A stretch of DNA of 64,000 nucleotides from Eubacteriales bacterium. Its GTDB lineage: Bacteria > Bacillota > Clostridia > Oscillospirales > CAG-272. Both the position numbers and the translations under genes were made by a program. The stretch covers positions 192-64,191 of the forward strand of contig JAZQCR010000128.1 in NCBI GenBank assembly GCA_045546375.1. The letters run 5' to 3'. Below the pieces are notes generated by a model that was not told where the DNA came from, made no database searches, and saw nothing but the letters and a program-made list of their open reading frames with translations. Below are positions 1-64,000 of the stretch, in pieces (the first letter of the stretch is position 1; every line of letters starts with the position of its first letter).

Positions 1-90
1 GCTTGAACTTTTATAGTTCAGATCCCTACAATTGAGTTTCCGTTCAATTTACTCTTATTCAGTTTTCAGTGAATATTCACTTGAAAAAAT

Positions 91-166
91 GCACCTTTAG
101 CTCAGTTGGTAGAGCAACTGACTCTTAATCAGTGGGTCCCGGGTTCGAATCCCTGAAGGTGCACCA
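91..166 (+). tRNA. tRNA-Lys (anticodon CTT), CCA encoded
   Basis: Cloverleaf read by eye. The acceptor GCACCTT pairs with AAGGTGC. D-arm is GCTC/GAGC, the anticodon stem ACTGA/TCAGT carries loop CTCTTAA, the T-arm is CCGGG-TTCGAAT-CCCTG, and the gene ends in ACCA. Confidence 0.9.
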
Positions 167-170
167 TAAA

Positions 171-410
<240 letters not shown>

Positions 411-492
411 CACACCTATAAGCCCCGGACCGAGACGTCCGGCTTATGTGTCTTATAGGAACATTCGGGGTCACAGAGCACCCCGATCATAT

Positions 493-568
<76 letters not shown>

Positions 569-571
569 CTG

Positions 572-620
572 GAAAGCCTGTAAGCATTAAAGTTTATGGG
601 CTTTCTTAATTTTATTTTGT
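572..620 (+). terminator. Rho-independent terminator after the RNA gene cluster
   Basis: Stem GAAAGCC (572-578) pairs with GGCTTTC (599-605), followed by a T-rich tract TTAATTTTATTTT. Confidence 0.6.
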
Positions 621-729
621 TCGCATTTTTTATAACAATATCGTGTTAATGATTGTTAACCGTAAGAAATTTGATCGGATGATTGTAAACCGAAATTTTG
701 AGATTACGCCGTTGACGTTGATTGGTTTG

Positions 730-771
730 AAAAAGCCTATGGATAGTTTTGAACTATCCATAGGCTTTTTT
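730..771. terminator. Strong, possibly bidirectional hairpin terminator
   Basis: AAAAAGCCTATGGATAGTT (730-748) pairs with AACTATCCATAGGCTTTTT (752-770). There is an A-run on one side and a T-run on the other. Confidence 0.7.
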
Positions 772-946
772 CGTTTCTAATTTGCTCAGTTATTAAAATA
801 ACTGTAATCTTATTCTTAACTTTTTGCATTCTATCACAGATTTTCAGCAGTTTACCCCAGATTACTATTTCATGTGCGTTAGTGTGATAGACTTGACAAT
901 GAAGGGATTACCTTCATTATCCTTCATTCTAGAGATTTTCCTGTGT

Positions 947-970
947 TTACAAATTAGACATTATTTGTAA
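947..970. promoter_or_regulatory. Candidate operator (perfect 8-bp inverted repeat) upstream of the XRE gene
   Basis: TTACAAAT (947-954) and ATTTGTAA (963-970) are separated by 8 bp and lie about 60 bp upstream of the 1032 start codon. Confidence 0.3.
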
Positions 971-1031
971 GAGTTCTTCGTGTACAGTCAAGCACCACCT
1001 CCTTAAAATTATTCGGAAGGAGGTGATAATT

Positions 1032-1250
1032 ATGTACTTTACTCGTCATTTTGGTCGAATTGTCAGAGAACGTAGAGAACGTCGTGGTATGACAATTTTT
1101 CAGCTTGCTGAAAAGTGTGATATGAGTGAAAGAGGTCTGGAACTCATAGAACTGGGCGATTCTGATCCCAAGCTATCTAACGCATTGAATATTGCAAAGG
1201 TATTAGAGTTGGATATTGGTGAATTGAATATCTGCCTACCCAATGGGTAA
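1032..1250 (+). CDS. XRE-family helix-turn-helix transcriptional regulator
   Basis: HTH_3-like sequence RERRGMTIFQLAEKCDMSERGLELIELGDSDPKLSNALNIAKVL. The RBS GGAAGGAGG lies 8 nt before the ATG at 1032; the ORF-track start at 1023 is a GTG inside that RBS. Confidence 0.8.
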   Translation: MYFTRHFGRIVRERRERRGMTIFQLAEKCDMSERGLELIELGDSDPKLSNALNIAKVLELDIGELNICLPNG

Positions 1251-1289
1251 TTCTAATTGTACTTTTGACTGATTGAAAGGAGTTGCAGC

Positions 1290-1520
1290 TTGGATTATAA
1301 GTACATAGTCGTTTGTAGTAACTATCTGAATGGGAGTCGAACACGCATTGCTTATGGATTGGCAGTCGTAGATTGCAATGAGGATGACACTATCATCCTT
1401 AAAAGCTATCCTGATTTGTCCGGAGATTTTGCAGAAGTTGAGAAATTGGCGATTTCATGCAATGAATATGAGCTTGACATTATTCATTTAGATGACATTA
1501 TAGAAGACTTTTTAGAATGA
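1290..1520 (+). CDS. Small hypothetical protein (76 aa), TTG start
   Basis: ORF with RBS GAAAGGAG 7 nt upstream of the TTG, followed by a terminator. No motif recognised. Confidence 0.55.
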   Translation: MDYKYIVVCSNYLNGSRTRIAYGLAVVDCNEDDTIILKSYPDLSGDFAEVEKLAISCNEYELDIIHLDDIIEDFLE

Positions 1521-1523
1521 AGG

Positions 1524-1568
1524 AAGCCGAAAGTACGTATATAAACGCGCTTTCGGCTTTTCTTATTC
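1524..1568 (+). terminator. Rho-independent terminator
   Basis: AAGCCGAAAG (1524-1533) pairs with CTTTCGGCTT (1550-1559), followed by TTTCTTATTCTT. Confidence 0.65.
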
Positions 1569-1655
1569 TTATCTTATTTTTGAGGTGATGAAAAATATGG
1601 CGTGAATTATTAGATGTTAACGAGTCTAAAAACATAAAATAAGGAGGTATCACTA

Positions 1656-2261
1656 ATGGCAATAGTTTTCTCAAAAGTTTTATTAAACTCTGAAAATCAG
1701 CAAACAGAGTTTTGGGTGTGCGGCATACCACACGGGATGGAAGATCTCGAATGCTATAAATCGTTTGAAGATTTTTTAGATGAACTTGATTCGGATGACG
1801 TAAACGCTGTGGTACAGACGTATCTGTATGGTGAGGGAGAAACACATACGGCATCATTTGAAGAACTGATATATATGCTGCAGCGGATGGAGCATGATGA
1901 AGACTTTTTAACCAAGCGATGTACATGCCTTGAAAACAGTAGCTTCAGTTTCTCATACATAGAGTCAGAATTATACGGCGATGTATCGGGCGAGCGTGAA
2001 CATCCCAAACTGATAGGATACTCAGAAAAAGGAGAACCCACAGAACTTAATTCCATAAAAGAAGTAGCAGAATATATTCATACCGAAGGACAAAAGGGAG
2101 ATGTGACCATCACTTACGAGGATGGGAGCTTCTGCCTCAATACCTTCGGTGTTTTTATTGATCGTATTTCAGATATGGAGTATCGAGAGGAACTGTTAAA
2201 AGAACTCGTGCCCAAACAGCTTGAATTAACGGGTAATGCTAATTTAACGATGAGTATGTGA
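1656..2261 (+). CDS. Hypothetical acidic protein (201 aa)
   Basis: ORF with RBS AAGGAGG upstream. No motif recognised. Confidence 0.6.
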   Translation: MAIVFSKVLLNSENQQTEFWVCGIPHGMEDLECYKSFEDFLDELDSDDVNAVVQTYLYGEGETHTASFEELIYMLQRMEHDEDFLTKRCTCLENSSFSFSYIESELYGDVSGEREHPKLIGYSEKGEPTELNSIKEVAEYIHTEGQKGDVTITYEDGSFCLNTFGVFIDRISDMEYREELLKELVPKQLELTGNANLTMSM

Positions 2262-2276
2262 TAGGAGGTGATAGCA

Positions 2277-2576
2277 ATGACCGAATGGGAAAGAAATAAC
2301 CGAATGGCGGAGGTGTACCGCGAAAGATATAAGCCGGGTACAAGATTAATGCTTTTATCGATGGAAGATCCTTTTGCGCCAATAGCACCTGGTACAAAAG
2401 GTACGGTGGTGCACGTGGATGACCAAGCTCAAATACACATGAGATGGGATAACGGCCGTACGCTGGCAATTATACCCGGTGAAGACGGTTTCAGAGAACT
2501 TACCGCACAGGAACTCGAAGAAGAACTGAATGCGAAAATAACGTCAAATAAAGACACTTTTACAATAGGAATGTGA
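2277..2576 (+). CDS. DUF4314-like small protein
   Basis: The sequence PGTRLMLLSMEDPFAPIAPGTKGTVVHVDDQAQIHMRWDNGRTLAIIPGEDGF resembles the DUF4314 signature common in Firmicutes conjugative elements. The ATG at 2277 follows the RBS GGAGGTG. Confidence 0.65.
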   Translation: MTEWERNNRMAEVYRERYKPGTRLMLLSMEDPFAPIAPGTKGTVVHVDDQAQIHMRWDNGRTLAIIPGEDGFRELTAQELEEELNAKITSNKDTFTIGM

Positions 2577-2619
2577 GGTGATGGGGTAATAACATACATC
2601 AGCAAAGCGCTGATGTTTT

Positions 2620-3885
2620 ATGTCTATCAGATATTTAGATATGTTTGCCGGTATCGGCGGATTCAGAAGCGGACTTGGCGCAGTAGGCGGCTTTGAATGT
2701 GTCGGGTACTGCGAAATAGATAAATATGCAAAACAAGCCTATGAAGCAATGTATGATACGAAGGGAGAGGTGTATTATGAAGATGCTACAACCATCGACC
2801 CTGAAGGATTGCCGGATATCGATCTTATTTGCGGAGGCTTTCCTTGTCAGGCTTTTTCAATTGCTGGAAAGCGGGGCGGATTTAACGATGCAAGAGGAAC
2901 CTTGTTCTTCGAAATTGCCAGAATTGCCGCCGTTAAAAGACCTACATTTTTGCTCCTTGAAAATGTTCCCGGATTGTTATCGCATGACGGGGGCAGGACG
3001 TTTGCGACCATCCTCAATACGCTTTCAGACCTGGGGTATGATGTCACGTGGCAGGTGCTTAACAGCAAGGATTTTGGTGTTCCCCAATCAAGAAAGAGAG
3101 TGTATATTATCGGATATCTTAGAGACAGATGTGCCGGAGAAATACTATCTTTCACAGAGACAAATGGAAAAACTCTTGATAAACGCATACCCGGACGTGA
3201 AGGAAAGCGAGTCTATTCCACAGATGGACTAGCGGTGACATTAACAAGTGAGGCAGGGGGATTTGGCGGCAAGACAGGACTCTATGAAATAAGTTTACCT
3301 ATTAAGGTAAAAACTAAAGCGGGGTATCAGGAAGCTCATCCGGGTGACAGTATTGATCTCGCATATCCAAATATAAATTCAAGACGCGGACGGGTCGGTA
3401 ATCAAATCGCGCATACAGTCACTCCCGGTAATACTCAAGGACTATTCTTTATAGACATGAACGCTGAACCAAAAATAACGGACGTTGCCAGGTGTATTAC
3501 TGCAAGGCAGAATGCCGGGGTCAGCAATCGAAAGGGAGAACATTCCGCCGTGTTGGTCGAATCAGAACCAAGGGCAATACTTACTCCCGAAAAAGAAAAT
3601 GTTCGTCAACAAGGACGAAGAATGAATCGTCCAAATGAGCCAATGTTTACTGTCACTGTACAAGATCGGCATGGTATTGTGAGGTGCGGAAAGGTGAGAA
3701 GACTTATGCCCATTGAATGTTGGAGATTACAGGGGTTTACAGATGAGCAGTTTTATAAAGCGGCGAGCACGGGGTTGTCTGATGGGAGATTATATAAGAT
3801 GGCAGGTAATGCAGTAAGTGTTCCTGTTATATCCGCTTTGGGTGAGAAGATAAAGAAGATTTATGCCAATAATATTATTGAATAA
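2620..3885 (+). CDS. DNA (cytosine-5)-methyltransferase, orphan
   Basis: The canonical C5-MTase motifs are present in order: FAGIGG (I), GGFPCQAFS (IV), ENV (VI), QSRKRVYIIG (VIII) and GNAVSVPV (X). There is no adjacent restriction endonuclease candidate. Confidence 0.95.
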   Translation: MSIRYLDMFAGIGGFRSGLGAVGGFECVGYCEIDKYAKQAYEAMYDTKGEVYYEDATTIDPEGLPDIDLICGGFPCQAFSIAGKRGGFNDARGTLFFEIARIAAVKRPTFLLLENVPGLLSHDGGRTFATILNTLSDLGYDVTWQVLNSKDFGVPQSRKRVYIIGYLRDRCAGEILSFTETNGKTLDKRIPGREGKRVYSTDGLAVTLTSEAGGFGGKTGLYEISLPIKVKTKAGYQEAHPGDSIDLAYPNINSRRGRVGNQIAHTVTPGNTQGLFFIDMNAEPKITDVARCITARQNAGVSNRKGEHSAVLVESEPRAILTPEKENVRQQGRRMNRPNEPMFTVTVQDRHGIVRCGKVRRLMPIECWRLQGFTDEQFYKAASTGLSDGRLYKMAGNAVSVPVISALGEKIKKIYANNIIE

Positions 3886-3908
3886 AAACGTAGTATTTGC
3901 AAAAACTA

Positions 3909-3937
3909 TTGACAATATCACGGTTGACCGATATAAT
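3909..3937 (+). promoter_or_regulatory. Consensus sigma-A-type promoter
   Basis: TTGACA (3909-3914), a 17-nt spacer, then TATAAT (3932-3937). It lies about 20 nt upstream of the RBS GAGGTG and the ATG at 3959. Confidence 0.6.
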
Positions 3938-3958
3938 ATTGTTGAGGTGAATTGCGCA

Positions 3959-4525
3959 ATGATAAATGAATTGCTGAAAAATCAAAACATAACAAAATAT
4001 CGGTTGGCAAAGGATAGTGGTATTCCTTATACAACTATAAGTGATATTTGCAGCGGTAGAGCGCAAATTGAAAAATGCTCTGCCGAAACTATATATAGAA
4101 TTTCGAAAGTGCTTAACGTTCCAATGGAAAGTCTGATAGAGCATTGCTTTGATAAGCGCATAGATTTTGAACTGTTTAAAAGTAATACTTGTCACAGACT
4201 GAAAGAGCTCGGTGATATTGATTTCCTTATTGAGCTTTTGGAGGCGGATCAGATCCGTGAGTATTACAATAAAAAATGGTATCCGGAATGCTTGTATCTT
4301 CTTGCTATGCTTGATTACGTAAGCAGAGAAAACTATATTCCGATTTGTACACAATATGACGATATGCGTGGCATGAAATTGAAACACATGCTTTATCCGC
4401 AAAGTGTGTTAGTTGCATCTAAAATAATGAAGAACGATGATGTAAAAGAACGTTCTGTGAAGGAAGCTATTCCTGAATTTATGCGTTTCAATATCGTAGA
4501 AAGCGAGGTGCGAAATGTCATCTAA
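3959..4525 (+). CDS. HTH (XRE-like) domain protein with an unknown C-terminal domain
   Basis: The N-terminus MINELLKNQNITKYRLAKDSGIPYTTISDICSGRAQIEKCSAETIYRISKVLNV is HTH_3-like. The gene overlaps the next gene by 11 nt. The ORF-track start at 3863 lies upstream of the consensus promoter, so ATG 3959 is preferred. Confidence 0.7.
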   Translation: MINELLKNQNITKYRLAKDSGIPYTTISDICSGRAQIEKCSAETIYRISKVLNVPMESLIEHCFDKRIDFELFKSNTCHRLKELGDIDFLIELLEADQIREYYNKKWYPECLYLLAMLDYVSRENYIPICTQYDDMRGMKLKHMLYPQSVLVASKIMKNDDVKERSVKEAIPEFMRFNIVESEVRNVI

Positions 4526-5228
4526 CAGCTTTACAAAAGAGAACCTTGATACTTATTTGAAGGAGTTGGCAAAGGAGTTTAGGAGGGCTAACGGAAAAAA
4601 CGTGTCTGCAGAAATCGTTTTGGTTGGCGGTGCTGCAATACTAACAAATTACGGTTTCCGTGAAATGACAACAGATATTGATGCGGCTATTTATGCGTCA
4701 TCTTCATTAAAGGATGCGATCAATCGCGTAGGAGATAAATTTGACCTCCCGAACGGTTGGTTAAACTCGGATTTTATGCGTACGGGATCGTATTCTCCTA
4801 AACTGAATGAATTCTCCGTTTATTATAAAACTTTTTATGGAGTTATTTCTGTTCGCACAATTTCGGCTGAATATTTAATTGCTATGAAGTTGCGTTCCGG
4901 CAGGAAATACAAAAATGATCTGTCTGACATAATTGGAATATTAGCTGAACACGAAAAGGTAGGTAATACAATTTCTATCCAAAAGATAGAAACGGCGGTT
5001 ATGAATCTTTACGGCGGTTGGGATGATTTCCCTGAGGATTCCAGATCATTTATTGAAGACGCTATCAAAAACGGTGAGTATGAAAGCGTATATAATTCTG
5101 TGAAGAGCGAAGAGATCGAGGCAAGAGATATTTTACTTGATTTCGGAAATAACTATCCCAATGTCGCAAAAGAATCCAATGTGAATGACATATTAAAAAC
5201 TCTGAAAAGCAAAAGAGACAATAATTGA
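4515..5228 (+). CDS. Nucleotidyltransferase-fold protein (DUF6036 / AbiEii-like)
   Basis: The N-terminal VLVGGAAILTNYGFREMTTDIDAAIY fits the minimal NTase pattern (GG...x...DxD). The gene is translationally coupled to the upstream HTH gene. Confidence 0.55.
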   Translation: MSSNSFTKENLDTYLKELAKEFRRANGKNVSAEIVLVGGAAILTNYGFREMTTDIDAAIYASSSLKDAINRVGDKFDLPNGWLNSDFMRTGSYSPKLNEFSVYYKTFYGVISVRTISAEYLIAMKLRSGRKYKNDLSDIIGILAEHEKVGNTISIQKIETAVMNLYGGWDDFPEDSRSFIEDAIKNGEYESVYNSVKSEEIEARDILLDFGNNYPNVAKESNVNDILKTLKSKRDNN

Positions 5229-5354
5229 CACGGTGTGTTTGTGCTGTAATATTGATAAATATTATAGCTACCGGAGTTGTTGATAGACAAGGTAACAGAC
5301 TGTGTGCAAGCAAGACAATAAACCAAGAATACAATTAATGCAGACGGGAACAGA

Positions 5355-5807
5355 ATGATGGAAATTGTTGAGATACGGGCAAAGGGGAAAGAGATAGAGC
5401 TATCTGAAGAGGTGCGTTATTATATGCTCATGCAGGTGCCGAATGGAAGACTAACGAGAGATCAGGATATACGAGAGTATTTAGGCAAATTGTATGGAGC
5501 GTCATATATTGATTTCATCACACCATTGCGTATGAGAGCGATCCTTGATTACGATAAGTATATATATCGCATTTTGGATAATGTTCCGTTTCATCGCGAG
5601 GTGTCATCATTGGGATACACTTATAACCCGGAGTATATAAAGAAGTTAAAAGAAGAGGGATTTGTTATACTTCCTAAATCCGGCAATAGAACCGAACGAG
5701 TGGAAGATTATAAAAAGTACTTGTTTGATTTTGAAAAGGAATCATCCGTTGACCTTTCAGTTTTAGAAAAGATAAGCAGAGAAGGTATCGAATCGTATCT
5801 GAAATAA
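5355..5807 (+). CDS. Hypothetical protein (150 aa)
   Basis: ORF followed by a terminator. It resembles MGMT/Atl-type DNA-binding domains only weakly (QVPNGRLTRDQDIREYLG), which is not enough for a call. Confidence 0.5.
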   Translation: MMEIVEIRAKGKEIELSEEVRYYMLMQVPNGRLTRDQDIREYLGKLYGASYIDFITPLRMRAILDYDKYIYRILDNVPFHREVSSLGYTYNPEYIKKLKEEGFVILPKSGNRTERVEDYKKYLFDFEKESSVDLSVLEKISREGIESYLK

Positions 5808-5813
5808 ACAGTT

Positions 5814-5848
5814 ACAGCGTCGTGTTAAATCACGGCGCTGTTTCTTTA
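5814..5848 (+). terminator. Rho-independent terminator
   Basis: ACAGCGTCGTG pairs with CACGGCGCTGT, followed by TTTCTTT. Confidence 0.5.
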
Positions 5849-6011
5849 GTAAGCAATAAGTCCGCAGGCTTATTGTTGAAATAACGCAAAATGTGAAAAT
5901 AAATAACACGAAAGAAGACAAAGTGAATTAATGTGTCGTATTTTGACCATGAGACAGGTAAACGCATAAGCGAGCCTGTCTTTTTTTGTTTTAGAAAGGA
6001 AGGGATAATGT

Positions 6012-6770
6012 ATGCCGAATTACGTAACAAACTGTATAACGCTAAAAGGTGACCAGGGGCGTATCAAAGAACTGCGAGACGCTATTATGAATGATGAGAA
6101 AAGAATAGGTAGTATGGATTTCAATAAGATAATTCCCATGCCGGAGTCACTGAATATCGTGTGCGGAAGCGATAGTGACAGAGGCCTAAAGTGGTATACC
6201 GACTTTATTTCCGTATATCTATTCGGACGCGATCTAGAAAAAGTGGATACTTTGAACATTCCTCCCGAGCGTGAGGAAGTATTCTTAAAAATGCGCACAG
6301 ATATCGATAGAGACACATTCGATCTCGGAAGAGCCGCGTATCAGAATATTCTAAAATACGGAGCGCCCACATGGTATGAATGGAGCATCCAAAATTGGGG
6401 AACAAAGTGGAATGCAATTATGCCGGATACGGGCTACGATAGCTATGACGAAACCATAATAGCTATGGATACCGCATGGAGTGCGCCTCATCCTGTAGTA
6501 GCCAAGCTTGCACAAATGTATCCGGATATTGAATTCACGCACGAGTGGGCAGATGAAGATATCGGTAATAACTGCGGTAGATACGTTTATCGTGATGGTA
6601 TAAGAGTCGATGAGTATTTCCCCGAAACAAATAAAGAAGCCGTAGAATTTGCGGCGTACGTAATGGATAGCAATCCTTCGGATTGGGGATTGAAACTCAA
6701 TGAAGCGGGCACAGAATATGAGTATTCGCCTGGAAATATTTCAGAAGATATTGGAGAGATGCAGTTATGA
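6012..6770 (+). CDS. DUF1281 / Api92-like (YubB ferredoxin-like) protein
   Basis: N-terminal MPNYVTNCITLKG...MDFNKIIPMPESL and the internal WGTKWNA resemble the DUF1281 family seen on plasmids and ICEs. Confidence 0.65.
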   Translation: MPNYVTNCITLKGDQGRIKELRDAIMNDEKRIGSMDFNKIIPMPESLNIVCGSDSDRGLKWYTDFISVYLFGRDLEKVDTLNIPPEREEVFLKMRTDIDRDTFDLGRAAYQNILKYGAPTWYEWSIQNWGTKWNAIMPDTGYDSYDETIIAMDTAWSAPHPVVAKLAQMYPDIEFTHEWADEDIGNNCGRYVYRDGIRVDEYFPETNKEAVEFAAYVMDSNPSDWGLKLNEAGTEYEYSPGNISEDIGEMQL

Positions 6771-7357
6771 GTATTGTAGAGATCAAGAAAGAAAACTTAA
6801 AAGAATTGTCAGGGCAAGAAGGCCTTATACTTCGCGGATGCGGCGGAGAGATACAGGAGTGGATTGATGGCATCAATGAACTGTTTACAGATGAAAAGAT
6901 ACTACTGAACGACACCGTATTCAGCGATTGCTATTTTTTTAAGGACAAGGATATCACCTGCATACTGTTTCCCTTTAAAGATGTCGAACTGAATGTTACT
7001 AAGCTTGCAATGTGGCGAATCGCAACCAGTGAAAATTTAGGCGGAATGTGGCTCTCGGATTACATAGACAATCATTTGGATGTAGCGGAACAGCATAAGT
7101 CTACGGAAAGGCAAAAACCAGACTGTCCGCTAATAGGTCAGGATGGAAACATCTTTAATCTTATGGGTATAGCTTCAAGAACTTTGCGCGAAAACGGGAT
7201 GGGAGATGAAGCTAAAGAAATGTGTGAGCGGATACGCGGTTCAGGCAGCTATTATGAAGCGCTTAACATTATCGGTGAATATGTGAATATTACTTCGTTA
7301 GACGAGGGAGAAGAGCCGGGAGATGAAGATGTGTGGGACAGAGAAATGACGTTATGA
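6767..7357 (+). CDS. Hypothetical protein (196 aa)
   Basis: ORF overlapping the previous stop by 4 nt (ATGA). No motif recognised. Confidence 0.6.
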   Translation: MSIVEIKKENLKELSGQEGLILRGCGGEIQEWIDGINELFTDEKILLNDTVFSDCYFFKDKDITCILFPFKDVELNVTKLAMWRIATSENLGGMWLSDYIDNHLDVAEQHKSTERQKPDCPLIGQDGNIFNLMGIASRTLRENGMGDEAKEMCERIRGSGSYYEALNIIGEYVNITSLDEGEEPGDEDVWDREMTL

Positions 7358-7415
7358 CGAGAGCGGGCGTATGATATAATGTGCACGAAACATAATTAAT
7401 TAAGATATAGCGGTA

Positions 7416-8447
7416 TTGATGCGAAAAAAGCATTGGTACCGCTTTTTTCGTTGCAAAAGGGAGGTGAGCAGTATTAAAACACCTGTATCGCGTGTGGGTA
7501 ACAAAACATCAATCCTTCACATTTTGTACGCCTTGTTTCCTCTCAAATATGAAAGGTTCATAGATGTATTCGGTGGCTCGGGAAGTGTGCTGCTTGGTAA
7601 GCCTACTATTGATTCATTCGAGGTGTATAACGACTTTGACAGGAACCTTACAAATCTTTTTCATTGCATGAAGGATAGAACGATGGCTACTATCAGGGAA
7701 CTTGGGTTTTGTAATCTGAATTCAAGAGAAGATTTTATAGCCACAAGAACGTTCTTTCGTCATGAAGGATTTGACGATAGGTATCTGAGTGATGAATTGC
7801 AATTGACAGAGATCACGTTCCCTGAGCCCGCGGCAGAGGAACTTAAGGAAATGCGAAGGCTAATAACTGATGATCATGATGTGCGAAGAGCGGCGATGTT
7901 CTTAAAGCTGCTCAGATACAGCTATTCAAGTAGTGGCAAGTCTTATGCTTCACAGCCGTTTGACATCAGAAGATTATTCGGACTTATTCGGGAACTGGAA
8001 GATAGAATGGCAAACGTTGTGATAGAAACCCAAGATTTTGAGACGCTGATCAAGCATTATGATCGACCGGATACCTTCTTCTATTTGGATCCCCCATACT
8101 ATTCTACCGAAGATATGTATGAAGCGGATTTTGGGAGGGATGACCACGAGAGGCTCAGGGATACCCTCAAGAACATCAAAGGAAAGTTCTTGCTCTCATA
8201 TAACGACTGTCCTCAGATACGGGAGCTATACGAGGGATATTCTATGTTCGATTTTTCAAGGACTCATTCAATGGTTCAGCGTTATGAGGCGGGCAAAGAG
8301 TTTAAAGAACTGCTTATAGGCAACTATGATCTTTTTGAGCGGGAACAGGGAAAGCCCAAGCAATTATCGCTGTTCGATGTTTACGGCGAAGAACACTATG
8401 ATTACGAGAAAATATTAAAGGAGAGTATTATACAATGCAGAATGTGA
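7416..8447 (+). CDS. N6-adenine DNA methyltransferase (D12/Dam class), orphan; start codon uncertain
   Basis: Carries SRVGNK, DVFGGSGSV (the AdoMet-binding FxGxG motif) and FYLDPPYY (the catalytic DPPY motif). A hairpin CGAAAAAAGC/GCTTTTTTCG (7423-7450) and an RBS AAGGGAGG (7457-7463) lie inside the 5' end of the listed ORF. The true start is therefore probably near 7464-7473. Confidence 0.9.
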   Translation: MMRKKHWYRFFRCKREVSSIKTPVSRVGNKTSILHILYALFPLKYERFIDVFGGSGSVLLGKPTIDSFEVYNDFDRNLTNLFHCMKDRTMATIRELGFCNLNSREDFIATRTFFRHEGFDDRYLSDELQLTEITFPEPAAEELKEMRRLITDDHDVRRAAMFLKLLRYSYSSSGKSYASQPFDIRRLFGLIRELEDRMANVVIETQDFETLIKHYDRPDTFFYLDPPYYSTEDMYEADFGRDDHERLRDTLKNIKGKFLLSYNDCPQIRELYEGYSMFDFSRTHSMVQRYEAGKEFKELLIGNYDLFEREQGKPKQLSLFDVYGEEHYDYEKILKESIIQCRM

Positions 8448-8818
8448 AAAAGAACGACGAAGGGTTAGATAAAGAAAAGAACAGATATGCGTTACTGCGC
8501 CGTATTCTCGGGAAGAGAGGACGTATCACAATTCCATATGAGCTAAGGAGGCAGATCGGATTTAAATATAATGACGTTCTGTCTTTTTCGGTTACGGAGA
8601 GCAAGGATGCGATCATTATCAAACGAGAGAAGCTTTGCGATAACTGCGGTAGCGTGAAAACGACTTCCGGTATCGAAACTGACGAAATGACTCTGCTGGA
8701 CTTTCTTAACGATCTATCCCCCGAGCAGATGAAAGCAGCTCTTGTACATCTTTCGGTAAAGTGGGCTGAAATGCAGAGTCAAGATAGCAATACAAAGAAA
8801 ACTGAGGGAGGAATGTAA
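8435..8818 (+). CDS. AbrB/SpoVT-domain DNA-binding protein
   Basis: GRITIPYELRRQIGFKYNDVLSFSV is a SpoVT-AbrB swapped-hairpin motif. Confidence 0.75.
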   Translation: MQNVKKNDEGLDKEKNRYALLRRILGKRGRITIPYELRRQIGFKYNDVLSFSVTESKDAIIIKREKLCDNCGSVKTTSGIETDEMTLLDFLNDLSPEQMKAALVHLSVKWAEMQSQDSNTKKTEGGM

Positions 8819-8819
8819 T

Positions 8820-9503
8820 ATGCGAGTAGAGATTTATCAGATAGATATGGATAGGGACGAAAAAGGAGTTAAAGTCCATGACCTTGAATTCTCTCAAAAG
8901 CTGCTTGGTACAGATAAGATCAACGCTGAACTATATGAAGAGGTGTTCAGCGCAGAGCTGGATGTCAAGGACCCCGAAGAGGTATATCAGATCTTTAATA
9001 CCGAAGGACATCCTTTGCACCGTGGGCATTCTATGTCTGTATCTGACGTGATCGTTATGAACGGAAAGGCGTATTATTGCCAACGGGTAGGTTTTGCAGA
9101 GGTGGAGTTTGACGAAAAGCTTACACATAAGCCGGATAACCTTATGAGGGTGGTATACGTAGAGCCGGGCAAGCCTGCCTATCAAGCAGAGATAGGAAAA
9201 ACTCTCGAGGCAGAACAGAAGGCTGTGGGCGGATTAATTGAGGCTATCTATTATGACGATAATATTTGTCTTATCGCAAACGAAGAGTCAAAGCTTATCG
9301 GCATGAGTGGTAACAGAAGGATCGGGGACGGCACGTCAATTATCGCCGGTCCCTTTTTTGTATGCGGTATTGACGGTGAGAATTTCCGATCACTAAGCGA
9401 AGAGGAGGTGGTGAAATACATGGATGAGTTCAGTGTTCCCGAAGAGATAAGTCGGGAAGAGGTAGAAGCCGATACCGGTTTCACAATGTTTTTTTCAATG
9501 TAG
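8820..9503 (+). CDS. YodL-like plus DUF3846-like two-domain protein
   Basis: The N-terminal IYQIDMD...VYQIFNTEGHPLHRGHSMSVSDVIV is YodL-like. The C-terminal VVYVEPGKPAYQAEIGKTLEAEQKAVGGLIEAIYYDDNICLIANEES...GPFFVCG is DUF3846-like. Confidence 0.65.
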   Translation: MRVEIYQIDMDRDEKGVKVHDLEFSQKLLGTDKINAELYEEVFSAELDVKDPEEVYQIFNTEGHPLHRGHSMSVSDVIVMNGKAYYCQRVGFAEVEFDEKLTHKPDNLMRVVYVEPGKPAYQAEIGKTLEAEQKAVGGLIEAIYYDDNICLIANEESKLIGMSGNRRIGDGTSIIAGPFFVCGIDGENFRSLSEEEVVKYMDEFSVPEEISREEVEADTGFTMFFSM

Positions 9504-9515
9504 GAGGAAGAGAAA

Positions 9516-9854
9516 ATGTCTGAGAACAAAACAAAGATAAGTGCCAGGATAGACAAGCTGGTAGACCGTGAGGGATCGAAGGTAAGAGCCTATGCCAGTC
9601 TGACAGTTGGAGGTATGTTCGCCATACATGGCGTCAAGGTGATCGATTCGCCTAACGGCCTGTTTGTGGCGATGCCCCAGAACAGCATCAATAAGGACGG
9701 CCGTACCGACTATCGGGAGATCTGTCATCCTATTAACTCGGAAACGAGAAATGAGATGGTAGATAAGGTCATGGCTGCGTATGAGCAGGCGATGCAGAAT
9801 GCGGTAGCAAACGTAAATAAAGCGGATACTGCTACCGTAACAATGACAGCGTAA
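9516..9854 (+). CDS. SpoVG-family protein
   Basis: VRAYASLTVGGMFAIHGVKVIDSPNGLFVAMPQ...YREICHPINSETRNEMVDKV closely follows the SpoVG consensus. Confidence 0.85.
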   Translation: MSENKTKISARIDKLVDREGSKVRAYASLTVGGMFAIHGVKVIDSPNGLFVAMPQNSINKDGRTDYREICHPINSETRNEMVDKVMAAYEQAMQNAVANVNKADTATVTMTA

Positions 9855-9887
9855 CATAAAGAATATTGATAGGAAAGAACGAGGTAA

Positions 9888-10115
9888 ATGAATATGTTTA
9901 ATAAGATCAAGAACAAGGTAAGCTCTATGGCAATCCGCGCAAAGAGCGCGATCGAGAGTAAGAAGGCGGAAGGATATGTGGACTCCGGCGTTAAGATCCT
10001 CATTGCAGTGGTTATCGGAGCACTGCTGCTCAGTCTGCTGTACACCCTCTTCAACACTACCATCATGCCCAGTGTTACTACTAAGATCCAGGGACTCTTT
10101 AACTACGCAGGTTAA
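9888..10115 (+). CDS. Flp-type pilin candidate, paralog 1
   Basis: A 75-aa protein with a charged leader ending KKAEGY, followed by the hydrophobic helix VKILIAVVIGALLLSLLYTLF. It sits at the head of the Tad-like operon. Confidence 0.6.
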   Translation: MNMFNKIKNKVSSMAIRAKSAIESKKAEGYVDSGVKILIAVVIGALLLSLLYTLFNTTIMPSVTTKIQGLFNYAG

Positions 10116-10165
10116 TGAGTAGCTCTGTTTGAAAGCATAGAAGAATCAAAGAAAGTACGAGGTAA

Positions 10166-10396
10166 ATGAATATGTTAAATAAGATCAAGAATAAGGTAAA
10201 CGCTATGGCAATTCGCGCAAAGAGCGTAATCGAAAACAAGAAGGCGGAGGGCTACGTTGATTCCGGTGTAAAGATACTCATCGCAGTAGTTATCGGAGCA
10301 CTGCTGCTCAGTCTGCTGTACACCCTCTTCAATACTACCATCATGCCTACCGTTACCAATAAGGTAACCGAGCTCTTCAGCTACAGCGGAACCTGA
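10166..10396 (+). CDS. Flp-type pilin candidate, paralog 2
   Basis: A near-duplicate of 9888..10115 with the same leader and helix. The sequences diverge mainly in the last 15 residues. Confidence 0.6.
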   Translation: MNMLNKIKNKVNAMAIRAKSVIENKKAEGYVDSGVKILIAVVIGALLLSLLYTLFNTTIMPTVTNKVTELFSYSGT

Positions 10397-10416
10397 TACA
10401 TATAGCCGGAGGAAAA

Positions 10417-10440
10417 GGGAGAACCGAAAACGGTTCTCCC
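10417..10440 (+). promoter_or_regulatory. Perfect 10-bp stem-loop directly after the pilin genes (attenuator or RNA-stability element)
   Basis: GGGAGAACCG-AAAA-CGGTTCTCCC. No T-tract follows, so it is not a classical terminator. Confidence 0.5.
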
Positions 10441-10474
10441 TCAGTCTCACAAAAGATACTGAGAGGTGATAGCA

Positions 10475-11104
10475 ATGAACGATATATTTAATATTCCGAG
10501 TAACGTAATGGCTATTGTAAAAGATTCAAGGTTGTTGTGCGCGAGCATATTGCTGACTGCGTTGTCTATGCTTACAGCATATATGATAGCACGAGCCAGC
10601 ATATCACGTTTGGGAGCAAAGAGTAAGAATGTTTCTCTTATATTTGTCCTAATTACGTTTGCCATATCTGTGTTTCTAACGGTAGTATTTGGACCGTCGA
10701 TGGGATTTGTGAAGGGAATGGTATTGTGTCAGATACTCATCTATGCCTCTTATGCGGATATATGCCGCAGGGAGCTTGATGATAGTGTGCATATTATGGT
10801 CATACTCACTTCACTTATAGGTGTGGAGCTATACGGGATACCCGCTATGCTTATAAGCGCGTTTGTTATGAGCGTGATCATCCTGTTCCCCGTAGTAATA
10901 GGCGGAAGTAATATAGGCGGTGCGGATATTAAACTGAGTATGGCGTGTGCTTTTATGCTGGGACTAAGTGCCGGGCTCTTTGGCTTGATAGTTGGTATGC
11001 TTCTTGCGATCACAGTAAACTCAATAATCAAAAAGGGAAAGGAGAGCTCCTTTGCCCTGGTTCCGTATCTTGCTGTCGGGTTTATGACGGCGTATTTCAT
11101 ATAA
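10475..11104 (+). CDS. Prepilin peptidase (A24 family, TadV/CpaA-like)
   Basis: A polytopic membrane protein carrying SYADICRRELDD and GGADIKL, the two aspartate motifs of A24 peptidases. The ATG at 10475 follows the RBS GAGAGGTG. Confidence 0.75.
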   Translation: MNDIFNIPSNVMAIVKDSRLLCASILLTALSMLTAYMIARASISRLGAKSKNVSLIFVLITFAISVFLTVVFGPSMGFVKGMVLCQILIYASYADICRRELDDSVHIMVILTSLIGVELYGIPAMLISAFVMSVIILFPVVIGGSNIGGADIKLSMACAFMLGLSAGLFGLIVGMLLAITVNSIIKKGKESSFALVPYLAVGFMTAYFI

Positions 11105-11117
11105 AACAGGAGGAAGG

Positions 11118-11846
11118 ATGAAAAACAGAACTATAATAGGACTCATCTGTATCGTGGTGGCTGTTGTCACCACGTTTTTAGTTGCTCCCCTTGCTAACAG
11201 ACTTACAAGCGATACGGTGGAGATCGTTAGGTTAAAGGCTGACGTTGCCAAGGGAAGCGTTATAGGTGAAGAGCAGATAGAAAAGGTAAAGGTGAACAGA
11301 TCCGCACTCCCTGAAGGAACAGTAACATCAGGAAAGGACGTTGTGGGGAAGTATGCCGCCTCTACCCTCTATGCGGGGGATTATCTTACCGAAAACAAGC
11401 TAAAGGGAGAGCCCAATACTGCAGAGGATGTGTTTGCTACACTTGACGGCAGCAAGGTCGCTGTGAGTGTTACCATAGATTCCTTTGCTGCGGGACTTTC
11501 GGGTAAACTGCAGAACGGAGATATAATCAGCCTTATAGTCACGGATAAAGAAGGCACTGAAGCGGTCATTCCCGCTGAACTTACTTATCTTAAGGTTATC
11601 ACCACTACGACCTCGGGAGGCATAGACAAGGATAAGATCGTGAAAAACGAGGATGGCAGCTATGAACTGCCCAGTACGGTTACCGTGCTCGTTAACACCA
11701 AACAGGCGAAATTACTCTCAATGTACGAGGGAACCGTCACTATGCAGGCAGCTCTTGTGTACCGAGGGGATAAGGCAACTGCGGAAAAGTTCTTGGCTAA
11801 ACAAGATGCTGTGTTCGCAGGTACGGGAGGTGATACCGATGAGTAA
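11118..11846 (+). CDS. CpaB/RcpC-like pilus assembly protein (SAF domain)
   Basis: An N-terminal TM helix followed by the SAF-like sequence VEIVRLKADVAKGSVIGEEQIEKVKVNRSALPEGTV...VVGKYAASTLYAGDYLTENKL. Confidence 0.7.
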   Translation: MKNRTIIGLICIVVAVVTTFLVAPLANRLTSDTVEIVRLKADVAKGSVIGEEQIEKVKVNRSALPEGTVTSGKDVVGKYAASTLYAGDYLTENKLKGEPNTAEDVFATLDGSKVAVSVTIDSFAAGLSGKLQNGDIISLIVTDKEGTEAVIPAELTYLKVITTTTSGGIDKDKIVKNEDGSYELPSTVTVLVNTKQAKLLSMYEGTVTMQAALVYRGDKATAEKFLAKQDAVFAGTGGDTDE

Positions 11847-12561
11847 GATCATTGCGGTATCCGGTTCACCCGGAAGCGGTAAGACCACTTTTGCACTAAA
11901 GCTTGCCGAAGAGCTTTATGATATGCTTGGCACGCGAGTGCTGTTTCTGACAAGTGATTTGCGTGTACCCGGTCTTGCATATATTTTTCCGCACAGTAAG
12001 GGAAGTGAGTTGTATTCGGTAGGAAAGGTGCTGGATAAGACAGACATATTCAAGGAAGACGTTGTAAAAGAAATTGTGTCTGTGAAGACAATGCGCAACT
12101 TTGGATTTCTCGGTTATAAAGGCGGAGATACGATGTATACGTATCCTGAACCCACAGAGGATAAAGTTATGGGCCTGTTTGGTGCAATGCGAGAATTGGC
12201 TGAATATATTGTTGTGGATTGTTCAGGCATAGATAATGACCTTATATCCGTTATGGCTATGGCGGAGGCAGACGTGCGTATCAGACTCATCGTTCCCGAT
12301 CTTAAAAGTATGGCGTATTACGCATCACATCCTATAGCGGAAGACGCGGGAGAGATCAAAGCATTTAACATAATGGATGATGATTTGTATTTGCCTATTG
12401 ATGAGATGGATGATCACTTTTCGGGTGTGGAGTACATTATTCCATACAGCCGACCGCTCAAGCAGCAGGCTATTACAGGTACACTTTCTGAGCATTTGGT
12501 GGATGTCAGATACCGCAGTGCGATGGCAGATATTGCAAAGAGGGTGATAAGCCTTGAGTAA
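11839..12561 (+). CDS. TadZ/CpaE-like ParA/MinD-type ATPase
   Basis: Deviant Walker A IAVSGSPGSGKTTFALKLA. The start overlaps the upstream stop as ATGAGTAA. The longer ORF-track start at 11653 lies inside the previous gene. Confidence 0.65.
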   Translation: MSKIIAVSGSPGSGKTTFALKLAEELYDMLGTRVLFLTSDLRVPGLAYIFPHSKGSELYSVGKVLDKTDIFKEDVVKEIVSVKTMRNFGFLGYKGGDTMYTYPEPTEDKVMGLFGAMRELAEYIVVDCSGIDNDLISVMAMAEADVRIRLIVPDLKSMAYYASHPIAEDAGEIKAFNIMDDDLYLPIDEMDDHFSGVEYIIPYSRPLKQQAITGTLSEHLVDVRYRSAMADIAKRVISLE

Positions 12562-13867
12562 GGTCATAGATTTTGAAAACTTGCTTTGGAATACTCAAGA
12601 GCATATTTCACATAACTATGCCGCTGCCTTGACGGACAAAAGTAAGCGGGGGCAGTTACACTCATATATTGAGAAATATCTGAGAGATAACGGGTATACG
12701 GTGAGCGGGCTTACCTTTAAAGAATGTGAGGATAAGCTGTACAGGGAGATGGCGGAATATTCTATTCTAACCGAATACCTTGGTCGGGATGAGATAGAGG
12801 AGATCAATATAAACGGTTGGGATGACGTGGCTATCACATATACCGACGGACGAATTCAAAAGGCGGAAGAGCACTTCCTTTCGCCACAACATGCCATAGA
12901 CATAGTTAAGCGTTTATTGCACCATTCCGGGATGATAATAGATAACGCTACTCCTATGGCTCAGGGGCATTTGCCGGGAAATACACGTATTACCGCACTG
13001 AAGGAGCCGTTAGTAGACCCCGATAGAGGTATCAGCGTGTCCATTCGTTTACTTCACCCATCAAGAGTGACAAAGGAAGAGATAGTGCGAGGGGGTAATG
13101 CTACAAGAAAGATGATGGACTTTCTTGCAATGTGCTTAAGATACGGTGTTTCCTTTGTGGTAGCGGGCGCTACTTCATCGGGCAAGACCACTTTGCTGAA
13201 TGCATTACTTTCTACGATTCCCGATGAAAAGCGAATATTCTCTATCGAATCGGGTTCAAGAGAATTGTCTCTTGTTAAGCGAGAGAACGGTAAGGTGAAA
13301 AACAACGTAGTTCATACGCTATCCCGTCCGTCCGAGAATCCTCCTTACGATATTTCTCAAGAGGATCTGGTAGTGGCATCCCTTAGATTCAACCCCGATA
13401 TAGTTGTGGTTGGAGAAATGCGGGATACGGAAGCGTATTCTGCGGTAGAGGCGTCCTTGACAGGGCATACGGTTGTGTCTACTGTGCATGCATCTGCAGC
13501 GGATGCAGCACATATGCGCCTGGCACTTCTATGTCAAAAGCGGTTCCCCATAAACTTCCAGACATCACTTATGCAGGCGGGTCAGGCTTTCCCTCTTGTG
13601 GTGTATGCACATAAGCTGGAGGATAACACAAGAAAGATAATGGATATCTCCGAATGTGTTATAACGCCGTCAGGTGAGCGGGAATACCGTACCTTGTTCA
13701 GATATTGCATAACCAAGAACGAGGTGGTAAACGGCGATTACCATATAGAGGGGCATTTTGAGCAGCCTGAGATCATGAGCGAGCATTTGAAAGCAAAACT
13801 GATGCAGTTTGGTGTGCCCGAGGATGAGCTTGCGAAATTTTTAGAGAAGGGAGGGGATTATCTGTGA
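12554..13867 (+). CDS. TadA/CpaF-type secretion ATPase
   Basis: Walker A VVAGATSSGKTTLLNAL, Walker B and Asp box DIVVVGEMRD, and His box GHTVVSTVHA. The TTG start sits in a TTGAGTAA overlap. Confidence 0.9.
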   Translation: MSKVIDFENLLWNTQEHISHNYAAALTDKSKRGQLHSYIEKYLRDNGYTVSGLTFKECEDKLYREMAEYSILTEYLGRDEIEEININGWDDVAITYTDGRIQKAEEHFLSPQHAIDIVKRLLHHSGMIIDNATPMAQGHLPGNTRITALKEPLVDPDRGISVSIRLLHPSRVTKEEIVRGGNATRKMMDFLAMCLRYGVSFVVAGATSSGKTTLLNALLSTIPDEKRIFSIESGSRELSLVKRENGKVKNNVVHTLSRPSENPPYDISQEDLVVASLRFNPDIVVVGEMRDTEAYSAVEASLTGHTVVSTVHASAADAAHMRLALLCQKRFPINFQTSLMQAGQAFPLVVYAHKLEDNTRKIMDISECVITPSGEREYRTLFRYCITKNEVVNGDYHIEGHFEQPEIMSEHLKAKLMQFGVPEDELAKFLEKGGDYL

Positions 13868-14787
13868 TATATACTATCTTAGCTTCAGTGATGATGGCAA
13901 TAGGTATTGCGCTGATATTTGACCTGGCTCCCGAGCGTGTCACTGTGGATTTATTTAGGCTCGTGACTCCAAAGGACAGCTTGCGGGAAGAGGTACGGGT
14001 TTTAAGGGAGAACAAAAAGAAGCATGGAATCTATCATAAGCTCGTGAGGATCAAAACCGCACTCACCGATACCGGTAAGGGAAGACAGTTTACGGTGGTG
14101 TGTTTTGCATCTGTGCTTATGTTTTTGGCGGGAGCACTTATTTGTGTGCTTTTAGATAATCTTTTTCTTATGCCGGCGCTTTCTGTCAGTATGGCGCTTA
14201 CCCCTTTTTTGTATATAGCCCATGCTATCTCTTATTATGAAAGGCAGACCAAGGAAGAACTTGAGACTGCATTATCTATTATCACAACGTCATATATTCG
14301 CTCCGAGGACATTATAAGCGCGGTGGGAGAGAATCTAAAATACATTAAGCCGCCGCTTAAGGAAGTGTTCAAGGGCTTTGAAGGCGAGGCAACGGCGGTA
14401 AGTGCCAATATTAAGCGCGCTCTTCACAATCTTAAGGGTAAGATAGATGATGAGGTTTTTGCAGAGTGGTGCGACACGCTTATACGGTGTCAGGATGACA
14501 GAACCTTAAAGGATACGTTGCAGGCAGTGGTGGCAAAGCTCACAGATGTGCGCATTGTAAATAACGAGCTGAAGACTATGCTTGCATCCGCTCGTAACGA
14601 GTATTATATGATGGTCGCAATGGTGCTTGGCAATATTCCTTTGCTGTATGTTCTGAACAGAGAATGGTATGAGACCCTTATGTATACTACGCCCGGTAAA
14701 CTGGTGCTTGGAGTTTGCGGTGCGGTTATCCTTATAACCGCGCTTTTTATGATGCGTTTTACAAAGCCCATAGAGTATAAGAGGTAG
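13864..14787 (+). CDS. TadB-like (T2SS-F family) inner-membrane platform protein
   Basis: Its position directly after the ATPase and its topology (N-terminal TM, central cytoplasmic domain, C-terminal TMs) fit a platform protein. The GTG start overlaps the upstream stop (GTGA). Confidence 0.6.
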   Translation: MIYTILASVMMAIGIALIFDLAPERVTVDLFRLVTPKDSLREEVRVLRENKKKHGIYHKLVRIKTALTDTGKGRQFTVVCFASVLMFLAGALICVLLDNLFLMPALSVSMALTPFLYIAHAISYYERQTKEELETALSIITTSYIRSEDIISAVGENLKYIKPPLKEVFKGFEGEATAVSANIKRALHNLKGKIDDEVFAEWCDTLIRCQDDRTLKDTLQAVVAKLTDVRIVNNELKTMLASARNEYYMMVAMVLGNIPLLYVLNREWYETLMYTTPGKLVLGVCGAVILITALFMMRFTKPIEYKR

Positions 14788-14798
14788 GAGGTGGTGAA

Positions 14799-15671
14799 AT
14801 GTTATTGCAGGCGATAGCGGGAGCTCTTATCGGACTTGGATTATTCTATATATTAGCCGATGCCTTGATGATCCCGTATATGAAGACGTCAAAAGCAGTA
14901 GTCAACCTGTCAAAACAGCAGAAAGAATCCACCTCGGGTCTGGATATATGGCTAAAGGGAATAGCTGTGTGGTTATCCGCTCGAATCAGATTAAACGAGT
15001 TTAAGAGGGCTCAGCTTGAGTCGGATCTTAAGACTGCGCAGATGAGCATAAGCCCGGAAGAATTCAAGGCAAACGCTATAGTTAAGTCGATCATAATTAT
15101 GGCATTTGCCATTCCATGTGTTTTTATATTTCCGTTACTGTGTCCTGTGGTTTTATTTTTAGCTTGGTTCCTTTATTACAGGGAGATGAAGAGAGTAAGC
15201 GTACTCATATCTCGAAAAAGAGGCAAGATCGAATATGAACTGCCGGGTCTTGTGTTCGCTATTGAAAAGACCCTGAAGCATAACAGGGATGTGCTGTATA
15301 TGTTGAAGTCTTATGCAGGCAATGCAGGACCTGAACTGAGACATGAGCTGGATATAGCCGTAGCAGATATGGAGTCGGGAAATTATGAGGCGGCCATTAC
15401 CCGTTTGGAAGCTCGTGTAGGCTCCTCTATGATGAGTGATGTGTGCAGAGGCCTTATAGGTATCCTACGCGGAGATGATACGCAGATATATTGGGCTTCT
15501 TTATCGATAAAGTTCGCAGATATTCAAAGACAGCAGTTAAGGCTGAAGGCTCAAAGGGTGCCCCGTAAGGTGAAGCGGTTATCTATGTGCTTGCTCTGCT
15601 GTTTTATGCTGATATATATCGTGGTCATCGTGTATCAGATCTTGTCTTCTGTCGGAGTCCTGTTTGGATAA
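14799..15671 (+). CDS. TadC-like (T2SS-F family) inner-membrane platform protein
   Basis: The second platform paralog, with the same TM / soluble / TM layout. Confidence 0.6.
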   Translation: MLLQAIAGALIGLGLFYILADALMIPYMKTSKAVVNLSKQQKESTSGLDIWLKGIAVWLSARIRLNEFKRAQLESDLKTAQMSISPEEFKANAIVKSIIIMAFAIPCVFIFPLLCPVVLFLAWFLYYREMKRVSVLISRKRGKIEYELPGLVFAIEKTLKHNRDVLYMLKSYAGNAGPELRHELDIAVADMESGNYEAAITRLEARVGSSMMSDVCRGLIGILRGDDTQIYWASLSIKFADIQRQQLRLKAQRVPRKVKRLSMCLLCCFMLIYIVVIVYQILSSVGVLFG

Positions 15672-15681
15672 GGGGGATGTG

Positions 15682-16092
15682 ATGAAAGAAAAGATGCTTA
15701 GTAAGCGAGCCGAAGGATATATAGATCTGTGCGTAGGGATAGTAGCGTTCGTAATGGTTCTGGTAATTGCCATCAATATATTCAGCTTTATATCTATAAA
15801 ACAGGATATGGACAGAATTGCAGAGGAGCTTTTGGAAGCGGCTACGTTTTCCGGAGCCTTTGCCGATGAATTTTTCACACGGCATAATGAGCTGTGTTCG
15901 GAGAACTTTAATTACTATCTCTATTACGAAGCGGAAGAGTATTATAACAGCGCATATCAAAGAGTCCAGTTAGGTGACCTAATGACCGTTAGAGTTGAAC
16001 TTGATACATATATCAAAGGGCTCGGTGTATTTAAGATCCCTGTGACTCTCAGCGTTACCCGTTCCGGGCTTTCCGAAAGGTATTGGAAGTAG
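15682..16092 (+). CDS. Minor pilin / pseudopilin candidate (TadE- or DUF4320-like)
   Basis: The leader MKEKMLSKRAEGYIDLCVGIVAFVMVLVIAINIF shares the [KR][KR][AG][ED]GY-hydrophobic motif with the two pilins. The ATG at 15682 follows the RBS AAGGGGGA. Confidence 0.5.
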   Translation: MKEKMLSKRAEGYIDLCVGIVAFVMVLVIAINIFSFISIKQDMDRIAEELLEAATFSGAFADEFFTRHNELCSENFNYYLYYEAEEYYNSAYQRVQLGDLMTVRVELDTYIKGLGVFKIPVTLSVTRSGLSERYWK

Positions 16093-16102
16093 GTGAGGCT
16101 GT

Positions 16103-16571
16103 GAAGAATAAACGAGGGGACGGATATATTCTTCCGTGCGTTATGATACTCATTCTGAGCATGCTAATAACTGCCCTTATGTCATTTTGGGGTGCGGTTA
16201 ATTTAGTGAGAAATACAGAGCGCAATGCAAGGATAGTCCTTGACAACTATGTAATGGAAAACGCCATTGTCATCTATGATTCCATAAAACAAGGCAATAA
16301 TGTCACCGATTATTTAGATAATTCAGCGTATTTGGAGAATTTTTGTTGGTATTGCACACTGGATAATGACGGAAGTTTCTTGTATAATTACGATACCGAG
16401 GGAGTGATGCAGTACGGCATGACACACCCCGTCCTATCCTTCAAGGAAGAAGGACGTCTGAAGTTATGCGCAAGCTATACAATGTTCGTTCCCATATACT
16501 TTGCGGGAATGACGGTAGGTATAGCTGAGGTACCTATCACCGTGGAATCCGAACTTGACGATAAGTTCTAA
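16103..16571 (+). CDS. Minor pilin / pseudopilin candidate
   Basis: The leader VKNKRGDGYILPCVMILILSMLITAL shows the same motif class. The start is uncertain: GTG 16103 or TTG 16083. Confidence 0.45.
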
Positions 16572-16584
16572 AACGGAGGTAAAT

Positions 16585-17307
16585 ATGAAAAAAATATTTA
16601 AGAACAAAACGACTATCGCCGTAACTATAGGGGCACTTGTCCTCATAGTCATTATGACTGTGGGCATTGCACTAACGGTAAAACACGGAGATGAAAGGAT
16701 CGAAAAAACACAAACGGATACGACGTCAGGCACGACGATGATACCTGATATCCCCGAACCTACATATATCGAGAATACTACAGAGCCGACCGAGACCACC
16801 CAAGAGGTGATAGAGAATGACGGTACGGGCTTGACACCGGGAGAAGGTGAAACTCAGCCTACGGAAGAAAAGGAAACGATACCTGCAGAACCTGCGGCTG
16901 ATCCGGAAGAAAAGGAAGAATATGTATATATAGAACCTGAGGAGCCTGACGAGGGAGTGATCATTATTGGGGAAGATATAGATCCCTATGACTGTGGCAA
17001 CGAGCGACATAACTGTGACGGTCCCGAGACTCATGCATACATACAGAACCTTGAGATTAATGGGTGCGTTTATTGTGGAGCACATAACTGCGACAGCTTT
17101 TACGCCACGGATGAGTGGGGAAACACATGCTACGATCCTGTAGAGTGTCCAAAGTACAGCATTCAGAAGGATCCTTCCGAGTATTGCTCCGAATGTGGTA
17201 AGCAATACGGTGACGGGTCGGGCGATACCTGTCAGAGATGGATCGTAGACATGTGCTGCCCCATGTGTGGCGAGTCGGTAAGTGCAAACACATGTCATAC
17301 GCATTAG
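16585..17307 (+). CDS. Membrane-anchored protein with a T/E/P-rich linker and a Cys-rich C-terminal domain
   Basis: The ATG at 16585 follows the RBS ACGGAGG. It has one TM helix (TIAVTIGALVLIVIMTVGIAL), an acidic TEP-rich spacer, and 14 Cys in the last ~105 aa, including CVYC, CSEC and CPMC. Confidence 0.6.
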   Translation: MKKIFKNKTTIAVTIGALVLIVIMTVGIALTVKHGDERIEKTQTDTTSGTTMIPDIPEPTYIENTTEPTETTQEVIENDGTGLTPGEGETQPTEEKETIPAEPAADPEEKEEYVYIEPEEPDEGVIIIGEDIDPYDCGNERHNCDGPETHAYIQNLEINGCVYCGAHNCDSFYATDEWGNTCYDPVECPKYSIQKDPSEYCSECGKQYGDGSGDTCQRWIVDMCCPMCGESVSANTCHTH

Positions 17308-17455
17308 TGAACACACAAGGTTGGAAGTAAAACCTTAATATTTTCGGAAGTGAAATGCTCATAAAATCGGAAGTGAGCGAAAATAAAGATAAGCGTTCTT
17401 ATTTTGAGGACGCTTTTTCTTATACAAAAACCTTACAGAAAGTGAGGCAGAATAA

Positions 17456-20395
17456 ATGATAAAACACATAAAGCGAGGGGTGGTGGCAGCCACCCTTGTT
17501 TTTATGATACTTACACTGATGCTTCCTGTCTGCGGATTGCAGTGGATAGGATCATCAACAGGCGGCGGAGGCGGAGGGACAGCCGCTGAGCCTGATGGCT
17601 ACGCTGTTCGTACTACGGCAGATAACTGTATCGGGTATCGGTTCAGTATAGTGGATAAAACAGGCGCCAATAAGGTGAGCAAGGTAATCGATGTGTTCCG
17701 CGACACCTCAAATGGTACCTACGCATATTCCACGGCATATAAGTTTGCGACTAAATACAATAAGAAACAGCTAATAGGTTACCAGAATGGTAGCTTTTCT
17801 ACATCCAAGACTACTACCAACTGTTATAAAGAAGCGAATATGGGATTAGCAGACACTCTGCCTACACCTGCAGGCATGGAGACCTGGCAGGCAAGCTATA
17901 ATAATTTGAACGCGGTGTTGACTAAACTTGGAGCAGGTAGCGTAAGCACTCTTAATAGCGGGGACAAGATTCTGGTGGAGCCGTTATATGACGTTTCCTT
18001 GCAGGGAACGTATCACAGTGTCACGGTAACCGAGATAGCCATATACGGAAAACACTTGTTGGGCTCATCAAGTGACGGTGGTTGGAGTTATACAAGTGCA
18101 TCGTGGGGCTTTATTGCGGAGTATACCAATATGCACTATCCCAATTCTCTGTATACCACAAACGGTATGGGATTGTGGTCGAATGCAACAGCCCTTGATG
18201 GCCGGGAAACGTTCTATAATATTATCAATAGCGGGTATGGCGTAGGCATAGCGTATATAGAGACGAAAGCCGAGTTCTCGCCTAATCTTTCTATCTATTG
18301 TTGTGAAGCATGGCAGGGGAATTCGGGTAGCAAGACAAAGCACTTCGGTACAAGTTATGGATCAACTGCCGCAGAATTTACTCTCGGCAAGGGTTATCCG
18401 ATCATGGGGGATAAAATATGGTTTTATATACATTTTCCAAAGGAAAGTGAGAACTGTTACGTAAAGCAAACGGTATGGATAGAGGGTGGCGGCTCCACCT
18501 CGCGAAAGATCTATACAAACAGCGGTACGTGGTATGCAGTAGGACTATCTCCCGCTACAGTTCCCGAGAGCGCTGAGTCATATATCGTTAAAGCGAGGGT
18601 AGACTGGATCAACAGCGACGGCACTGTCAAAAAGTACGGGGCCCAAAAGACATTCTATATACCGATCCGACCTAAGATCAATAGATATCAGGTGTCTATG
18701 TTTGGAATAACAGGGGCACGGGTGGCTTACAGCGGCAGCACCGGCACTAACGGTGCTGTTTATATAGGCCAACAGGTACGCGCCAAGTATAAGTACACTT
18801 CAGATAATTCATGGACGTCGTATAATAATCTATGGGCGGCTATGCATAAGTGGAGCTCTTCCTCGGGCGACTGGGTAAGAGTGTTACAAAATGATCCCGA
18901 ATACGGGGATACGGACGGTAAGTACAGTAAAGCAGCTTTATCTAAAACCACGTCAAAGACTTTAGACAGTTATCTTGGATACGTGACTGTTCCTGACAAT
19001 AGCGGGGCTCCCGAGGGTAATTGCATGCACTTTAAGATGACCACCAAGTGGGCATATGACCCCGTCAATACGGCAGAGAGCACGTGGATAGATATCCCTA
19101 TCCTTATCGCTGATGTGGAACTGAGCAATATTCGTCTGATAGGCGAAGATGGCAACTACGTGGATCCTCATGAGCTGTATGCAGGGCAAAAGATAACGGT
19201 GCAGTATACGTATAAGAATAATACGGGTTGTACAGTGTACGTTAACGGCTATGACAATGAAGCAAACAGGATATCCGGCATTTATTCGATCCCAAAGAAT
19301 GGAGCCATTAACGTAAACGGATATACCTTTGAGGTTCCGAGGGTAAGGCATTTTCAGTTATGGGGCGGTGTATATCTTGACGGCGTTCCCATTTATGATA
19401 CCGGATACGAGTCTAATGGAGATAATAACGAGATGTATCTCGACTGTGTAGTTACGATACCGTTGACACTGGAGCCTATTGCACCAAATGCGTCTTATAG
19501 GGAAAGCACCGACGTAATAACCAGCTATTGGCTTAACAATCCGTCCATCGCCGACTATACGCCGTATGATGGAATAACCTTGCAGTTCGAGGTATATACC
19601 GTTCAGGGGGAGCTCATCAGCTTTACTGAAAAGGATGCCATTGTGCCTAAAGAGGCAAAGAATCTCGTGTATTTCAAGTGGACTGTTCCCGAGAGCGTAA
19701 GTGAAGATAAGGTTGTGATTGTAGCCAAGCTTTATCAGGAAGGTGTTCTTTATCATCAGGTGAGTAGGGAATATGACACCATTCCGTACGAGTATTACGT
19801 TACCCCGGATACTAATTATGAGGACTCTGCTCCCGAAGGCTTCTCTGTACCGGATAAGCCCATTAACCGTCTCGGATACGCTACCTGGCATGAGTATGCA
19901 TATGTGTATGAAACAGGTACCTTTGAAGACAGGGAATACGGCATCGGAGTTTCTATAAATGTAAAAGATGTGTTCCTACCTGTCGAAGAGTTTAACGAAG
20001 GCAGCGACGATGCACCTGTAATGAAATCCGGATATGCCGTTACGGTTACAGCAAAACAGAGAATGAGCGCTGTGGGCTATACTTATTTTCCCGGCTCTAA
20101 GGCATATACCAAGGATCAGTATGTTTACGTTATATTCCCCGAATATGGATATAGCTCAGGTGAGGGTGTAAGCAGAACTATGATAAAGTCGGGCAGTGAA
20201 TGGAGCTTGCCAGGGAATGGAAGTTATGGTAACGTGCACTTCACGCCTTTATACTATCCCGATACAGAGTATTATATCGCCATAATAAAAAGCGATTGTT
20301 GGACTCCTGCTGGTATGATATGGTCAAGGGTAAGACCGACTGCTATTACCATAAAGGGTGCCGCATATGATGACTGGTATGTGGGGAGGCAGTAG
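17456..20395 (+). CDS. Large secreted or surface protein (979 aa), function unknown
   Basis: An N-terminal signal/TM segment (VVAATLVFMILTLMLPVCG) is followed by a Gly run (GGGGGG). The rest is beta-rich and aromatic/Ser/Thr/Gly/Asn-rich, typical of adhesin-like proteins. No catalytic motif recognised. Confidence 0.7.
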   Translation: MIKHIKRGVVAATLVFMILTLMLPVCGLQWIGSSTGGGGGGTAAEPDGYAVRTTADNCIGYRFSIVDKTGANKVSKVIDVFRDTSNGTYAYSTAYKFATKYNKKQLIGYQNGSFSTSKTTTNCYKEANMGLADTLPTPAGMETWQASYNNLNAVLTKLGAGSVSTLNSGDKILVEPLYDVSLQGTYHSVTVTEIAIYGKHLLGSSSDGGWSYTSASWGFIAEYTNMHYPNSLYTTNGMGLWSNATALDGRETFYNIINSGYGVGIAYIETKAEFSPNLSIYCCEAWQGNSGSKTKHFGTSYGSTAAEFTLGKGYPIMGDKIWFYIHFPKESENCYVKQTVWIEGGGSTSRKIYTNSGTWYAVGLSPATVPESAESYIVKARVDWINSDGTVKKYGAQKTFYIPIRPKINRYQVSMFGITGARVAYSGSTGTNGAVYIGQQVRAKYKYTSDNSWTSYNNLWAAMHKWSSSSGDWVRVLQNDPEYGDTDGKYSKAALSKTTSKTLDSYLGYVTVPDNSGAPEGNCMHFKMTTKWAYDPVNTAESTWIDIPILIADVELSNIRLIGEDGNYVDPHELYAGQKITVQYTYKNNTGCTVYVNGYDNEANRISGIYSIPKNGAINVNGYTFEVPRVRHFQLWGGVYLDGVPIYDTGYESNGDNNEMYLDCVVTIPLTLEPIAPNASYRESTDVITSYWLNNPSIADYTPYDGITLQFEVYTVQGELISFTEKDAIVPKEAKNLVYFKWTVPESVSEDKVVIVAKLYQEGVLYHQVSREYDTIPYEYYVTPDTNYEDSAPEGFSVPDKPINRLGYATWHEYAYVYETGTFEDREYGIGVSINVKDVFLPVEEFNEGSDDAPVMKSGYAVTVTAKQRMSAVGYTYFPGSKAYTKDQYVYVIFPEYGYSSGEGVSRTMIKSGSEWSLPGNGSYGNVHFTPLYYPDTEYYIAIIKSDCWTPAGMIWSRVRPTAITIKGAAYDDWYVGRQ

Positions 20396-20725
20396 ATGAA
20401 AAAGGTATATCTGTGCTTTCCGTTTGACGGTAAAAAGTCTCTTGAAGACACAGACAGATATGTGAAATATGCGATACTTTGCGGTGCTGCTCCGGTAGCA
20501 CCGCATCTTTATGCCCACTGCGTAGACTGCAGTTCATGTGAAGATAGGCAGAGGATCTGCGAAGTGGGACGAAGCCTTTTGTGGTTTTGTGATGAGCTGT
20601 GGGTATTCGGAGATATTTTGACACCAAGAATGGCGGAAGATATACGCTTTTGTGAGAGCCTTAATATCCGAATAAATTACGTGAATGAAAAAGAAGTATG
20701 TAGAATAACAGGAGGTACAAAGTGA
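20396..20725 (+). CDS. Hypothetical protein, possibly DUF4406 / nucleoside 2-deoxyribosyltransferase-like
   Basis: The ORF starts 1 nt after the upstream stop. The resemblance is weak (KVYLCFPF...APVAPHLY...LWVFGD). Confidence 0.45.
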   Translation: MKKVYLCFPFDGKKSLEDTDRYVKYAILCGAAPVAPHLYAHCVDCSSCEDRQRICEVGRSLLWFCDELWVFGDILTPRMAEDIRFCESLNIRINYVNEKEVCRITGGTK

Positions 20726-21054
20726 AGACAAAAGTGTTTAGAGCGGCCGTTTATGTTACTCTTTTGTGCTGTTTAATTGCCGTGTTGTCAATTAGCACAT
20801 TTGCCGCAGGCGACGTTGCGGGTGCGGTGGAAAACACGTGGAACTCGGCGCAAGGGCAGGTCAAGACGGTCGTAAATAACGTAGTGTTCCCGGTGGTGGA
20901 TATGATCCTCACTGTTCTTTTCTTTGTGAAGCTGGGAACAGCGTATTTTGATTACCGTAAGCACGGTCAGTTTGAGTTTACCGCACCGTGTATTCTGTTC
21001 GCTTGCCTTATCTTTACACTTACCGCACCTTTATATATCTGGACCATCTTATAA
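20722..21054 (+). CDS. Small membrane protein, VirB2/TrbC-like candidate
   Basis: A signal-like N-terminus ending FAAG plus two hydrophobic helices, located at the head of the T4SS gene block. GTG start. Confidence 0.4.
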   Translation: MKTKVFRAAVYVTLLCCLIAVLSISTFAAGDVAGAVENTWNSAQGQVKTVVNNVVFPVVDMILTVLFFVKLGTAYFDYRKHGQFEFTAPCILFACLIFTLTAPLYIWTIL

Positions 21055-21082
21055 GGACAGGTTATTTAAAGGAGGTGGTTAA

Positions 21083-22011
21083 ATGTTTGATTGGGTAGAG
21101 GACCTGATCGATGCGGTAGTTGAAACCATACAAGAAGCGTTTGAATTCTTAGGTACACAGGTATCCAATGCCATATGGAATACCATGCTCAAATGGTTTT
21201 ATGAGACCATATATGACGCGGTAGCGGATTTCTTTGCGCTGATGGGAAACATGGGTGCAGATATTTTTGAGCTTGACTGGGTAAAGGCAACGGTGATGCT
21301 GTTTACCTTGTTTGGCTGGCTCTTTTTGTGGCGGGTATGGTAGTCGCCATATTTGACGTTGCTATAGAGTACCAAAACGGCAGAGGAGATATAAAGGCTG
21401 TTGCGATAAATATCCTCAAGGGCTTTTTTGCATGCTCGCTGATAGGTGTTGTACCCATAGAGCTGTATAAATACTGCATCAGTTTGCAGAATACATTTTC
21501 AAGGGACTTAACCGCTATGTTTGCAAACGGGCAATCGGTGGACCTGGCAGGTCAGAGCTCAAGTGTGCTGGTAGGTAGCTTCGCTGTGGGAAGTAATATA
21601 GGTTTCAGCTTGTTTAACATCCTTGCCCTCATAGCATTTGCCTATTGTGTTGTGAAGATATTCTTCCAGAACATTAAGCGCGGAGGTATATTGCTAATAC
21701 AGATGGCAGTAGGAGCTCTGTATATGTTCTCGGTGCCGAGAGGATATACAGACGGGTTTATACAGTGGATGAAGCAGGTTGCGGCTATATGTCTTACCGC
21801 TTTCATGCAGACTACGCTGTTATTCTTGGGATTACTTACGTTCCCGGGGAACATGCTTCTGGGGCTTGGCATAATGCTTGCGGCAAATGAGGTGCCCAGA
21901 ATCGCACAACAGTTCGGTCTTGATTCCAGCGTTAAGGTCAATATGATGAGCGTAGTGCACGCAACCTCAACGGCCGTCAATCTTACAAGATCAGTGGCGC
22001 GGGCAAGATAA
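21083..22011 (+). pseudogene. VirB6/TrbL-like polytopic membrane protein read in two frames (21083..21343 and 21328..22011): either a frameshift at a T5 run or two overlapping genes
   Basis: Both parts are hydrophobic and multi-TM. The frames switch at CTCTTTTTGTGGCGGG (T5 at 21323-21327). One extra T would read ...FGWLFFVAGMVVAIF... continuously. Confidence 0.5.
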
Positions 22012-22029
22012 TGAGAGGAGGTAATACGG

Positions 22030-22290
22030 ATGAATGAATATTTGTATCCGCAGAACTTGAGAGCCAAGGCAAATCTGTGGTTTTGGAGTTTGCGGGACTT
22101 CTGTATACTTGGTATTGCCGCCTTACTGTCGGTGATAATGCTGGTGCAGTTTGCATTCTTGCTGCCTGCCGCATTAACGCTGGGATACGGATTTCTGACC
22201 ATACGTATGGATGATGCTACGGTTATGGACTATATACGTTACGCGGTCAGGTATTTATTAACTACACAGCAGTATTACGAATGGAGGTAG
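22030..22290 (+). CDS. PrgI-family / VirB3-like small membrane protein
   Basis: An 86-aa protein with the pattern LWFWSLRDFCILGIAALLSVIMLV, sited immediately upstream of VirB4 as is usual in Firmicutes T4SS loci. Confidence 0.5.
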   Translation: MNEYLYPQNLRAKANLWFWSLRDFCILGIAALLSVIMLVQFAFLLPAALTLGYGFLTIRMDDATVMDYIRYAVRYLLTTQQYYEWR

Positions 22291-22291
22291 T

Positions 22292-22885
22292 ATGGATATG
22301 CTAAATGTGCAGAAAAGAAAAAGAGGAGATTCGGTACAGGATCTCATAGGTATAAAGTCTTTTACCAATTACGGGCTTGCCACGTCAAAGGGCGAGCTTT
22401 TGTTTTATCTTGTGGTTCCGACCAATATCTCGGTCTTATCTCCAATGAGTATAGAAACTAAGGTAAGACACTTAATGATGGTCTTATCATCTATCCCGGA
22501 TATAGAGATAAGCTGTACCGACTCTTCCGAGTGTTTTGATGATAACAAGGCATATTTGAAAAAGCGAATCGAGGAAGAAGAGAACCCTAAGGTAAGAAAG
22601 CTTCTTGAGAAAGACGTTATGTTTTTGGATCAGATACAGGTAGAGATGGCTACCGCAAGACAGTTTCTTTTTATAGCAAGATGTAAGGCCAAAAAGCCCG
22701 AGCAGGTGTTCCAGACCACCAACCGCGTTGAAAAAGTAATATCCGAGCAAGGCTTTGAGGTAAGGAGAATGAGGAAGGAAGATATCAAGCGCTTTCTTGC
22801 TCTGTATTTTGATGCAAGCCTCAGCGGTGAGCAGATGGCAGATATAGACGGAGAACAGTATTTTGAGGTGATGGAAGATGAGTAA
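22292..22885 (+). CDS. Probable detached N-terminal domain of VirB4
   Basis: SVQDLIGIKSFTNYGLATSKGELLFYLVVPTNISVLSP resembles the N-terminus of Firmicutes VirB4/TraE-type ATPases. It joins the ATPase gene through an ATGAGTAA overlap. Confidence 0.5.
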   Translation: MDMLNVQKRKRGDSVQDLIGIKSFTNYGLATSKGELLFYLVVPTNISVLSPMSIETKVRHLMMVLSSIPDIEISCTDSSECFDDNKAYLKKRIEEEENPKVRKLLEKDVMFLDQIQVEMATARQFLFIARCKAKKPEQVFQTTNRVEKVISEQGFEVRRMRKEDIKRFLALYFDASLSGEQMADIDGEQYFEVMEDE

Positions 22886-24773
22886 GATTTTATACGGACA
22901 GAGAAAAGACCCTAAACTGAGAAAACGCAAGTTTTCCGGCATGATGAAAAGAGACCCGAAGGTGATGACACCTAAGCAGGCGGAAGAGGCACGCACCAAA
23001 GATTTCTTTGACTGCATTCTGCCCGGGACGGTAAAGTTTATGTCCGACCACTATATAGTGGGGGACAGCTACCGTTGTGTATGGGCTATACGGGAGTATC
23101 CGCCATCCACGGAAGAGCAGGCGATACTATCGCAGTTGGCAGACAGAAACGGTGTTACTATTAGGATATATAACCGACTAGTTGAGCCTATGGAGCAGAG
23201 AAAGATAATTCAGAATGCGACCAGGCGAAATACCATGAAGAGGGGAGGCTCGGATATGAATGATACTATCGAAGCCGAAGGTAACCTTCAGGATGTTATC
23301 GAGCTTCTTGCCAATCTGAGAAAAAACAGGGAACCGCTTCTGCATTGCTCTGTATTTATGGAATTAAAGGCAAAGAGTATGGACGCCCTGAAGGAACTGC
23401 AAAGCGAGATAGCAATGGAGCTCACACGGTCAAAACTGTCCGTGGACAGATTGACTCTTCGCCAGAAGGAAGGTTTTATTTCTGTTCTTCCGGTGGGGTC
23501 AAATATGTTTGGTGCCCAGTATGAGCGAGTGCTGCCTGCATCAAGTGTTGCTAATCTTTACCCGTTTAACTTCTCGGGTAAAACCGATCCCAAAGGAATA
23601 TATATCGGCAGAGATAAGTACGGAACAAATATCCTCGTAGACTTTGACCGTAGAGCAGAGGATAAGACCACGAGTAATATTCTTATTCTCGGAAACTCGG
23701 GACAAGGAAAATCCTATCTTTTAAAGCTTATTCTTTCCAACATACGTGAGTCGGGAAAGAGTGTTATATGTCTTGATCCTGAGGCAGAATATGAGGAACT
23801 GTGTTCAGCCATGGGCGGTTGCTATATAGATTTCCTTTCGGGAGAGCATATCATTAACCCCCTTGAGCCCAAAGCTTGGGCAGACGGTTTTGATGAGATA
23901 GATTCCGAAACTCCCGATGCTTTCAGAAAGGCAACTCGTCTTTCACAGCATATTGCGTTTCTTAAGGATTTTTTCAGAAGCTATAAGGACTTTACCGATA
24001 GTCAGATAGATACTATCGAGATGCTTTTAGCAAAGCTGTATGCTCGCTTTGGTATTACGGACTGTACCGATTATAGCAAGATGAAGCCCACGGATTTTCC
24101 CATCATGTCGGATTTCTATAAGCTGTGCGAAGAGGAGTTTATGACCTATGATAAGCAGAGAAAATATTTATATACCGAGCAGACCCTGCAGGAGGTCTGC
24201 CTTGGCATAAACAGTATGTGCGTGGGAGCGGAGAGCAGATTCTTTAACGGTCATACTAATATAAGCGATAACGCATTTCTCTGCTTTGGTGTGAAGGGGC
24301 TAATGGATACCAATAAGCGGCTGAAGGATGCTATGCTTTTTAACATCCTGTCCTTTATGAGTAATCAGCTCTTAGGAAAGGGAAATACTGCCGCATCGAT
24401 AGATGAGCTGTATCTGTTCCTCACCAATATGACTGCTATCGAGTATATACGAAACGCAATGAAGCGTGTGCGTAAAAAGGACTCTTCAATTATTCTCGCA
24501 AGCCAGAATATTGAGGACTTTTTGATTCCGAACATACGTGAATACACAAAGCCATTGTTTAGTATCCCTACTCATCAGTTTTTGTTCAACGCCGGACAGA
24601 TAAACCCGAAAGAGTTTATGGATGCACTGCAGGTAGAGCAAAGTGAGTTTGACCTTATTAAATATCCCGAGCGGGGAACGTGCTTTTACAGATGCGGTAA
24701 TGAACGGTATCTTTTACAGGTAATAGCTCCCGAGTATAAGTCAGCACTCTTTGGAAAGGCTGGTGGCAGGTAA
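22878..24773 (+). CDS. VirB4-family type IV secretion ATPase (C-terminal and ATPase part)
   Basis: Walker A LILGNSGQGKSYLLK and Walker B region AASIDELYLF. Size and context match a conjugative VirB4. Confidence 0.9.
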   Translation: MSKILYGQRKDPKLRKRKFSGMMKRDPKVMTPKQAEEARTKDFFDCILPGTVKFMSDHYIVGDSYRCVWAIREYPPSTEEQAILSQLADRNGVTIRIYNRLVEPMEQRKIIQNATRRNTMKRGGSDMNDTIEAEGNLQDVIELLANLRKNREPLLHCSVFMELKAKSMDALKELQSEIAMELTRSKLSVDRLTLRQKEGFISVLPVGSNMFGAQYERVLPASSVANLYPFNFSGKTDPKGIYIGRDKYGTNILVDFDRRAEDKTTSNILILGNSGQGKSYLLKLILSNIRESGKSVICLDPEAEYEELCSAMGGCYIDFLSGEHIINPLEPKAWADGFDEIDSETPDAFRKATRLSQHIAFLKDFFRSYKDFTDSQIDTIEMLLAKLYARFGITDCTDYSKMKPTDFPIMSDFYKLCEEEFMTYDKQRKYLYTEQTLQEVCLGINSMCVGAESRFFNGHTNISDNAFLCFGVKGLMDTNKRLKDAMLFNILSFMSNQLLGKGNTAASIDELYLFLTNMTAIEYIRNAMKRVRKKDSSIILASQNIEDFLIPNIREYTKPLFSIPTHQFLFNAGQINPKEFMDALQVEQSEFDLIKYPERGTCFYRCGNERYLLQVIAPEYKSALFGKAGGR

Positions 24774-25795
24774 TGGCAGCTTCTGCGGCTATGGCGGCTG
24801 CGCTAAAAAAAGCGGCGGTATACGTAGCCACCGACAAGAAGGCTTTAAAGGCGGTATGCGGTATAGTGTGCGGTATTATCGTCATCATAGTTATGCCGAT
24901 AGCGGCATTGCTGGGTATATTCTGCGGCAATATTGAGTTTGACACTGACCGCCTACATGAGATGATACAAGCAGACAATACTGCCGCAGGCGAGAAGTGG
25001 TCAGAGGTGGAAAGCGCTATGACGGAAGCCGGATATGATCATATGAGGATATGTGAGGCGCAGTTGCTTTTCACATACGCTCTTTATGACCATGTGAGCG
25101 ATGACGACTTTGCAGGCAGATTCGTATCATGCTTTGCTGCCGAACAGACGGATGAGGAGCTTATTGGTGCTGTCAATACGGAGTTCGGAACAGAAATAGC
25201 AGTTGAAGATTTCACCAACTCCACGGCAAGTATGCGAAGCACATACATTAAGGTGGATGATTATGTGGACCCTACCACGAAGAATAACCTGGATCTGGTC
25301 AAGTGGGCGGTGTTTGCGGCGGAGAAAGGCTGGGGTTACGTGTACGGTACCTACGGGGCGGTGCTTAACGAAAGTCTTCTTGAGAGCAAGGCTACGCAAT
25401 ACCCTGATGAGGTAGGCGCAAACAGGGAGTTTATAGAAGAAGCCTGGATGGGGAAACGAGTCGTTGACTGTGTTGGATTAATCAAGGGCTACTCCTGGTA
25501 TGATGTTAATTCACAGAATATCATATACGTCACAAACGGCATGGCAGACGTGGGAACCGACAGTATGTACAACGATGCTACCGAAAAGGGAACCATAGAC
25601 ACCATTCCTGAGATACCCGGAATAGCAGTATGGCACCAGGGACATATAGGGATTTACATAGGTAACGGAGAGGTCGTGCATGCCATTAATACCGAAGCAG
25701 GAGTCACTCGTGAAGAAATAGGGAATACCCCATGGACCCATTGGCTCAAGATACCGAACATACAGTACGTAGAGCCGGAGGGAGAGGAACAATAA
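24773..25795 (+). CDS. Membrane-anchored NlpC/P60 (C40) cell-wall hydrolase, functional VirB1 analogue
   Basis: An N-terminal TM helix. The C-terminal VDCVGLIKGY (catalytic Cys) and GHIGIYIGNGEVVHA (catalytic His) are typical of NlpC/P60. Confidence 0.85.
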   Translation: MAASAAMAAALKKAAVYVATDKKALKAVCGIVCGIIVIIVMPIAALLGIFCGNIEFDTDRLHEMIQADNTAAGEKWSEVESAMTEAGYDHMRICEAQLLFTYALYDHVSDDDFAGRFVSCFAAEQTDEELIGAVNTEFGTEIAVEDFTNSTASMRSTYIKVDDYVDPTTKNNLDLVKWAVFAAEKGWGYVYGTYGAVLNESLLESKATQYPDEVGANREFIEEAWMGKRVVDCVGLIKGYSWYDVNSQNIIYVTNGMADVGTDSMYNDATEKGTIDTIPEIPGIAVWHQGHIGIYIGNGEVVHAINTEAGVTREEIGNTPWTHWLKIPNIQYVEPEGEEQ

Positions 25796-25818
25796 AGAAT
25801 AAGAAAGGATAAAGGAAG

Positions 25819-26391
25819 ATGAGTACCCGTAGTTTTATAGCTAAGCAAATAGGTGCGGACACCTACCGCACGATATATTGTCACAGCGATGGTTATCTAA
25901 CGTATAACGGTGCGTTGTTACTTGATAGGTATAACTCGGAAGATATGGTAGATAAGCTTTTAGCGCTTGGTGATATATCTTATCTTGGTCTCGAGCTTGA
26001 GCCGGATCCGTCCAAACCTCATTCGTACAACTTTGATGAACGACAAGCGGGGGTGACCCTGGCATACGGACGAGACAGAGGAGAGAAGAACATTGACGCA
26101 AGAAATATGTCACTAAAGAAACTTGATGATCCCTATAACTGGACTGAATACGTATATATCTATTCCAAAGAAGGAGTATGGAAGTATTTTGAGGCGGGGC
26201 ATTCAGGTGAAGGCTTGCGCGATGTAAAGGATGATCTTAATGCAGAGTATGCGCGGTACGGAATTAAGCGCCCTGAAGGATATTACGGCTTTTTAAGTGA
26301 GGGTATTGTTGAGGAGATGAAAGAGCAAGCGCAAGGGGAGTATGAAGAACTTGGGGGCGAAGAACGGCCTTTAAGTCTGGAGGTGAGATAA
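25819..26391 (+). CDS. Hypothetical protein (190 aa)
   Basis: ORF with RBS AAAGGAAG. No motif recognised. Confidence 0.6.
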   Translation: MSTRSFIAKQIGADTYRTIYCHSDGYLTYNGALLLDRYNSEDMVDKLLALGDISYLGLELEPDPSKPHSYNFDERQAGVTLAYGRDRGEKNIDARNMSLKKLDDPYNWTEYVYIYSKEGVWKYFEAGHSGEGLRDVKDDLNAEYARYGIKRPEGYYGFLSEGIVEEMKEQAQGEYEELGGEERPLSLEVR

Positions 26392-26627
26392 TGAAAACCG
26401 CAACGGTAAATGTATCATTTGACGAGGAAAAGTTATCCGCGCTTCGTTTATATCTCGAACAAAAAGGGTTGTCTTTGGAAGACGAGCTTGTAACAGCCCT
26501 TGAAACGATGTATTCAAAGAATGTGCCCAATATGGTAAAGGATTTTATCTCCATGCGCTCGGGAATACTTGAAGCTACGGGCAGGCGTAAGCCTAAGGCC
26601 ATTCCCGATGAGGGCTCAAGCAAGTGA
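26391..26627 (+). CDS. Small hypothetical protein (78 aa)
   Basis: ORF coupled on both sides by ATGA/GTGA overlaps. Confidence 0.5.
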   Translation: MKTATVNVSFDEEKLSALRLYLEQKGLSLEDELVTALETMYSKNVPNMVKDFISMRSGILEATGRRKPKAIPDEGSSK

Positions 26628-27634
26628 GGACACAACGCTTCGGAATAGAAATAGAGATGACCGGCATCACTCGCGCTACTGCAGCGAAAGTGATCGCCGG
26701 TCACTTTAATGCTTCCGCAACTCACGTGGGCGGTGTTTATGATAGCTATGTTGTGAGGGATAATACGGGCAGACAATGGAATGTTGTAAGCGACAGTTCT
26801 ATTGAATGTCAGACGCGAAGAGGTGCTACGTACAACAGAGAATATGCCGTGGAATTTGTATCTCCCATATGCAAGTACGAGGACATTCCCACGATACAGG
26901 AGCTTATACGTTCACTTCGCTCAGCGGGTGCAAAGGTTAACAGCTCCTGTGGTATACACGTGCACGTGGATGCCTCGACACATGATGTTAAGACTCTGCG
27001 CAATATTGTCAATATCATGGCTTCCAAAGAGGATCTGCTATATAAAGCACTTCAGGTGCGCCCTGAGCGTGAAGAGGACTATTGTAAGAAAGCGGATACA
27101 CGTTTTCTTGATGCGCTGAATGGTAGGCGACCGAAGACGATGGAGCAGCTTGAGAATCTATGGTATAACGGCAGAACGGGCAGATACAGCCATTATGATC
27201 ATTCCCGTTATCACGCGCTTAATCTGCATAGTGTGTTCAGCAAGGGGACTATAGAGTTCAGGCTGTTTAATTCCACCCTTCATGCAGGCGAGGTGAAGTC
27301 ATACATACAGTTGTGCCTTGCAATAAGTCATCAGGCATTGGTGCAGAGGGGAGCTTCAAGAGCCAAGACTCATAGTGAAAATGAGAAGTATACCTTCAGA
27401 ACATGGCTTTTGCGCCTTGGTATGATCGGTGATGAATTCAAAACTGCGCGTATGCATTTATTAAAGAATCTGGACGGCAATATTGCGTGGAGAGATCCCG
27501 CTCAGGCAGAGGCTCAAAAGCAACGAATGGCAGAACAGCGGATGCTTGATGAGAGAAGAGACGAAATATTTCCGGGGGACGAGGACGTGAGAGAAATGGT
27601 GACTCGCGAATCTGGTCCCATTATGATGATGTGA
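26624..27634 (+). CDS. Amidoligase-family protein (glutamine-synthetase-like fold, PF12224-like)
   Basis: RFGIEIEMTG, CGIHVHVD and TIEFRLFNSTLH match the conserved amidoligase blocks. Confidence 0.8.
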   Translation: MRTQRFGIEIEMTGITRATAAKVIAGHFNASATHVGGVYDSYVVRDNTGRQWNVVSDSSIECQTRRGATYNREYAVEFVSPICKYEDIPTIQELIRSLRSAGAKVNSSCGIHVHVDASTHDVKTLRNIVNIMASKEDLLYKALQVRPEREEDYCKKADTRFLDALNGRRPKTMEQLENLWYNGRTGRYSHYDHSRYHALNLHSVFSKGTIEFRLFNSTLHAGEVKSYIQLCLAISHQALVQRGASRAKTHSENEKYTFRTWLLRLGMIGDEFKTARMHLLKNLDGNIAWRDPAQAEAQKQRMAEQRMLDERRDEIFPGDEDVREMVTRESGPIMMM

Positions 27635-27647
27635 AGGAGCTGGTATT

Positions 27648-28232
27648 ATGGAAAAACGATTATATATTGCTTACGGAAGTAACCTGAATATAGGGCAGAT
27701 GGCACACAGATGTCCTACCGCAAAGTTATACGGAACGGGCGTGATCAAGGACTACGAGCTGCAATTTAAGGGAAGAGCCAACTCTGCCTATGCAACAATT
27801 TCACCAAAGATAGGTTCAGAGGTGCCTGTTGCCGTGTGGGATATTAAGCGGAGTGATGAGATGCGTTTGGATATGTATGAAGGATATCCGTCGCATTATT
27901 TTAAAGCAGATGTTCCTGTACAGCTTGAGGACGAACAACTCACGGCGATGGTATATGTTATGAATCCCAAAATGGATCACGGGCTACCCTCACCTCAGTA
28001 TTATATGACGGTATACGAGGGATACAGGGACTGTGACCTTGACACAGATGCGCTGGATCGTGCGGTGAGGGAAAGCGCGCAACGCTTTTACTCGTCCTTT
28101 GTAAGAGATATCCAAGAGGGCTTTGATTTTGATGAGTATGAAGAAGAGGATGAAGGGTATACTGAAGAGCCGGACGAAGAAACGCCTGATATTACAGATC
28201 CTTTTTATTACTCGGATGGATTTACATTATGA
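27648..28232 (+). CDS. Gamma-glutamylcyclotransferase (GGCT/AIG2-like) protein with an acidic tail
   Basis: LYIAYGSNLNIGQMAHRCPTAKLYGTGVIKDYELQF contains the YGSL/N motif, and the later YEGYP contains the catalytic Glu region. Confidence 0.8.
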   Translation: MEKRLYIAYGSNLNIGQMAHRCPTAKLYGTGVIKDYELQFKGRANSAYATISPKIGSEVPVAVWDIKRSDEMRLDMYEGYPSHYFKADVPVQLEDEQLTAMVYVMNPKMDHGLPSPQYYMTVYEGYRDCDLDTDALDRAVRESAQRFYSSFVRDIQEGFDFDEYEEEDEGYTEEPDEETPDITDPFYYSDGFTL

Positions 28233-28636
28233 TAGGTGAGCCGATGACCAGGTTAAATCAAGTGAAAAAGGAACTCGGTGAAGGGTATGCATTTATTCAG
28301 CATGTCTCAACACGAGAGGTGCGCAGATTGATGAGAAGCTATTCCGAGCACAAGCCCTATATTACAGTATGTGAATTGATAGCCGGCTGTGTAAAGATTG
28401 AGGTTAGCTTATTTGAATGGCACGGCCGTGCTCGCTTAGGTTACGATGTGTTTGTTAAGGAATCGCCTGACGCTACACATTGGATCTGCTATGACAGTCC
28501 CGAGGATGATGTGGTGCTAAAGGAAAATACTATCTTTGCCGTCCTCGATCGTATAGTCACAGAAAAGGGTCTGTCTTATACCGAATGCAACTTTGAGATA
28601 ATCGATGGCAAGAAAATCTCGAAAAAGAGGTTTTGA
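28229..28636 (+). CDS. Hypothetical protein (135 aa)
   Basis: ORF overlapping the upstream stop (ATGA). No motif recognised. Confidence 0.55.
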   Translation: MIGEPMTRLNQVKKELGEGYAFIQHVSTREVRRLMRSYSEHKPYITVCELIAGCVKIEVSLFEWHGRARLGYDVFVKESPDATHWICYDSPEDDVVLKENTIFAVLDRIVTEKGLSYTECNFEIIDGKKISKKRF

Positions 28637-28726
28637 ACGCAATGTGAGGCGAATTTCAGCGGGTGTTTCGCGGTTATATATTGAGCGAGTACTTGCTCGA
28701 AGAAAAGCAGATACAGCTGTAAAACG

Positions 28727-29165
28727 TAAAAACGGCACCTAATAACATCCAAACGGCACCATGTTTATAGTAACCCTTCCCATTTTGATAGAATGTATAT
28801 GAGAGGATTTTTATGTTTAGTCAGGCTTGAGGATTATGTTCCGGATTCCGTGGATAGCGCAATTCTTTATCCAATTATCCCAGAAAATCAACGTTTTACC
28901 CCAACTTATCGGTTTTTGTGATAGAACTCTATATAATTTAAACTGAGAAGACCATTACATAAAAATACCAACGCAAAGTATGCAAGCAAAAATGAGATGA
29001 AGGATGCCCGTCGCATACAGAGCGTTGAATACATATACATTAATTCACAAATGAAGGAGAAAAGTTATGGAATTCAAAATAAGCACAAAAGTCATTAGTT
29101 TAATGCTGTCCATGTTAATGGTGTTTATGGCGTTTCCTGCAGGTGCCTTCGCCATTGGCGGAGAG
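28727..29165 (+). repeat. Copy A of a ~440-bp duplicated promoter, leader and signal-peptide module
   Basis: Aligns colinearly with 36391-36829 at a constant offset of 7664 nt. By eye there are about a dozen mismatches and no indels. Confidence 0.85.
28871..28902 (+). promoter_or_regulatory. Phased direct repeat (candidate LytTR response-regulator site) upstream of RHS toxin 1
   Basis: CCAATTATCCC (28871-28881) and CGTTTTACCCC (28892-28902) start 21 bp apart. TATAAT at 28932-28937 lies 29 nt downstream. Confidence 0.5.
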
Positions 29166-32100
29166 CAGACTGCACTGAACGCCGACGAAGCGGTCACCGC
29201 TTTACAGACGGAGGCGGCAGACGCACCCGCGGGCGACCCCACCGTATTATTTGAGCTGGAAGATATGCGTGGACCTAATGAAAAGGTATTCCGCATGTCA
29301 AACGGCAATTATTCCTCGGTGGTCTATACTACCGACGTGCATTACGAGGATAACGGTAGTTGGAAAGAGATCGATAACACGCTGATCTCAAGTGTCAACG
29401 GCATCCGCAACACATCATCGGACGTTTCATACACATTCTCCGATGAATCCACCTCACTCCCCGGGGTTGAGGTGGAATATGACGGATATCAGCTGTCATT
29501 CGAGGCAATAGACAATAAAATCAGCTCTTCCGCCTTCGCTCTTAAGCCTGTAAAATCAGAGAAAAGCTTCGATATAACCGTCCTGCAGCCCGAGAGTACG
29601 GCAGAAGTGGCAGACACGGACATATCCGACGCGGCGCGTATGCATAAAGCCAACGGAGGCATAACCTATCGCTCTGCCAACGGTACGGAAAGCTATCACT
29701 ATGATCTTCAGGGAAGATATCTGAAGGAGAGCATAATACTGACCGCGCCTAAGAGCACGTACGAGTACGCATTTCGGCTCAGAGCCGATGGTCTTACCGC
29801 TTTTCTTACCGAAGCCGGTGACGTTTCTCTCTGCGACGGTACGGAGCAGATATTCCTTATCCCGGCGCCTTATATGACCGATGCCGCGGGATCGTATAGC
29901 GAGGCGGCGCACTATGCCCTGCAAAATGCAGGAGCAGGTGAGTGGATAATGACCCTCACCGCTGATGCTGAGTGGATAAACGCAGACGACAGACAGTTTC
30001 CCGTAATCATTGATCCGTCTGTGGCAGTAGCAAAGAACGGATCATCAGACTATAATATCTACACGCAGTACGTAACCTCTGATAATATGAATACATATCA
30101 TCAGGGTGAGTCCACCTTCGTAGTAGGTACTACTAACGGTACAAACCGCGCCTACGGATATATGAAGGTAAACGCGCTGCCCACCCTGCCTGCCAATACC
30201 CGTCTGTGCAGTGCGGAAGTGAGGCTTTATATGTCTGCATATACTGCGTACGGAGTAAGCTCCTTTGATATGTACGTACAGGAGGCACTCCCTACCTGGA
30301 AGAATCAGTTTTTGTCATCAGGTGCTACGTCTAATACCTCGGCACTTCTTGACTATGCTTCCCTCAGCTCGAGCACCACGGGAGCATGGATAAAACTTGA
30401 CGTCACCGAGGCGGCCGAGAATTGGTACGATGACAGCACCACTAATAACGGTATAGTATTTTACAGCAGTACCGCTTCTGCGGGAAAAGCTACCTTCAGG
30501 GGATTCGTCAATAGCGGAACGGCGTCTTACTGTCCCTACTTCGTTATGACGTATCGTAATATTCAGGGCGTAGAGTCATACTATACCTACTATACCGAGG
30601 GCGTAGGACGCGCAGGCTCAGTGTACGTGTCCGACTATAACGGCAGTATGACCCTCGTGCGTACGGATATCAGCGACCCGGGATATACCCTTCAGCACGT
30701 ATATAACAGTAACTACGGCGACTATATCTTCAGTGCAGAGAATACTACGTCTCTTATGCATACCGTTGACTATAGCAATATGGTCGTAGGTAAGGGCTGG
30801 AAATTAAATGCCCAGGAGAGCATCATATCCAAGGGCGTGCCGTGGGTATCTACTACGGGCGTGCGCATGACGGCGCAGTATCTGATATATACCGACGGAG
30901 ATGGTACGGAGCATTTCTTCCATCCCACGGAGGACGACTATACCTATGCCGACGAGGACGGTCTGGGCCTTACCATCTATCACGACCACGGCGCAAACCA
31001 CTTTGCGATGACCGATGAAAAGGGCAACGAAAAGTTATTTGTAAAAGGATATCTGACTAAGATAACCGACACTAACGGCAACGTCACCGCTTTCGTGTAT
31101 AACGGAGCTACTTACACCACCGCGAACTCATCCTGGTTCCCCAATGCTACCGGTAATTACCTTAGCTCCATCGTGCGTCACAATGACGGCAAGACTGCGT
31201 ATACCGTTGCAACCTTAGGATATACCGATAAACGACTCACCTCGATCACCGACCGTTACGGCAGGACCACCACGTATAGCGTGAGCGCTCTCGCGTCCGA
31301 CGGGTCAGGCTATCAGATCAATCAGGTGACAGAGGCAGACGGAGCGTCGTCCTACTATACCTACGGTGGCGGCAACCTGCGTATGAACCGCGCCTATGAC
31401 CTGGAAAGCGGCGCAAACCTCACCATGACCTACCGTGACGGCAGACGTGATCTGATATCTATGACCAAGTCACACGCCGCTACTCTTAACGGCACGGTCA
31501 CAAAGAAGAGCCTGACGTATTTCAACATGTATTATAAGGGTAGGAGCCTGGTACGTGATACCGGCCTCGACCTTACGTCGGGTACCGCAGACGATATCGT
31601 ATGTACCTATGCCTTTGACGATTTCGGCAGGACAGTCAGTACCTACTGTGAGGACGGCTCGGGCGAGATCATCAGCGCATCGGGCGGCACCTATACCGCT
31701 AACGTTGCCACCAATAAGGATAACAATCGCCTATTGACAAGCGGCAGTATGGGGTTGTATAATGATGATGGAACATCAAACCTCGTTCCCAACGGCGGTT
31801 TTGAAAATGGTATAACCGGCTATTCCGCACAGAGCGGCGCTTCCTCTGTCAGCGGCTCGTCTTACGTACACAGCGGAAGTAAGGCGCTGAAGCTCACAGG
31901 CGGCTCGAATAAGCAGTCCGTTTATTCGAGAAATACCGGCATCACACTCACTGCATCAGAGGCGCAGAAAACCACATTCCTTTTATCGGGATGGGCGAAG
32001 GCTAATTCCGCACCTACGTGGGATGCAAACCGCACATTCCAGATCTCTGCCGAGATCAAGTACAGTGACGGCACTAACCAGTACGTCACGGCGAAGTTTA

Positions 32101-34985
32101 ATTATCAGGCAGAGGATCAGTGGCAGTACGTCAGCATACCCGTAGTGCCTAAGCACGCAAAGGCGGTAACTGATATCACCGTACACTGCTCGTATAAGAA
32201 TAATCTGGGCAATGCGTACTTCGATGACCTTATGATGGTCAAGGAGCCGTGCTCAACTTATAAATACAGAAGCGACGGAAAATTAGAGGCTGTCAATTCC
32301 ACCGAGCAGGCGGAGATAACCTACGGCTATAACGGCGCCGACCTTACCTCTGTAGTAGGCGGTGCGGGCGGCACCTATACCTACGTCTATGACGATGCTC
32401 ATAACGTGACCTCTGTTACCAATCTGGGCATGACCATGACCATCGGTTATGACGCCTCGGGTCATACTACCTCTACTAAACTCACTGCCGACGGCACAAA
32501 CAAGTATATGCAGACATCGGCGGCATACTCTGCCGACGGTAGCCGTGTTACCTCGGAGACGGATAACCTTGGTAATACTACCACGTACGGTCTCTCTGCC
32601 GAGAGCTCGGGTAACATTCGTTCGAGCGTTACTGCACCTTATTCCAATTCTGACGGAGCGGGCGGTACTGTCACATCCTACACCTTGACCAACAGCGTAG
32701 GCAGACCTACCCAGTCCTACGTATCGGGCGTGGCATCCCTGGACTTCGCTTACTCCAAGGGTAATCTCACCTCTGTCACGCGCGGCGGTTATATCCCGGG
32801 TAACAGTACCAAGCAGACTCAGAGCTATACCTTTACCTATAATAGTTTCGGTATGCCTCTGACTACTAAGGTCGGCACCAGGACCCTAGTAACCAATACC
32901 TACGTTAATAATACTTATCTGTCTAAGTCTACCTACGGAAACGGCGCCACCGTCACCTACACCTATGATGCTATGGGCAGGACTCTGACAAAGACCGCCT
33001 ACGGTATCACGGAAAGCTATACCTACGATAGGTATAATAACGTAAACGGTATTACTATGACTGCCGGAAGCACGCTGCTGGCTACCGTTTCCTATACCTA
33101 CGACTCTCTCGGCAGACTTATATGCAGTGAGGAGCGTAACGGCAGTAACCTGCTTAAGCGTAAGTTAAGCTACGTATATGACACACATAACCGCGTGGTC
33201 AGCTATACCTACTATGACGGCTCTGCAGACCGCACCGAGAGCTATACCTATAACTCCGACGGCACTGTTGCCACCTTTACCGTAGGTAACGGCGACGTTA
33301 TCACCTATAGCTACGATGCTCTTAAGCGCCTTGAGCAAAAGGACGTTGACGGTAAGTATACCGTAGATTACGGCTATTACGATAGGACGGCTACAAATAC
33401 CACTACCCTTATCGATGAGTATGGATATACCTTCGGTGAGGATAATACCTACAGATACACCTATGAGTATGACAACCTCGGTAATATCACCAAGATTTCT
33501 TTGTCAGAGAATAACGGAGTCTATCAAACGCTGGCTGAGTACGAGTATGACTCTATGGGTCAGCTCAAGATGGAGCAGCTCTATGACGAGGGGTATTCTA
33601 TCGTATATACCTACGATACCTACGGTAATATCCGTTCAAGAGCAAAGTACGATGGCTTCGCATTCACCGATGCAGGCTTAGCGACGAGTATTGGAGAACT
33701 TCTTGACACCGACACCTATACCTACGGCGATTCCGGCTGGAAAGACCTTCTTACATCGTATAACGGCAGCAGTATCACTTACGATGCCATAGGTAACCCT
33801 CTGACGTATAACAACGGCAGTACCTACACCATGTCCTGGACGGGCAGACAGCTTGACAGCGTCACCAAGGGCGGTGTCACTACCACCTATGAGTATGACA
33901 GCTCGGGTATGCGTACCACCAAGACGGTTGGAACAAAGAATCATCACTATCTGTACTACGGCGGTCAGCTTGTACGTTATACCATATCAAGTGAAGGAAC
34001 GCTGTACTTCTATTATGATGATAATGGAAGTCCCCTTGGTTTCACTTATACCGGTATGCAGGGAACCTCGGATTACTACTACGTTCTTAATCTGCAGGGT
34101 GATATAGTACAGCTACGCGATTCAAACGGCAATATTAAGGCTAACTATAATTACGACGCATGGGGCAAGCTGTTATCTGTCACTAACGCAAGCGGTAACG
34201 TGATAACATCATCCTCCAGTATGGCGATTATTAATCCCCTTCGCTATCGCGGATACGTCTACGACGCAGAGACAGGCTTCTATTATCTGCAGTCCAGGTA
34301 CTACGATCCTACCATCGGCAGATTCATCAGTGCCGACGGCCTGGTATCTACCGGCACCGGCGTGCTGGGCTACAATATGTTTACATATTGTAATAATAAT
34401 CCTGTGATGCACAGTGATCCGAGTGGGCAGAGCTTGCTAGAAGCGATAGACTGGGTTATAGGGTTTATTGTTGATGCTATTCAAAAGGTTCTTGTGGTAA
34501 AATATGATGTTCCCCTTTATGCACAAGGGGATACTAACCTGTGTTGGGCATACTGTCAGACTATGGTGGAAGATTATTGTTCAAATACTGAAAGAAGTCA
34601 AAAAAATGCAGACGAAAGGGCTCGAGATATTGCAACTTTGGTTAACGGAGAAAACGATTGGAACAGTGCGGGATGGCCGACTAATTGCAACCAATATAAT
34701 CCAAATGGTGTGCCGGTATTTCAAAAAAACATAGATTCTCCCTTAATGTTGTGTCTTGCTCTACGGCTTAATGGTCCAATATATGCGTATTACAATGACA
34801 AAGATTCAGCTCATCTTATTGTTGTAACAGGGTTTGATTATTTTAATGATATTGTATATACAAATAACCCATGGGGAAATACTGGAGAGCAAACATATAA
34901 CGAGTTTCAAAATGGATTTGCTGGTGGGACTAGTGATGGGACTTATAGTCTTTATGGTTATATATTAACAAGGAGATGTAAATGA
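29067..34985 (+). CDS. RHS/YD-repeat polymorphic toxin 1 (WapA-like) with a Sec signal peptide and a papain-like C-terminal toxin domain
   Basis: Signal peptide MEFKISTKVISLMLSMLMVFMAFPAGAFA, then a DNRLRE-like N-terminal domain and a CBM-like module (NGGFENG...AYFDDLMMV). Dozens of YD repeats follow, then the RHS core end PLRYRGYVYDAETGFYYLQSRYYDPTIGRFISADG...NNPVMHSDPSGQ. The last ~184 aa form the tip, with QGDTNLCWAYC and SAHLIVVTGF. Confidence 0.95.
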   Translation: MEFKISTKVISLMLSMLMVFMAFPAGAFAIGGEQTALNADEAVTALQTEAADAPAGDPTVLFELEDMRGPNEKVFRMSNGNYSSVVYTTDVHYEDNGSWKEIDNTLISSVNGIRNTSSDVSYTFSDESTSLPGVEVEYDGYQLSFEAIDNKISSSAFALKPVKSEKSFDITVLQPESTAEVADTDISDAARMHKANGGITYRSANGTESYHYDLQGRYLKESIILTAPKSTYEYAFRLRADGLTAFLTEAGDVSLCDGTEQIFLIPAPYMTDAAGSYSEAAHYALQNAGAGEWIMTLTADAEWINADDRQFPVIIDPSVAVAKNGSSDYNIYTQYVTSDNMNTYHQGESTFVVGTTNGTNRAYGYMKVNALPTLPANTRLCSAEVRLYMSAYTAYGVSSFDMYVQEALPTWKNQFLSSGATSNTSALLDYASLSSSTTGAWIKLDVTEAAENWYDDSTTNNGIVFYSSTASAGKATFRGFVNSGTASYCPYFVMTYRNIQGVESYYTYYTEGVGRAGSVYVSDYNGSMTLVRTDISDPGYTLQHVYNSNYGDYIFSAENTTSLMHTVDYSNMVVGKGWKLNAQESIISKGVPWVSTTGVRMTAQYLIYTDGDGTEHFFHPTEDDYTYADEDGLGLTIYHDHGANHFAMTDEKGNEKLFVKGYLTKITDTNGNVTAFVYNGATYTTANSSWFPNATGNYLSSIVRHNDGKTAYTVATLGYTDKRLTSITDRYGRTTTYSVSALASDGSGYQINQVTEADGASSYYTYGGGNLRMNRAYDLESGANLTMTYRDGRRDLISMTKSHAATLNGTVTKKSLTYFNMYYKGRSLVRDTGLDLTSGTADDIVCTYAFDDFGRTVSTYCEDGSGEIISASGGTYTANVATNKDNNRLLTSGSMGLYNDDGTSNLVPNGGFENGITGYSAQSGASSVSGSSYVHSGSKALKLTGGSNKQSVYSRNTGITLTASEAQKTTFLLSGWAKANSAPTWDANRTFQISAEIKYSDGTNQYVTAKFNYQAEDQWQYVSIPVVPKHAKAVTDITVHCSYKNNLGNAYFDDLMMVKEPCSTYKYRSDGKLEAVNSTEQAEITYGYNGADLTSVVGGAGGTYTYVYDDAHNVTSVTNLGMTMTIGYDASGHTTSTKLTADGTNKYMQTSAAYSADGSRVTSETDNLGNTTTYGLSAESSGNIRSSVTAPYSNSDGAGGTVTSYTLTNSVGRPTQSYVSGVASLDFAYSKGNLTSVTRGGYIPGNSTKQTQSYTFTYNSFGMPLTTKVGTRTLVTNTYVNNTYLSKSTYGNGATVTYTYDAMGRTLTKTAYGITESYTYDRYNNVNGITMTAGSTLLATVSYTYDSLGRLICSEERNGSNLLKRKLSYVYDTHNRVVSYTYYDGSADRTESYTYNSDGTVATFTVGNGDVITYSYDALKRLEQKDVDGKYTVDYGYYDRTATNTTTLIDEYGYTFGEDNTYRYTYEYDNLGNITKISLSENNGVYQTLAEYEYDSMGQLKMEQLYDEGYSIVYTYDTYGNIRSRAKYDGFAFTDAGLATSIGELLDTDTYTYGDSGWKDLLTSYNGSSITYDAIGNPLTYNNGSTYTMSWTGRQLDSVTKGGVTTTYEYDSSGMRTTKTVGTKNHHYLYYGGQLVRYTISSEGTLYFYYDDNGSPLGFTYTGMQGTSDYYYVLNLQGDIVQLRDSNGNIKANYNYDAWGKLLSVTNASGNVITSSSSMAIINPLRYRGYVYDAETGFYYLQSRYYDPTIGRFISADGLVSTGTGVLGYNMFTYCNNNPVMHSDPSGQSLLEAIDWVIGFIVDAIQKVLVVKYDVPLYAQGDTNLCWAYCQTMVEDYCSNTERSQKNADERARDIATLVNGENDWNSAGWPTNCNQYNPNGVPVFQKNIDSPLMLCLALRLNGPIYAYYNDKDSAHLIVVTGFDYFNDIVYTNNPWGNTGEQTYNEFQNGFAGGTSDGTYSLYGYILTRRCK

Positions 34986-35512
34986 AAATTTTATGCTTTG
35001 TCTTGCTTTTTACAATAATACTACTTGTTGGATGTACCAATAAATCAGCAGGGGTCGAAAGTATCTTGAGTAAAGATTGCTCAATCATAGAAACAAAATA
35101 TCCAAATGGTGATGATGTTAAAATGAATAATTGTAAGTTAATTATTAATGGCATTGAAGTTGTTGATTCTGCTTATATTAATATTGATATTGAAAATCGA
35201 TTTGCGGAGGTGCCGTTGCTGTTAATTGTGAATGCATTAGGCTCAGACTTTGAGTGGAGAAGTGGAGTATTGTTTATTGATGGAGTTAATAGCGGCATTG
35301 ATCCTGCGAATGATGATTTTGGATTAATAAGAATGCCAGGGCAGATTCATATGATTCGAAAAAAGATTGATGGAGATTTGATATTTGATAGCACTTCTAT
35401 TAAAGGGATACTTTATAATATGTTAAATGCCACAATTGACATTGATTATACAAATATGGTGATAAATGTGAACACAGGTAATGTGAACACAGGTGACGGT
35501 TCTCTGTGTTAA
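34982..35512 (+). CDS. Lipoprotein, putative cognate immunity protein for RHS toxin 1
   Basis: Has a lipobox, MKILCFVLLFTIILLVGC. It overlaps the toxin stop (ATGA), and it and the toxin tip are clearly more AT-rich than the RHS body. Confidence 0.6.
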   Translation: MKILCFVLLFTIILLVGCTNKSAGVESILSKDCSIIETKYPNGDDVKMNNCKLIINGIEVVDSAYINIDIENRFAEVPLLLIVNALGSDFEWRSGVLFIDGVNSGIDPANDDFGLIRMPGQIHMIRKKIDGDLIFDSTSIKGILYNMLNATIDIDYTNMVINVNTGNVNTGDGSLC

Positions 35513-35670
35513 CAGTGATTAGCAGGCGGATGTAACGTCCGCCTGCTGACAGCGTCGCTCAAATTGCATCGCTCGATTTGCATCTCCCCCGAAAGGGGGG
35601 CGATGCATTTGTCATTCACTACTGCGGCGCCGCTTCGCTACCCCGAAAGGGGGCAGTGCGTGGACACAAT

Positions 35671-35850
35671 GGTAATCCCCTGACGTATAATAACGGCAGC
35701 GCATATACTATGTCCTGAACGGGCAGACAGCTTGATAGTGTCACCAAGGGCGTTGTCACCACCACCTACGAGTATGACAGCTCGGGCATGCGTACGTCAA
35801 AATCTGTTGGCAGCGATGATTATGATTATCTTTACTACGGCGGACAGTTA
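35671..35850 (+). pseudogene. Orphan RHS core fragment
   Basis: About 180 nt colinear with 33792-33970 of RHS1. It reads GNPLTYNNGSAYTMS*TGRQLDSVTKG..TTTYEYDSSGMRT, with an in-frame TGA where RHS1 has TGG. It has no start codon and is truncated at both ends. Confidence 0.8.
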
Positions 35851-35958
35851 TCTGTGTCAATCCAATTAGCGGGCGGGCTTACCCCGCCCCCTAACTTCTA
35901 TTGACAAGTGTTTGCATTTAATGAAAATAAACAAGCTACAAAAGTGAGGATAATATCA

Positions 35959-36129
35959 ATGTATTATAGTGACAAACCTATTTCTCAAGAATCTGAAGAT
36001 TTGTTGGAACGAGGATATTTTGCAAATCTTTTAGCAAAAACGCTTTTAAACTTGAATTCTCAAGAAACCTTTACGGTTGGTCTGTATGGTAAATGGGGAT
36101 CAGGCAAAACTTCTATAGTTATACAATGA
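35959..36129 (+). pseudogene. N-terminal fragment of a KAP-family P-loop NTPase
   Basis: MYYSDKPISQESEDLLERGYFANLLAKTLLNL...TVGLYGKWGSGKTSIV is the typical KAP N-terminus with a Walker A motif. The reading frame stops 4 codons later, and a hairpin terminator follows (AAAAACCAAGTC..GACTTGGTTTTT). Confidence 0.6.
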
Positions 36130-36390
36130 AGGTGCAAATGTAAGAGCATCAATGTGTCCAGAGTTCGAGTTTTTATACTTTTACCCAAAAACCAAGTCGT
36201 AAGACTTGGTTTTTTAATTAAGTATCCTATGAAAGAAAATAAAATGGAATTTTATCGTTCTGCTGCAGTGAGTTACTTTGGTGTTTTTGCTTGTATATAT
36301 TTATCTGGAATGATGATGGTTGCTCGAGTGTTTGAAACCAATATGATGGGGTGCATGTAATAATGTGGGCGCAAAGCATATGTATTGAAA

Positions 36391-36829
36391 TAAAAACGGC
36401 ACCTAATAACGTCCAAACGGCACCATGTTTATAGTAAACTTTCCCATTTTGATAGAATGTATATGAATAGATTTTTATGTTTAGTCAGGCTTGAGGATTA
36501 TGTTCCGGATTCCGTGGATAGCGCAATTCTTTATCCAATTATCCCAGAAAATCAACGTTTTACCCCAACTTATCGGTTTTTGTGATAAAACTCTATATAA
36601 TTTAAACTGAGAAGACCACTACATAAAAATACCAACGCAAAGTATGCGAGCAAAAATGAGATGAAAGACGCCCGTCGCATACAGAGCGTTGAATACATAT
36701 ACATCAATTCACAAATGAAGGAGAAAAGCTATGGAATTCAAAATAAGCACAAAAATCATTAGTTTAATGCTGTCCATGTTAATGGTGTTTATGGCGTTCC
36801 CTGCAGGTGCTTTTGCTATTGGCGGAGAA
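36391..36829 (+). repeat. Copy B of the duplicated promoter, leader and signal-peptide module
   Basis: See copy A (28727-29165). Confidence 0.85.
36535..36566 (+). promoter_or_regulatory. Phased direct repeat (candidate LytTR site) upstream of RHS toxin 2
   Basis: CCAATTATCCC (36535-36545) and CGTTTTACCCC (36556-36566). TATAAT at 36596-36601 lies 29 nt downstream. Confidence 0.5.
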
Positions 36830-39800
36830 ATCGCACTATCAGAAGAAACCTCAACAGATGACGCATTGGCAGATGTTGGTATCGCTACAGACCTGTCCGA
36901 AGAAACAGCGGTTTCAGTTCTTTTTGAGATGGAGGAACTCAGAGAAAGCGATAAGAAGCAGTTCCGTATGTCGGATGGTAGCTACACCACTGTAACATAT
37001 ATGTCAGATGTGCACTTTGCCGACGGAGAAGAGTGGGTAGAGATAGATAATACCCTGACACAAAACGAAAGCGGCATCGTAAATACCGCATCTGATGTTG
37101 AATATATTTTCTCCGATGATGTTAATACCCTTCCAGGCGTAACAGCATCTCGCGGTGAGTATCAAGTAACTATGTCTGGTGTTGCTGTTGAGAATAATGA
37201 GGAGCAGACACCCATAGTCTTTTCTGCTGCACCGTCCGCTGGTGATAGCAATGGAGAATTTGAAATAAGCATAATCAATCCTCAGTCTGATGCGATGTTG
37301 CTCACTGTAGAAGATGATGAAGAGGAAATATATACTTTGGAAAAGGCGGCAGATGTAGATACATGGTCTTCCGCTGTCCTTTATGACGCAATAGGCGGCG
37401 GAGATAGTTATCATTATGAGTTGAACGGCCGTAATCTAAAGGAGAGTATCGTAGTATACGATTATCGTGATTCTTACGTTTACGCATTCCGTCTGGAAGC
37501 AGGTGGATTATCTGTCGCCCTGAATGATGACGGAGATATCACCATCTGTGACGGTGACGAACAAGTATTTGTCATTCCTGCGCCGTATATGATCGATGCT
37601 ATGGGTGCTATCAGCTATAATGCGGCATACACGCTTGAAGCTGAGGGAAACGGAAACTGGTTTATCACATTAACGGCTGATTCTGCATGGATCAACGCCG
37701 ACGACAGAACCTTCCCCGTGGTCATCGACCCGTCACTCTATGTTCCTGAAATTGAAGATAGCGGTGATGGTATGACTATCGAATATATAACAGTCAATAA
37801 TAATTCTGTTACCGAAACTAATAGCGGATATGAATTGTACGGTGTCGGCAAATCTGCAGTAGGAGACCTATACTCTCATTTGAAGGTTACCAACCTGCCC
37901 GTTTTACCTTACAATACCCGTTTCTGTAAGGCTTGGTTCTACATTCCCTATACAGACTACGCTCAAAGCGATCTTGAGTCGTTTAACGTTATAGCACAGC
38001 CTGCCCTCAATGATTGGAAAACTCAGTTTACGGGAACAGCCAATAATGGCAACATACTGGACTATAAGGTTTTAAAGCCTGAAAATGCAGGCAGTTATAT
38101 CACTCTTGAGGTTACGGAAGAAACCCGAAAATGGTATGACGATAGCACAAGCAACAAAGGTATCGTACTGTATGCCGAGCAGACAAACGGCCAGAAGATG
38201 ACCGATGCGGCAAGATCTGTTGCAACATTCGTCGGTAATTACAAAACCGACGGCGTGACCAGCGATTGTACATATTTCGCAGTTGAGTTCCGCAATGTAC
38301 AGGGAATAGAGTCTTCACTTTCGTATGATACAGCGGATGCCGCACGTGCGGGTACCGTGTCTGTTTCCGACTATACCGGAAGCATGACTTTGGTACACAC
38401 CGATGTCGCCGACAGCGGATACACTCTTTCTCACGTGTATAACAGCAATTACGCGGATAGACTTTTCACCAAGTCTACAGGCAATTCTGCGGTCATCTTC
38501 CATACCGTAGATTACAGCAATATGCTTATCGGAAAGGGATGGAAGCTCAGCGCGCAGGAGAGCGTGGTTACCTATGACTATACCGATAATAAGGGTAATG
38601 CAGATAAATACCTGATCTATACAGACGGTGATGGCTCCGAACACTATTTCGCGGCAGAACTTGGTGATGACGGGAACAAGACCGGCACTTACCTGGATGA
38701 GGAAGGCCTCGGACTTAAGATCGTTGAAAACAGCGCAAAGAACGGATGGATAATGAGTGATGAGAAGGATAACGAGAAGCTCTTTATCCATGGATATCTT
38801 ACTAAGATAACCGATTCCAATGGAAACGTCACAGCTTTCTTATATAATGGCGATAGCTATTCTGCAAGCGGTACAGGTTGGTATCCCGATGCCAACGGTA
38901 ACCAGCTGACATCAATAGTAAGACATAATAATGGTATGTCATACTATACCGTAGCTACGCTTACATATAACGGAAGCAATCTCGTTAAGACTACCGACCG
39001 TTACGGAAATGAGACCGTTTTCACATTGAGTGACGGCCCGCAGATCGACATGATCACTGAGCCTGATGGTCAGATAATGCACTACTTCTACGGTGAAGGC
39101 AATTACCGCATGAGCCGTGCATACGATGCGGAAAGCAATATTGGACTGCAATTTGATTTTAGAGATGGTTCGCCCGATCTCGTATCAATGCGCAGATATA
39201 GTGCACAGAGCCGCGATGGCGAAAAGACGTATCAGTATATTCGTTATTTTAATATGACCATAGAGGGTCAGAGTCGTGTCAGAGACTGCGGTCTGGACAA
39301 CACACCATATACCGCTGACGATATCTTATATACCTACACCTTTGACGATTACGGCAGAACCGTCTCCATAAACGGTGTAGATGCACGCGGAAACACCGTA
39401 TATACCGCAGGCGGCACATACTCTGCCAACAGTGGAACTAAGAAGACTAATAATAGGCTGCTTACCGAGGGTGCCGCCGGTGTAATAGCGCAGAATATAC
39501 TCAAAAATGGCGGCGCTGAATCGGGAGAAGGTTGGAATAACTTCGGTACCGAATTAGGTGTATATTCTAACGGTTGCGAAGAAAGAGATGAATTTGTAAA
39601 GTCCGGCAAGAAGTCCTTTGGTATCAACCTGGAAAGCGGTAACGATTCTACTATCTATCAGGATGTAACGATAAATTCTGCCGGCAAGTATATAGTTACT
39701 GCGCACGTTAAAACAGCGAGCAACTTCACTCCCGGAACAGGCGCGTATGCAGGAGTAAGACTGCAGGTAGAGCAGAATTTAACTCCTATAACCCCAATAA

Positions 39801-42800
39801 GGCAGGATCGCATCAATGAGCGTACGGATGAGAATATCAACGACGGCTGGCTGAAGGTATCAACAGTTGTAAATATTCCCTCCGCGGGCGATTATACCGT
39901 GCGCCTGGTTATGGCTCACTGTACGGGAACAGCGTATTTCGATGAGATACAGATGATTCCCGGCGAGAGCGAAAGTGCATTTAACCATGTTGACAACAGT
40001 AGCTTCACTTATCCTATCACACTTCCCGAGCACGGTACGATAATCGACGATAATGACGCGAACAATGATGGCGATTATACCGTGAACGATGTGCGTAAAA
40101 ACGTGCTGAAGCTCGAGGGCAGACCCTATTACAATTCCGAATATGCTATCCCGCTCTCTATCACTTTGACTGAAGAAGAAGCGGCAAATACCACGTTCCT
40201 TTTCTCGGGATGGGCGAGAGCTAATTCCGTTCCCATTACCGTGGACCGTACGTTCCAGATCACTACAAAGCTGACCTATAGCGACGGTACTTATCAGTAT
40301 GAGATCGCCAAGTTTAATCCCGACGTAAAGGATATGTGGCAGTATATCTGTATCCCCGTTGTTCCCAAGAAGAAAATGGCGATAACGGATATTACCGTAT
40401 ATTGCTCCTTTAAGGCAAATTACGGATATGCGTACTTTGATGACCTGGCTCTCGTAAAGGAAGCGTGCTCTGTATATGAATACGACAAAAATGGCAGACT
40501 GAAGGCGGTCAATGCCACCAACCAGGATGAGATGCAGTTTGGCTATGAAGGTGCTAACCTTATCTCTTCCGCAGGCGGAGCAAACGGCAGCTTCGAGTAT
40601 ACCTACGATGATAACAATAACATCATCAAGGCCACTAATGAGAATCTGTCTATGGATATGGTATATAACTCTGCGGGACAGACCACATCCACTACCCTTA
40701 AGGGTACGGCAAAAACCGGCGATACCACCGATGATAAAGACATCTATCTAAAAACAGAGGCGGAGTATTCCGCAGACGGCAGTAAGGTGAAAGAGAGCAC
40801 TGACGAGCTGGGGAATACTACGGAATTCGGATATCAGTCATTGAATAACGGCGGTCAGCGTGTATCTACCACCACCGATGTGTCAGACACCGTGGAGTAC
40901 TACGATACTACCGATCCTGTAGTAGTGGACGGATACTTTACCGACTACTGCTCCTCCGGTTATTTCTACTCCGAGGCGTTAGCAGATGCAGAGGGCTGGG
41001 ACGTATATACAGAATGGTCAAACGACGGCTTTGTTTACGTTCGCTTCGAGAATGATGCCATAACCACTACAGGCGACTGCTACTTCGACTGGTATTTCTA
41101 TAATAACGGTATACAGTACCGCATGTATGCACGCGGTAACGGCGCATACGCACTCAACTGGGAGCACTATTACGGTCTGCCCAGTGATAATTCATCCCAC
41201 GATAAAGGCGCTTCGCAGTGCTATGTAAGCGTATCGGGCGGCTTTGCAGAGTTTAAGATAGATACCTCTGCTGTTGCAGGCATTTCTGACAGAGACCAGT
41301 TCTTTATCAGCCGTGCATACGTATGGGGCACAGACTGGGTAGCGCGAGATCAAGGCGTCTTCGGCGTTTACACAGAGAAGGGCCGAGACTATAGCAACAC
41401 AACTGCAGGCAAGGTCACCATCAATACCCAGACCGATGCATCGGGCAGAACCGACCTCACTTACATTAATAACGTTGCGTCTGTAGATTACAGCTATACT
41501 AACGGTAATCTCACAGGCATAGTAAGAGGCGGATATAACCCCTCGGCAACGGGCGTAAAGGACGGAACCTATACCGATTATAATGATGATGACCTGGTAT
41601 ACAGCGGTAACGGCTGGACAGTCCACGTTAAGAGTGATAATGACTATGCGTACGTTCGTTTTGATACAGGACATCTCATTTCAAACGAGCAGCGTATATT
41701 CGACTGGTATTTCGATAATGACGGAGTATCCTACCGAATCTATTCACAGTGGACAAGAGAAAATCCCTTCAGCTTCTATATGTTCTACGGAAACGGACAG
41801 ACAGGTCAGTCCTATGACAGAGGTACGACTACCTATTGCTTTGACACCATCAACGGTGTGGCGGAGTATAAGATTGACCTGGACTCTGTAGGTGCTATCT
41901 CTGAGAATGACGGTTTCACACTGAACCGTGCTTACGTATGGGATTCCACGTGGACCAAGCAGGATGAATGTACATTTGACATTTCTGTAGGAATAGATTA
42001 TAATGATACCGTAACAGATCCCGGTAAGAAGCAGCAAAGTTATTCTTTCGAGTACGATATCTTCGGTAACGTGACTGCCACTACCGTAGGCTCCCGTGTT
42101 ATCTCCGAGAATACCTACAATAATTACGGCACGTTAGCCTCCGTGGAGTACGGTAACGGTGAGTACATCGAGTATACCTACGATGAGCTTGATCGTCTGC
42201 GTACTATTGTTGATTCTAACTGGACGCAGTCCTATACCTATGACGGAAACGGTAACGTCACCAGGATAGACGCTGTTTCCTTCGACGAGACCGAGAAACG
42301 CACTATCCGCTATGAGTATGACTCCATCGGCAGACTTGTATACAGCCTTGAGACCGACGGCGACGGTCAGACTCTGCGCTTTGTAAAGAATCAGTATGAT
42401 AATAAGAATCGCCTCACCGAGTATTCTTACTACGACGGACTCAGCGTACGTACCGAGAGCTATACCTATAACGATAACGGAACGGTAAAGACCTTTGCCG
42501 TATCCAACGGTGATACTATCACCAATGACTACGATACTCTGAACCGTATTCAGGAGAAGACCGTCACCAACTCGGATACACAAGAGCAGTTTAAGATAAT
42601 TACTAATTATAAGACTGACTCTACTACCAAGAGGACTACCTCCCTTATCACCGATATCAAGTATGATTATCCGGATAATGGCGGTACTAATTGGGATTAT
42701 CGTTACTTCTATGAGTATGATAATCTGGGTAACATCACTCATGTATACTACCGTACTGCTACGAATAGTAATACCTATACGGATCATACCGTAGCTAAGT

Positions 42801-44305
42801 ACGCATATGACGAGCAGAGCCAGCTTATCTTAGAGGAAGTACATGATGGTGACACCACCTATACCTTACGCTATATCTACGATACCTACGGTAATATCCG
42901 CAAGATAGAGAAGTATCAGGGCGCTTATTCTGATTATGAAGAGGTACTCGGATATGGCATACTTCTTGATACCGTAGAGTATGGCTATGATGACGACACA
43001 TGGCTTGACCTGCTGACCTCTTATGACGGAAATGCTATTACCTATGACGATATGGGTAATCCTGTCATTTACCGTAACGGTGATGACGTCATCGACTGTC
43101 ATTATATGAGTTGGATAGGCAGACAGCTCGTGCGTGTAGGCTTTGGCGGAGATGAGGTCACCTATGAGTATGACGCTGAGGGTCAGCGCACCGAGAAGAC
43201 TGTAAATGGTCAGACTCATGAGTATCTGTATTACGGTAGTCAACTCAATGCATACACCGCAGGCAGCGGAGAGACCTTCCGTTTCTTCTACGATGATGCA
43301 GGTGAGCCTCTTGGATTCTACTTCTTAAATGTAGATACACAGTTCACTGACGCTGAACTCGGCGCGAAGTACTATTACGTACGCAACGCTCAGGGCGATA
43401 TAGTTCAGATCCGTGACAGCGAGTATGGAGTAGTTGCTAACTATCACTACGACGCCTGGGGCAAACTGTTATCCATTACCGACGCACAGGGTGATAGGTT
43501 AACCGATGAAGAGCCTGTAGCTGTACTTAATCCTTTACGCTACCGCGGATACGTTTACGATACTGAGACAGGTTTCTATTACCTGAACTCCAGATACTAC
43601 GATCCCGAAGTTAAGCGGTTTATTTCTGCGGATACAACCGATATACTTACCGCTTCACCCACTGCATTAACCGACAAAAACCTCTATGCATACTGCGATA
43701 ATAATCCTATTATGCGTGCGGATAACGGCGGAGAGTTTTGGAATATCATTGCCGGTGCCGTTATTGGTGGCGGCTTAGAACTTGCCGGGCAATTATTATC
43801 GGGAAAATCTATAACTGATGTAAACTGGGCTAAAGTGGGAGTATCTGCAGTATCAGGAGGTGTTACTGCGGCTGTTGGACCTGTTTTGGGAGCTACGATT
43901 AGTGGGGCAACCAATATCGCTTTAGATGTGATTGATGGCGAAAGAGATATTAAAAAATTAGCTGTTTCTGGAGCTATCGGAGTAGGCGCGTCTTTAGTAG
44001 GTGCTGGCGTTGGTAAAGTAGTTGAAAAAGCTGGAGGCAAAGCGGCAACAAGAGCGTTGAGTAAAATGCCGAAGGCAAAACTTAAAGCAAAAGTCACCAG
44101 TTTAGTTCCAACAATTAAAAGTACTGAAAGAAATGCCATAAAAAATATTTCATATCTAATTAGCAAATATAAGGATATCGGTTCAAAATTCTTCATGAGT
44201 ACAGAGGTAGGAAAAACACTTGTTACCTCGACGGGACAGTTTGCAGAAGGATTTACTGGTGGAGGATTAAATTATGTTAGAAATAGGAACTTTCCATCAT
44301 GGTAA
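36731..44305 (+). CDS. RHS/YD-repeat polymorphic toxin 2 (WapA-like) with a Sec signal peptide, extra inserted domains and a glycine-rich hydrophobic C-terminal domain
   Basis: The signal peptide matches RHS1 apart from one V/I change. It has the DNRLRE-like region, two CBM-like modules, YD repeats and the RHS core PLRYRGYVYDTETGFYYLNSRYYDPEVKRFISADT...DNNPIMRADNGGE. The tip is Gly/Ala/Val-rich (IIAGAVIGGGLELAGQLL...GVSAVSGGVTAAVGPVLGATISGA...GAIGVGASLVGAGVGKV). Confidence 0.95.
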   Translation: MEFKISTKIISLMLSMLMVFMAFPAGAFAIGGEIALSEETSTDDALADVGIATDLSEETAVSVLFEMEELRESDKKQFRMSDGSYTTVTYMSDVHFADGEEWVEIDNTLTQNESGIVNTASDVEYIFSDDVNTLPGVTASRGEYQVTMSGVAVENNEEQTPIVFSAAPSAGDSNGEFEISIINPQSDAMLLTVEDDEEEIYTLEKAADVDTWSSAVLYDAIGGGDSYHYELNGRNLKESIVVYDYRDSYVYAFRLEAGGLSVALNDDGDITICDGDEQVFVIPAPYMIDAMGAISYNAAYTLEAEGNGNWFITLTADSAWINADDRTFPVVIDPSLYVPEIEDSGDGMTIEYITVNNNSVTETNSGYELYGVGKSAVGDLYSHLKVTNLPVLPYNTRFCKAWFYIPYTDYAQSDLESFNVIAQPALNDWKTQFTGTANNGNILDYKVLKPENAGSYITLEVTEETRKWYDDSTSNKGIVLYAEQTNGQKMTDAARSVATFVGNYKTDGVTSDCTYFAVEFRNVQGIESSLSYDTADAARAGTVSVSDYTGSMTLVHTDVADSGYTLSHVYNSNYADRLFTKSTGNSAVIFHTVDYSNMLIGKGWKLSAQESVVTYDYTDNKGNADKYLIYTDGDGSEHYFAAELGDDGNKTGTYLDEEGLGLKIVENSAKNGWIMSDEKDNEKLFIHGYLTKITDSNGNVTAFLYNGDSYSASGTGWYPDANGNQLTSIVRHNNGMSYYTVATLTYNGSNLVKTTDRYGNETVFTLSDGPQIDMITEPDGQIMHYFYGEGNYRMSRAYDAESNIGLQFDFRDGSPDLVSMRRYSAQSRDGEKTYQYIRYFNMTIEGQSRVRDCGLDNTPYTADDILYTYTFDDYGRTVSINGVDARGNTVYTAGGTYSANSGTKKTNNRLLTEGAAGVIAQNILKNGGAESGEGWNNFGTELGVYSNGCEERDEFVKSGKKSFGINLESGNDSTIYQDVTINSAGKYIVTAHVKTASNFTPGTGAYAGVRLQVEQNLTPITPIRQDRINERTDENINDGWLKVSTVVNIPSAGDYTVRLVMAHCTGTAYFDEIQMIPGESESAFNHVDNSSFTYPITLPEHGTIIDDNDANNDGDYTVNDVRKNVLKLEGRPYYNSEYAIPLSITLTEEEAANTTFLFSGWARANSVPITVDRTFQITTKLTYSDGTYQYEIAKFNPDVKDMWQYICIPVVPKKKMAITDITVYCSFKANYGYAYFDDLALVKEACSVYEYDKNGRLKAVNATNQDEMQFGYEGANLISSAGGANGSFEYTYDDNNNIIKATNENLSMDMVYNSAGQTTSTTLKGTAKTGDTTDDKDIYLKTEAEYSADGSKVKESTDELGNTTEFGYQSLNNGGQRVSTTTDVSDTVEYYDTTDPVVVDGYFTDYCSSGYFYSEALADAEGWDVYTEWSNDGFVYVRFENDAITTTGDCYFDWYFYNNGIQYRMYARGNGAYALNWEHYYGLPSDNSSHDKGASQCYVSVSGGFAEFKIDTSAVAGISDRDQFFISRAYVWGTDWVARDQGVFGVYTEKGRDYSNTTAGKVTINTQTDASGRTDLTYINNVASVDYSYTNGNLTGIVRGGYNPSATGVKDGTYTDYNDDDLVYSGNGWTVHVKSDNDYAYVRFDTGHLISNEQRIFDWYFDNDGVSYRIYSQWTRENPFSFYMFYGNGQTGQSYDRGTTTYCFDTINGVAEYKIDLDSVGAISENDGFTLNRAYVWDSTWTKQDECTFDISVGIDYNDTVTDPGKKQQSYSFEYDIFGNVTATTVGSRVISENTYNNYGTLASVEYGNGEYIEYTYDELDRLRTIVDSNWTQSYTYDGNGNVTRIDAVSFDETEKRTIRYEYDSIGRLVYSLETDGDGQTLRFVKNQYDNKNRLTEYSYYDGLSVRTESYTYNDNGTVKTFAVSNGDTITNDYDTLNRIQEKTVTNSDTQEQFKIITNYKTDSTTKRTTSLITDIKYDYPDNGGTNWDYRYFYEYDNLGNITHVYYRTATNSNTYTDHTVAKYAYDEQSQLILEEVHDGDTTYTLRYIYDTYGNIRKIEKYQGAYSDYEEVLGYGILLDTVEYGYDDDTWLDLLTSYDGNAITYDDMGNPVIYRNGDDVIDCHYMSWIGRQLVRVGFGGDEVTYEYDAEGQRTEKTVNGQTHEYLYYGSQLNAYTAGSGETFRFFYDDAGEPLGFYFLNVDTQFTDAELGAKYYYVRNAQGDIVQIRDSEYGVVANYHYDAWGKLLSITDAQGDRLTDEEPVAVLNPLRYRGYVYDTETGFYYLNSRYYDPEVKRFISADTTDILTASPTALTDKNLYAYCDNNPIMRADNGGEFWNIIAGAVIGGGLELAGQLLSGKSITDVNWAKVGVSAVSGGVTAAVGPVLGATISGATNIALDVIDGERDIKKLAVSGAIGVGASLVGAGVGKVVEKAGGKAATRALSKMPKAKLKAKVTSLVPTIKSTERNAIKNISYLISKYKDIGSKFFMSTEVGKTLVTSTGQFAEGFTGGGLNYVRNRNFPSW

Positions 44306-44889
44306 ATGAAAAAATAGTCAGTTTTAGGATTAGACCATATTATCAAGAGTCCATTGTGCAAATAATAATGGATTTTATTGTCATAGGATTGATATCTATT
44401 GTACTTTTTATTGCAAAATTTCCAACAATTGTATGCATCGCTGTTATCATGGTGTATGGCGGAATTGCAGTTATTCTTCATTACAGAACAACAATTCATG
44501 CTATTGTGGATAAGCGAAAAGGGAATTACATAACCGAAATCGTTAGCATTAAAGAATTCTCATCTGAATACTCATTTGCCGGGGATCGGCTTGGGCGCAG
44601 TCATATCCGTTTTTTCTATCCCTCAAAAATGCATATTGGGAAGCACAGAATAAAAGTGGCTAATAACCAAGGTGAGGAAAAAAGACTTAGATCCGTTATG
44701 TCTTTTCGCAGAATAGCTGAATTTGCTATTCTGGATAAGCATCAAATTGAACGCTTGAAAGTAACATATTTAGAAAAATCGAAAATATTACTTTATGTTG
44801 AATTGGTCGATGATATTGACAAAATAATAAGTCGAAAGAAAAAAGATTCAATAAAAAAAGCAGTTCACTTTATTAATTCTTCAATTTAA
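44299..44889 (+). CDS. Membrane protein, putative cognate immunity protein for RHS toxin 2
   Basis: It overlaps the toxin stop, is AT-rich, and has two predicted TM helices (DFIVIGLISIVLFIAKF, IVCIAVIMVYGGIAVILHY). No clear RBS, so the start is uncertain. Confidence 0.5.
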   Translation: MVNEKIVSFRIRPYYQESIVQIIMDFIVIGLISIVLFIAKFPTIVCIAVIMVYGGIAVILHYRTTIHAIVDKRKGNYITEIVSIKEFSSEYSFAGDRLGRSHIRFFYPSKMHIGKHRIKVANNQGEEKRLRSVMSFRRIAEFAILDKHQIERLKVTYLEKSKILLYVELVDDIDKIISRKKKDSIKKAVHFINSSI

Positions 44890-45388
44890 GAACACAGGGG
44901 ACGGGTTCTCTGTGTTAACGCTATGCAGCAGGAGAGATAAAAATAGAATTATCCCTCTTGCTGTCATCAGCACCGTTGCTCAATGTGACTGCCTAAATAA
45001 GTTTTCTACATATGGCAGAAAAACGACAGCCACATTGTGCCGATTCAATACCAATAAGCGGGCGGGTTCACCCCGTCCGCTAATCCTTTTGTAAGGATGG
45101 ATATTGTATAAGTTATATTTTGAATAAAGCTGACAGGTGTTTTGCAAATTAAGGCAGTATTAGTATCTGCCTATTATTTTGCAGGTTAAAGGCGGGTGGC
45201 TGTAAAAGCCACCTTCGTCGACTCACAGCGGACGGCAACGCCGACCGCAACAAGGTTTTTAAGTTTTGAATACATGTATTTTAGGTGCACCTTAAACGGT
45301 GCTTTTTCTTTTTTAGGTACACTGTGAACCCCGGAGGTGGCACTGTGCACGGGTTTTATCGGTGTACATTGGGAGGAAGGAGGTAGAA

Positions 45389-45793
45389 ATGAGCAATGAA
45401 AAGAAGATACGGATACCATTATGGATCTATCCATCCGTACAAGATAAGATAATGAAAAATTACAAGGAAGATAACTGTAAGAGTCCCAGTGAGTTTATTG
45501 AGAAAGCCATACTTTTTTATACAGGATATCTTACGTCAAATGATTATAAGGAATACTTTCCCAACGTTGTTGTCTCTACGGTGAAGGGAAGTCTTGATGG
45601 ATTTGAGGATAGAATAGCAAGCTTGCTATTCAAAATAGCAGTAGAGCTGTCCATGATACTTCACGTAACCGCCGCAACAAATGAAATAGACGAAGACACG
45701 CTCTCTCGTTTGCGTGGCCTGTGCGTGGATGAAGTGAAAAGATTACACGGAAGTATCCGTATGGAACAAGCAGTAAAACATCAGAGAGGGTGA
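45389..45793 (+). CDS. Small relaxosome accessory candidate (possibly ribbon-helix-helix)
   Basis: The ATG at 45389 follows the RBS GGAGGAAGGAGG. The N-terminus reads MSNEKKIRIPLWIYPSVQDKIMKNY, and the gene lies immediately upstream of the relaxase. Confidence 0.45.
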   Translation: MSNEKKIRIPLWIYPSVQDKIMKNYKEDNCKSPSEFIEKAILFYTGYLTSNDYKEYFPNVVVSTVKGSLDGFEDRIASLLFKIAVELSMILHVTAATNEIDEDTLSRLRGLCVDEVKRLHGSIRMEQAVKHQRG

Positions 45794-45799
45794 TGAGAT

Positions 45800-47224
45800 G
45801 TGGCTAAGTTGATTTTAAAAAGTAAGTACCTGAAAGCAGGCAACAAGGGCCATTCATCTAATTTAGTACAGTATATAGCAAAGCGAGAGGGTGTAGAAAA
45901 GATCGATGACTTGTGGAAAGATAAGCCCGCAACTAAAGAACAGATAACCCTTATAAACAGACTAATTACTGAGTTTCCGGAAACCAAAGACAGTTTTGAA
46001 TACCGCGACTACGAAAAGAATCACACGCAAGGAGCAGCTTCCGAATACATAACCCGAGCGATTGAGGACAACGCCGATCTGCTTGGTAAGAGAGAAAACT
46101 ATGTTTCATATATTGCTATGCGCCCTCGTGTTGAGAAGGCCGGTACCCACGGTCTGTTTACCGATGCCAATGTTGCTATCAAATTATCCGATGTGGCAAA
46201 GCAAGTAGCTGAGCACAAGGGAAACGTTTGGACTAATATTATTTCACTAAGGCGAGAGGATGCAGAGCGGCTTGGATATAATCATGCATCTGCATGGAGA
46301 AATCTTATCAGGGCTCACGCGGAAACCATGGCGAAAAGTATGAAGATACCCGTAGAGGATCTTAGGTGGTATGCCGCCTTTCACAACGAGTCATATCATC
46401 CTCACGTTCACGTTATAGCATACTCGGTAGGCAAAGAACCGTATCTCACTGAACGCGGAATCGATCAAATGAGATCAGCATTTGCGCGAGATATTTTCAA
46501 GCAAGACCTTTATCATATCTATGAAGAGCAGACGACCTATCGTGACGAGTTGCGCAAGGAGTCAAGAGAGGTGCTCGAAAATATCGTTAATGAGATCAAT
46601 GACGGAACATATAAAAACGAAACTGTGGAAGCAATGCTGCGTAAACTATTAGAAACCTTTGAGGGATATACAGGTAAAAAGGTGTATGGTTATCTTCCAA
46701 AGCCTGCAAAGAATCTGATCAACGGTATCGTGGATGAAATGGCTAAAGACAAGCGGATCGCAGAATTATATAAGCTGTGGTATGAGCAGCGAGAAAAGGT
46801 AATAGGTATCTACAGGGAAGATATGCCCGAGCGAATAGCATTATCCTCTAACTCCGAATTCAAAAGCATACGAAATGCGGTATTAAAAGAAGTTATGAAT
46901 ATCACGGTGACGGAGAATGACAACGAAGATGTAGGCTATCCTCAAACCGATTCAAGGAACTGCGATAGTTATGACGAGGAAGATATAACCGATGCCAAAG
47001 AAAGTGACAACTATTCTAAGGACTCTAAATCAGAAGAGAATATAAAAGAAGCAAGTGCACAAGCATCTGTTGCACTTGCTTCTTTTCGGTTGTTTATGAG
47101 CCTGGCACAATTGATTCAGGATAACATTAGACGAGATGATGAACATAATGAGCGGGTCGATAGGAAACTCAATAAACGGATACAGAATAAGAAATCTGCT
47201 CACGGACAGAAGATGGGAGGTTAG
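45800..47224 (+). CDS. MOB relaxase (MOB-L-like family of Firmicutes)
   Basis: N-terminal KYLKAGNKGHSSNLVQYIAKREGVEK and a histidine cluster HNESYHPHVHVIAY. The gene sits between the accessory protein and the Toprim/T4CP genes. GTG start after the RBS AGAGGGTGA. Confidence 0.7.
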   Translation: MAKLILKSKYLKAGNKGHSSNLVQYIAKREGVEKIDDLWKDKPATKEQITLINRLITEFPETKDSFEYRDYEKNHTQGAASEYITRAIEDNADLLGKRENYVSYIAMRPRVEKAGTHGLFTDANVAIKLSDVAKQVAEHKGNVWTNIISLRREDAERLGYNHASAWRNLIRAHAETMAKSMKIPVEDLRWYAAFHNESYHPHVHVIAYSVGKEPYLTERGIDQMRSAFARDIFKQDLYHIYEEQTTYRDELRKESREVLENIVNEINDGTYKNETVEAMLRKLLETFEGYTGKKVYGYLPKPAKNLINGIVDEMAKDKRIAELYKLWYEQREKVIGIYREDMPERIALSSNSEFKSIRNAVLKEVMNITVTENDNEDVGYPQTDSRNCDSYDEEDITDAKESDNYSKDSKSEENIKEASAQASVALASFRLFMSLAQLIQDNIRRDDEHNERVDRKLNKRIQNKKSAHGQKMGG

Positions 47225-47232
47225 TATTAGCC

Positions 47233-48123
47233 ATGGGTCGTAGATTTACAGCGCAAGAGCTTGAGTATTCAAGAAAAACAGATCTAGCAGCTATGCTATT
47301 ATCCAAAGGAGCAGCTCTGAAACGATGCGGCTCCGAATATCAATGGAACAATAATGGAGAAAAGGTGAGCATCCGTGGCAACCTTTGGTACAGTCATTAC
47401 AGACAACGAGGCGGAGATACTATTTCCTTTGTCAGAGAGTATTATAATAAGTCTTTTCCCGAGGCAATAGAATATCTTTTGAATAGTGAGTCGGCTCATA
47501 TAAGTCAAGGAGAGGCGAATCGCCGAAATGAAACGCCATTCATGCTACCAAAGAGATACAGTAATATGAATCGTGTGTTTGCTTATCTGATCAATGAAAG
47601 AGGCATAGACAGAGACATACTACGGGAATTCGTTTATCATAATATGATATATGAGTCAGAGGATCATCATAACGCAGTATTCGTTGGATACGATCTGCGG
47701 GGAAGGACACTGCATGCGCATAAGCACTCAACCGGTAGGAAAGGTACGTACAAAATGACTGTGAGCGGTAGCCAAGCTGAATTTGCTTTTCATCTCTACG
47801 GAACGGGAGATGAGCTATATTACTTCGAGGCGCCAATAGATCTCTTATCATACATAACAATGCATCCAAATAATTGGAGAAGCAATACATATGCGGCGGC
47901 TTGTTCGGTTTCGGACAAGCTGCTTTTTAGATGCTTGAAAGATAAGCCGGAGATAAAGAAAGTTTATCTGTGCTTTGATAACGATACTGCCGGGCAAAAT
48001 GCAGCGGAGCGTATATCTAAACAATTAGAAATTTTGAGGATAGACTGTGAGATACTTGTGCCCGTCAATAAGGATTGGAATGAGGATCTGCTGGAAAAAA
48101 GAAAGGAGCATTCGAATGAATAA
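47233..48123 (+). CDS. DUF3991 plus Toprim domain protein (primase/topoisomerase-like)
   Basis: Toprim acidic motif YLCFDNDTAGQNAAERI. N-terminal region LWYSHYRQRGGDTISFVREY. This is the typical partner of VirD4 in Gram-positive ICEs. Confidence 0.7.
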   Translation: MGRRFTAQELEYSRKTDLAAMLLSKGAALKRCGSEYQWNNNGEKVSIRGNLWYSHYRQRGGDTISFVREYYNKSFPEAIEYLLNSESAHISQGEANRRNETPFMLPKRYSNMNRVFAYLINERGIDRDILREFVYHNMIYESEDHHNAVFVGYDLRGRTLHAHKHSTGRKGTYKMTVSGSQAEFAFHLYGTGDELYYFEAPIDLLSYITMHPNNWRSNTYAAACSVSDKLLFRCLKDKPEIKKVYLCFDNDTAGQNAAERISKQLEILRIDCEILVPVNKDWNEDLLEKRKEHSNE

Positions 48124-49894
48124 CCCACTCTTACTTATTGTTGTAGGCGCTATAATGCTCGCCGTACTTGGTGTAATATCTGTGCTTGACAGGGTGTATA
48201 ACCTGAACAGTATTAAGTCAAAGACTGTAGGTGACGGTCAGCACGGCTCTGCTAGATTTGCGACCAAGTGCGAACTTAAAAAGACATATAAGTACGTACG
48301 CTTTGAGCCGAAGGTGTGGCGAAGGAAAGCCAAGTGCGGAGACCTTAATTTGCCGCAAGGCGTGATAGTGGGGTGTAATGGATCCAAGAAAAACTGTGTG
48401 GCTATGGTGGACACGGCAGACGTTCATACCATGATGATCGGTGCGGCAGGTTGCGGTAAAACTGCGTATTGGTTGTATCCCAATCTTGAGTATGCCTGCG
48501 CCTCGGGTATGTCGTTTCTTACCACTGACACCAAGGGAGATCTGTATCGTAATTACGGAAATATAGCCAAAGAGCACTATGGTTATGACGTGGCTGTCAT
48601 CGATCTGCGTAATCCTACCAGGTCTGATGGAAACAATTTATTACACTTAGTGAATAAATATATGGATGAGTATAAAGCAGAACCGAGCAATATTAACGCT
48701 AAAGCAAAGGCGGAGAAGTACGCGAAGATCATCGGCAAAACTTTAATATATGGGGATGGGGATTCATCCTCATATGGACAGAACGCTTTCTTCTACGATG
48801 CCGCCGAAGGACTTATGACGGCGGCTATACTGCTGGTTTCGGAATATGCTCTTCCGGAGCAAAGACATATTATCTCAGTGTTCAAACTTATTCAGGATCT
48901 TTTTGAGCCATCGGGAGTGCAGGGCAAGAATAGCTTTCAGTTATTGATGTCAAGGTTGCCTGAGAATCATAAGGCGCGGTGGTTGGCAGGTGCCGCTCTT
49001 AACGCCAGCGATCAAACAATGTCGTCTGTAATGTCTACGGCATTATCAAGGCTTAATGCGTTCCTTGATAGTGAGCTAGAACAGGTTCTTTGCTTTGAAA
49101 CAGCCATCGATGCAGAGAAGTTTTGCTCTCAAAAGTGCGCTATATTCGTGGTGCTTCCCGAAGAGAATCCTACTACGTATTTTATGGTATCACTTCTGCT
49201 ACAACAGCTTTACAGAGAGATACTCACCGTAGCTGATGAGAATGGAGGAGCTCTCGAAAACAGAGTTATGTTTTATATGGACGAGTTTGGAACCTTGCCG
49301 GCAATCAATTCAGTAGAAATGATGTATTCTGCATCAAGATCCAGACGCCTTAGTTTAGTCAGTATCATACAGTCATATAAGCAGCTTGAAAAGAACTACG
49401 GGAATGAGGGCGCGGCAATTATACAGGATAACTGTCAGATAACGATAGCGGGAGGGTTTGCACCTACTAGCGGCACTGCAGACGTTGTATCAGAAGCTTT
49501 GGGAGACAGAACTATTATGTCGGGGTCGGTTACTAAGTCAAAGAATAATCCTTCGCAAACGATGCAGATGCTACAACGTTCGCTTATGAGTGCGGACGAG
49601 CTGAAGACTATGCCGAAGGGGACGTTCGTTGTTATGAAGACGGGAGTACACCCGTTCATATCTAAGCTTAAGCTGTTCTTTGAATGGGGAATAGATTTTG
49701 ATTGCGAGCCTTATACGATTGTAGATAAAGGAGCTCGATCTGTGTCTTATGCCAACCGTGAGATGATAGAGTATGCGGTAATGGCACAGACTCCCAAAAG
49801 CCGTGGTGAGCACGCCTTTGGTGAAGTTAAACGCAAGGCAAAGCCACGCAGTAAAAAAAGAACCGAAGAAGCAAAAGTGGTAGTGAAAACATAG
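48116..49894 (+). CDS. VirD4/TraG-family type IV coupling protein
   Basis: An N-terminal TM helix (LLLIVVGAIMLAVLGVISVL), Walker A MIGAAGCGKTAYW and Walker B FYMDEFG. The ATG at 48116 follows the RBS GAAAGGAG and overlaps the upstream stop (ATGAATAA). Confidence 0.9.
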   Translation: MNNPLLLIVVGAIMLAVLGVISVLDRVYNLNSIKSKTVGDGQHGSARFATKCELKKTYKYVRFEPKVWRRKAKCGDLNLPQGVIVGCNGSKKNCVAMVDTADVHTMMIGAAGCGKTAYWLYPNLEYACASGMSFLTTDTKGDLYRNYGNIAKEHYGYDVAVIDLRNPTRSDGNNLLHLVNKYMDEYKAEPSNINAKAKAEKYAKIIGKTLIYGDGDSSSYGQNAFFYDAAEGLMTAAILLVSEYALPEQRHIISVFKLIQDLFEPSGVQGKNSFQLLMSRLPENHKARWLAGAALNASDQTMSSVMSTALSRLNAFLDSELEQVLCFETAIDAEKFCSQKCAIFVVLPEENPTTYFMVSLLLQQLYREILTVADENGGALENRVMFYMDEFGTLPAINSVEMMYSASRSRRLSLVSIIQSYKQLEKNYGNEGAAIIQDNCQITIAGGFAPTSGTADVVSEALGDRTIMSGSVTKSKNNPSQTMQMLQRSLMSADELKTMPKGTFVVMKTGVHPFISKLKLFFEWGIDFDCEPYTIVDKGARSVSYANREMIEYAVMAQTPKSRGEHAFGEVKRKAKPRSKKRTEEAKVVVKT

Positions 49895-49911
49895 GAAGGA
49901 GAAAAAAGATA

Positions 49912-50169
49912 ATGTCATTTTATAAAGCCATATATACAAATAGCGAGCTTCCGCATCGCGCGAAGCTCGTTTATATGTATTTATATGATAGAAAGAATAA
50001 GAACGGTGTGGCTTGGCCCGGAATTAAACGAATAGCTAAGGATCTGTCCATTTCCGTAAGCACCGTCCGCCGTGCGATAAAGGATCTTGAGAACGCAGGC
50101 CTCGTTCGAAAAGAATATGCGTATAGGGATAACGGATCGTTTACGAGTAATAGGTATTATGTGAAATGA
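49912..50169 (+). CDS. Winged-helix / HTH DNA-binding protein
   Basis: LPHRAKLVYMYLYDRKNKNGVAWPGIKRIAKDLSISVSTVRRAIKDLENAGLV. Confidence 0.65.
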   Translation: MSFYKAIYTNSELPHRAKLVYMYLYDRKNKNGVAWPGIKRIAKDLSISVSTVRRAIKDLENAGLVRKEYAYRDNGSFTSNRYYVK

Positions 50170-50231
50170 GTTGTAAATATAAACCAATAACTGATGGGTT
50201 AGTAATTGCAATCAATATAATGTACAAATAG

Positions 50232-50262
50232 ATAGCAGCAACCATAAAATGGTTGCTGCTAT
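50232..50262. terminator. Bidirectional hairpin between convergent genes
   Basis: ATAGCAGCAACC (50232-50243) pairs with GGTTGCTGCTAT (50251-50262). Confidence 0.6.
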
Positions 50263-50292
50263 GAGTGCTGTTATAGTTACGTATAATTGAAT

Positions 50293-50559
50293 TTAATTAT
50301 GATTATAGACACCGATGCGTTGCAGCTCGCGCCGAATTATTAATACTTTCACCAAGGCTTCACCCTCTTCTAGTGATAACTCATGTGGGGTATATAATTC
50401 TACCAGGTCTTCAACTTTTGGATACCTATGATAAGTTTTTTCGAGTTCTTGTTTGAGTTTCAGGGGTAAATTTTCTATGTTTTTGTCTTTACATAGTGGG
50501 ATAAATTCAGGATCGTCCCATAACGCAATATACATGTTGTCTGGGTATTTTGCTGACAA
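50293..50559 (-). CDS. Hypothetical protein (88 aa), last gene of the response regulator / kinase operon
   Basis: ORF 11 nt downstream of the kinase gene on the same strand. No motif recognised. Confidence 0.5.
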   Translation of the reverse strand: MSAKYPDNMYIALWDDPEFIPLCKDKNIENLPLKLKQELEKTYHRYPKVEDLVELYTPHELSLEEGEALVKVLIIRRELQRIGVYNHN

Positions 50560-50570
50560 AATATATCTCC

Positions 50571-51893
50571 TTATGCGGTCGCATCTTCATATAATTGCAC
50601 TGGGCTTTTAATAGGAAGAGCTATATGGACACAGAAATGATGTTCTTCCTCAAAAAAATCAATGAAGCCATTTGCTTCAGTTACGATTTTTCTCATGCTT
50701 TTTATGCCGTAGCCGTGAATCTCTTTTTGAGTTTTAGTTGATATAAAAAGCGGATTATTTTTGATAATTGATTTGCTTATGCGATTTTTGCATATTACAT
50801 TTTGATAGTTATTATTAATGAAAAACTTAACTTCGAGGATTTTTTCATCGTGCTTTAATGCTTCTTCAATAGCGTTGTCTAAAAGATTTCCAAAAAGCGA
50901 AGCTAAATCAAACTCGTTAATGTTTGATAAGTTTGAGCATTCTCCGGTAACGAGAAATGTTATGTTAGGGTGGGCCGAGATCTTGGCATTTATAATGTAA
51001 TCGAGCATGCGATTATTCGTATGAATAATAGATGCAGACTTATTTAATTCAAGTTCTGTATTATCAATATAGTTATTAACGTCATCCAATTGTTTTTTTG
51101 TTATAAGCTGCTTTAAGCCGATTAAGTGTTGTTTAAAGTCATGGCGGAGGGTTTTGAGTTGTTGGTATAAGTTCCCCAATTCTGCATAGTTTTTTTGCTC
51201 CAACTCGCTTTGAAGTTTTAAAACTTCTAATTCGGTTTTAGCTTGGACGGTTTGGGTTAATTTTATAAACAGTAGTAAGGAAATCAGATTTAGCGCCGCT
51301 AGCCCCAAAACAGAGATTATGATTTGGTTGAAAAATGATGACAATGAATAGGTCAATCCAATTACCATAAATGTATAAAGAACAAATACAGTCATTAAAG
51401 GAGCAACAATATATAAAATCAAGTCCATTAATCTAAATTTGAGGCTAGTTGCGAAAAACCTTAAAATTAGCATAAGTGTGGCGGAAATAATTATTTTACA
51501 ACAAATAACATATAAATATCTTTCCATTGTTGCGATTGAAAACAAATCATTCAAACTCATGGAAAAAATATAACTAAATAAAAATGATAGTATTGTTGCG
51601 ATTATGATAAGTGTTACTTCAAAAATAATGGGTCCAAGAATCTTTGTTGCCCACGTTCCCGTTTTTACTAAAAAAGAGCAGAAGAGTAAAATTCCAAAAA
51701 TAATTACGGACTGTAAAAAAGAAAATACAGATATATACAAATATATTGTTGATACGGCAAAACATAATAATGTACCAATAGTTGACGGTATGATATTATC
51801 TCCTACTTTACCATTATTCAGCTTTATAACAAAGAAAACACCTAGCCAAGCATCAAAAAGGTTAGCCGATAATTCGAAAAGAAATGATGTCAT
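50571..51893 (-). CDS. AgrC-like (HPK10) membrane sensor histidine kinase
   Basis: About 6 N-terminal TM helices, H-box LKTLRHDFKQHL, N-box LFGNLLDNAIEE and G-box GYGIKSMRKIV. Confidence 0.85.
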   Translation of the reverse strand: MTSFLFELSANLFDAWLGVFFVIKLNNGKVGDNIIPSTIGTLLCFAVSTIYLYISVFSFLQSVIIFGILLFCSFLVKTGTWATKILGPIIFEVTLIIIATILSFLFSYIFSMSLNDLFSIATMERYLYVICCKIIISATLMLILRFFATSLKFRLMDLILYIVAPLMTVFVLYTFMVIGLTYSLSSFFNQIIISVLGLAALNLISLLLFIKLTQTVQAKTELEVLKLQSELEQKNYAELGNLYQQLKTLRHDFKQHLIGLKQLITKKQLDDVNNYIDNTELELNKSASIIHTNNRMLDYIINAKISAHPNITFLVTGECSNLSNINEFDLASLFGNLLDNAIEEALKHDEKILEVKFFINNNYQNVICKNRISKSIIKNNPLFISTKTQKEIHGYGIKSMRKIVTEANGFIDFFEEEHHFCVHIALPIKSPVQLYEDATA

Positions 51894-51899
51894 AAGTTG

Positions 51900-52619
51900 T
51901 TACCTCATCCGCATATATTTTACATATTCCCCGATAAATAATGGACGGCATTGCCTAGATACGGTCAATTTTTCGCCAGTTGTTAACTCTATAATGTTGT
52001 CTTGAATTTGGGAAATATATTTCATGTTAATTAACGTACCAGAGTTGACTTTTATAAATCCATAGTCATGTAAATCCGCCTCCAAACGGTGAATTGTTGT
52101 TCTATAACGATGAATGATGTTTTTGCAATGAATGGAAAGGTAATTGCTTTCTTTTTCTTTTATAATGTATACGATATGTGATACTTTTACAGGTGTGCAA
52201 TTGTTGTAATTGGATATATCTATATACTTTTCGTTTTTAGATAATTTGTCTATTGCTGCTAATAATGCTTCAGGCAAATATGCCTCATAACTGCTTTTAC
52301 AAAGAAAACGAAACGGACTAAACCTGATTGAATAATACACTTGATTTTCGTAATTAGAAATGAAAATCAAGCAGATATCCGGCCAGTATTCCTGACATTG
52401 TTGAGCAATTTCAAATCCGTTTATTTCTGGCATTGATATGTCCAAAAAGAGAATATCAACTGAATTATTTTGCAAATAATCAAGAAGGGATTTGGGCTCT
52501 GGAAAATACTGAAAAATGAATTCTTTATCAGCATAGGTGCTTTGAGATATTATGCTTTTAATCTGATTAGTTAATTGATAACCGAAAATCTTATTGTCAT
52601 CACAGATAATAATCTTCAT
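51900..52619 (-). CDS. LytTR-family response regulator (AgrA/VirR-like)
   Basis: Receiver domain MKIIICDDN...DILFLDISMPEINGFE. The C-terminal LytTR-type domain reads VKVSHIVYIIKEKESNYLSIH...FIKVNSGTLINMKYI. Confidence 0.9.
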   Translation of the reverse strand: MKIIICDDNKIFGYQLTNQIKSIISQSTYADKEFIFQYFPEPKSLLDYLQNNSVDILFLDISMPEINGFEIAQQCQEYWPDICLIFISNYENQVYYSIRFSPFRFLCKSSYEAYLPEALLAAIDKLSKNEKYIDISNYNNCTPVKVSHIVYIIKEKESNYLSIHCKNIIHRYRTTIHRLEADLHDYGFIKVNSGTLINMKYISQIQDNIIELTTGEKLTVSRQCRPLFIGEYVKYMRMR

Positions 52620-52795
52620 ATTTTCTCCAGGTAAAGATCGATTTTATATTATTATAATAACATATTTTTTAAAAATGTACAAGAGAATTACGTTTAGCGA
52701 GAGTAGCGTGTATGAACAATTATGGTATTTTCTAGTGGTATAATACTGAAAAACCAATGCAATTTGTAGTAATATAATTGTGGATGGTGATTAGC

Positions 52796-53140
52796 ATGAA
52801 AGTATTTGGTACAAGATTGAAATTGTTGCGTGAAAAACATAATCTTACGCAGCTTGCGCTTAGCACGAGACTTGGAATGGCACAAGAGTCAATTAGCGCA
52901 TATGAAAGGGACAATAATACACCCAGCATTGAAGTGTTAAAAGAGATTGCTGATTATTTCAATGTAAGCGCTGATTATTTGTTAGGTATTGATGACCTAG
53001 AAGTTAGAATAAACGAACATACTTTGGATGCGTTCGAGGTAACTTTATTAAGAAATTTCAGAATACTTCCGCAAATGCAAAAAGAATTGCTTGTTAAGAT
53101 TTCTGCGAATATGGTGGAGCTATATCATCAGCAAAGATAA
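52796..53140 (+). CDS. XRE-family HTH regulator
   Basis: MKVFGTRLKLLREKHNLTQLALSTRLGMAQESISAYERDNNTPSIEVLKEIADYFNVSADYLLG. An extended -10 (TGGTATAAT, 52736-52744) lies upstream. Confidence 0.8.
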   Translation: MKVFGTRLKLLREKHNLTQLALSTRLGMAQESISAYERDNNTPSIEVLKEIADYFNVSADYLLGIDDLEVRINEHTLDAFEVTLLRNFRILPQMQKELLVKISANMVELYHQQR

Positions 53141-53190
53141 AACACACTAAGAGGCAAGATGGATGATGATATACCCCTTAGTGTGTTTTT
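53140..53190. terminator. Bidirectional terminator between the XRE gene and agrD
   Basis: AAACACACTAAG (53140-53151) pairs with CTTAGTGTGTTT (53177-53188), with A-rich and T-rich flanks. Confidence 0.6.
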
Positions 53191-53194
53191 GAAT

Positions 53195-53323
53195 TTACTT
53201 CATCAGTTTTTTGAGTTCAGCAGGTTCTTTTGCCTGGTGCTGTCCCCACTGTGAAGCTGCTCCGGCTGCCTTTTTTGCTGCAGCAAGAGCCACGCTAGCA
53301 AACGCTTTAGAGATGAGTTTCAT
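53195..53323 (-). CDS. agrD: AgrD-like autoinducing-peptide precursor (42 aa), absent from the ORF track
   Basis: My reverse-complement translation gives MKLISKAFASVALAAAKKAAGAASQWGQHQAKEPAELKKLMK. The RBS AAAGGAGA lies 7 nt upstream. The layout is an amphipathic leader, a core, and a charged tail with P-x-E-L spaced as in known AgrDs. It lies immediately downstream of agrB with a 17-nt overlap. Confidence 0.7.
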   Translation of the reverse strand: MKLISKAFASVALAAAKKAAGAASQWGQHQAKEPAELKKLMK

Positions 53324-53903
53324 TAGTGGATCTCCTTTCTATATAATTTTTAATTATTCCGATTGGCACCATAACGAGAACTGCAACAATCGTAAATAAA
53401 ATTATTTTATAATAATCACAATTTATTAAGTACATAATTGTACAAATAAGTATTAATCCTGCGAGGAATGCAAGAGATATTAGCTTGCATTCTTTTTTTT
53501 GCTTTTTGTCCAATGGTTTATACTTGTTTTCAACAGGACAAAGCAAACTTAGTATACATGAACCTACTATACCTGTAATTAGTATAGACAAAACGGAAGG
53601 ATTCGAATTATTGGCAATAAAAGCTACGGTACTAAATGTAAAAAACATAGATAAATTGCATACAAGGTAGGTATTTGCATGATATCCGCCACAGTACATT
53701 CTTATGGGTATGAACGTAAGTAAAAATAACAGTGAATCAACAATGTTAAAGAAAACAAAGCCGGCAATAAATACAATGCACATTCCAACAAACGAGGATA
53801 CTGAAATTTCTACACCGTATTGATAAACATTTACTAGAGTAGGATCAATTATTTGTCTACTTGCCCATGAAATAGCCAGTTGTTTGGATATTTTTTTTAT
53901 CAT
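53307..53903 (-). CDS. agrB: AgrB-family AIP-processing membrane peptidase
   Basis: Polytopic membrane protein with IPIRMYCGGYHANTYLVCN. The His and the Cys 7 residues later have the same spacing as the catalytic H77/C84 of S. aureus AgrB. Confidence 0.9.
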   Translation of the reverse strand: MIKKISKQLAISWASRQIIDPTLVNVYQYGVEISVSSFVGMCIVFIAGFVFFNIVDSLLFLLTFIPIRMYCGGYHANTYLVCNLSMFFTFSTVAFIANNSNPSVLSILITGIVGSCILSLLCPVENKYKPLDKKQKKECKLISLAFLAGLILICTIMYLINCDYYKIILFTIVAVLVMVPIGIIKNYIERRSTNETHL

Positions 53904-53966
53904 AACGTCCCTTTCTAAAATCTTTTATATTATTATACATTTATTTAATTTGTAAAATGAAAATGT

Positions 53967-53998
53967 GGTGTATTTTGCAAGTAAATTGGTTTAATTGG
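53967..53998 (-). promoter_or_regulatory. Phased direct repeat (candidate LytTR site) in the agrBD promoter
   Basis: On the minus strand, CCAATTAAACC (53998-53988) and CAAAATACACC (53977-53967) start 21 bp apart. TATAAT (53937-53932, minus strand) lies 29 nt downstream. Confidence 0.55.
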
Positions 53999-54090
53999 GA
54001 AAATATATGGTACATTTTCTACAATAATGATATTTATTGGTGAATTTTATAAAAATAATTCATGAGAAAATCAAATTTATAAATGGAATG

Positions 54091-54122
54091 CCAAATACCC
54101 CTAAATTCGAACAATTTACACC
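54091..54122 (+). promoter_or_regulatory. Phased direct repeat (candidate LytTR site), divergent from the agrBD site and facing the PK-like operon
   Basis: CCAAATACCCC (54091-54101) and CAATTTACACC (54112-54122). TATTAT at 54152-54157 lies 29 nt downstream, and there is also a TATAAT at 54135-54140. Confidence 0.55.
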
Positions 54123-54243
54123 AACAACGAGTTATATAATTAGTTTTATGATATTATTTCAATACATATTATTAGTGCTTTATCTTGTTTAGGCTGATAG
54201 AGCAAGTAGCTTCTTAATTCGATAACATAGGAGAAATGTTGAT

Positions 54244-55248
54244 ATGAGTGAGTTTGATTTGATAGCAACGATAGGTGCCAAAATTACTAATGTTCAAGAT
54301 GTTCAGAGAATAATTGAATATGGATTTAATCATTTAAGATTTAATTTTTCTAAATATGATAAAAATCTTGAGGATAGAGTTAATATGATCCGCTGTTTGA
54401 AGGATTTATATGAGAATGACATAAAAGTATTGATTGACTTACCATATCCAGGCAAAAAAGCTAGAATATATCACAATAAGAATTACTTTGATATTATAAC
54501 TGGTCAAGAGTTGGAAATTGTCTCAGATATTGTTAGAAAAGAGAGCGAGCGATTTGTAACAGATTTGCCCTCAATCGGACGCTTTGTCCAAAAGGATACG
54601 ATTATTGTTTATTCAGATGGAGAAGCTTTATTAAGGGTAATAAAAGTAATTGATGTTAATACCATTTTGGTGAGAGCCGAATCTGATTTCTTCTTTAGAA
54701 ATGGGAAGTCGCTTAGTTTTGATTATCCTAAACGTGGTCACATGCTTGAATATAAATTTGTTGATATTATTAGAGATATACGGCCAAATGAAATTGCATT
54801 GTCCTTTGTAGAAAATTCTGAAGATATACGTTCCTTTAAAATGATTGGATCTAATTGTATGAACGGTATGACAATTTTAAGTAAAATTGAAACACAGAGC
54901 GGAATAGATCATATAGACGATATTTGCCGAAACTCCGACGTGATTATTGGTCGAGGAGATATGAGCATTAATACGGATATACATAAATTGTATCAAAACC
55001 AAAAATACATTGTAAAAAGTGCAAAAAAATGCGGACGCAATTGTTATATAGCAACTGGAATTTTGAATTCGTTGACGACTCAACACTTTCCAACACAAGC
55101 AGATATCATCGATTTGTCCGTTATTATCAATATGCGCCCTAAAGGAATCATATTAAATGCGGAGGTTGTTTGGAAAAGACCTGAAATGGTTTTAAAGACA
55201 ATAACTGAGGTAAAAGAAACGTTGGAGGCTGAGGGGATATACAATTGA
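54244..55248 (+). CDS. Pyruvate-kinase-like TIM-barrel protein lacking the PK C-terminal domain
   Basis: Colinear PK blocks: IATIGAK...GFNHLRFNFSKY (compare RLNFSHG), VLIDLPYPGKKAR (compare LDTKGPEIR), ALSFVENSEDI, ILSKIETQSGI (the KIE block), IIGRGDMSIN (compare ARGDLGVE) and QKYIVKSAKKCGRNCYIATGILNSL. The protein ends after the barrel at 334 aa. Confidence 0.65.
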   Translation: MSEFDLIATIGAKITNVQDVQRIIEYGFNHLRFNFSKYDKNLEDRVNMIRCLKDLYENDIKVLIDLPYPGKKARIYHNKNYFDIITGQELEIVSDIVRKESERFVTDLPSIGRFVQKDTIIVYSDGEALLRVIKVIDVNTILVRAESDFFFRNGKSLSFDYPKRGHMLEYKFVDIIRDIRPNEIALSFVENSEDIRSFKMIGSNCMNGMTILSKIETQSGIDHIDDICRNSDVIIGRGDMSINTDIHKLYQNQKYIVKSAKKCGRNCYIATGILNSLTTQHFPTQADIIDLSVIINMRPKGIILNAEVVWKRPEMVLKTITEVKETLEAEGIYN

Positions 55249-55315
55249 TATAATTTGATTTGTTAATGAGTGCAGGGAAGTGCCCTAAAATGTATGTTGT
55301 TGAAGGCGGGAAATT

Positions 55316-56923
55316 ATGTTGAAAAGTAATTTAAGGATTGATCGTTGCGTGGAGAGGTATTTAACTAAATTGTTTTATAGGGAACAGTATGGTGACCTCA
55401 TTTATTCGAGCAAGTTGGAGTATGTGTTTTTAGAGAATAGGAGTTTAAGTAAATATTTACATAATTTAAAAGATGTAGAGGAAGATTTTGAGTTACAAAA
55501 ATCACGCAAAGAAACTATGGATAATGTGCTAGTTTTGGCTAATACATTGCTGTGTGAAAATGGTATAACTCCCATATGTTTTAAAGGGAGTATTTTAGCT
55601 CAACTCGTATATCATAATCCTAGTGCGCGTGTTTTTAATGATGTTGATTTGGTAGTTGAACAAGAGGATTTCGAAGACACTTTAAAAATCCTAAAATTGA
55701 ATGGCTTTGAACAAGAATCTTTATACGATGCTCATCACATAAGGCTAAATAAAGATAATGTTCGTGTTGAAATACATACTTGTTTCTATCATCCTAAGAA
55801 TAATATAATTTTTGTTCCAAGAGAAGAAGATATAATTTATGAAACCATCAAAGGGTGCTCAATAAAAACACTTGATTTGACAAGCTTATTGATATGTTTA
55901 TTGTACCACCAGTATGTCCATTGCGTAAATGATTCGTTGTTTTCAGACTATAGGTTTTTGACCCATCAATATGTTTATTGCTTTGCTAGATCTTTGTTTA
56001 GGTATTATGATATTGCTTTGTTGATAAATAAATATAACCAACAAATCCGATGGGAGGATTGTTATGATGCTATAAGGCAAGCAGAGTTGAGCATTGAATT
56101 TAAAATGATGGTTCAAGAGTTTAACAGTATATTTACTGATCTATTGCCACACGAATTCATTGATCTTGTTATGCATAAAAACTATGTGCAGAATGGTGAA
56201 TACAATGTATACAATTACATATACCACAATTACTCATCTAAAGAAAGGTTATATAAAATTGATGATGCTGTAACTGATGCGTGTAATAGCATTTATACTA
56301 CACCATTAGTAATTAATTGCTACAAGAATAAATCTGTTGAACATATATTTCATATCGATGAATATTCCGGGAATATATTGAACCCTAGCGGGTCGTATTC
56401 TATTGGCGCAGTAAAACCGCAGAATAGTGATGATCTCTCATTTGATTTTAACATATGGCTATCTTCAAATATGCTAAATTTTGGTTTTTCTGTTAAGAGT
56501 GACAGGGTTTGTTCAATTCATCGGGGGGCCTTAATAGACAATCGTGATATGATTAACAGGTGTGACAATGTTGGTATTGTAATCGTGCCCGGGAATGGAC
56601 GATATAAGAAAAGTGACCTTTTTGTTCTGCTGGAAGAAACAGAAGAAGGAGTGGTTGTGCCAAGGGTATATGATGACTGGGTTGACATTACGGACAAAGT
56701 TAATGTTGGATTACAAGTAACAGCGTGTGGCTATGATTTGGATTTGAGTATACCCATAGAGTATCTTGGCATTTCATCGAAAAAAGGAGATCATTTTATC
56801 ATGGATTTATCTGTAAGCGATTGTGATGAATGCGCAAATAGAAAGTCTACTTTAGCATTATCTGTATATAAATGTGAAAGTGGGCAATTTAAGTATTATG
56901 CGAAGGTGCAAATAGCTGAATAG
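55316..56923 (+). CDS. PF14907-like 'uncharacterised nucleotidyltransferase' fused to a C-terminal beta-rich (CBM9-like?) domain
   Basis: CFKGSILAQLVYHNPSARVFNDVDLVVEQEDFEDTLKILKLNGF matches the KG...R...D(I/V)DLLV...G signature. The C-terminal ~200 aa end in GYDLDLSIPIEYLGISSKKGDHFIMDLSVSD. Confidence 0.6.
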   Translation: MLKSNLRIDRCVERYLTKLFYREQYGDLIYSSKLEYVFLENRSLSKYLHNLKDVEEDFELQKSRKETMDNVLVLANTLLCENGITPICFKGSILAQLVYHNPSARVFNDVDLVVEQEDFEDTLKILKLNGFEQESLYDAHHIRLNKDNVRVEIHTCFYHPKNNIIFVPREEDIIYETIKGCSIKTLDLTSLLICLLYHQYVHCVNDSLFSDYRFLTHQYVYCFARSLFRYYDIALLINKYNQQIRWEDCYDAIRQAELSIEFKMMVQEFNSIFTDLLPHEFIDLVMHKNYVQNGEYNVYNYIYHNYSSKERLYKIDDAVTDACNSIYTTPLVINCYKNKSVEHIFHIDEYSGNILNPSGSYSIGAVKPQNSDDLSFDFNIWLSSNMLNFGFSVKSDRVCSIHRGALIDNRDMINRCDNVGIVIVPGNGRYKKSDLFVLLEETEEGVVVPRVYDDWVDITDKVNVGLQVTACGYDLDLSIPIEYLGISSKKGDHFIMDLSVSDCDECANRKSTLALSVYKCESGQFKYYAKVQIAE

Positions 56924-57004
56924 ACAGAAAGCAGTCGATGTTAATGAGTATAACACGGATAATGATAAAGCATTGTTATTTGGCGAATTAAGAGGAAGAT
57001 AGCA

Positions 57005-58825
57005 GTGAAAGAATATAAGGACAAACCGAAGTATAACTTGTGGCAGAATACCGTGCATATATTTGGCCTTGCCTGGCGAGAGCAAAAAGCGGTAATATCC
57101 ACATGCTTTGTATCACCGGGTCTCACTACTCTTACAAGGCTCACGGATATATACATCGCCCCCGTTATACTTGCTTGCATTGAACGAGGCTATTCGCTGA
57201 TTGAGCTGTTATGGACGATATCCTTCTTTATTGGTACATCGATGCTCTTGCGCGCTTTGTACGCATTTAATAGTTCCAGAGTAGGCTTTACCAGAAAAAC
57301 GCTAGTGCAGAGGGTGAGGGTCAAGCTGATAGAAAAAATCGAGACTACTTCGTATGCTAACATAGATGATCAGACGATTCTCAATAAGATGTATGCTGCC
57401 AAGTGTGCATTGGGCGATTATGAGAAGTATTGGAGCAGGGTCAGCATGACATGCACGAATATCCTTGGCTTTTTCGCCTATCTGTGGGTGTTGCGCTCCC
57501 TTAATATTTTGCTGGTAGTCGTGACTGTGGGTACCACCCTTTTTAGTACATATATGACAAAGTGTCTGAATGACTGGCTGTATGGGCAGAATCCTGAGAT
57601 GGCGAGATATGAGCAGATTATCGGTCATGTGTTTGAGCGTTCGCAGAGTGTCGCGGCGGCGAAGGATATTCGTATCTTCGGTATGAAGGAATGGCTCATG
57701 GGTATTTACGAGCGCACTCTGCTTTTATACCATGCACTGATCGTACGGCACAACAGCAAGCATTTACTTATGAGGCTGATGGATCAGGCACTGTTTCTTT
57801 TGCGCAACGGCGTGGCGTATGCGTACCTGATCACCGTGTCATTGAACGCAGGATGGTCTGCGTCCAGCTTTGTCCTATACTTTGGGGCGATAACGGGATT
57901 TGTCAGCTGGGTCAATGGCTTTCTAGGCGGTTTCACCGAATTGCAGGCGTGCAGTAACAAGATTAGCGCCGTGAGAGAATTTATGGAGCTTGATGAGCCC
58001 TTCCGGTTTGAGGACGGTGAGCCCCTCCCACTTCCACATGATGGAAAGTGCGAGATAACCTTGCGGGGTGTATGTTACCGCTATCCGGGCGCTGCTGAGG
58101 ACACTCTGCGCGATATAGATCTGACCCTGCGCATGGGAGAAAAGATAGCTGTCGTAGGGCTTAACGGAGCAGGAAAGACTACGCTTATAAAGGTTCTTTG
58201 CGGTCTTTATGATCCCAGCGAGGGCGAGGTTCTCTTAAACGGCGTAGATATCCGAAGATATAATCGCCGTGATTATTATAACTATTTTTCTGCCGTCTTT
58301 CAGAAATTTTCTCTGCTTGAGGGCACGTTGGCAGAGAATATCGCACAGAGTGTTGCCGATATTGACCTTCCCCGTGTGGAGTGGTGCGCCCACTTGGCTG
58401 GGTTAGAGGATAAGATAGCTTCTCTGCCGAATGCCTATGATACCCACCTCGGAAAGACTGTTTACGAGGACGGGATAGAACTCTCGGGCGGCCAGACCCA
58501 GCGGCTGATGCTCGCTCGTGCATTATACAAAGATGCACCCGTACTACTCTTAGATGAGCCCACTGCGGCGCTTGACCCGATAGCGGAAAACGAGATATAT
58601 CAGCGTTATAACGATCTGGTTCAGGGGCGCTCTGCTGTATATATATCCCACCGCCTTGCCTCTACACGCTTTTGCGACCGAATAGTGTACTTAGAGAATG
58701 GTCGCATAGCAGAGTCGGGAACGCACGATGAGCTTTTAGCGGCAGGTGGTAAATATGCAGAACTGTTTGAGATACAGGCACGCTATTACAGAGATGGAGG
58801 GGAAGATGTGCAAGACAGAAAATAA
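57005..58825 (+). CDS. ABC exporter, fused permease and ATPase (half-transporter 1)
   Basis: Six-TM N-terminal half, Walker A GLNGAGKTT, signature LSGGQTQR and Walker B LLLDEPT. GTG start. Confidence 0.9.
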   Translation: MKEYKDKPKYNLWQNTVHIFGLAWREQKAVISTCFVSPGLTTLTRLTDIYIAPVILACIERGYSLIELLWTISFFIGTSMLLRALYAFNSSRVGFTRKTLVQRVRVKLIEKIETTSYANIDDQTILNKMYAAKCALGDYEKYWSRVSMTCTNILGFFAYLWVLRSLNILLVVVTVGTTLFSTYMTKCLNDWLYGQNPEMARYEQIIGHVFERSQSVAAAKDIRIFGMKEWLMGIYERTLLLYHALIVRHNSKHLLMRLMDQALFLLRNGVAYAYLITVSLNAGWSASSFVLYFGAITGFVSWVNGFLGGFTELQACSNKISAVREFMELDEPFRFEDGEPLPLPHDGKCEITLRGVCYRYPGAAEDTLRDIDLTLRMGEKIAVVGLNGAGKTTLIKVLCGLYDPSEGEVLLNGVDIRRYNRRDYYNYFSAVFQKFSLLEGTLAENIAQSVADIDLPRVEWCAHLAGLEDKIASLPNAYDTHLGKTVYEDGIELSGGQTQRLMLARALYKDAPVLLLDEPTAALDPIAENEIYQRYNDLVQGRSAVYISHRLASTRFCDRIVYLENGRIAESGTHDELLAAGGKYAELFEIQARYYRDGGEDVQDRK

Positions 58826-60674
58826 AATGAGCTTCATGAAAGCAATTTCACTTAACTTCCGTGCGGTTCGTATGTGGTATAGCGCCTGTCCGATGTTGGC
58901 TTTTTCCGACATTGTCGGAACTGTGCTTGGCGCTGTTTCTCCGAGCATCACCATCTGGCTGTCCGCGCGTATCGTGGACGAGCTGGCAGGAGAGCGAGAT
59001 CCCGATCGGCTGTTGATGCTTGTCCTGCTTACTCTTGGCAGTCACCTTTTGGTCACGCTCTTTACCATTGGCCTTGAGCGTTTTACTTGTTATTTTGCTA
59101 CGGCCATGGGCTTTTATCGTGAGAAGCTTTATGCCGGTAAATTACTGGCTATGGATTTTTGCCGTATGGATGATCAGAGGACTCATGATTTGTATACGCA
59201 GGTGAAGCAGCACGATGAATGGGGCTACTCCATAGAGAGCGCGGTGAGTCATTTCAGCGGTTTACTTCGTTCTTTTTCGGGGATAGGCGGAGTTATCGCG
59301 CTTTGCTTCAGTATGTTCACTTCTCGTGTACCTAATAGCGCAGGCGCGCTAACCGTACTTAACAACTCATTTTTCGTTCTTGGGATAGGAGCGGTTATGT
59401 TTGCGGTAACGTCACTGGCGCCAAGGTTTGAGAACAAGGGTCGAGCGTATTGGAATCGGTATGCAGAGGAAGCGAGGCTTGAAAATAATCTTAACCGTTT
59501 TTACGGTGATACCTTTCCCCACGACCGCTCCCGTGCGGCAGACATCCGCCTATACCATCAGGACAGAGTGAGCGGATACTATGTCGAGCGTAGCGATGTT
59601 TATACCGCCACCTCAAAGATGGCCACATATGCGCGCGGCCCCATTACTTTTTACAGGATACTGTCGGTCGTCTTTTCTTACTGTTTTATAGGCATCACGT
59701 ATTTTATCGTTTGCCTGAAGGCATGGGCAGGAGCATTTGGTGTAGGTCATGTTACTCAATATATAGGTGCTCTTACAGGACTTTCTCGCTGTATTACGGA
59801 ATTTATTGGTTCTATAGGTCAGATGCGTAATCTCGCACCTTTTCTCGAAACATTTTTTGAGTTCAAGGCTATACCGAATTCTATGAAGCAGGGGAGCAGG
59901 GAGATCGTGAAGGACGAGAATGATTATGAGATAGAGTTCCGTGACGTTTCCTTCAAGTATCCGGGTAGTGATATATGGGCTCTGCGCCATGTTAATATCC
60001 GATTCAGTTCGGGGCAGAGGCTGGCTGTGGTGGGCAAGAACGGAAGCGGAAAGACCACCTTCATAAAGCTCCTTTGCCGTATGTACGATCCCACAGAGGG
60101 CGTGATATTTTTAAACGGCACAGATATCCGTGAATATGACTACGAAGAGTATCTGTCTGTCTTCTCGGTGGTATTTCAAGATTTCAAACTGTTCTCCTTG
60201 CCTTTGGGTGAAAATGTGGCGGCGTGCTCTGATTATGACCGAGACAAGGTGGAGCGACTGCTCAGGCAAGCGGGCTTCGGCGAGAGGCTGACCTCTATGC
60301 CCGACGGGATAGACACGTACCTCTATAAGGATCTGTCGGAAACCGGTGTGGAGATATCAGGCGGAGAAGCGCAGAAGATTGCTCTGGCTAGGGCACTCTA
60401 CAAGGACGCGCCCTTTATCATCCTGGACGAGCCTACCGCCGCACTTGATCCTGTAGCTGAGCACGAGATATACTCTTGCTTCAACGAGCTGGTGGAGACT
60501 AGGACTGCTATTTATATCAGCCATCGCTTATCCTCCTGCCGTTTCTGCGATACTATTGCCGTTTTTGCGGATGGTAGGATAGTCGGGGAGGGAAGTCACG
60601 AGATTTTGCTCTCTAATGAAGAGGGAGAATACTACAAGCTCTGGTACGCTCAGGCACAATATTATGCTTCTTAA
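58806..60674 (+). CDS. ABC exporter, fused permease and ATPase (half-transporter 2)
   Basis: Walker A GKNGSGKTT, signature ISGGEAQK and Walker B IILDEPT. The ATG at 58806 is preferred because it follows GGAGGGG; the ORF-track start at 58746 lies deep inside the upstream gene. Confidence 0.9.
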   Translation: MCKTENKMSFMKAISLNFRAVRMWYSACPMLAFSDIVGTVLGAVSPSITIWLSARIVDELAGERDPDRLLMLVLLTLGSHLLVTLFTIGLERFTCYFATAMGFYREKLYAGKLLAMDFCRMDDQRTHDLYTQVKQHDEWGYSIESAVSHFSGLLRSFSGIGGVIALCFSMFTSRVPNSAGALTVLNNSFFVLGIGAVMFAVTSLAPRFENKGRAYWNRYAEEARLENNLNRFYGDTFPHDRSRAADIRLYHQDRVSGYYVERSDVYTATSKMATYARGPITFYRILSVVFSYCFIGITYFIVCLKAWAGAFGVGHVTQYIGALTGLSRCITEFIGSIGQMRNLAPFLETFFEFKAIPNSMKQGSREIVKDENDYEIEFRDVSFKYPGSDIWALRHVNIRFSSGQRLAVVGKNGSGKTTFIKLLCRMYDPTEGVIFLNGTDIREYDYEEYLSVFSVVFQDFKLFSLPLGENVAACSDYDRDKVERLLRQAGFGERLTSMPDGIDTYLYKDLSETGVEISGGEAQKIALARALYKDAPFIILDEPTAALDPVAEHEIYSCFNELVETRTAIYISHRLSSCRFCDTIAVFADGRIVGEGSHEILLSNEEGEYYKLWYAQAQYYAS

Positions 60675-60744
60675 AATAAAAATTGTTTTTGACTAATAAC
60701 AGTAGTTGATTATGTGGAATGACTCTCTATTCATCAAATTAACG

Positions 60745-60772
60745 CGCCAACACCAATATGATGGTGTTGGCG
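60745..60772 (+). terminator. Hairpin after the ABC genes
   Basis: CGCCAACACC (60745-60754) pairs with GGTGTTGGCG (60763-60772). The T-tract is weak. Confidence 0.45.
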
Positions 60773-60822
60773 ACCAATATTTCTCTATTGATTAACAAGA
60801 ATTACATTATATAATAGTTTTG

Positions 60823-60863
60823 TTAAGGTTCATTGCAAGTACTGGCATTGCAATGAACCTTAA
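60823..60863. promoter_or_regulatory. Perfect 15-bp inverted repeat upstream of the WYL regulator gene
   Basis: TTAAGGTTCATTGCA (60823-60837) pairs with TGCAATGAACCTTAA (60849-60863). It may be an operator or a terminator. Confidence 0.4.
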
Positions 60864-60942
60864 AATATATAATTAATCGAAACATGAACTGTGCAGTAAC
60901 TTAGCTAACAGGGAAAAGAGCTGATTCATATAGGGGGAAATA

Positions 60943-61899
60943 ATGTCAAAACAAAATCGCGCGTTGCTAGTTTTAAAATATATTTGGGAGAATAGTGATG
61001 TAGAACATCCAGTCACGGCCAAAAGTATTATTTGTTACCTGAACAGCCAGGGAATAACTGCCACGGCCAAAACTATAAGAGGAGATGTAGATCAATTAAT
61101 TGAATTTGGTATAGATATCGAGATAATTCACAGCACTCAAAATAGATATTTCCTATATGAAAGATGCTTCGAATTAGCTGAGATTAAATTGCTTATTGAT
61201 GCAGCTCAATCTGCTAGGTTTATTACACCTACAAAAAGTAAAGGCTTGATAAATAAACTATCTAAGTTTGCGAGTGTTCATCAGAAAAGCGAGTTAAATC
61301 GCCAATTGTATGTAGATAAACATATTAAATCACAAAGCAATAGCGGTTATTATTCTGTAGAGCCAATACATACAGCTATACAAAACAAGAAAAAAGTATC
61401 TTTTAAGTATTTGGAATATATGCCTGACAAGACAATGAAAGAAAAGCATAGTGGTAGGATATATTTCTTATCGCCATATTCCCTTATTTGGAATGAAGAT
61501 AGTTACTATGTCATAGGTTTTTCTGATTCACATGATCGAATAGCAAAATTCCGCGTGGATCGCATGAAAGATCTTGATGCTTTAGATGAGCCGGCTCATA
61601 AAAAACCAAGAGATTATTCTGTTGCAAACTATTTTTCGCGGGTTTTTTCAATGTATGATGGTCCAGAATATGAAGTGAAAATACTCTGTGAAAATGAAAC
61701 TATGAAGTATATCATTGATAGATTCGGTGAAAATGTAACGACTTCGATTGTTGACGGCAAGCACTTTATGGCTACCGTTGTGGTATGTCTTAGTCCTGCA
61801 TTTTACGGATGGATATTTTCTTTTGGTGGCAAGTTGAAAATTGTAGGGCCGGAAAATGTATTGAAGGAATTTGTAAATATATTACAGGCTTTTTATTGA
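60943..61899 (+). CDS. WYL-domain transcriptional regulator (YafY-like: wHTH, WYL and a C-terminal extension)
   Basis: The N-terminal wHTH reads LLVLKYIWENSDVEHPVTAKSIICYLNSQGITATAKTIRGDVDQLIEFG. The WYL core reads VSFKYLEY...RIYFLSPYSLIWNEDSYYVIGFSDSHDRIAKFRVDRM. Confidence 0.8.
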   Translation: MSKQNRALLVLKYIWENSDVEHPVTAKSIICYLNSQGITATAKTIRGDVDQLIEFGIDIEIIHSTQNRYFLYERCFELAEIKLLIDAAQSARFITPTKSKGLINKLSKFASVHQKSELNRQLYVDKHIKSQSNSGYYSVEPIHTAIQNKKKVSFKYLEYMPDKTMKEKHSGRIYFLSPYSLIWNEDSYYVIGFSDSHDRIAKFRVDRMKDLDALDEPAHKKPRDYSVANYFSRVFSMYDGPEYEVKILCENETMKYIIDRFGENVTTSIVDGKHFMATVVVCLSPAFYGWIFSFGGKLKIVGPENVLKEFVNILQAFY

Positions 61900-62235
61900 A
61901 TTGCTTGTATTTATATATAACTGTTGAAAAGCTATGATTCAGTCATTGTATCATGGCTTTTATATTTAATGGAAAAGAATGGCGGTAAAACTAATCTGGT
62001 AAGTTGCTTTGAAAAAACTAAATTGAAAACGTGATATTAAACTTAGGTTTTTTGTGGTGACCTTAGGAATAAAATAGTGCGCAAAGCAGCATTTATTGGG
62101 ACTATTTAGTTAACTGCGTTTTCTCAAGTTTGATCCTCTTAATGAGAGGTAATCGTTATTAATTCATTATTCCTTTGTCATTGTTTATGGAAATATCTAA
62201 CATACTTAATAATTGCTTTGTTAGCAATATGGTTA

Positions 62236-62267
62236 CCAAATACCCCCGAAAAACAACAAATTATCCC
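62236..62267 (+). promoter_or_regulatory. Phased direct repeat (candidate LytTR site) inside the ORF-free region, site 1
   Basis: CCAAATACCCC (62236-62246) and CAAATTATCCC (62257-62267). TATATT at 62295-62300 lies 27 nt downstream. Confidence 0.45.
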
Positions 62268-62637
62268 AACATTCGTTTTTTGGTTTTATTACGGTATATT
62301 GTATGTAGTAAACAATATGTATTCTGTCGAAATGGGGCCTAGTTTTGATATATTGTGCATGAATTGAATAATCATTTATAAGTATAACTATCTGTGATTA
62401 TAGTTGACGAGTGGCGGTTATGCTTTTTGAACATGTTGGACAAATGTTTTTTGGATATTTTATGTGAAATTCTTTCGCCAGTTTGAATTTTGAATGATTT
62501 TGGTGTTTACCAAGAAATTCGTACAACATAGATATTAGATTTAGAATTAATGTAGTTCACGGCGAAATGCAGTTTTGATACTAACTGATTAATTGGTTTT
62601 TTAATGGCATATATTCATGAAAGTATTATTGTCTTGA

Positions 62638-62669
62638 CTAGATACACCTAAAATCATACCAAATACACC
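62638..62669 (+). promoter_or_regulatory. Phased direct repeat (candidate LytTR site) inside the ORF-free region, site 2
   Basis: CTAGATACACC (62638-62648) and CCAAATACACC (62659-62669). TAAAAT at 62698-62703 lies 28 nt downstream, and there is also a TATAAT at 62679-62684. Confidence 0.45.
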
Positions 62670-63028
62670 ATAATTGGTTATAATTAATAAATAATGGTAA
62701 AATTATCACAAAGAAATGATTGTAAGATCAAATTTAATATGTAATTCATTTGCAACTTAACCGTAAATGCTGTTTATCGATAGTTGAAGTATAGTGATAT
62801 GAAAATTATATTGTGGTTGGATTTAACTTTAAAACTATAGCAGGAAACAATTTTGGAAAATACAAAAGCATAAAAGCGATATGTACATATTCATGAAATT
62901 GACTACAAATGCGCCTGGCTTTTAAGGTAGGGGCGCTCATTCTAAAGGATGTTAGGTTGATCGGCTTTATTCAATCTGGTTAATAATCGCAAGTATAGTT
63001 GTTCTAAAAGAAAAGGGAGAAAAAGAAA

Positions 63029-63379
63029 ATGCGAAAACAAACTTTATTATTAGAAGAGTTGTGTAAAACGTCAGACTTAGAGAAGATCCAAGTTTACATA
63101 AATAAAATTATGAGTATTAGGGGCTTCAACTCGCAAAGCCCTCAAGATAAGATGCTGTTATTAGTTGAGGAGGTAGGAGAACTTGCGAAAGCTCTTCGAA
63201 AGGTTGAGGCAGGGTTGCCTATTGACTATAACAGAATATGCAATTATGATACGGTAGAGAGCGAAATAGCGGATATATTTATTGTATTGCTGTCACTTTG
63301 TGACGTATTGGGTATTGATTTATTTAATGCATTTATCGAAAAGGAACGTGAAAATGGTACTCGAAAATGGGCACATTGA
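63029..63379 (+). CDS. MazG-like all-alpha nucleoside triphosphate pyrophosphohydrolase
   Basis: LLLVEEVGELAKALRK (the EExxE motif) and VESEIADIFIVLLSLCDVLGIDL (the ExxD motif). The RBS AAAGGGAGA lies upstream. Confidence 0.75.
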   Translation: MRKQTLLLEELCKTSDLEKIQVYINKIMSIRGFNSQSPQDKMLLLVEEVGELAKALRKVEAGLPIDYNRICNYDTVESEIADIFIVLLSLCDVLGIDLFNAFIEKERENGTRKWAH

Positions 63380-63875
63380 TTTGACTCCACGGCAAGCTTT
63401 GCTAGTTTTGTGGAATGCACTATTAAGTCAATCACAGGATGCCAATTTAACTTTGAATAACACCATTTTACTAATGGAGCGTCTTCGCATTCTCGATGGA
63501 AATTTCCAAATTAGCAAAATTAGTTATAATCAGTTGTACAATGCGATGATTATAAAACCTATGATTCATAGGTTTTATAATCAGATGACCCAAAACATAT
63601 ATTATAGTATTTTAAAAATAGAGAGCCATTTTTCGGGCGATCCGAGTCGTATATTCGATTCTTCAAATGAAAGTCAAATTAAAAGTAATTTGATGATTTT
63701 TAGAGGTATTGGTATGCATAAGGCAGAAATAGCTACTACTGTTGTGAAATTATATCAAACAGGAAAAAAGTCAAATGCGAATTCTATAAAACGGTGCGCA
63801 AAAAGTTGCCCCTCATTAATAAGCACGCTGAACTTAGAATTTTGTCTATTGGACAAAGTGGGTGAATTGGGGTGA
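63354..63875 (+). CDS. Hypothetical protein (173 aa), possible helix-hairpin-helix element
   Basis: The ATG at 63354 overlaps the end of the MazG-like gene. LMIFRGIGMHKAEIATTVV looks like an HhH GIG motif, but the match is weak. Confidence 0.5.
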   Translation: MVLENGHIDLTPRQALLVLWNALLSQSQDANLTLNNTILLMERLRILDGNFQISKISYNQLYNAMIIKPMIHRFYNQMTQNIYYSILKIESHFSGDPSRIFDSSNESQIKSNLMIFRGIGMHKAEIATTVVKLYQTGKKSNANSIKRCAKSCPSLISTLNLEFCLLDKVGELG

Positions 63876-63879
63876 AATA

Positions 63880-64000
63880 ATGATTAATAAAGTGTTTTTT
63901 GATATAACCAAGTATTGCAATGCTTCTTGCGTATATTGTTTTACAGATTCTATAAAATTTGGTTCTGATAGTATTAATGAAATGTCTTGTTATAATATTA
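63880..64000 (+). CDS. Radical SAM enzyme, N-terminal fragment (truncated by the window end)
   Basis: My translation gives MINKVFFDITKYCNASCVYCFTDS..., which contains the CxxxCxxC [4Fe-4S] motif. The RBS GGGGTGA lies upstream. Confidence 0.75.
   Translation, partial: MINKVFFDITKYCNASCVYCFTDSIKFGSDSINEMSCYNI

Follow-up and report, generated by a model that had tools for sequence, protein, structure and literature searches.

A 21-bp-phased direct repeat as the predicted operator of an agr-type LytTR regulator, with RHS toxin genes among its putative targets on a conjugative element

Six pairs of 11-bp direct half-sites, 21 bp apart from start to start, were found in the 64,000-nucleotide stretch of Eubacteriales DNA analyzed here (hereafter the window), each pair intergenic and oriented toward its downstream gene. 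We consider it likely that these phased repeats are the operator of the LytTR regulator encoded at 51900-52619, and that they define a compact agr-type quorum-sensing regulon on a conjugative element. This reading of the repeats, the core of the original prediction, is supported in silico, as the motif recurs beside regulators that are 44-60% identical and the six sites separate from controls. The sequence further suggests that the element may switch on its RHS toxins at high cell density; regulator binding and activation, density dependence, toxin function, and contact dependence are what we infer. All six of the proposed pairs (6/6) were located where they had been predicted:

28871..28902, plus strand: RHS1 operator, CCAATTATCCC-N10-CGTTTTACCCC, then AAC; TATAAT at 28932-28937, 29 nt downstream; poor -35 (TCGGTT)
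36535..36566, plus strand: RHS2 operator, identical to the RHS1 operator; TATAAT at 36596-36601; within a cassette at 36391-36829
53967..53998, minus strand: agrBD operator, CCAATTAAACC-N10-CAAAATACACC; TATAAT at 53937-53932
54091..54122, plus strand: operator of the divergent PK-like operon, CCAAATACCCC-N10-CAATTTACACC, then AAC; TATTAT at 54152-54157
62236..62267, plus strand: I1 operator, CCAAATACCCC-N10-CAAATTATCCC, then AAC; TATATT at 62295-62300
62638..62669, plus strand: I2 operator, CTAGATACACC-N10-CCAAATACACC; TAAAAT at 62698-62703

The half-site consensus was C[C/A]A[A/T][A/T]TA[C/T][A/C]CC, without a conserved G, and C1, T6, A7, C10, and C11 were constant in all 12 half-sites. The previously proposed consensus CCAAWTAYMCC was too strict, fitting exactly in 5 of the 12 half-sites and with 1-3 mismatches in the other 7. 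The degenerate pattern CNNNNTAHMCC-N10-CNNNNTAYMCC matched the window six times, at exactly the six pairs, versus 0.01 matches expected from 100 dinucleotide shuffles, a statistic that is post hoc because the pattern was taken from the sites themselves. The TAYMCC..TAYMCC core occurred seven times in the window at 21-bp spacing (two of them inside RHS genes) versus 0-2 times at each other spacing from 11 to 45 bp. A half-site position weight matrix (PWM) with 21-bp phasing, scanned over the window as had been suggested, scored the six sites at 25.7-31.3 bits, with the following matches at 16.8 and 12.1 bits; the 16.8-bit runner-up is a weak third repeat upstream of the agrBD pair. The count of six promoters holds for sites and needs correction for independence: the RHS1 and RHS2 operators lie in one duplicated cassette, a ~440-nt block (promoter, 5'UTR, and first 33 codons) that is 96% identical, while the proteins are 43% identical elsewhere, and thus five sites are independent.

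The position of the repeats relative to the promoter was also regular. As predicted, a -10 hexamer lies exactly 29 nt past the proximal half-site at four sites, being TATAAT at RHS1, RHS2, and agrBD and TATTAT at the PK-like operon; the distance is 27 nt at I1 (TATATT) and 28 nt at I2 (TAAAAT), and falls within 27-29 nt at 11 of 11 sites when five sites from related loci are counted with the six of the window. Most of the motif promoters were not called by canonical sigma-70 promoter prediction, which for the RHS genes called no promoter closer to the gene than the motif promoter. Judged from sequence, the repeats occupy a fixed position abutting the -35 of predicted activator-dependent promoters, which is the arrangement of LytTR operators.

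Family matches support all four of the predicted quorum-sensing parts, namely AgrB, AgrD, an AgrC-like kinase, and a LytTR regulator:

50571..51893, minus strand: AgrC-type sensor histidine kinase, ~6-7 hydrophobic segments in residues 1-215 (spanning residues 34-217); PF14501 (HATPase_c_5), 67.5 bits
51900..52619, minus strand: response regulator and proposed repeat binder; receiver PF00072, 41.9 bits, and LytTR PF04397, 47.9 bits
52778..53140, plus strand: Xre-type HTH gene, in opposite orientation between agrD and the regulator gene
53195..53323, minus strand: agrD, 42 aa, MKLISKAFASVALAAAKKAAGAASQWGQHQAKEPAELKKLMK, with predicted signal region SQWGQ followed by the tail HQAKEPAEL; TIGR04223, 38 bits (cutoff 19); overlaps the agrB stop codon
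53307..53903, minus strand: agrB; PF04647, 115 bits (cutoff 23)

The best full-length solved relative of the regulator is ComE (4cbv). The kinase is a multi-pass membrane protein that scored 23.5 bits against the staphylococcal AgrC equivalog model (cutoff 500), and is not an equivalog. The genes do not form a single auto-induced agrBDCA operon; their order is agrBD, the opposite-strand Xre gene, and the regulator-kinase pair, with the operator upstream of agrBD only, and the window scan found no repeat pair upstream of the regulator-kinase operon. By its parts, an agr-type peptide quorum-sensing module is supported, in which a cyclic peptide would activate the kinase at high density.

We propose that the 42-aa AgrD would be processed by AgrB to yield a cyclic peptide, which by analogy would be a Ser-lactone with an SQWGQ ring, and that the AgrC-type membrane kinase would sense this peptide and phosphorylate the regulator. 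A regulator dimer would then bind the two 11-bp direct half-sites 21 bp apart, at about -73 to -42, and recruit RNA polymerase to promoters with a good -10 and a poor -35. The predicted targets would include agrBD itself, giving positive feedback (a predicted auto-induction loop), the divergent PK-like/NTP_transf_5/ABC-exporter operon, a MazG-like/radical-SAM cluster via I2, an uncharacterised transcript via I1, and two putatively Sec-secreted RHS toxin-immunity pairs, whereas the regulator-kinase operon, without a repeat pair, would presumably be expressed independently. The genes at or near these targets are:

29067..34985, plus strand: RHS1, 1972 aa, with Sec-type signal peptide, RHS repeats, and a C-terminal Peptidase_C70-like toxin domain
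34982..35512, plus strand: 176-aa ORF overlapping the RHS1 stop codon, candidate immunity protein by position only
36731..44305, plus strand: RHS2, 2524 aa, with the same 33-aa signal peptide as RHS1 and a different C-terminal domain
44299..44889, plus strand: 196-aa ORF overlapping the RHS2 stop codon, candidate immunity protein by position only
54244..60674, plus strand: PK-like operon, encoding a pyruvate-kinase-barrel-like protein, NTP_transf_5, and two ABC exporters
60943..61899: WYL regulator, candidate alternative binder
63029-63379, plus strand: MazG-like gene, downstream of I2
63354-63875, plus strand: gene for a 173-aa protein, downstream of I2
from 63880 past the window end (64000), plus strand: radical-SAM gene (CNASCVYC), downstream of I2

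Both RHS proteins matched PF05593 (RHS repeats). RHS1 has a PxxxxDPxG boundary (PVMHSDPSGQ at residue 1779) followed by its Peptidase_C70-like tip, and RHS2 has a degenerate boundary and a C-terminal tip without family assignment; the 176-aa and 196-aa ORFs had no family match in the profile search. The RHS genes are flanked by T4SS genes on one side and by the relaxase and coupling protein on the other. Their proposed location on an integrative conjugative element (ICE) is borne out as far as conjugation machinery is concerned (relaxase, coupling protein, VirB4-like ATPase, and TrbL); no integrase or att site was seen among the window ORFs scanned, the element ends lie outside the view, and the element may be an ICE or a conjugative plasmid. 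The T4SS and relaxase operons have no site nearby, and direct control of the conjugation genes was rejected on that ground. The region holding I1 and I2 had been described as ORF-free; past I2 this needs correction, as three genes follow. Downstream of I1, there was no ORF with a ribosome-binding site, no Rfam family match (a sub-threshold tracrRNA match lies farther downstream only), and no terminator; RNA folding was not unusual (z = +1.1), and the region had no similarity to the other loci.

We also compared the window with related loci. The modules in L081 and L084 are orthologous to that of the window (AgrB 48-56%, regulator 44-60%, and kinase 49-57% identical), and in both L081 (regulator 60% identical) and L084 (44%), each of the two divergent promoters in the agrB intergenic region has its own phased pair, with agrB on one side and a RiPP-like operon on the other. 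In L081, this motif-controlled operon (NTP_transf_5-ABC-ABC-PqqD-rSAM-rSAM) is syntenic with the PK-like operon of the window. One phased pair lies beside an orphan regulator-kinase pair in L082, the proximal half of one pair is visible at the contig edge of L086, and L092, the single locus recovered in an AgrD-based metagenome scan, has a drifted three-repeat version; the AgrD-based scan of viral contigs returned no loci. In all five of these motif-carrying relatives, a -10 hexamer is retained 28-29 nt past the repeats. The 21-bp spacing was kept at 6/6 window sites and 5/5 sites in relatives, and conservation in the alignment was limited to the two half-sites, the following A(A/C), the T-tract, and the -10. 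A genome-collection scan with the regulator alignment returned distant relatives only (best, L001 at 42%, without the motif), and in L094-L096 (regulators ~40% identical) the motif was absent or present only as a weak variant.

A PWM built solely from the related loci, with the window sites excluded, scored the repeats alone at 28.6 bits for I1, 27.3 for PK, 24.5 for I2, and 23.7 for agrBD, versus a shuffle maximum of 19.9. When these relatives-only repeats were combined with AAC and a -10 at 27-29 nt in a composite model, the six window sites scored 29.7-38.0 bits and the next window position 13.3, and no score reached 18 in the negative control, which comprised 80 loci (1.29 Mb) from the genome-collection scan with the regulator alignment (a generic receiver-domain pattern).

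The RHS site is the weakest of the set, and the case for RHS control depends on a single site, present as a duplicate, whose proximal half-site is sub-consensus. On repeats alone, it scored 16.1 bits with the relatives-only PWM, inside the shuffle null and about equal to a coding-region match at 14128 (16.4), and its proximal half-site CGTTTTACCCC has T at position 3, where A is otherwise near-invariant. No RHS gene lies beside the module in L081/L093, L082, or L084, and the remainder of the L081 contig (reached via the coupling protein) carries another conjugation backbone and neither an RHS gene nor additional sites; no relative with both the module and an RHS gene was found, and the RHS link is without cross-genome support. 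The RHS cassette had no match in the plasmid database, where the closest regulators were <=29% identical. The best match to the RHS N-terminus was 33% identical, and the motif is missing upstream in L090 and L091. The operator could be real at agrBD, PK-like, I1, and I2 with the RHS copy a sub-consensus look-alike, unused or weakly used, and the RHS genes driven otherwise. We regard this as unlikely, since the RHS sites reach 29.7 bits once AAC and a TATAAT at exactly 29 nt are added (window rest <=13.3 and 1.29 Mb control <18), the arrangement AAC-N7-TTTTTG-N13-TATAAT is common to the RHS, L081, and L082 sites, no canonical sigma-70 promoter competes nearer the gene, and the cassette has been kept before two genes that otherwise diverge.

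That the operator is real and bound by another protein, i.e., the Xre-type HTH protein, the WYL regulator, or a LytTR regulator encoded outside the window, is less probable still. The Xre gene is kept in the same module position in the window, L081, L084, L087, and L088, the genome beyond the window could encode another LytTR regulator, and the half-site is unlike canonical LytTR consensus sequences. However, L082 and L086 have the motif without an Xre gene between agrD and the regulator, and L081 has it without a WYL gene; Xre and WYL were rejected as binders, as the motif persists in their absence. HTH dimers usually bind inverted repeats rather than direct repeats two helical turns apart. 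The motif thus tracks the regulator-kinase pair, the sole gene set common to all motif-carrying loci, and phased direct repeats abutting the -35 are the published LytTR pattern (PMC4227749, PMC2838878, PMC10602386). That the pattern arose by chance in AT-rich DNA between genes, or that the six sites are merely copies of a dispersed element, is very improbable even though RHS1 and RHS2 are a duplication and a related pattern occurs in eight stretches of the very large IMG/VR collection (most resembling 21-bp coding repeats or chance matches, none with the -10 geometry), given the excess over shuffles, the enrichment at 21 bp only, conservation at the homologous position in other genomes, zero matches in the control loci, and the unrelated flanks and spacers among the five independent sites, on which ground the dispersed element was rejected.

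Under the preferred reading, in which the LytTR regulator binds the repeats, the half-site has a sequence of its own. AgrA-type sites carry ..GTT.., and the resemblance to the VirR box noted in the original prediction is partial (CCAGTT... in VirR versus CCAAWTA... here), as the critical G of the VirR and RgaR boxes is missing. Specificity is therefore not transferable from the VirR, RgaR, and AgrA systems.

The closest known systems are the VirR boxes and the Clostridioides difficile RgaR regulon. RgaR recognizes two direct repeats 21 bp apart with critical bases at -72 and -51, and its direct regulon of about five promoters includes agrBD, genes for hypothetical proteins, and a small RNA from a region with few ORFs, with split agr gene arrangements being known in clostridia (PMC10602386). 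By layout, the RgaS-RgaR/agrB1D1 system resembles the window in keeping the genes for its LytTR-type regulator and kinase separate from agrBD and in its ~five-promoter regulon, its 21-bp direct repeats, and agrBD among the targets, and its small-RNA target is a possible parallel, by analogy, to the I1 transcript. In contrast, the critical G of the RgaR and VirR boxes is replaced by A/T in the window half-site, the window module is carried by a conjugative element on which agrBD adjoins the regulator-kinase pair (the Xre gene between), and the predicted targets are RHS toxins and an rSAM/ABC cluster rather than sporulation control. In Clostridium perfringens VirS/VirR, two imperfect direct repeats form a ~50-bp core just upstream of the -35, each of the two repeats is needed, as is their position, and the targets are secreted toxins, some plasmid-borne (PMC2838878). 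The window shares the repeat pair directly upstream of the -35 and the toxin targets, although VirSR is chromosomal with agrBD elsewhere and its targets are pore-formers, whereas in the window, signal, sensor, regulator, and predicted targets, including RHS polymorphic toxins, lie on one mobile element. AgrA binds repeat pairs at the divergent P2 and P3 promoters, which have weak or suboptimal core elements, and auto-induces agrBD (PMC4227749). The Staphylococcus aureus agr system thus has the same AgrB, AgrD, AgrC-type kinase, and LytTR parts and divergent promoters in one intergenic region with a repeat pair each; the window differs in that its genes are not one agrBDCA operon and the regulator-kinase pair lacks an operator, AgrD has Ser instead of Cys at the predicted ring position, and the divergent transcript encodes enzymes and exporters instead of RNAIII. 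Interbacterial toxin-immunity pairs induced by a density or community signal are known from Burkholderia thailandensis, where quorum sensing switches on T6S toxin-immunity (PMC4868534), and Bacillus subtilis, where DegSU controls WapA/LXG toxins (PMC8321402). Those cases use acyl-homoserine-lactone LuxR-type or DegSU regulation, chromosomal genes, and T6SS/T7SS delivery, while the window circuit is peptide-based, predicted to be LytTR-dependent, and located on a conjugative element with RHS proteins bearing Sec signals.

In agreement with the novelty originally claimed, a full-text literature search found no paper joining agr/LytTR quorum sensing with Rhs, and the unreported part is the predicted wiring, within a conjugative element, of an agr/LytTR operator to RHS toxins that would be Sec-secreted. 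It is well established that LytTR regulators switch on toxins or bacteriocins via phased direct repeats, so this wiring would be interesting, not startling, to specialists. If the prediction holds, it would be the first case found of agr/LytTR control over RHS polymorphic toxins, within a compact and directly testable regulon in uncultured gut-type Clostridia (one operator, five independent promoters). Studies of LytTR specificity would gain a new half-site, and the conserved AgrD peptide would be open to structure determination. With all parts on one conjugative element, the system would bring together quorum sensing by peptides, toxins acting between bacteria, and horizontal transfer, which are usually studied apart.

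More tentatively, the element may carry a private circuit that, above a threshold, would switch on both RHS toxin-immunity pairs together with a RiPP-like product, to the detriment of neighbours lacking the element. As signal, sensor, regulator, and targets travel together, the peptide would report the local density of element carriers and not of the species. If true, this would be a density-gated “greenbeard” weapon at the level of a mobile element, favouring carriers and therefore promoting spread or retention of the element. The AgrD pattern ...AAGAASQW..EP..L is common to five loci, and a near-invariant predicted SQWGQ peptide across different backbones could, if this possibility is correct, give unrelated elements one common signal.

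Each of the six phased repeat pairs in the original prediction was found exactly at the position claimed for it, and in every pair the two 11-bp direct half-sites start 21 bp apart (the proximal half-site is the one nearer the -10 hexamer):

Start 28871, plus strand: site before RHS1; distal CCAATTATCCC, proximal CGTTTTACCCC
Start 36535, plus strand: site before RHS2; distal CCAATTATCCC, proximal CGTTTTACCCC
Start 54091, plus strand: site before the PK-like operon; distal CCAAATACCCC, proximal CAATTTACACC
Start 62236, plus strand: I1 (62236-62267); distal CCAAATACCCC, proximal CAAATTATCCC
Start 62638, plus strand: I2 (62638-62669); distal CTAGATACACC, proximal CCAAATACACC
Start 53998, minus strand: site before agrBD; distal CCAATTAAACC, proximal CAAAATACACC

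All six are intergenic and oriented toward the next gene, and, as had been claimed for four of them, a -10-like hexamer follows at exactly 29 nt at RHS1, RHS2, and agrBD (TATAAT) and at PK (TATTAT); at I1 (TATATT) and I2 (TAAAAT) it lies at 27 and 28 nt. The consensus proposed for all twelve half-sites, CCAAWTAYMCC, is matched exactly by only 5 of the 12, the invariant positions being C1, T6, A7, C10, and C11. Six sites are indeed present, with RHS1 and RHS2 being one site duplicated, so that five are independent. Another 21 bp upstream of the agrBD pair there is a weak third half-site (GAAAATGTACC; 54009-54019, minus strand).

Across both strands of the 64 kb, the pattern CNNNNTAHMCC-N10-CNNNNTAYMCC matches these six sites only (mean in dinucleotide shuffles, 0.01 matches). 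This pattern was derived from the six sites themselves, and less circular tests were therefore added. Paired with itself, the core TAYMCC occurs seven times at 21 bp versus zero to two times at each other spacing from 11 to 45 bp; two of the seven pairs lie within the RHS genes and lack the remainder of the half-site. A weight matrix trained on five pairs from relatives only, with none from the window, scored I1 at 28.6, PK at 27.3, I2 at 24.5, and agrBD at 23.7 bits, all exceeding the best scores of 200 shuffled windows (mean 12.9, maximum 19.9). The RHS1/RHS2 pair reached 16.1 bits, which is below the shuffle maximum and no better than a coding-region match at 14128 (16.4), and thus the RHS repeats alone are not significant. 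When the model was extended by two features seen in relatives, namely the three nucleotides that follow the proximal repeat and a -10 hexamer 27-29 nt from it, the six sites scored 29.7-38.0 and the next best window position 13.3, and no score of 18 or more occurred in 1.29 Mb of unrelated loci.

The agrBD and PK sites stand back-to-back within a 340-bp divergent intergenic region beside an agr-type module, in which domain assignments uphold both the kinase and the LytTR regulator that had been proposed at 50571-52619:

50571-51893, minus strand: histidine kinase (HATPase_c_5, hydrophobic N-terminal half)
51900-52619, minus strand: response regulator (receiver and LytTR domains)
52778-53140, plus strand: Xre-type HTH gene, opposite to the rest of the module
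53195-53323, minus strand: agrD (42 aa; TIGR04223, 38 bits vs a cutoff of 19)
53307-53903, minus strand: agrB (PF04647)

All genes on the agr-type parts list are present, though not in a single operon. Our scan of the window found no site upstream of the regulator-kinase operon or of any conjugation operon. Downstream of the PK site are genes encoding a pyruvate-kinase-barrel-like protein, NTP_transf_5, and two ABC exporters. The region around I1 and I2 had been called ORF-free, which holds for I1 only; downstream of I2 come genes for a MazG-like protein, a 173-aa protein, and a radical-SAM protein (CNASCVYC, MINKVFFDITKYCNASCVYC...), the last of which starts at 63880 and extends past the window end (63880-64000 visible). 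We identified no precursor peptide of this presumed RiPP cluster. For the I1 product, no ORF with a ribosome-binding site, Rfam family, terminator, or unusual fold was found; I1 may be a second promoter of the rSAM operon or, by analogy, yield a small RNA like RgaR's SpoZ. A sub-threshold Rfam tracrRNA match (63494-63579, plus strand; 31 bits vs a gathering score of 70, E = 0.016) falls within the 173-aa ORF and is most likely due to chance.

Among named proteins the regulator is without a close relative; the most similar sequences, at 57-60% identity, are from metagenome assemblies lacking annotation. One locus, L081 (regulator 60% identical), carries the same module (agrB-agrD, opposite-strand Xre, regulator, kinase) adjoining an NTP_transf_5-ABC-ABC-PqqD-like-rSAM-rSAM operon, both on a conjugative element whose backbone is unlike the window's. 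Each of the two promoters in its divergent intergenic region has a phased pair, after which come AAC and, at 29 nt, TATAAT; in L084 (regulator 44% identical) the two divergent pairs recur. L086, which starts within the agrB promoter, shows a proximal half-site with AAC and TATAAT behind it, and L082 (regulator 59% identical) has an orphan regulator-kinase pair and one phased pair before an LRR/SLH surface protein gene. At the agrB promoter of L092 (AgrD 64% identical), three TTATCCC repeats recur in 20-21-bp steps, with TATAAT 29 nt past the last; given these, a third half-site may be an ancestral feature. The module is orthologous across loci (AgrB 48-56%, kinase 49-57%, and Xre 63-68% identical), and an alignment of ten promoters is conserved only at the two half-sites, the next A(A/C), a T-tract, and the -10 hexamer. 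Because L082 and L086 keep the motif while the Xre gene is absent, the motif tracks the regulator-kinase pair.

Several further features of these regions were observed. The first gene of the window's NTP_transf_5/ABC operon (54244-55248) encodes a 334-aa protein with a pyruvate-kinase barrel domain alone, and is missing from the syntenic L081 operon. The ABC exporters and rSAM genes are contiguous in L081, as one operon; in the window a WYL/WCX regulator with a FokI_D3-like N-terminus (60943-61899) has been inserted between them, and this insertion goes together with the additional operators I1 and I2. In L084, the second divergent operator (8497-8528, minus strand) is directed at a TcdE-type holin gene (8030-8446), in antisense orientation to it, and at the gene for a 187-aa sigma-70 region-4 protein (7316-7879); no ORF comes directly after this operator, which may drive a regulatory or antisense RNA or control a TcdR-like sigma factor.

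Since this arrangement is that used by published LytTR regulators, the repeats most likely serve, by analogy, as operator for the LytTR regulator encoded beside them. At the divergent P2 and P3 promoters, AgrA recognises direct repeats in pairs (PMC4227749); VirR uses two boxes in a ~50-bp core abutting the -35, with some of its toxin targets plasmid-borne (PMC2838878); and C. difficile RgaR switches on some five promoters, those of agrB1D1 and of a small RNA among them, via VirR-like repeats with critical bases at -72 and -51, i.e., 21 bp apart (PMC10602386). The half-sites here have a predicted span of about -73 to -42; repeat type, spacing, position, and the predicted auto-induction all agree with a LytTR operator, and among known systems the compact regulons of the RgaR/VirR type come closest. 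The suggested likeness of the half-site to the VirR box is only partial: it departs from the published consensus in having A or T where VirR/RgaR boxes have their critical G, and we therefore consider this a new half-site.

The regulator may not use the RHS copy, whose pair score is weak and which is not conserved in other genomes: RHS relatives (at most 33% identical) are without the motif, and other elements bearing the module have no RHS gene. As judged from these comparisons, the RHS site is the weakest member of the set and the sole one without cross-genome support. The RHS promoter, in which no recognisable -35 was found, shares AAC-N7-TTTTTG-N13-TATAAT with the L081 and L082 sites; with these features and its score in the extended model, a chance origin is very unlikely, and we regard disuse by the regulator as unlikely. 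Binding by a protein other than the LytTR regulator appears quite improbable, as the motif persists without Xre or WYL and direct repeats spaced two helical turns apart are atypical of HTH operators. That the sites are a chance or dispersed repeat is scarcely credible, being excluded by the statistics, the unrelated flanks, and conservation at homologous positions.

With the LytTR regulator as the binding protein, we propose that AgrB would process AgrD to a cyclic peptide, probably with a Ser-lactone SQWGQ ring to judge from the AgrD architecture (EP..L in the tail position), and that the kinase would detect this peptide and phosphorylate the regulator. In a density-dependent manner, a regulator dimer would then activate agrBD itself (feedback) along with the PK-like/NTP_transf_5/ABC operon, the rSAM cluster, the I1 transcript, and the two putative RHS toxin-immunity pairs. 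The predicted signal region AAGAASQWGQHQ is almost invariant across five AgrD (window 53195-53323, L081 8197-8325, L086 684-812, L087 560-688, and L084 9311-9442), even though the accompanying kinases and regulators share only 44-60% identity and the element backbones differ. This may point to a common pheromone and perhaps to cross-talk from one element to another.

That LytTR regulators switch on toxins or bacteriocins is a well-established principle; what would be new here is the unreported target set and its mobile-element context. A full-text literature search found no paper joining LytTR/agr quorum sensing with Rhs, in keeping with the statement in the original prediction that such wiring was not known to have been described. 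Density or community control of contact-dependent toxins has precedents in B. thailandensis T6S (PMC4868534) and in B. subtilis DegSU with WapA/LXG toxins (PMC8321402), through regulators other than LytTR. The data permit a scenario in which the element counts its own carriers by a private signal and then deploys presumably contact-dependent toxins on non-carriers.

Outside these regions, the window consists of a conjugative element. Upstream of RHS1 it encodes a Tad-like ATPase, TrbL, a VirB4-like ATPase, and an NlpC/P60 hydrolase, and the stretch from RHS2 to the agr module encodes a MobL relaxase, a Toprim protein, and a coupling protein. The window shows no integrase, so the element may be an ICE or a plasmid. 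It also carries Tad/Flp-pilus-like genes at 10466-13867 (A24 prepilin peptidase, RcpC/CpaB-like protein, T2SSE ATPase), two DNA methyltransferases (2620-3885 and 7416-8447), and, within the conjugation region directly 5' of RHS1, Amidoligase_2 and gamma-glutamyl-cyclotransferase-like genes (26624-28232). An identical Sec-type signal peptide opens both RHS proteins, RHS1 has a PxxxxDPxG boundary and a Peptidase_C70-like tip, and a small ORF overlapping the stop codon of each RHS gene is, by position only, an immunity candidate. The cassette of promoter, 5'UTR, and first 33 codons (~440 nt; 28727-29165 vs 36391-36829) is 96% identical in DNA, whereas the proteins outside it are only 43% identical, a pattern that points to recent gene conversion or to cassette exchange, with regulation and export left unchanged as the toxin body diverges. 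Past the RHS1 immunity candidate, the gap contains a stretch (35671-35847) that repeats part of the 3' region of RHS1 (33792-33968) at 82% identity and resembles an RHS tip fragment that has been orphaned or displaced.

Follow-up and report, generated by a model that had tools for sequence, protein, structure and literature searches.

The locus examined here raises the question of what an agr-type quorum-sensing unit carried by a conjugative element might switch on when its neighbor is an operon of a pyruvate kinase-like (PK-like) protein, a nucleotidyltransferase (NTase) and two ABC half-transporters. The window, that is, the whole stretch of DNA analyzed, spans 64,000 nucleotides of a gut-type Clostridia genome, and the four-gene operon and the agr locus both lie on the element. 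An earlier, sequence-only reading had proposed the operon; we confirmed its observation, in that the four co-directional open reading frames are real and run opposite to agrBD, and its domain calls (truncated PK-like protein, PF14907 NTase, CBM9-like fusion and two-half ABC exporter) were correct, while its interpretation is upheld in part. The operon and its end comprise the following features.

54244..55248, + strand: PK-like phosphotransferase, 334 aa, PK A and B domains only, without the C domain
55316..56923, + strand: PF14907 NTase with a fused beta domain of CBM9 fold, 535 aa
57005..58825, + strand: ABC exporter half-transporter A, TMD plus NBD (ABC_tran, 1e-31; MsbA-like full-length alignment)
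58827..60674, + strand: ABC exporter half-transporter B (ABC_tran, 1.6e-28; MsbA-like full-length alignment)
60745..60772, no strand: G+C-rich hairpin with an 11-bp stem, 70 nt past the last stop codon
about 60822-60866: second long inverted repeat, downstream of that hairpin

The intergenic gaps are 67, 81 and 1 nt, a ribosome-binding site precedes each downstream gene (directly read for the first two only), and no convincing terminator was found within the operon; the hairpin is likely its end. The frame of half-transporter B is open from GTG 58746, and the L001_ABCb alignment begins at residue 28 of this long frame, so that ATG 58827 is probably the start.

Is the first gene a glycolytic enzyme? 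Its product matches the PF00224 barrel (2.4e-34, residues 5-294) and no other Pfam family, and the NCBIfam PK equivalogs reach only 66 to 150 bits against cut-offs of 306 to 686. The AF2 model (pLDDT 90.7) superposes on the A and B domains of PK (Foldseek TMq 0.81-0.86) and lacks the C domain. Compared with PK (EC 2.7.1.40; PF00224 plus PF02887; TIGR01064), the protein shares the (beta/alpha)8 A domain, the B cap and the Arg, Lys, Glu, Asp and Thr of the PEP/Mg/phosphotransfer site: R32, N34, D65, K155, K214, E216, D239 and T271 are invariant in the 11 family members and correspond in the alignment to the residues with which PK binds PEP, metal and nucleotide phosphate. It differs in the missing C-terminal allosteric domain and in the replacement of SHG by SK(Y/F). 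In the nucleotide pocket and enolate-protonation network, H77 becomes K37, SGET is lost and SFVR becomes SFVE, and because these residues differ from PK, a non-nucleotide acceptor is possible. Additionally, Leu occupies the Thr113 position and Glu117 is lost, with lysines in the same loop, which resembles the K+-independent PKs that carry Lys117 (PMC4284704, PMC8835810). The motifs RFNFSKY, KIE and GRGDMSIN quoted in the sequence-only reading are present; its claim of divergence at strictly conserved positions stands only in part, as some of this is known natural PK variation and the protein retains its core catalytic residues.

A canonical PK of 476 aa is encoded elsewhere in the genome, on contig C28 (RLNFSHG, DTKGPEIR, KIEN, ARGDMGVE, ATQMLES), and is 24% identical to the PK-like protein; the PK-like gene is therefore a paralogue additional to it, in agreement with the sequence-only reading that it is unlikely to be a glycolytic PK. 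One might still regard it as a second, unregulated glycolytic isozyme whose neighbors are unrelated and share its direction by chance, because its catalytic residues are intact, a Bacillus toyonensis plasmid carries a family member that PGAP labels 'pyruvate kinase', and NCBIfam holds a short PK model (PRK06739, 352 positions). Against the canonical enzyme already in the genome, equivalog scores far under cut-off, and a neighborhood kept in about 17 loci at 23 to 48% identity, we consider this extremely improbable; moreover, the family is extremely rare and sits on mobile elements in cluster-like contexts, never beside glycolytic genes.

The second protein combines two modules. PF14907 (3.6e-28) covers residues 57-258 with a conserved K90-G91...D109-x-D111 motif, a helical middle part follows the catalytic domain, and in the model (pLDDT 88.9) a beta-rich domain occupies residues ~330-535. 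The best PDB matches of this last domain are the CBM9 modules 7nwn and 1i82 (E 5e-8 to 2e-7, TMt 0.64-0.66), although the Pfam CBM9 model did not match it, and no more than about 10 proteins are known to carry this CBM9-like domain. The predicted beta-sandwich of these C-terminal ~200 residues thus resembles CBM9 of Thermotoga maritima Xyn10A (PDB 1i82), but at 13 to 14% identity, and it is cytoplasmic and fused to an NTase instead of a secreted glycoside hydrolase. The CBM9-like fold also carries heme in DOMON-like subunits (2ivf_C, 7b04_O).

The N-terminal domain is modeled with the fold of ANT(2'')-Ia (5cfu, 5kqj), LnuA (4fo1) and minimal NTases such as TM1012 (Foldseek probability 1.0, TMt 0.50-0.58), and has the G...DxD motif in common with them, as it would a sugar-hydroxyl acceptor. 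These matches suggest a different reading, a self-protection or resistance cassette, in which the NTase would nucleotidylate a sugar hydroxyl of an antibiotic, self-made or a competitor's, and the ABC pair would pump it out, while the PK-like protein phosphorylates the compound or sustains NTP, and quorum sensing activates protection at high density. Carriage on a conjugative element fits this as well. However, sequence similarity to the antibiotic NTases is negligible: no resistance-family model matched at cut-off, and the weak Lnu(C) match gives 17.8 bits against a cut-off of 300. The protein also differs from them in its extra helical region, its CBM9-fold domain and its biosynthetic context, and no PK-like enzyme is known to act as a resistance kinase.

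The sequence-only reading had also linked the NTase family to RiPP (lasso-type) clusters, and the relevant comparison is PsmN, which we take to be a PF14907 member. The pseudomycoidin cluster of Bacillus pseudomycoides, like the operon, combines a phosphotransferase (PsmK), an 'uncharacterised nucleotidyltransferase' (PsmN) and an ABC exporter, and by analogy PsmK/PsmN would be a precedent for a kinase and NTase pair acting around sugar-phosphate links. Among the 'uncharacterised NTases' of lasso clusters, PsmN is the only one studied; it requires two metal-binding Asp and adds a hexose to the kinase-installed phosphate (PMC6993621). By contrast, the pseudomycoidin kinase is HPr-kinase-like instead of PK-like, PsmN lacks a CBM9-like domain, and its substrate is a ribosomal lasso peptide.

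It is conceivable, then, that the PK-like protein phosphorylates a Ser/Thr of a small peptide, that the NTase decorates the phosphate group and that the modified peptide leaves through the ABC pair; this peptide would be an unrecognized precursor or the AgrD-derived peptide itself. PsmN acts only on the kinase-phosphorylated peptide, NTases of its type are frequent in Firmicutes lasso clusters, a PqqD-family gene lies near one related PK-like gene (L040), and two radical SAM enzymes downstream of the operon carry SPASM domains and are peptide-maturase-like. Still, we regard this route as very unlikely. No RiPP or lasso core gene lies near the operon; a lasso cyclase, leader peptidase, RRE/PqqD and plausible precursor ORF are absent in or beside it, and ORF inspection bears out the earlier remark that no precursor gene is obvious, so the RiPP link shrinks to a family-level analogy. 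The Pfam search found no C39 peptidase domain in either ABC half, peptide phosphorylation by a PK is not known, and the genes that recur beside PK-like genes encode nucleotide kinases and triphosphate hydrolases instead of peptide-processing functions.

Both ABC halves carry consensus motifs, with Walker B LLLDEPTAALD and signature LSGGQTQR in half A and IILDEPTAALD and ISGGEAQK in half B. The G+C content rises from 0.324 (PK-like) and 0.330 (NTase) to 0.484 and 0.489 in the ABC genes, and GC3 from 0.28-0.30 to 0.53. The sequence-only reading took this jump for a mosaic origin. The jump is real, yet the ABC genes are richer in G+C than the enzyme genes at every related locus examined (0.44 versus 0.31 for the enzyme gene in L015), so it is not a local mosaic; with a host genome at 0.494, the deviating genes are the AT-rich ones.

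Single-sequence and profile searches of 5.8e9 clusters returned the same 11 PK-like members, and contig scans added a few more, giving about 17 independent loci including the window. The neighborhood-conservation analysis proposed in the sequence-only reading was run, and because the neighborhood is kept across relatives, the objection which that reading had raised against itself, a PK-like gene in a non-conserved setting, falls away. NTase-fold proteins accompany the PK-like gene in 13/17 loci (PF14907 in 9/17, and in 4 more a ~270-aa family with a GS...DxD NTase-type motif), radical SAM enzymes in 11/17, mostly MoaA-like (TIGR02666, 1e-29 to 1e-67), ABC or MFS exporters in 12/17, and agr genes in 3/17, each from a lineage of its own (the window, L008-10 and L030-31). 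Nucleotide- or triphosphate-handling genes are the most frequent, at 14/17 loci, and include TMK-, dNK-, AAA_18- and NDK-like kinases, NUDIX, MazG, CYTH, VTC and His_Phos_1. One locus (L034) carries in series a nucleoside 2-deoxyribosyltransferase, a dNK-like and a TMK-like protein, one unknown protein, the PK-like protein and a CYTH protein; this complete base, nucleoside, NMP and NDP order therefore assigns the NDP-to-NTP step to the PK-like enzyme. No gene separates the PK-like gene from the PF14907 gene in the window, in L011 or in L022, but the PF14907 proteins belong to different subfamilies across loci, that of the window being BLAST-similar only to the N-terminal part of the L008 protein, and the window operon is without the MoaA-like radical SAM, NUDIX and phosphatase genes found elsewhere. 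Taken together, the comparison among loci favors nucleotide or triphosphate chemistry over chemistry on peptides, as far as gene content can tell.

The closest relative of the NTase and ABC genes (L015; NTase 62% identical, 49 to 61% over its full length; ABC-A 71%) has phosphonate genes and no PK-like gene, so NTase and ABC could be an exchangeable export or resistance module and not PK-like partners. Their joint travel in L015 beside unrelated biosynthetic genes fits the resistance cassette introduced above. That cassette nevertheless seems to us rather unlikely, since most relatives keep their PK-like and NTase genes in large clusters with radical SAM, acyl-carrier, adenylating and glycosyl-transfer functions, which looks like synthesis.

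The same locus raises a PEP-derived phosph(on)o-group pathway, in which the NTase-CBM9 protein would handle a small C2/C3 phosphonate or phosphate, forming an NMP conjugate or, LicD-like, moving a phospho-group onto a glycan, and the ABC pair would flip or export the product; in the window, the PK-like protein would be the PEP-using step in place of phosphonate enzymes. In L015 the NTase and ABC-A relatives, the only close ones of these two genes, directly follow a phosphonopyruvate decarboxylase (TIGR03297, 424.8, above the curated cut-off of 312.5), and the locus includes a homocitrate/isopropylmalate-synthase-like gene as well. Ppm flanked by a thymidylate kinase and a PF14907 NTase is described in a phosphonate-cluster survey (PMC8942020); the window island likewise has a thymidylate-kinase-like gene, and the PK-like protein retains the PEP and Mg ligands. 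However, L015 is a fold-back chimeric contig, PEP mutase or Ppd is annotated in 0/17 PK-like loci, the PK-like protein matches PF00224 only, and the window genome (assembly 83% complete) gave neither a Ppd tblastn match nor the EDKx5NS PEP-mutase motif, which makes this pathway distinctly unlikely in our estimation.

What, then, controls the operon? The genes and repeats upstream of it are as follows.

50571..51893, - strand: AgrC-like membrane sensor histidine kinase (GHKL), 440 aa (PF14501 HATPase_c_5, 1e-18), with a hydrophobic N-terminal half in its translation
51900..52619, - strand: AgrA-like response regulator, receiver plus LytTR (PF04397, 1.6e-12; PF00072, 1.2e-10)
52778..53140, + strand: XRE-type HTH regulator between agrBD and the two-component genes (PF01381 HTH_3, 4.5e-16)
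53195..53323, - strand: AgrD autoinducer precursor, 42 aa (TIGR04223, 38 bits versus a cut-off of 19)
53307..53903, - strand: AgrB peptidase/cyclase (PF04647, 2.7e-33)
53967..53998, - strand: phased direct repeats pointing toward agrB, minus-strand sequence AATTAAACC-N12-AAATACACC
54093..54140, + strand: phased direct repeats, AAATACCCC-N10-AATTTACACC, candidate LytTR-activated promoter of the operon

As in the divergent P2/P3 arrangement of staphylococcal and clostridial agr, the system comprises AgrB, AgrD, an AgrC-like kinase and a LytTR regulator, and paired direct repeats ~21 bp apart face both directions from one intergenic region. The window system differs in the Ser that replaces the usual ring Cys of AgrD (...GAASQWGQHQAKEPAEL...), in the XRE gene that splits agrBD from the two-component genes, in its carriage on a conjugative element and in its output, an enzyme and exporter operon instead of RNAIII. 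A TATAAT (54135-54140) lies 12 nt past the operon-facing repeats. AAATACMCC occurs 5 times in the window versus 1.08 expected, and ATACMCC-N10-14-WWWTAYMCC has 4 matches versus 0.00 expected (100 shuffles). The agr-like promoter of the sequence-only reading thus gains ground, and agr-type quorum-sensing control of the four-gene operon is plausible.

The phased repeats are common to the regions upstream of agrB, the operon and a further unit that starts ~2.4 kb downstream of the operon, past a WYL regulator gene, and is AT-rich.

62240..62267, + strand: second phased-repeat copy, toward the MazG/radical SAM unit (pattern match)
62642..62684, + strand: third phased-repeat copy, AGATACACC-N12-AAATACACC, plus TATAAT (62679-62684), a candidate promoter through which the downstream unit would be co-regulated
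63029..64000, + strand: start of a possible companion unit (MazG-like NTP pyrophosphatase, unknown 197-aa protein, radical SAM/SPASM enzyme)

Past the window end, the unit also encodes another radical SAM/SPASM enzyme and a thymidylate-kinase-like protein; its genes have no orthologues in the related loci. With PADLOC, the thymidylate-kinase-like protein weakly resembles VakA (9e-10) and the radical SAM enzymes weakly resemble pVip models, while no model matched the PK-like and NTase proteins. Viperin-plus-kinase modules (pVip) and other modified-nucleotide pathways follow the same logic, with NMP/NDP kinases feeding radical SAM enzymes and NTP pyrophosphatases nearby. In contrast to pVip, the exporters and quorum sensing at the operon point to a secreted product and not to an intracellular antiviral, and the radical SAM partners at other PK-like loci are MoaA-like and under the viperin cut-off of 180 bits.

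Our preferred reading, which we hold tentatively and at somewhat below an even chance, is that the PK-like enzyme makes a non-housekeeping triphosphate at the expense of PEP, that the NTase modifies a sugar-bearing acceptor with a nucleotidyl or phospho-linked group, and that the resulting product leaves the cell through the ABC pair. The operon would then be the output of the agr-type unit on the conjugative element, a two-enzyme module for triphosphate synthesis followed by attachment, with its own exporter. Going by its gene context and by the catalytic residues it conserves, the PK-like enzyme would perform ordinary PK chemistry without allosteric control, passing the PEP phosphate to a non-housekeeping diphosphate, most likely a modified NDP or NDP-like compound, to give the triphosphate. 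The NTase may take a triphosphate donor at its G...DxD site and join the nucleotidyl or phospho-linked group to an acceptor held on the CBM9-fold domain, with release of PPi. Finally, the heterodimeric exporter, with two consensus ATP sites, could expel the conjugate and also protect the producer, and the companion unit (MazG-like, two radical SAM/SPASM and thymidylate-kinase-like proteins under the same promoter type) may supply or trim the nucleotide. More broadly, the PK-like family appears, from its gene neighborhoods, to mark uncharacterized biosynthetic clusters of nucleotide type.

The operon is composed of four genes on the forward strand:

54244-55248, +, pyruvate kinase (PK)-like protein, 334 aa
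55316-56923, +, nucleotidyltransferase fusion (NTase-CBM9), 535 aa
57005-58825, +, exporter half ABC-A, 606 aa
58746-60674 (open frame; start probably ATG 58827), +, exporter half ABC-B

ATG 58827, two bases past the ABC-A stop, is the probable start of ABC-B because the alignment to a relative begins at residue 28 of the long ORF. Gaps of 67, 81 and about 1 nt separate the genes, and ribosome-binding sites precede the NTase and ABC-A genes, as read in the sequence of those two junctions. A terminator scan within the operon found none that was convincing, and an 11-bp G+C-rich hairpin lies 70 nt 3' of the last stop. Between the operon end and the WYL regulator gene there is also a long, near-perfect inverted repeat at 60822-60866 (AAGGTTCATTGCAA…TTGCAATGAACCTT), which may act as a further terminator or as an operator bound by the WYL protein.

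Divergent to the operon are agrB (PF04647, 2.7e-33) and agrD (42 aa; TIGR04223, 38 bits versus a cut-off of 19), followed by an XRE regulator, a LytTR response regulator and a GHKL sensor kinase; the window thereby holds a full set of AgrB, AgrD, AgrC-like kinase and LytTR regulator. The 340-bp region between agrB and the operon contains two direct-repeat pairs placed back-to-back, with a phase of about 21 bp. The operon-facing pair reads AAATACCCC-N10-AATTTACACC at 54093-54122, with TATAAT 12 nt later, and the other pair faces agrB. The pattern ATACMCC-N10-14-WWWTAYMCC has four matches in the window against 0.00 expected (100 shuffles): one at 54095-54122 before the operon, and two, at 62240 and 62642, ahead of the MazG/radical SAM unit further downstream and aimed at it, the latter copy with a TATAAT of its own. 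The fourth, at 48170-48199 (-), lies at the junction of the primase-like and coupling-protein genes of a conjugative element with no obvious target gene, and is possibly a chance match. This promoter layout has the appearance of a LytTR-activated regulon, and we infer that the operon would be induced by an autoinducer. The AgrD of the window (53195-53323, -) scores above the curated cut-off, but where the ring Cys is expected it has Ser (…AASQWGQ|HQAKEPAEL…), so a lactone autoinducer is predicted; the AgrD proteins beside PK-like genes at loci L008 and L030 carry Cys there, as is usual.

The first protein had been read as a truncated PK-like enzyme, which the domain analysis bears out. It matches the PF00224 barrel (2.4e-34), its predicted model (pLDDT 90.7) superposes on the A and B domains of PKs with solved structures (TMq 0.81-0.86), and the top 50 Foldseek matches are PKs without exception. 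The C-terminal alpha/beta (allosteric) domain is absent from the model and there is no PF02887 match; the chain stops at residue 334, the end of the A domain, and its alignment with the host PK breaks off about 140 residues short of the end of the latter. Eight residues are invariant in 11/11 family members, and by alignment to PK they comprise the PEP-phosphate Arg (R32), the cation-site Asn and Asp (N34, D65), the B-domain Lys (K155), the catalytic Lys (K214), the Mg ligands (E216, D239) and the proton-donor Thr (T271); R32, K214, E216, D239 and T271 align to the RLNFSHG, KIE, RGD and ATQ motifs, so that the PEP/Mg site is in place. Elsewhere the protein departs from PK: SHG is changed to SK(Y/F), SFVR to SFVE, SGET is lost, and the DTKGPEIR loop is remodelled (DLPYPGKKARI). 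The Leu at the Thr113 position and the lysines in the remodelled loop recall K+-independent PKs (PMC4284704, PMC8835810). This assignment is tentative because the equivalent of rabbit-PK residue 117 varies with the alignment, gapped and ungapped versions disagreeing between Lys72 and Gly70.

The sequence-only reading had also regarded a glycolytic role as unlikely, and this is supported. On NCBI PK models the protein scores 66-150 bits against cut-offs of 306-686 (TIGR01064, 137.8 versus 306.4; the best, NF004491, 149.5 versus 432), and the host genome encodes on a different contig a canonical 476-aa PK with all textbook motifs, 24% identical to the PK-like protein; the catalytic residues, however, are intact. 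A plain second PK would fit that intact site, and given the scores and the canonical enzyme we consider it highly improbable. The residues kept, the fold match and the motif differences together argue that the PK-like protein most likely works as a PEP-dependent phosphotransferase that is free of regulation and has a predicted altered acceptor pocket.

The family is a rare one. Over 5.8e9 clusters, a search with a single sequence and one with a profile built from the PK-like alignment returned identical sets of 11 members, the profile adding nothing new; several further members came from genome, metagenome and plasmid collections. After removal of duplicates, 17 independent PK-like loci were counted. 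Nucleotide- or triphosphate-handling enzymes (TMK/dNK/AAA_18/NDK-like kinases, NUDIX, MazG, CYTH, VTC, histidine phosphatases) occur at 14/17, exporters (ABC or MFS) at 12/17, radical SAM enzymes, mostly MoaA-like, at 11/17, and a PF14907 gene at 9/17, being directly adjacent to the PK-like gene in the window, L011 and L022. Four more loci have instead a family of about 270 aa with a GS…DxD NTase-type motif; the motif and weak PDB matches (E about 0.002) point weakly to an NTase, and its hhalign comparison with PF14907-type proteins is not significant (prob 1.8%). The clearest neighborhood is L034, where genes for a nucleoside 2-deoxyribosyltransferase, a dNK-like protein, a TMK-like protein, one unknown protein, the PK-like protein, a methyltransferase and a CYTH protein stand in a row with an MFS exporter alongside. 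It reads as a putative series from base to nucleoside, NMP and NDP, with the PK-like protein at the NDP-to-NTP step. In the 83%-complete host assembly the NDK motif NxxH[GA]SD was not found in any frame, weak evidence at that completeness; if the genome really lacked ndk, the cell would go from NDP to NTP by way of PK-type enzymes.

Several PK-like loci lie on conjugative or IS-rich DNA, and agr genes accompany the PK-like gene in three lineages: the window, L008-10 (AgrD, …CIWIDGQPEVPEE…, and AgrB) and L030-31 (AgrD, AgrB, kinase and LytTR regulator). A cultured carrier is Bacillus toyonensis DC11, whose plasmid pDC11_2 (NZ_CP103779.1, 42238-43257) encodes a member of 339 aa, 33% identical, flanked by a VTC-domain (triphosphate-tunnel) protein on one side and a class V aminotransferase and a histidine phosphatase on the other, with PqqD, CYTH and MFS genes close by; its annotation, 'pyruvate kinase, glycolytic process', is likely wrong. 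At L001, L003 and L004 the PF14907 proteins (about 590-600 aa) are Cys-rich towards the N terminus (…ESVACGDY…CxxSRAMCNY…), a part that by eye looks like an IscU/NifU-type scaffold, and their genes are preceded by those of a cysteine-desulfurase-like class V aminotransferase and a MoaA-like radical SAM enzyme, which hints, again by eye, at sulfur chemistry. The radical SAM proteins of about 315 aa beside PK-like homologues were considered as viperins and rejected (viperin model, 47-72 bits versus a cut-off of 180); they are MoaA-like (TIGR02666, 100-225 bits). In the literature we found no report of PK homologues in biosynthetic clusters.

The second protein is, as first proposed, a PF14907-type nucleotidyltransferase (residues 57-258; 99.3 bits versus a gathering threshold of 31.2), with the metal-binding G…DxD motif (K90-G91…D109-x-D111) conserved at 90% or more across 12 sequences. 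In its model (pLDDT 88.9) the catalytic domain resembles ANT(2'') and LnuA and is followed by a helical region and then, from about residue 330, by a beta domain. The call of a CBM9-like domain holds at the level of the fold, the best PDB matches being the CBM9 modules 7nwn, 1i82 and 7nwo (E 5e-8 to 3e-7, TMt 0.64-0.66, prob 1.0), but not at the level of the sequence profile, where Pfam lists no CBM9 match at E up to 0.1. The fusion has hardly any relatives: HMMER with the C-terminal 265 residues found 12 proteins among 1.84e9 representatives, nearly all of them NTase fusions that are 509-535 aa long and have the domain placed alike. No relatives came out of a metagenome scan with the NTase as query; the family alignment is too divergent to serve as a scan query. 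In one giant protein, P0016 (3042 aa), a short motif of the domain is repeated many times: 19 separate stretches match residues 117-154 of the CBM9-like query.

Both exporter genes encode PF00005 domains (1e-31 and 1.6e-28) with Walker A, Walker B Glu, SGG signature and H-loop kept, and an MsbA-type full-length alignment covers residues 45-592, in agreement with the proposed heterodimeric exporter. PF00664 (ABC_membrane) is unlisted for either half at E up to 0.1, indicating divergent transmembrane domains. The agr, PK-like, NTase, WYL regulator and MazG genes have 30-36% GC, a level reached by only 0.6% of 1.8-kb genome windows, versus 48-49% for the ABC genes. This step had been taken as a sign of mosaic origin. 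The step is real, but a recent patchwork at this site does not hold, as it recurs in six related loci (L015, L016, L023, L008, L011 and L001). The window ABC proteins score 653 and 370 bits against cluster-linked ABCs elsewhere and at most 222 bits against any host paralogue; the heterogeneity is therefore old and moves with the cluster. Directly upstream of the agr unit, at 45800-49894, are relaxase-like, Toprim primase-like and VirD4/TraG-like coupling-protein genes; together with the GC content of the contig (41.6%, versus 49.4% for the genome), they indicate that the whole region is cargo of a conjugative element, on which RHS toxin cassettes adjoin the locus.

The sole close relative of the NTase and ABC module is L015 (NTase, 49-61% identity; ABC-A, 71%), where the module follows a phosphonopyruvate decarboxylase (Ppd) gene (424.8 versus a curated cut-off of 312.5) and a homocitrate/isopropylmalate-synthase-like gene, and a PK-like gene is absent. 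Bases 2-7669 of this contig (ENA ERZ28759227 contig_10898, 1-10172) are a 99.2% inverted copy of themselves, one arm with frameshifted gene copies; it is a fold-back chimeric assembly artefact whose genes are readable only from the synthase-like gene onward. The L015 context leaves two readings. One is a PEP-derived phosph(on)o-group pathway, in keeping with a phosphonate survey in which PEP mutase is flanked by thymidylate kinase and PF14907 (PMC8942020). In the 83%-complete window genome, the PEP-mutase EDKx5NS motif has no intact match and the L015 Ppd query no tblastn match, so that Ppd is confined to the related locus, and we judge this pathway unlikely here. The other is an exchangeable export/self-protection NTase and ABC unit, with which a resistance cassette and the ANT(2'')/LnuA-like fold would agree; a resistance cassette is rather unlikely. 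PADLOC 2.0 defence models match neither the PK-like protein nor the NTase, the ABC matches being those of a generic ATPase.

Tailoring of a peptide is less probable still. PsmN, the nucleotidyltransferase of the pseudomycoidin lasso cluster, is presumably a PF14907 member, and the family had been linked to RiPP (lasso-type) clusters; this link does not carry over, since ORF and Pfam searches of 50-64 kb and the next 16 kb found no lasso/RiPP precursor or core maturase (lasso cyclase, leader peptidase, RRE). The earlier remark that no precursor peptide gene is obvious was confirmed in the operon gaps and 61900-63030, where no small ORF is convincing.

The AT-rich downstream unit (window 62240-64000 and, on the contig continuation L007, 3121-6993, contig 63220-67090) encodes a MazG-like pyrophosphatase, an unknown protein of 197 aa, radical SAM/SPASM proteins of 304 and 418 aa and a thymidylate-kinase-like (TMK-like) protein. 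The latter matches the viperin-associated kinase VakA weakly (9e-10), shares only the P-loop with that of L016, and is 27% identical to that of L032. The radical SAM enzymes match pVip models at a generic level only. They were rejected as orthologues of the MoaA-like partners, being SPASM-type with about 30% generic similarity.

From these observations, a joint model can be proposed. The PK-like protein would move phosphate from PEP onto a diphosphate that is not a housekeeping one, and probably a modified NDP, giving a triphosphate. NTase-CBM9 would attach a nucleotidyl or phospho-linked group to an acceptor that bears a sugar, and the product would leave the cell through the ABC pair. The nucleotide pool may be supplied or kept in check by the MazG, radical SAM and TMK-like unit, which is putatively co-regulated. 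The nearest studied precedent is the kinase and NTase pair PsmK/PsmN of pseudomycoidin, which builds sugar-phosphate links (PMC6993621). Substrates, product and induction are all deduced, and we hold the model only tentatively, as a possibility somewhat short of probable. The kind of system, a quorum-sensing-controlled biosynthesis and export locus, is already known; the enzyme pair and the recruitment of a PK appear to be new. A broader and doubtful proposal is that C-domain-less PK paralogues form an unrecognised class of PEP-dependent kinases making non-canonical nucleoside or organic triphosphates in mobile Firmicutes clusters, here for a nucleotide-sugar-type conjugate made by NTase-CBM9 and secreted under quorum sensing. 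If so, the conjugate would represent a natural-product class of a new kind, and gut Clostridia would have an agr output that is likewise new.

PK is among the most studied enzymes, and if this reading holds, it would have a new role, drawn into secondary metabolism to make triphosphates at the expense of PEP, free of regulation. The short paralogue, currently annotated 'pyruvate kinase, glycolysis', for example on the Bacillus toyonensis plasmid, would then be a simple marker for cryptic nucleotide-type clusters, and the locus a tractable entry to PF14907 chemistry and to a cytoplasmic CBM9-fold domain. It would also give a gut-Clostridia agr system a concrete enzymatic and export output on a conjugative element, which bears on competition among gut bacteria.
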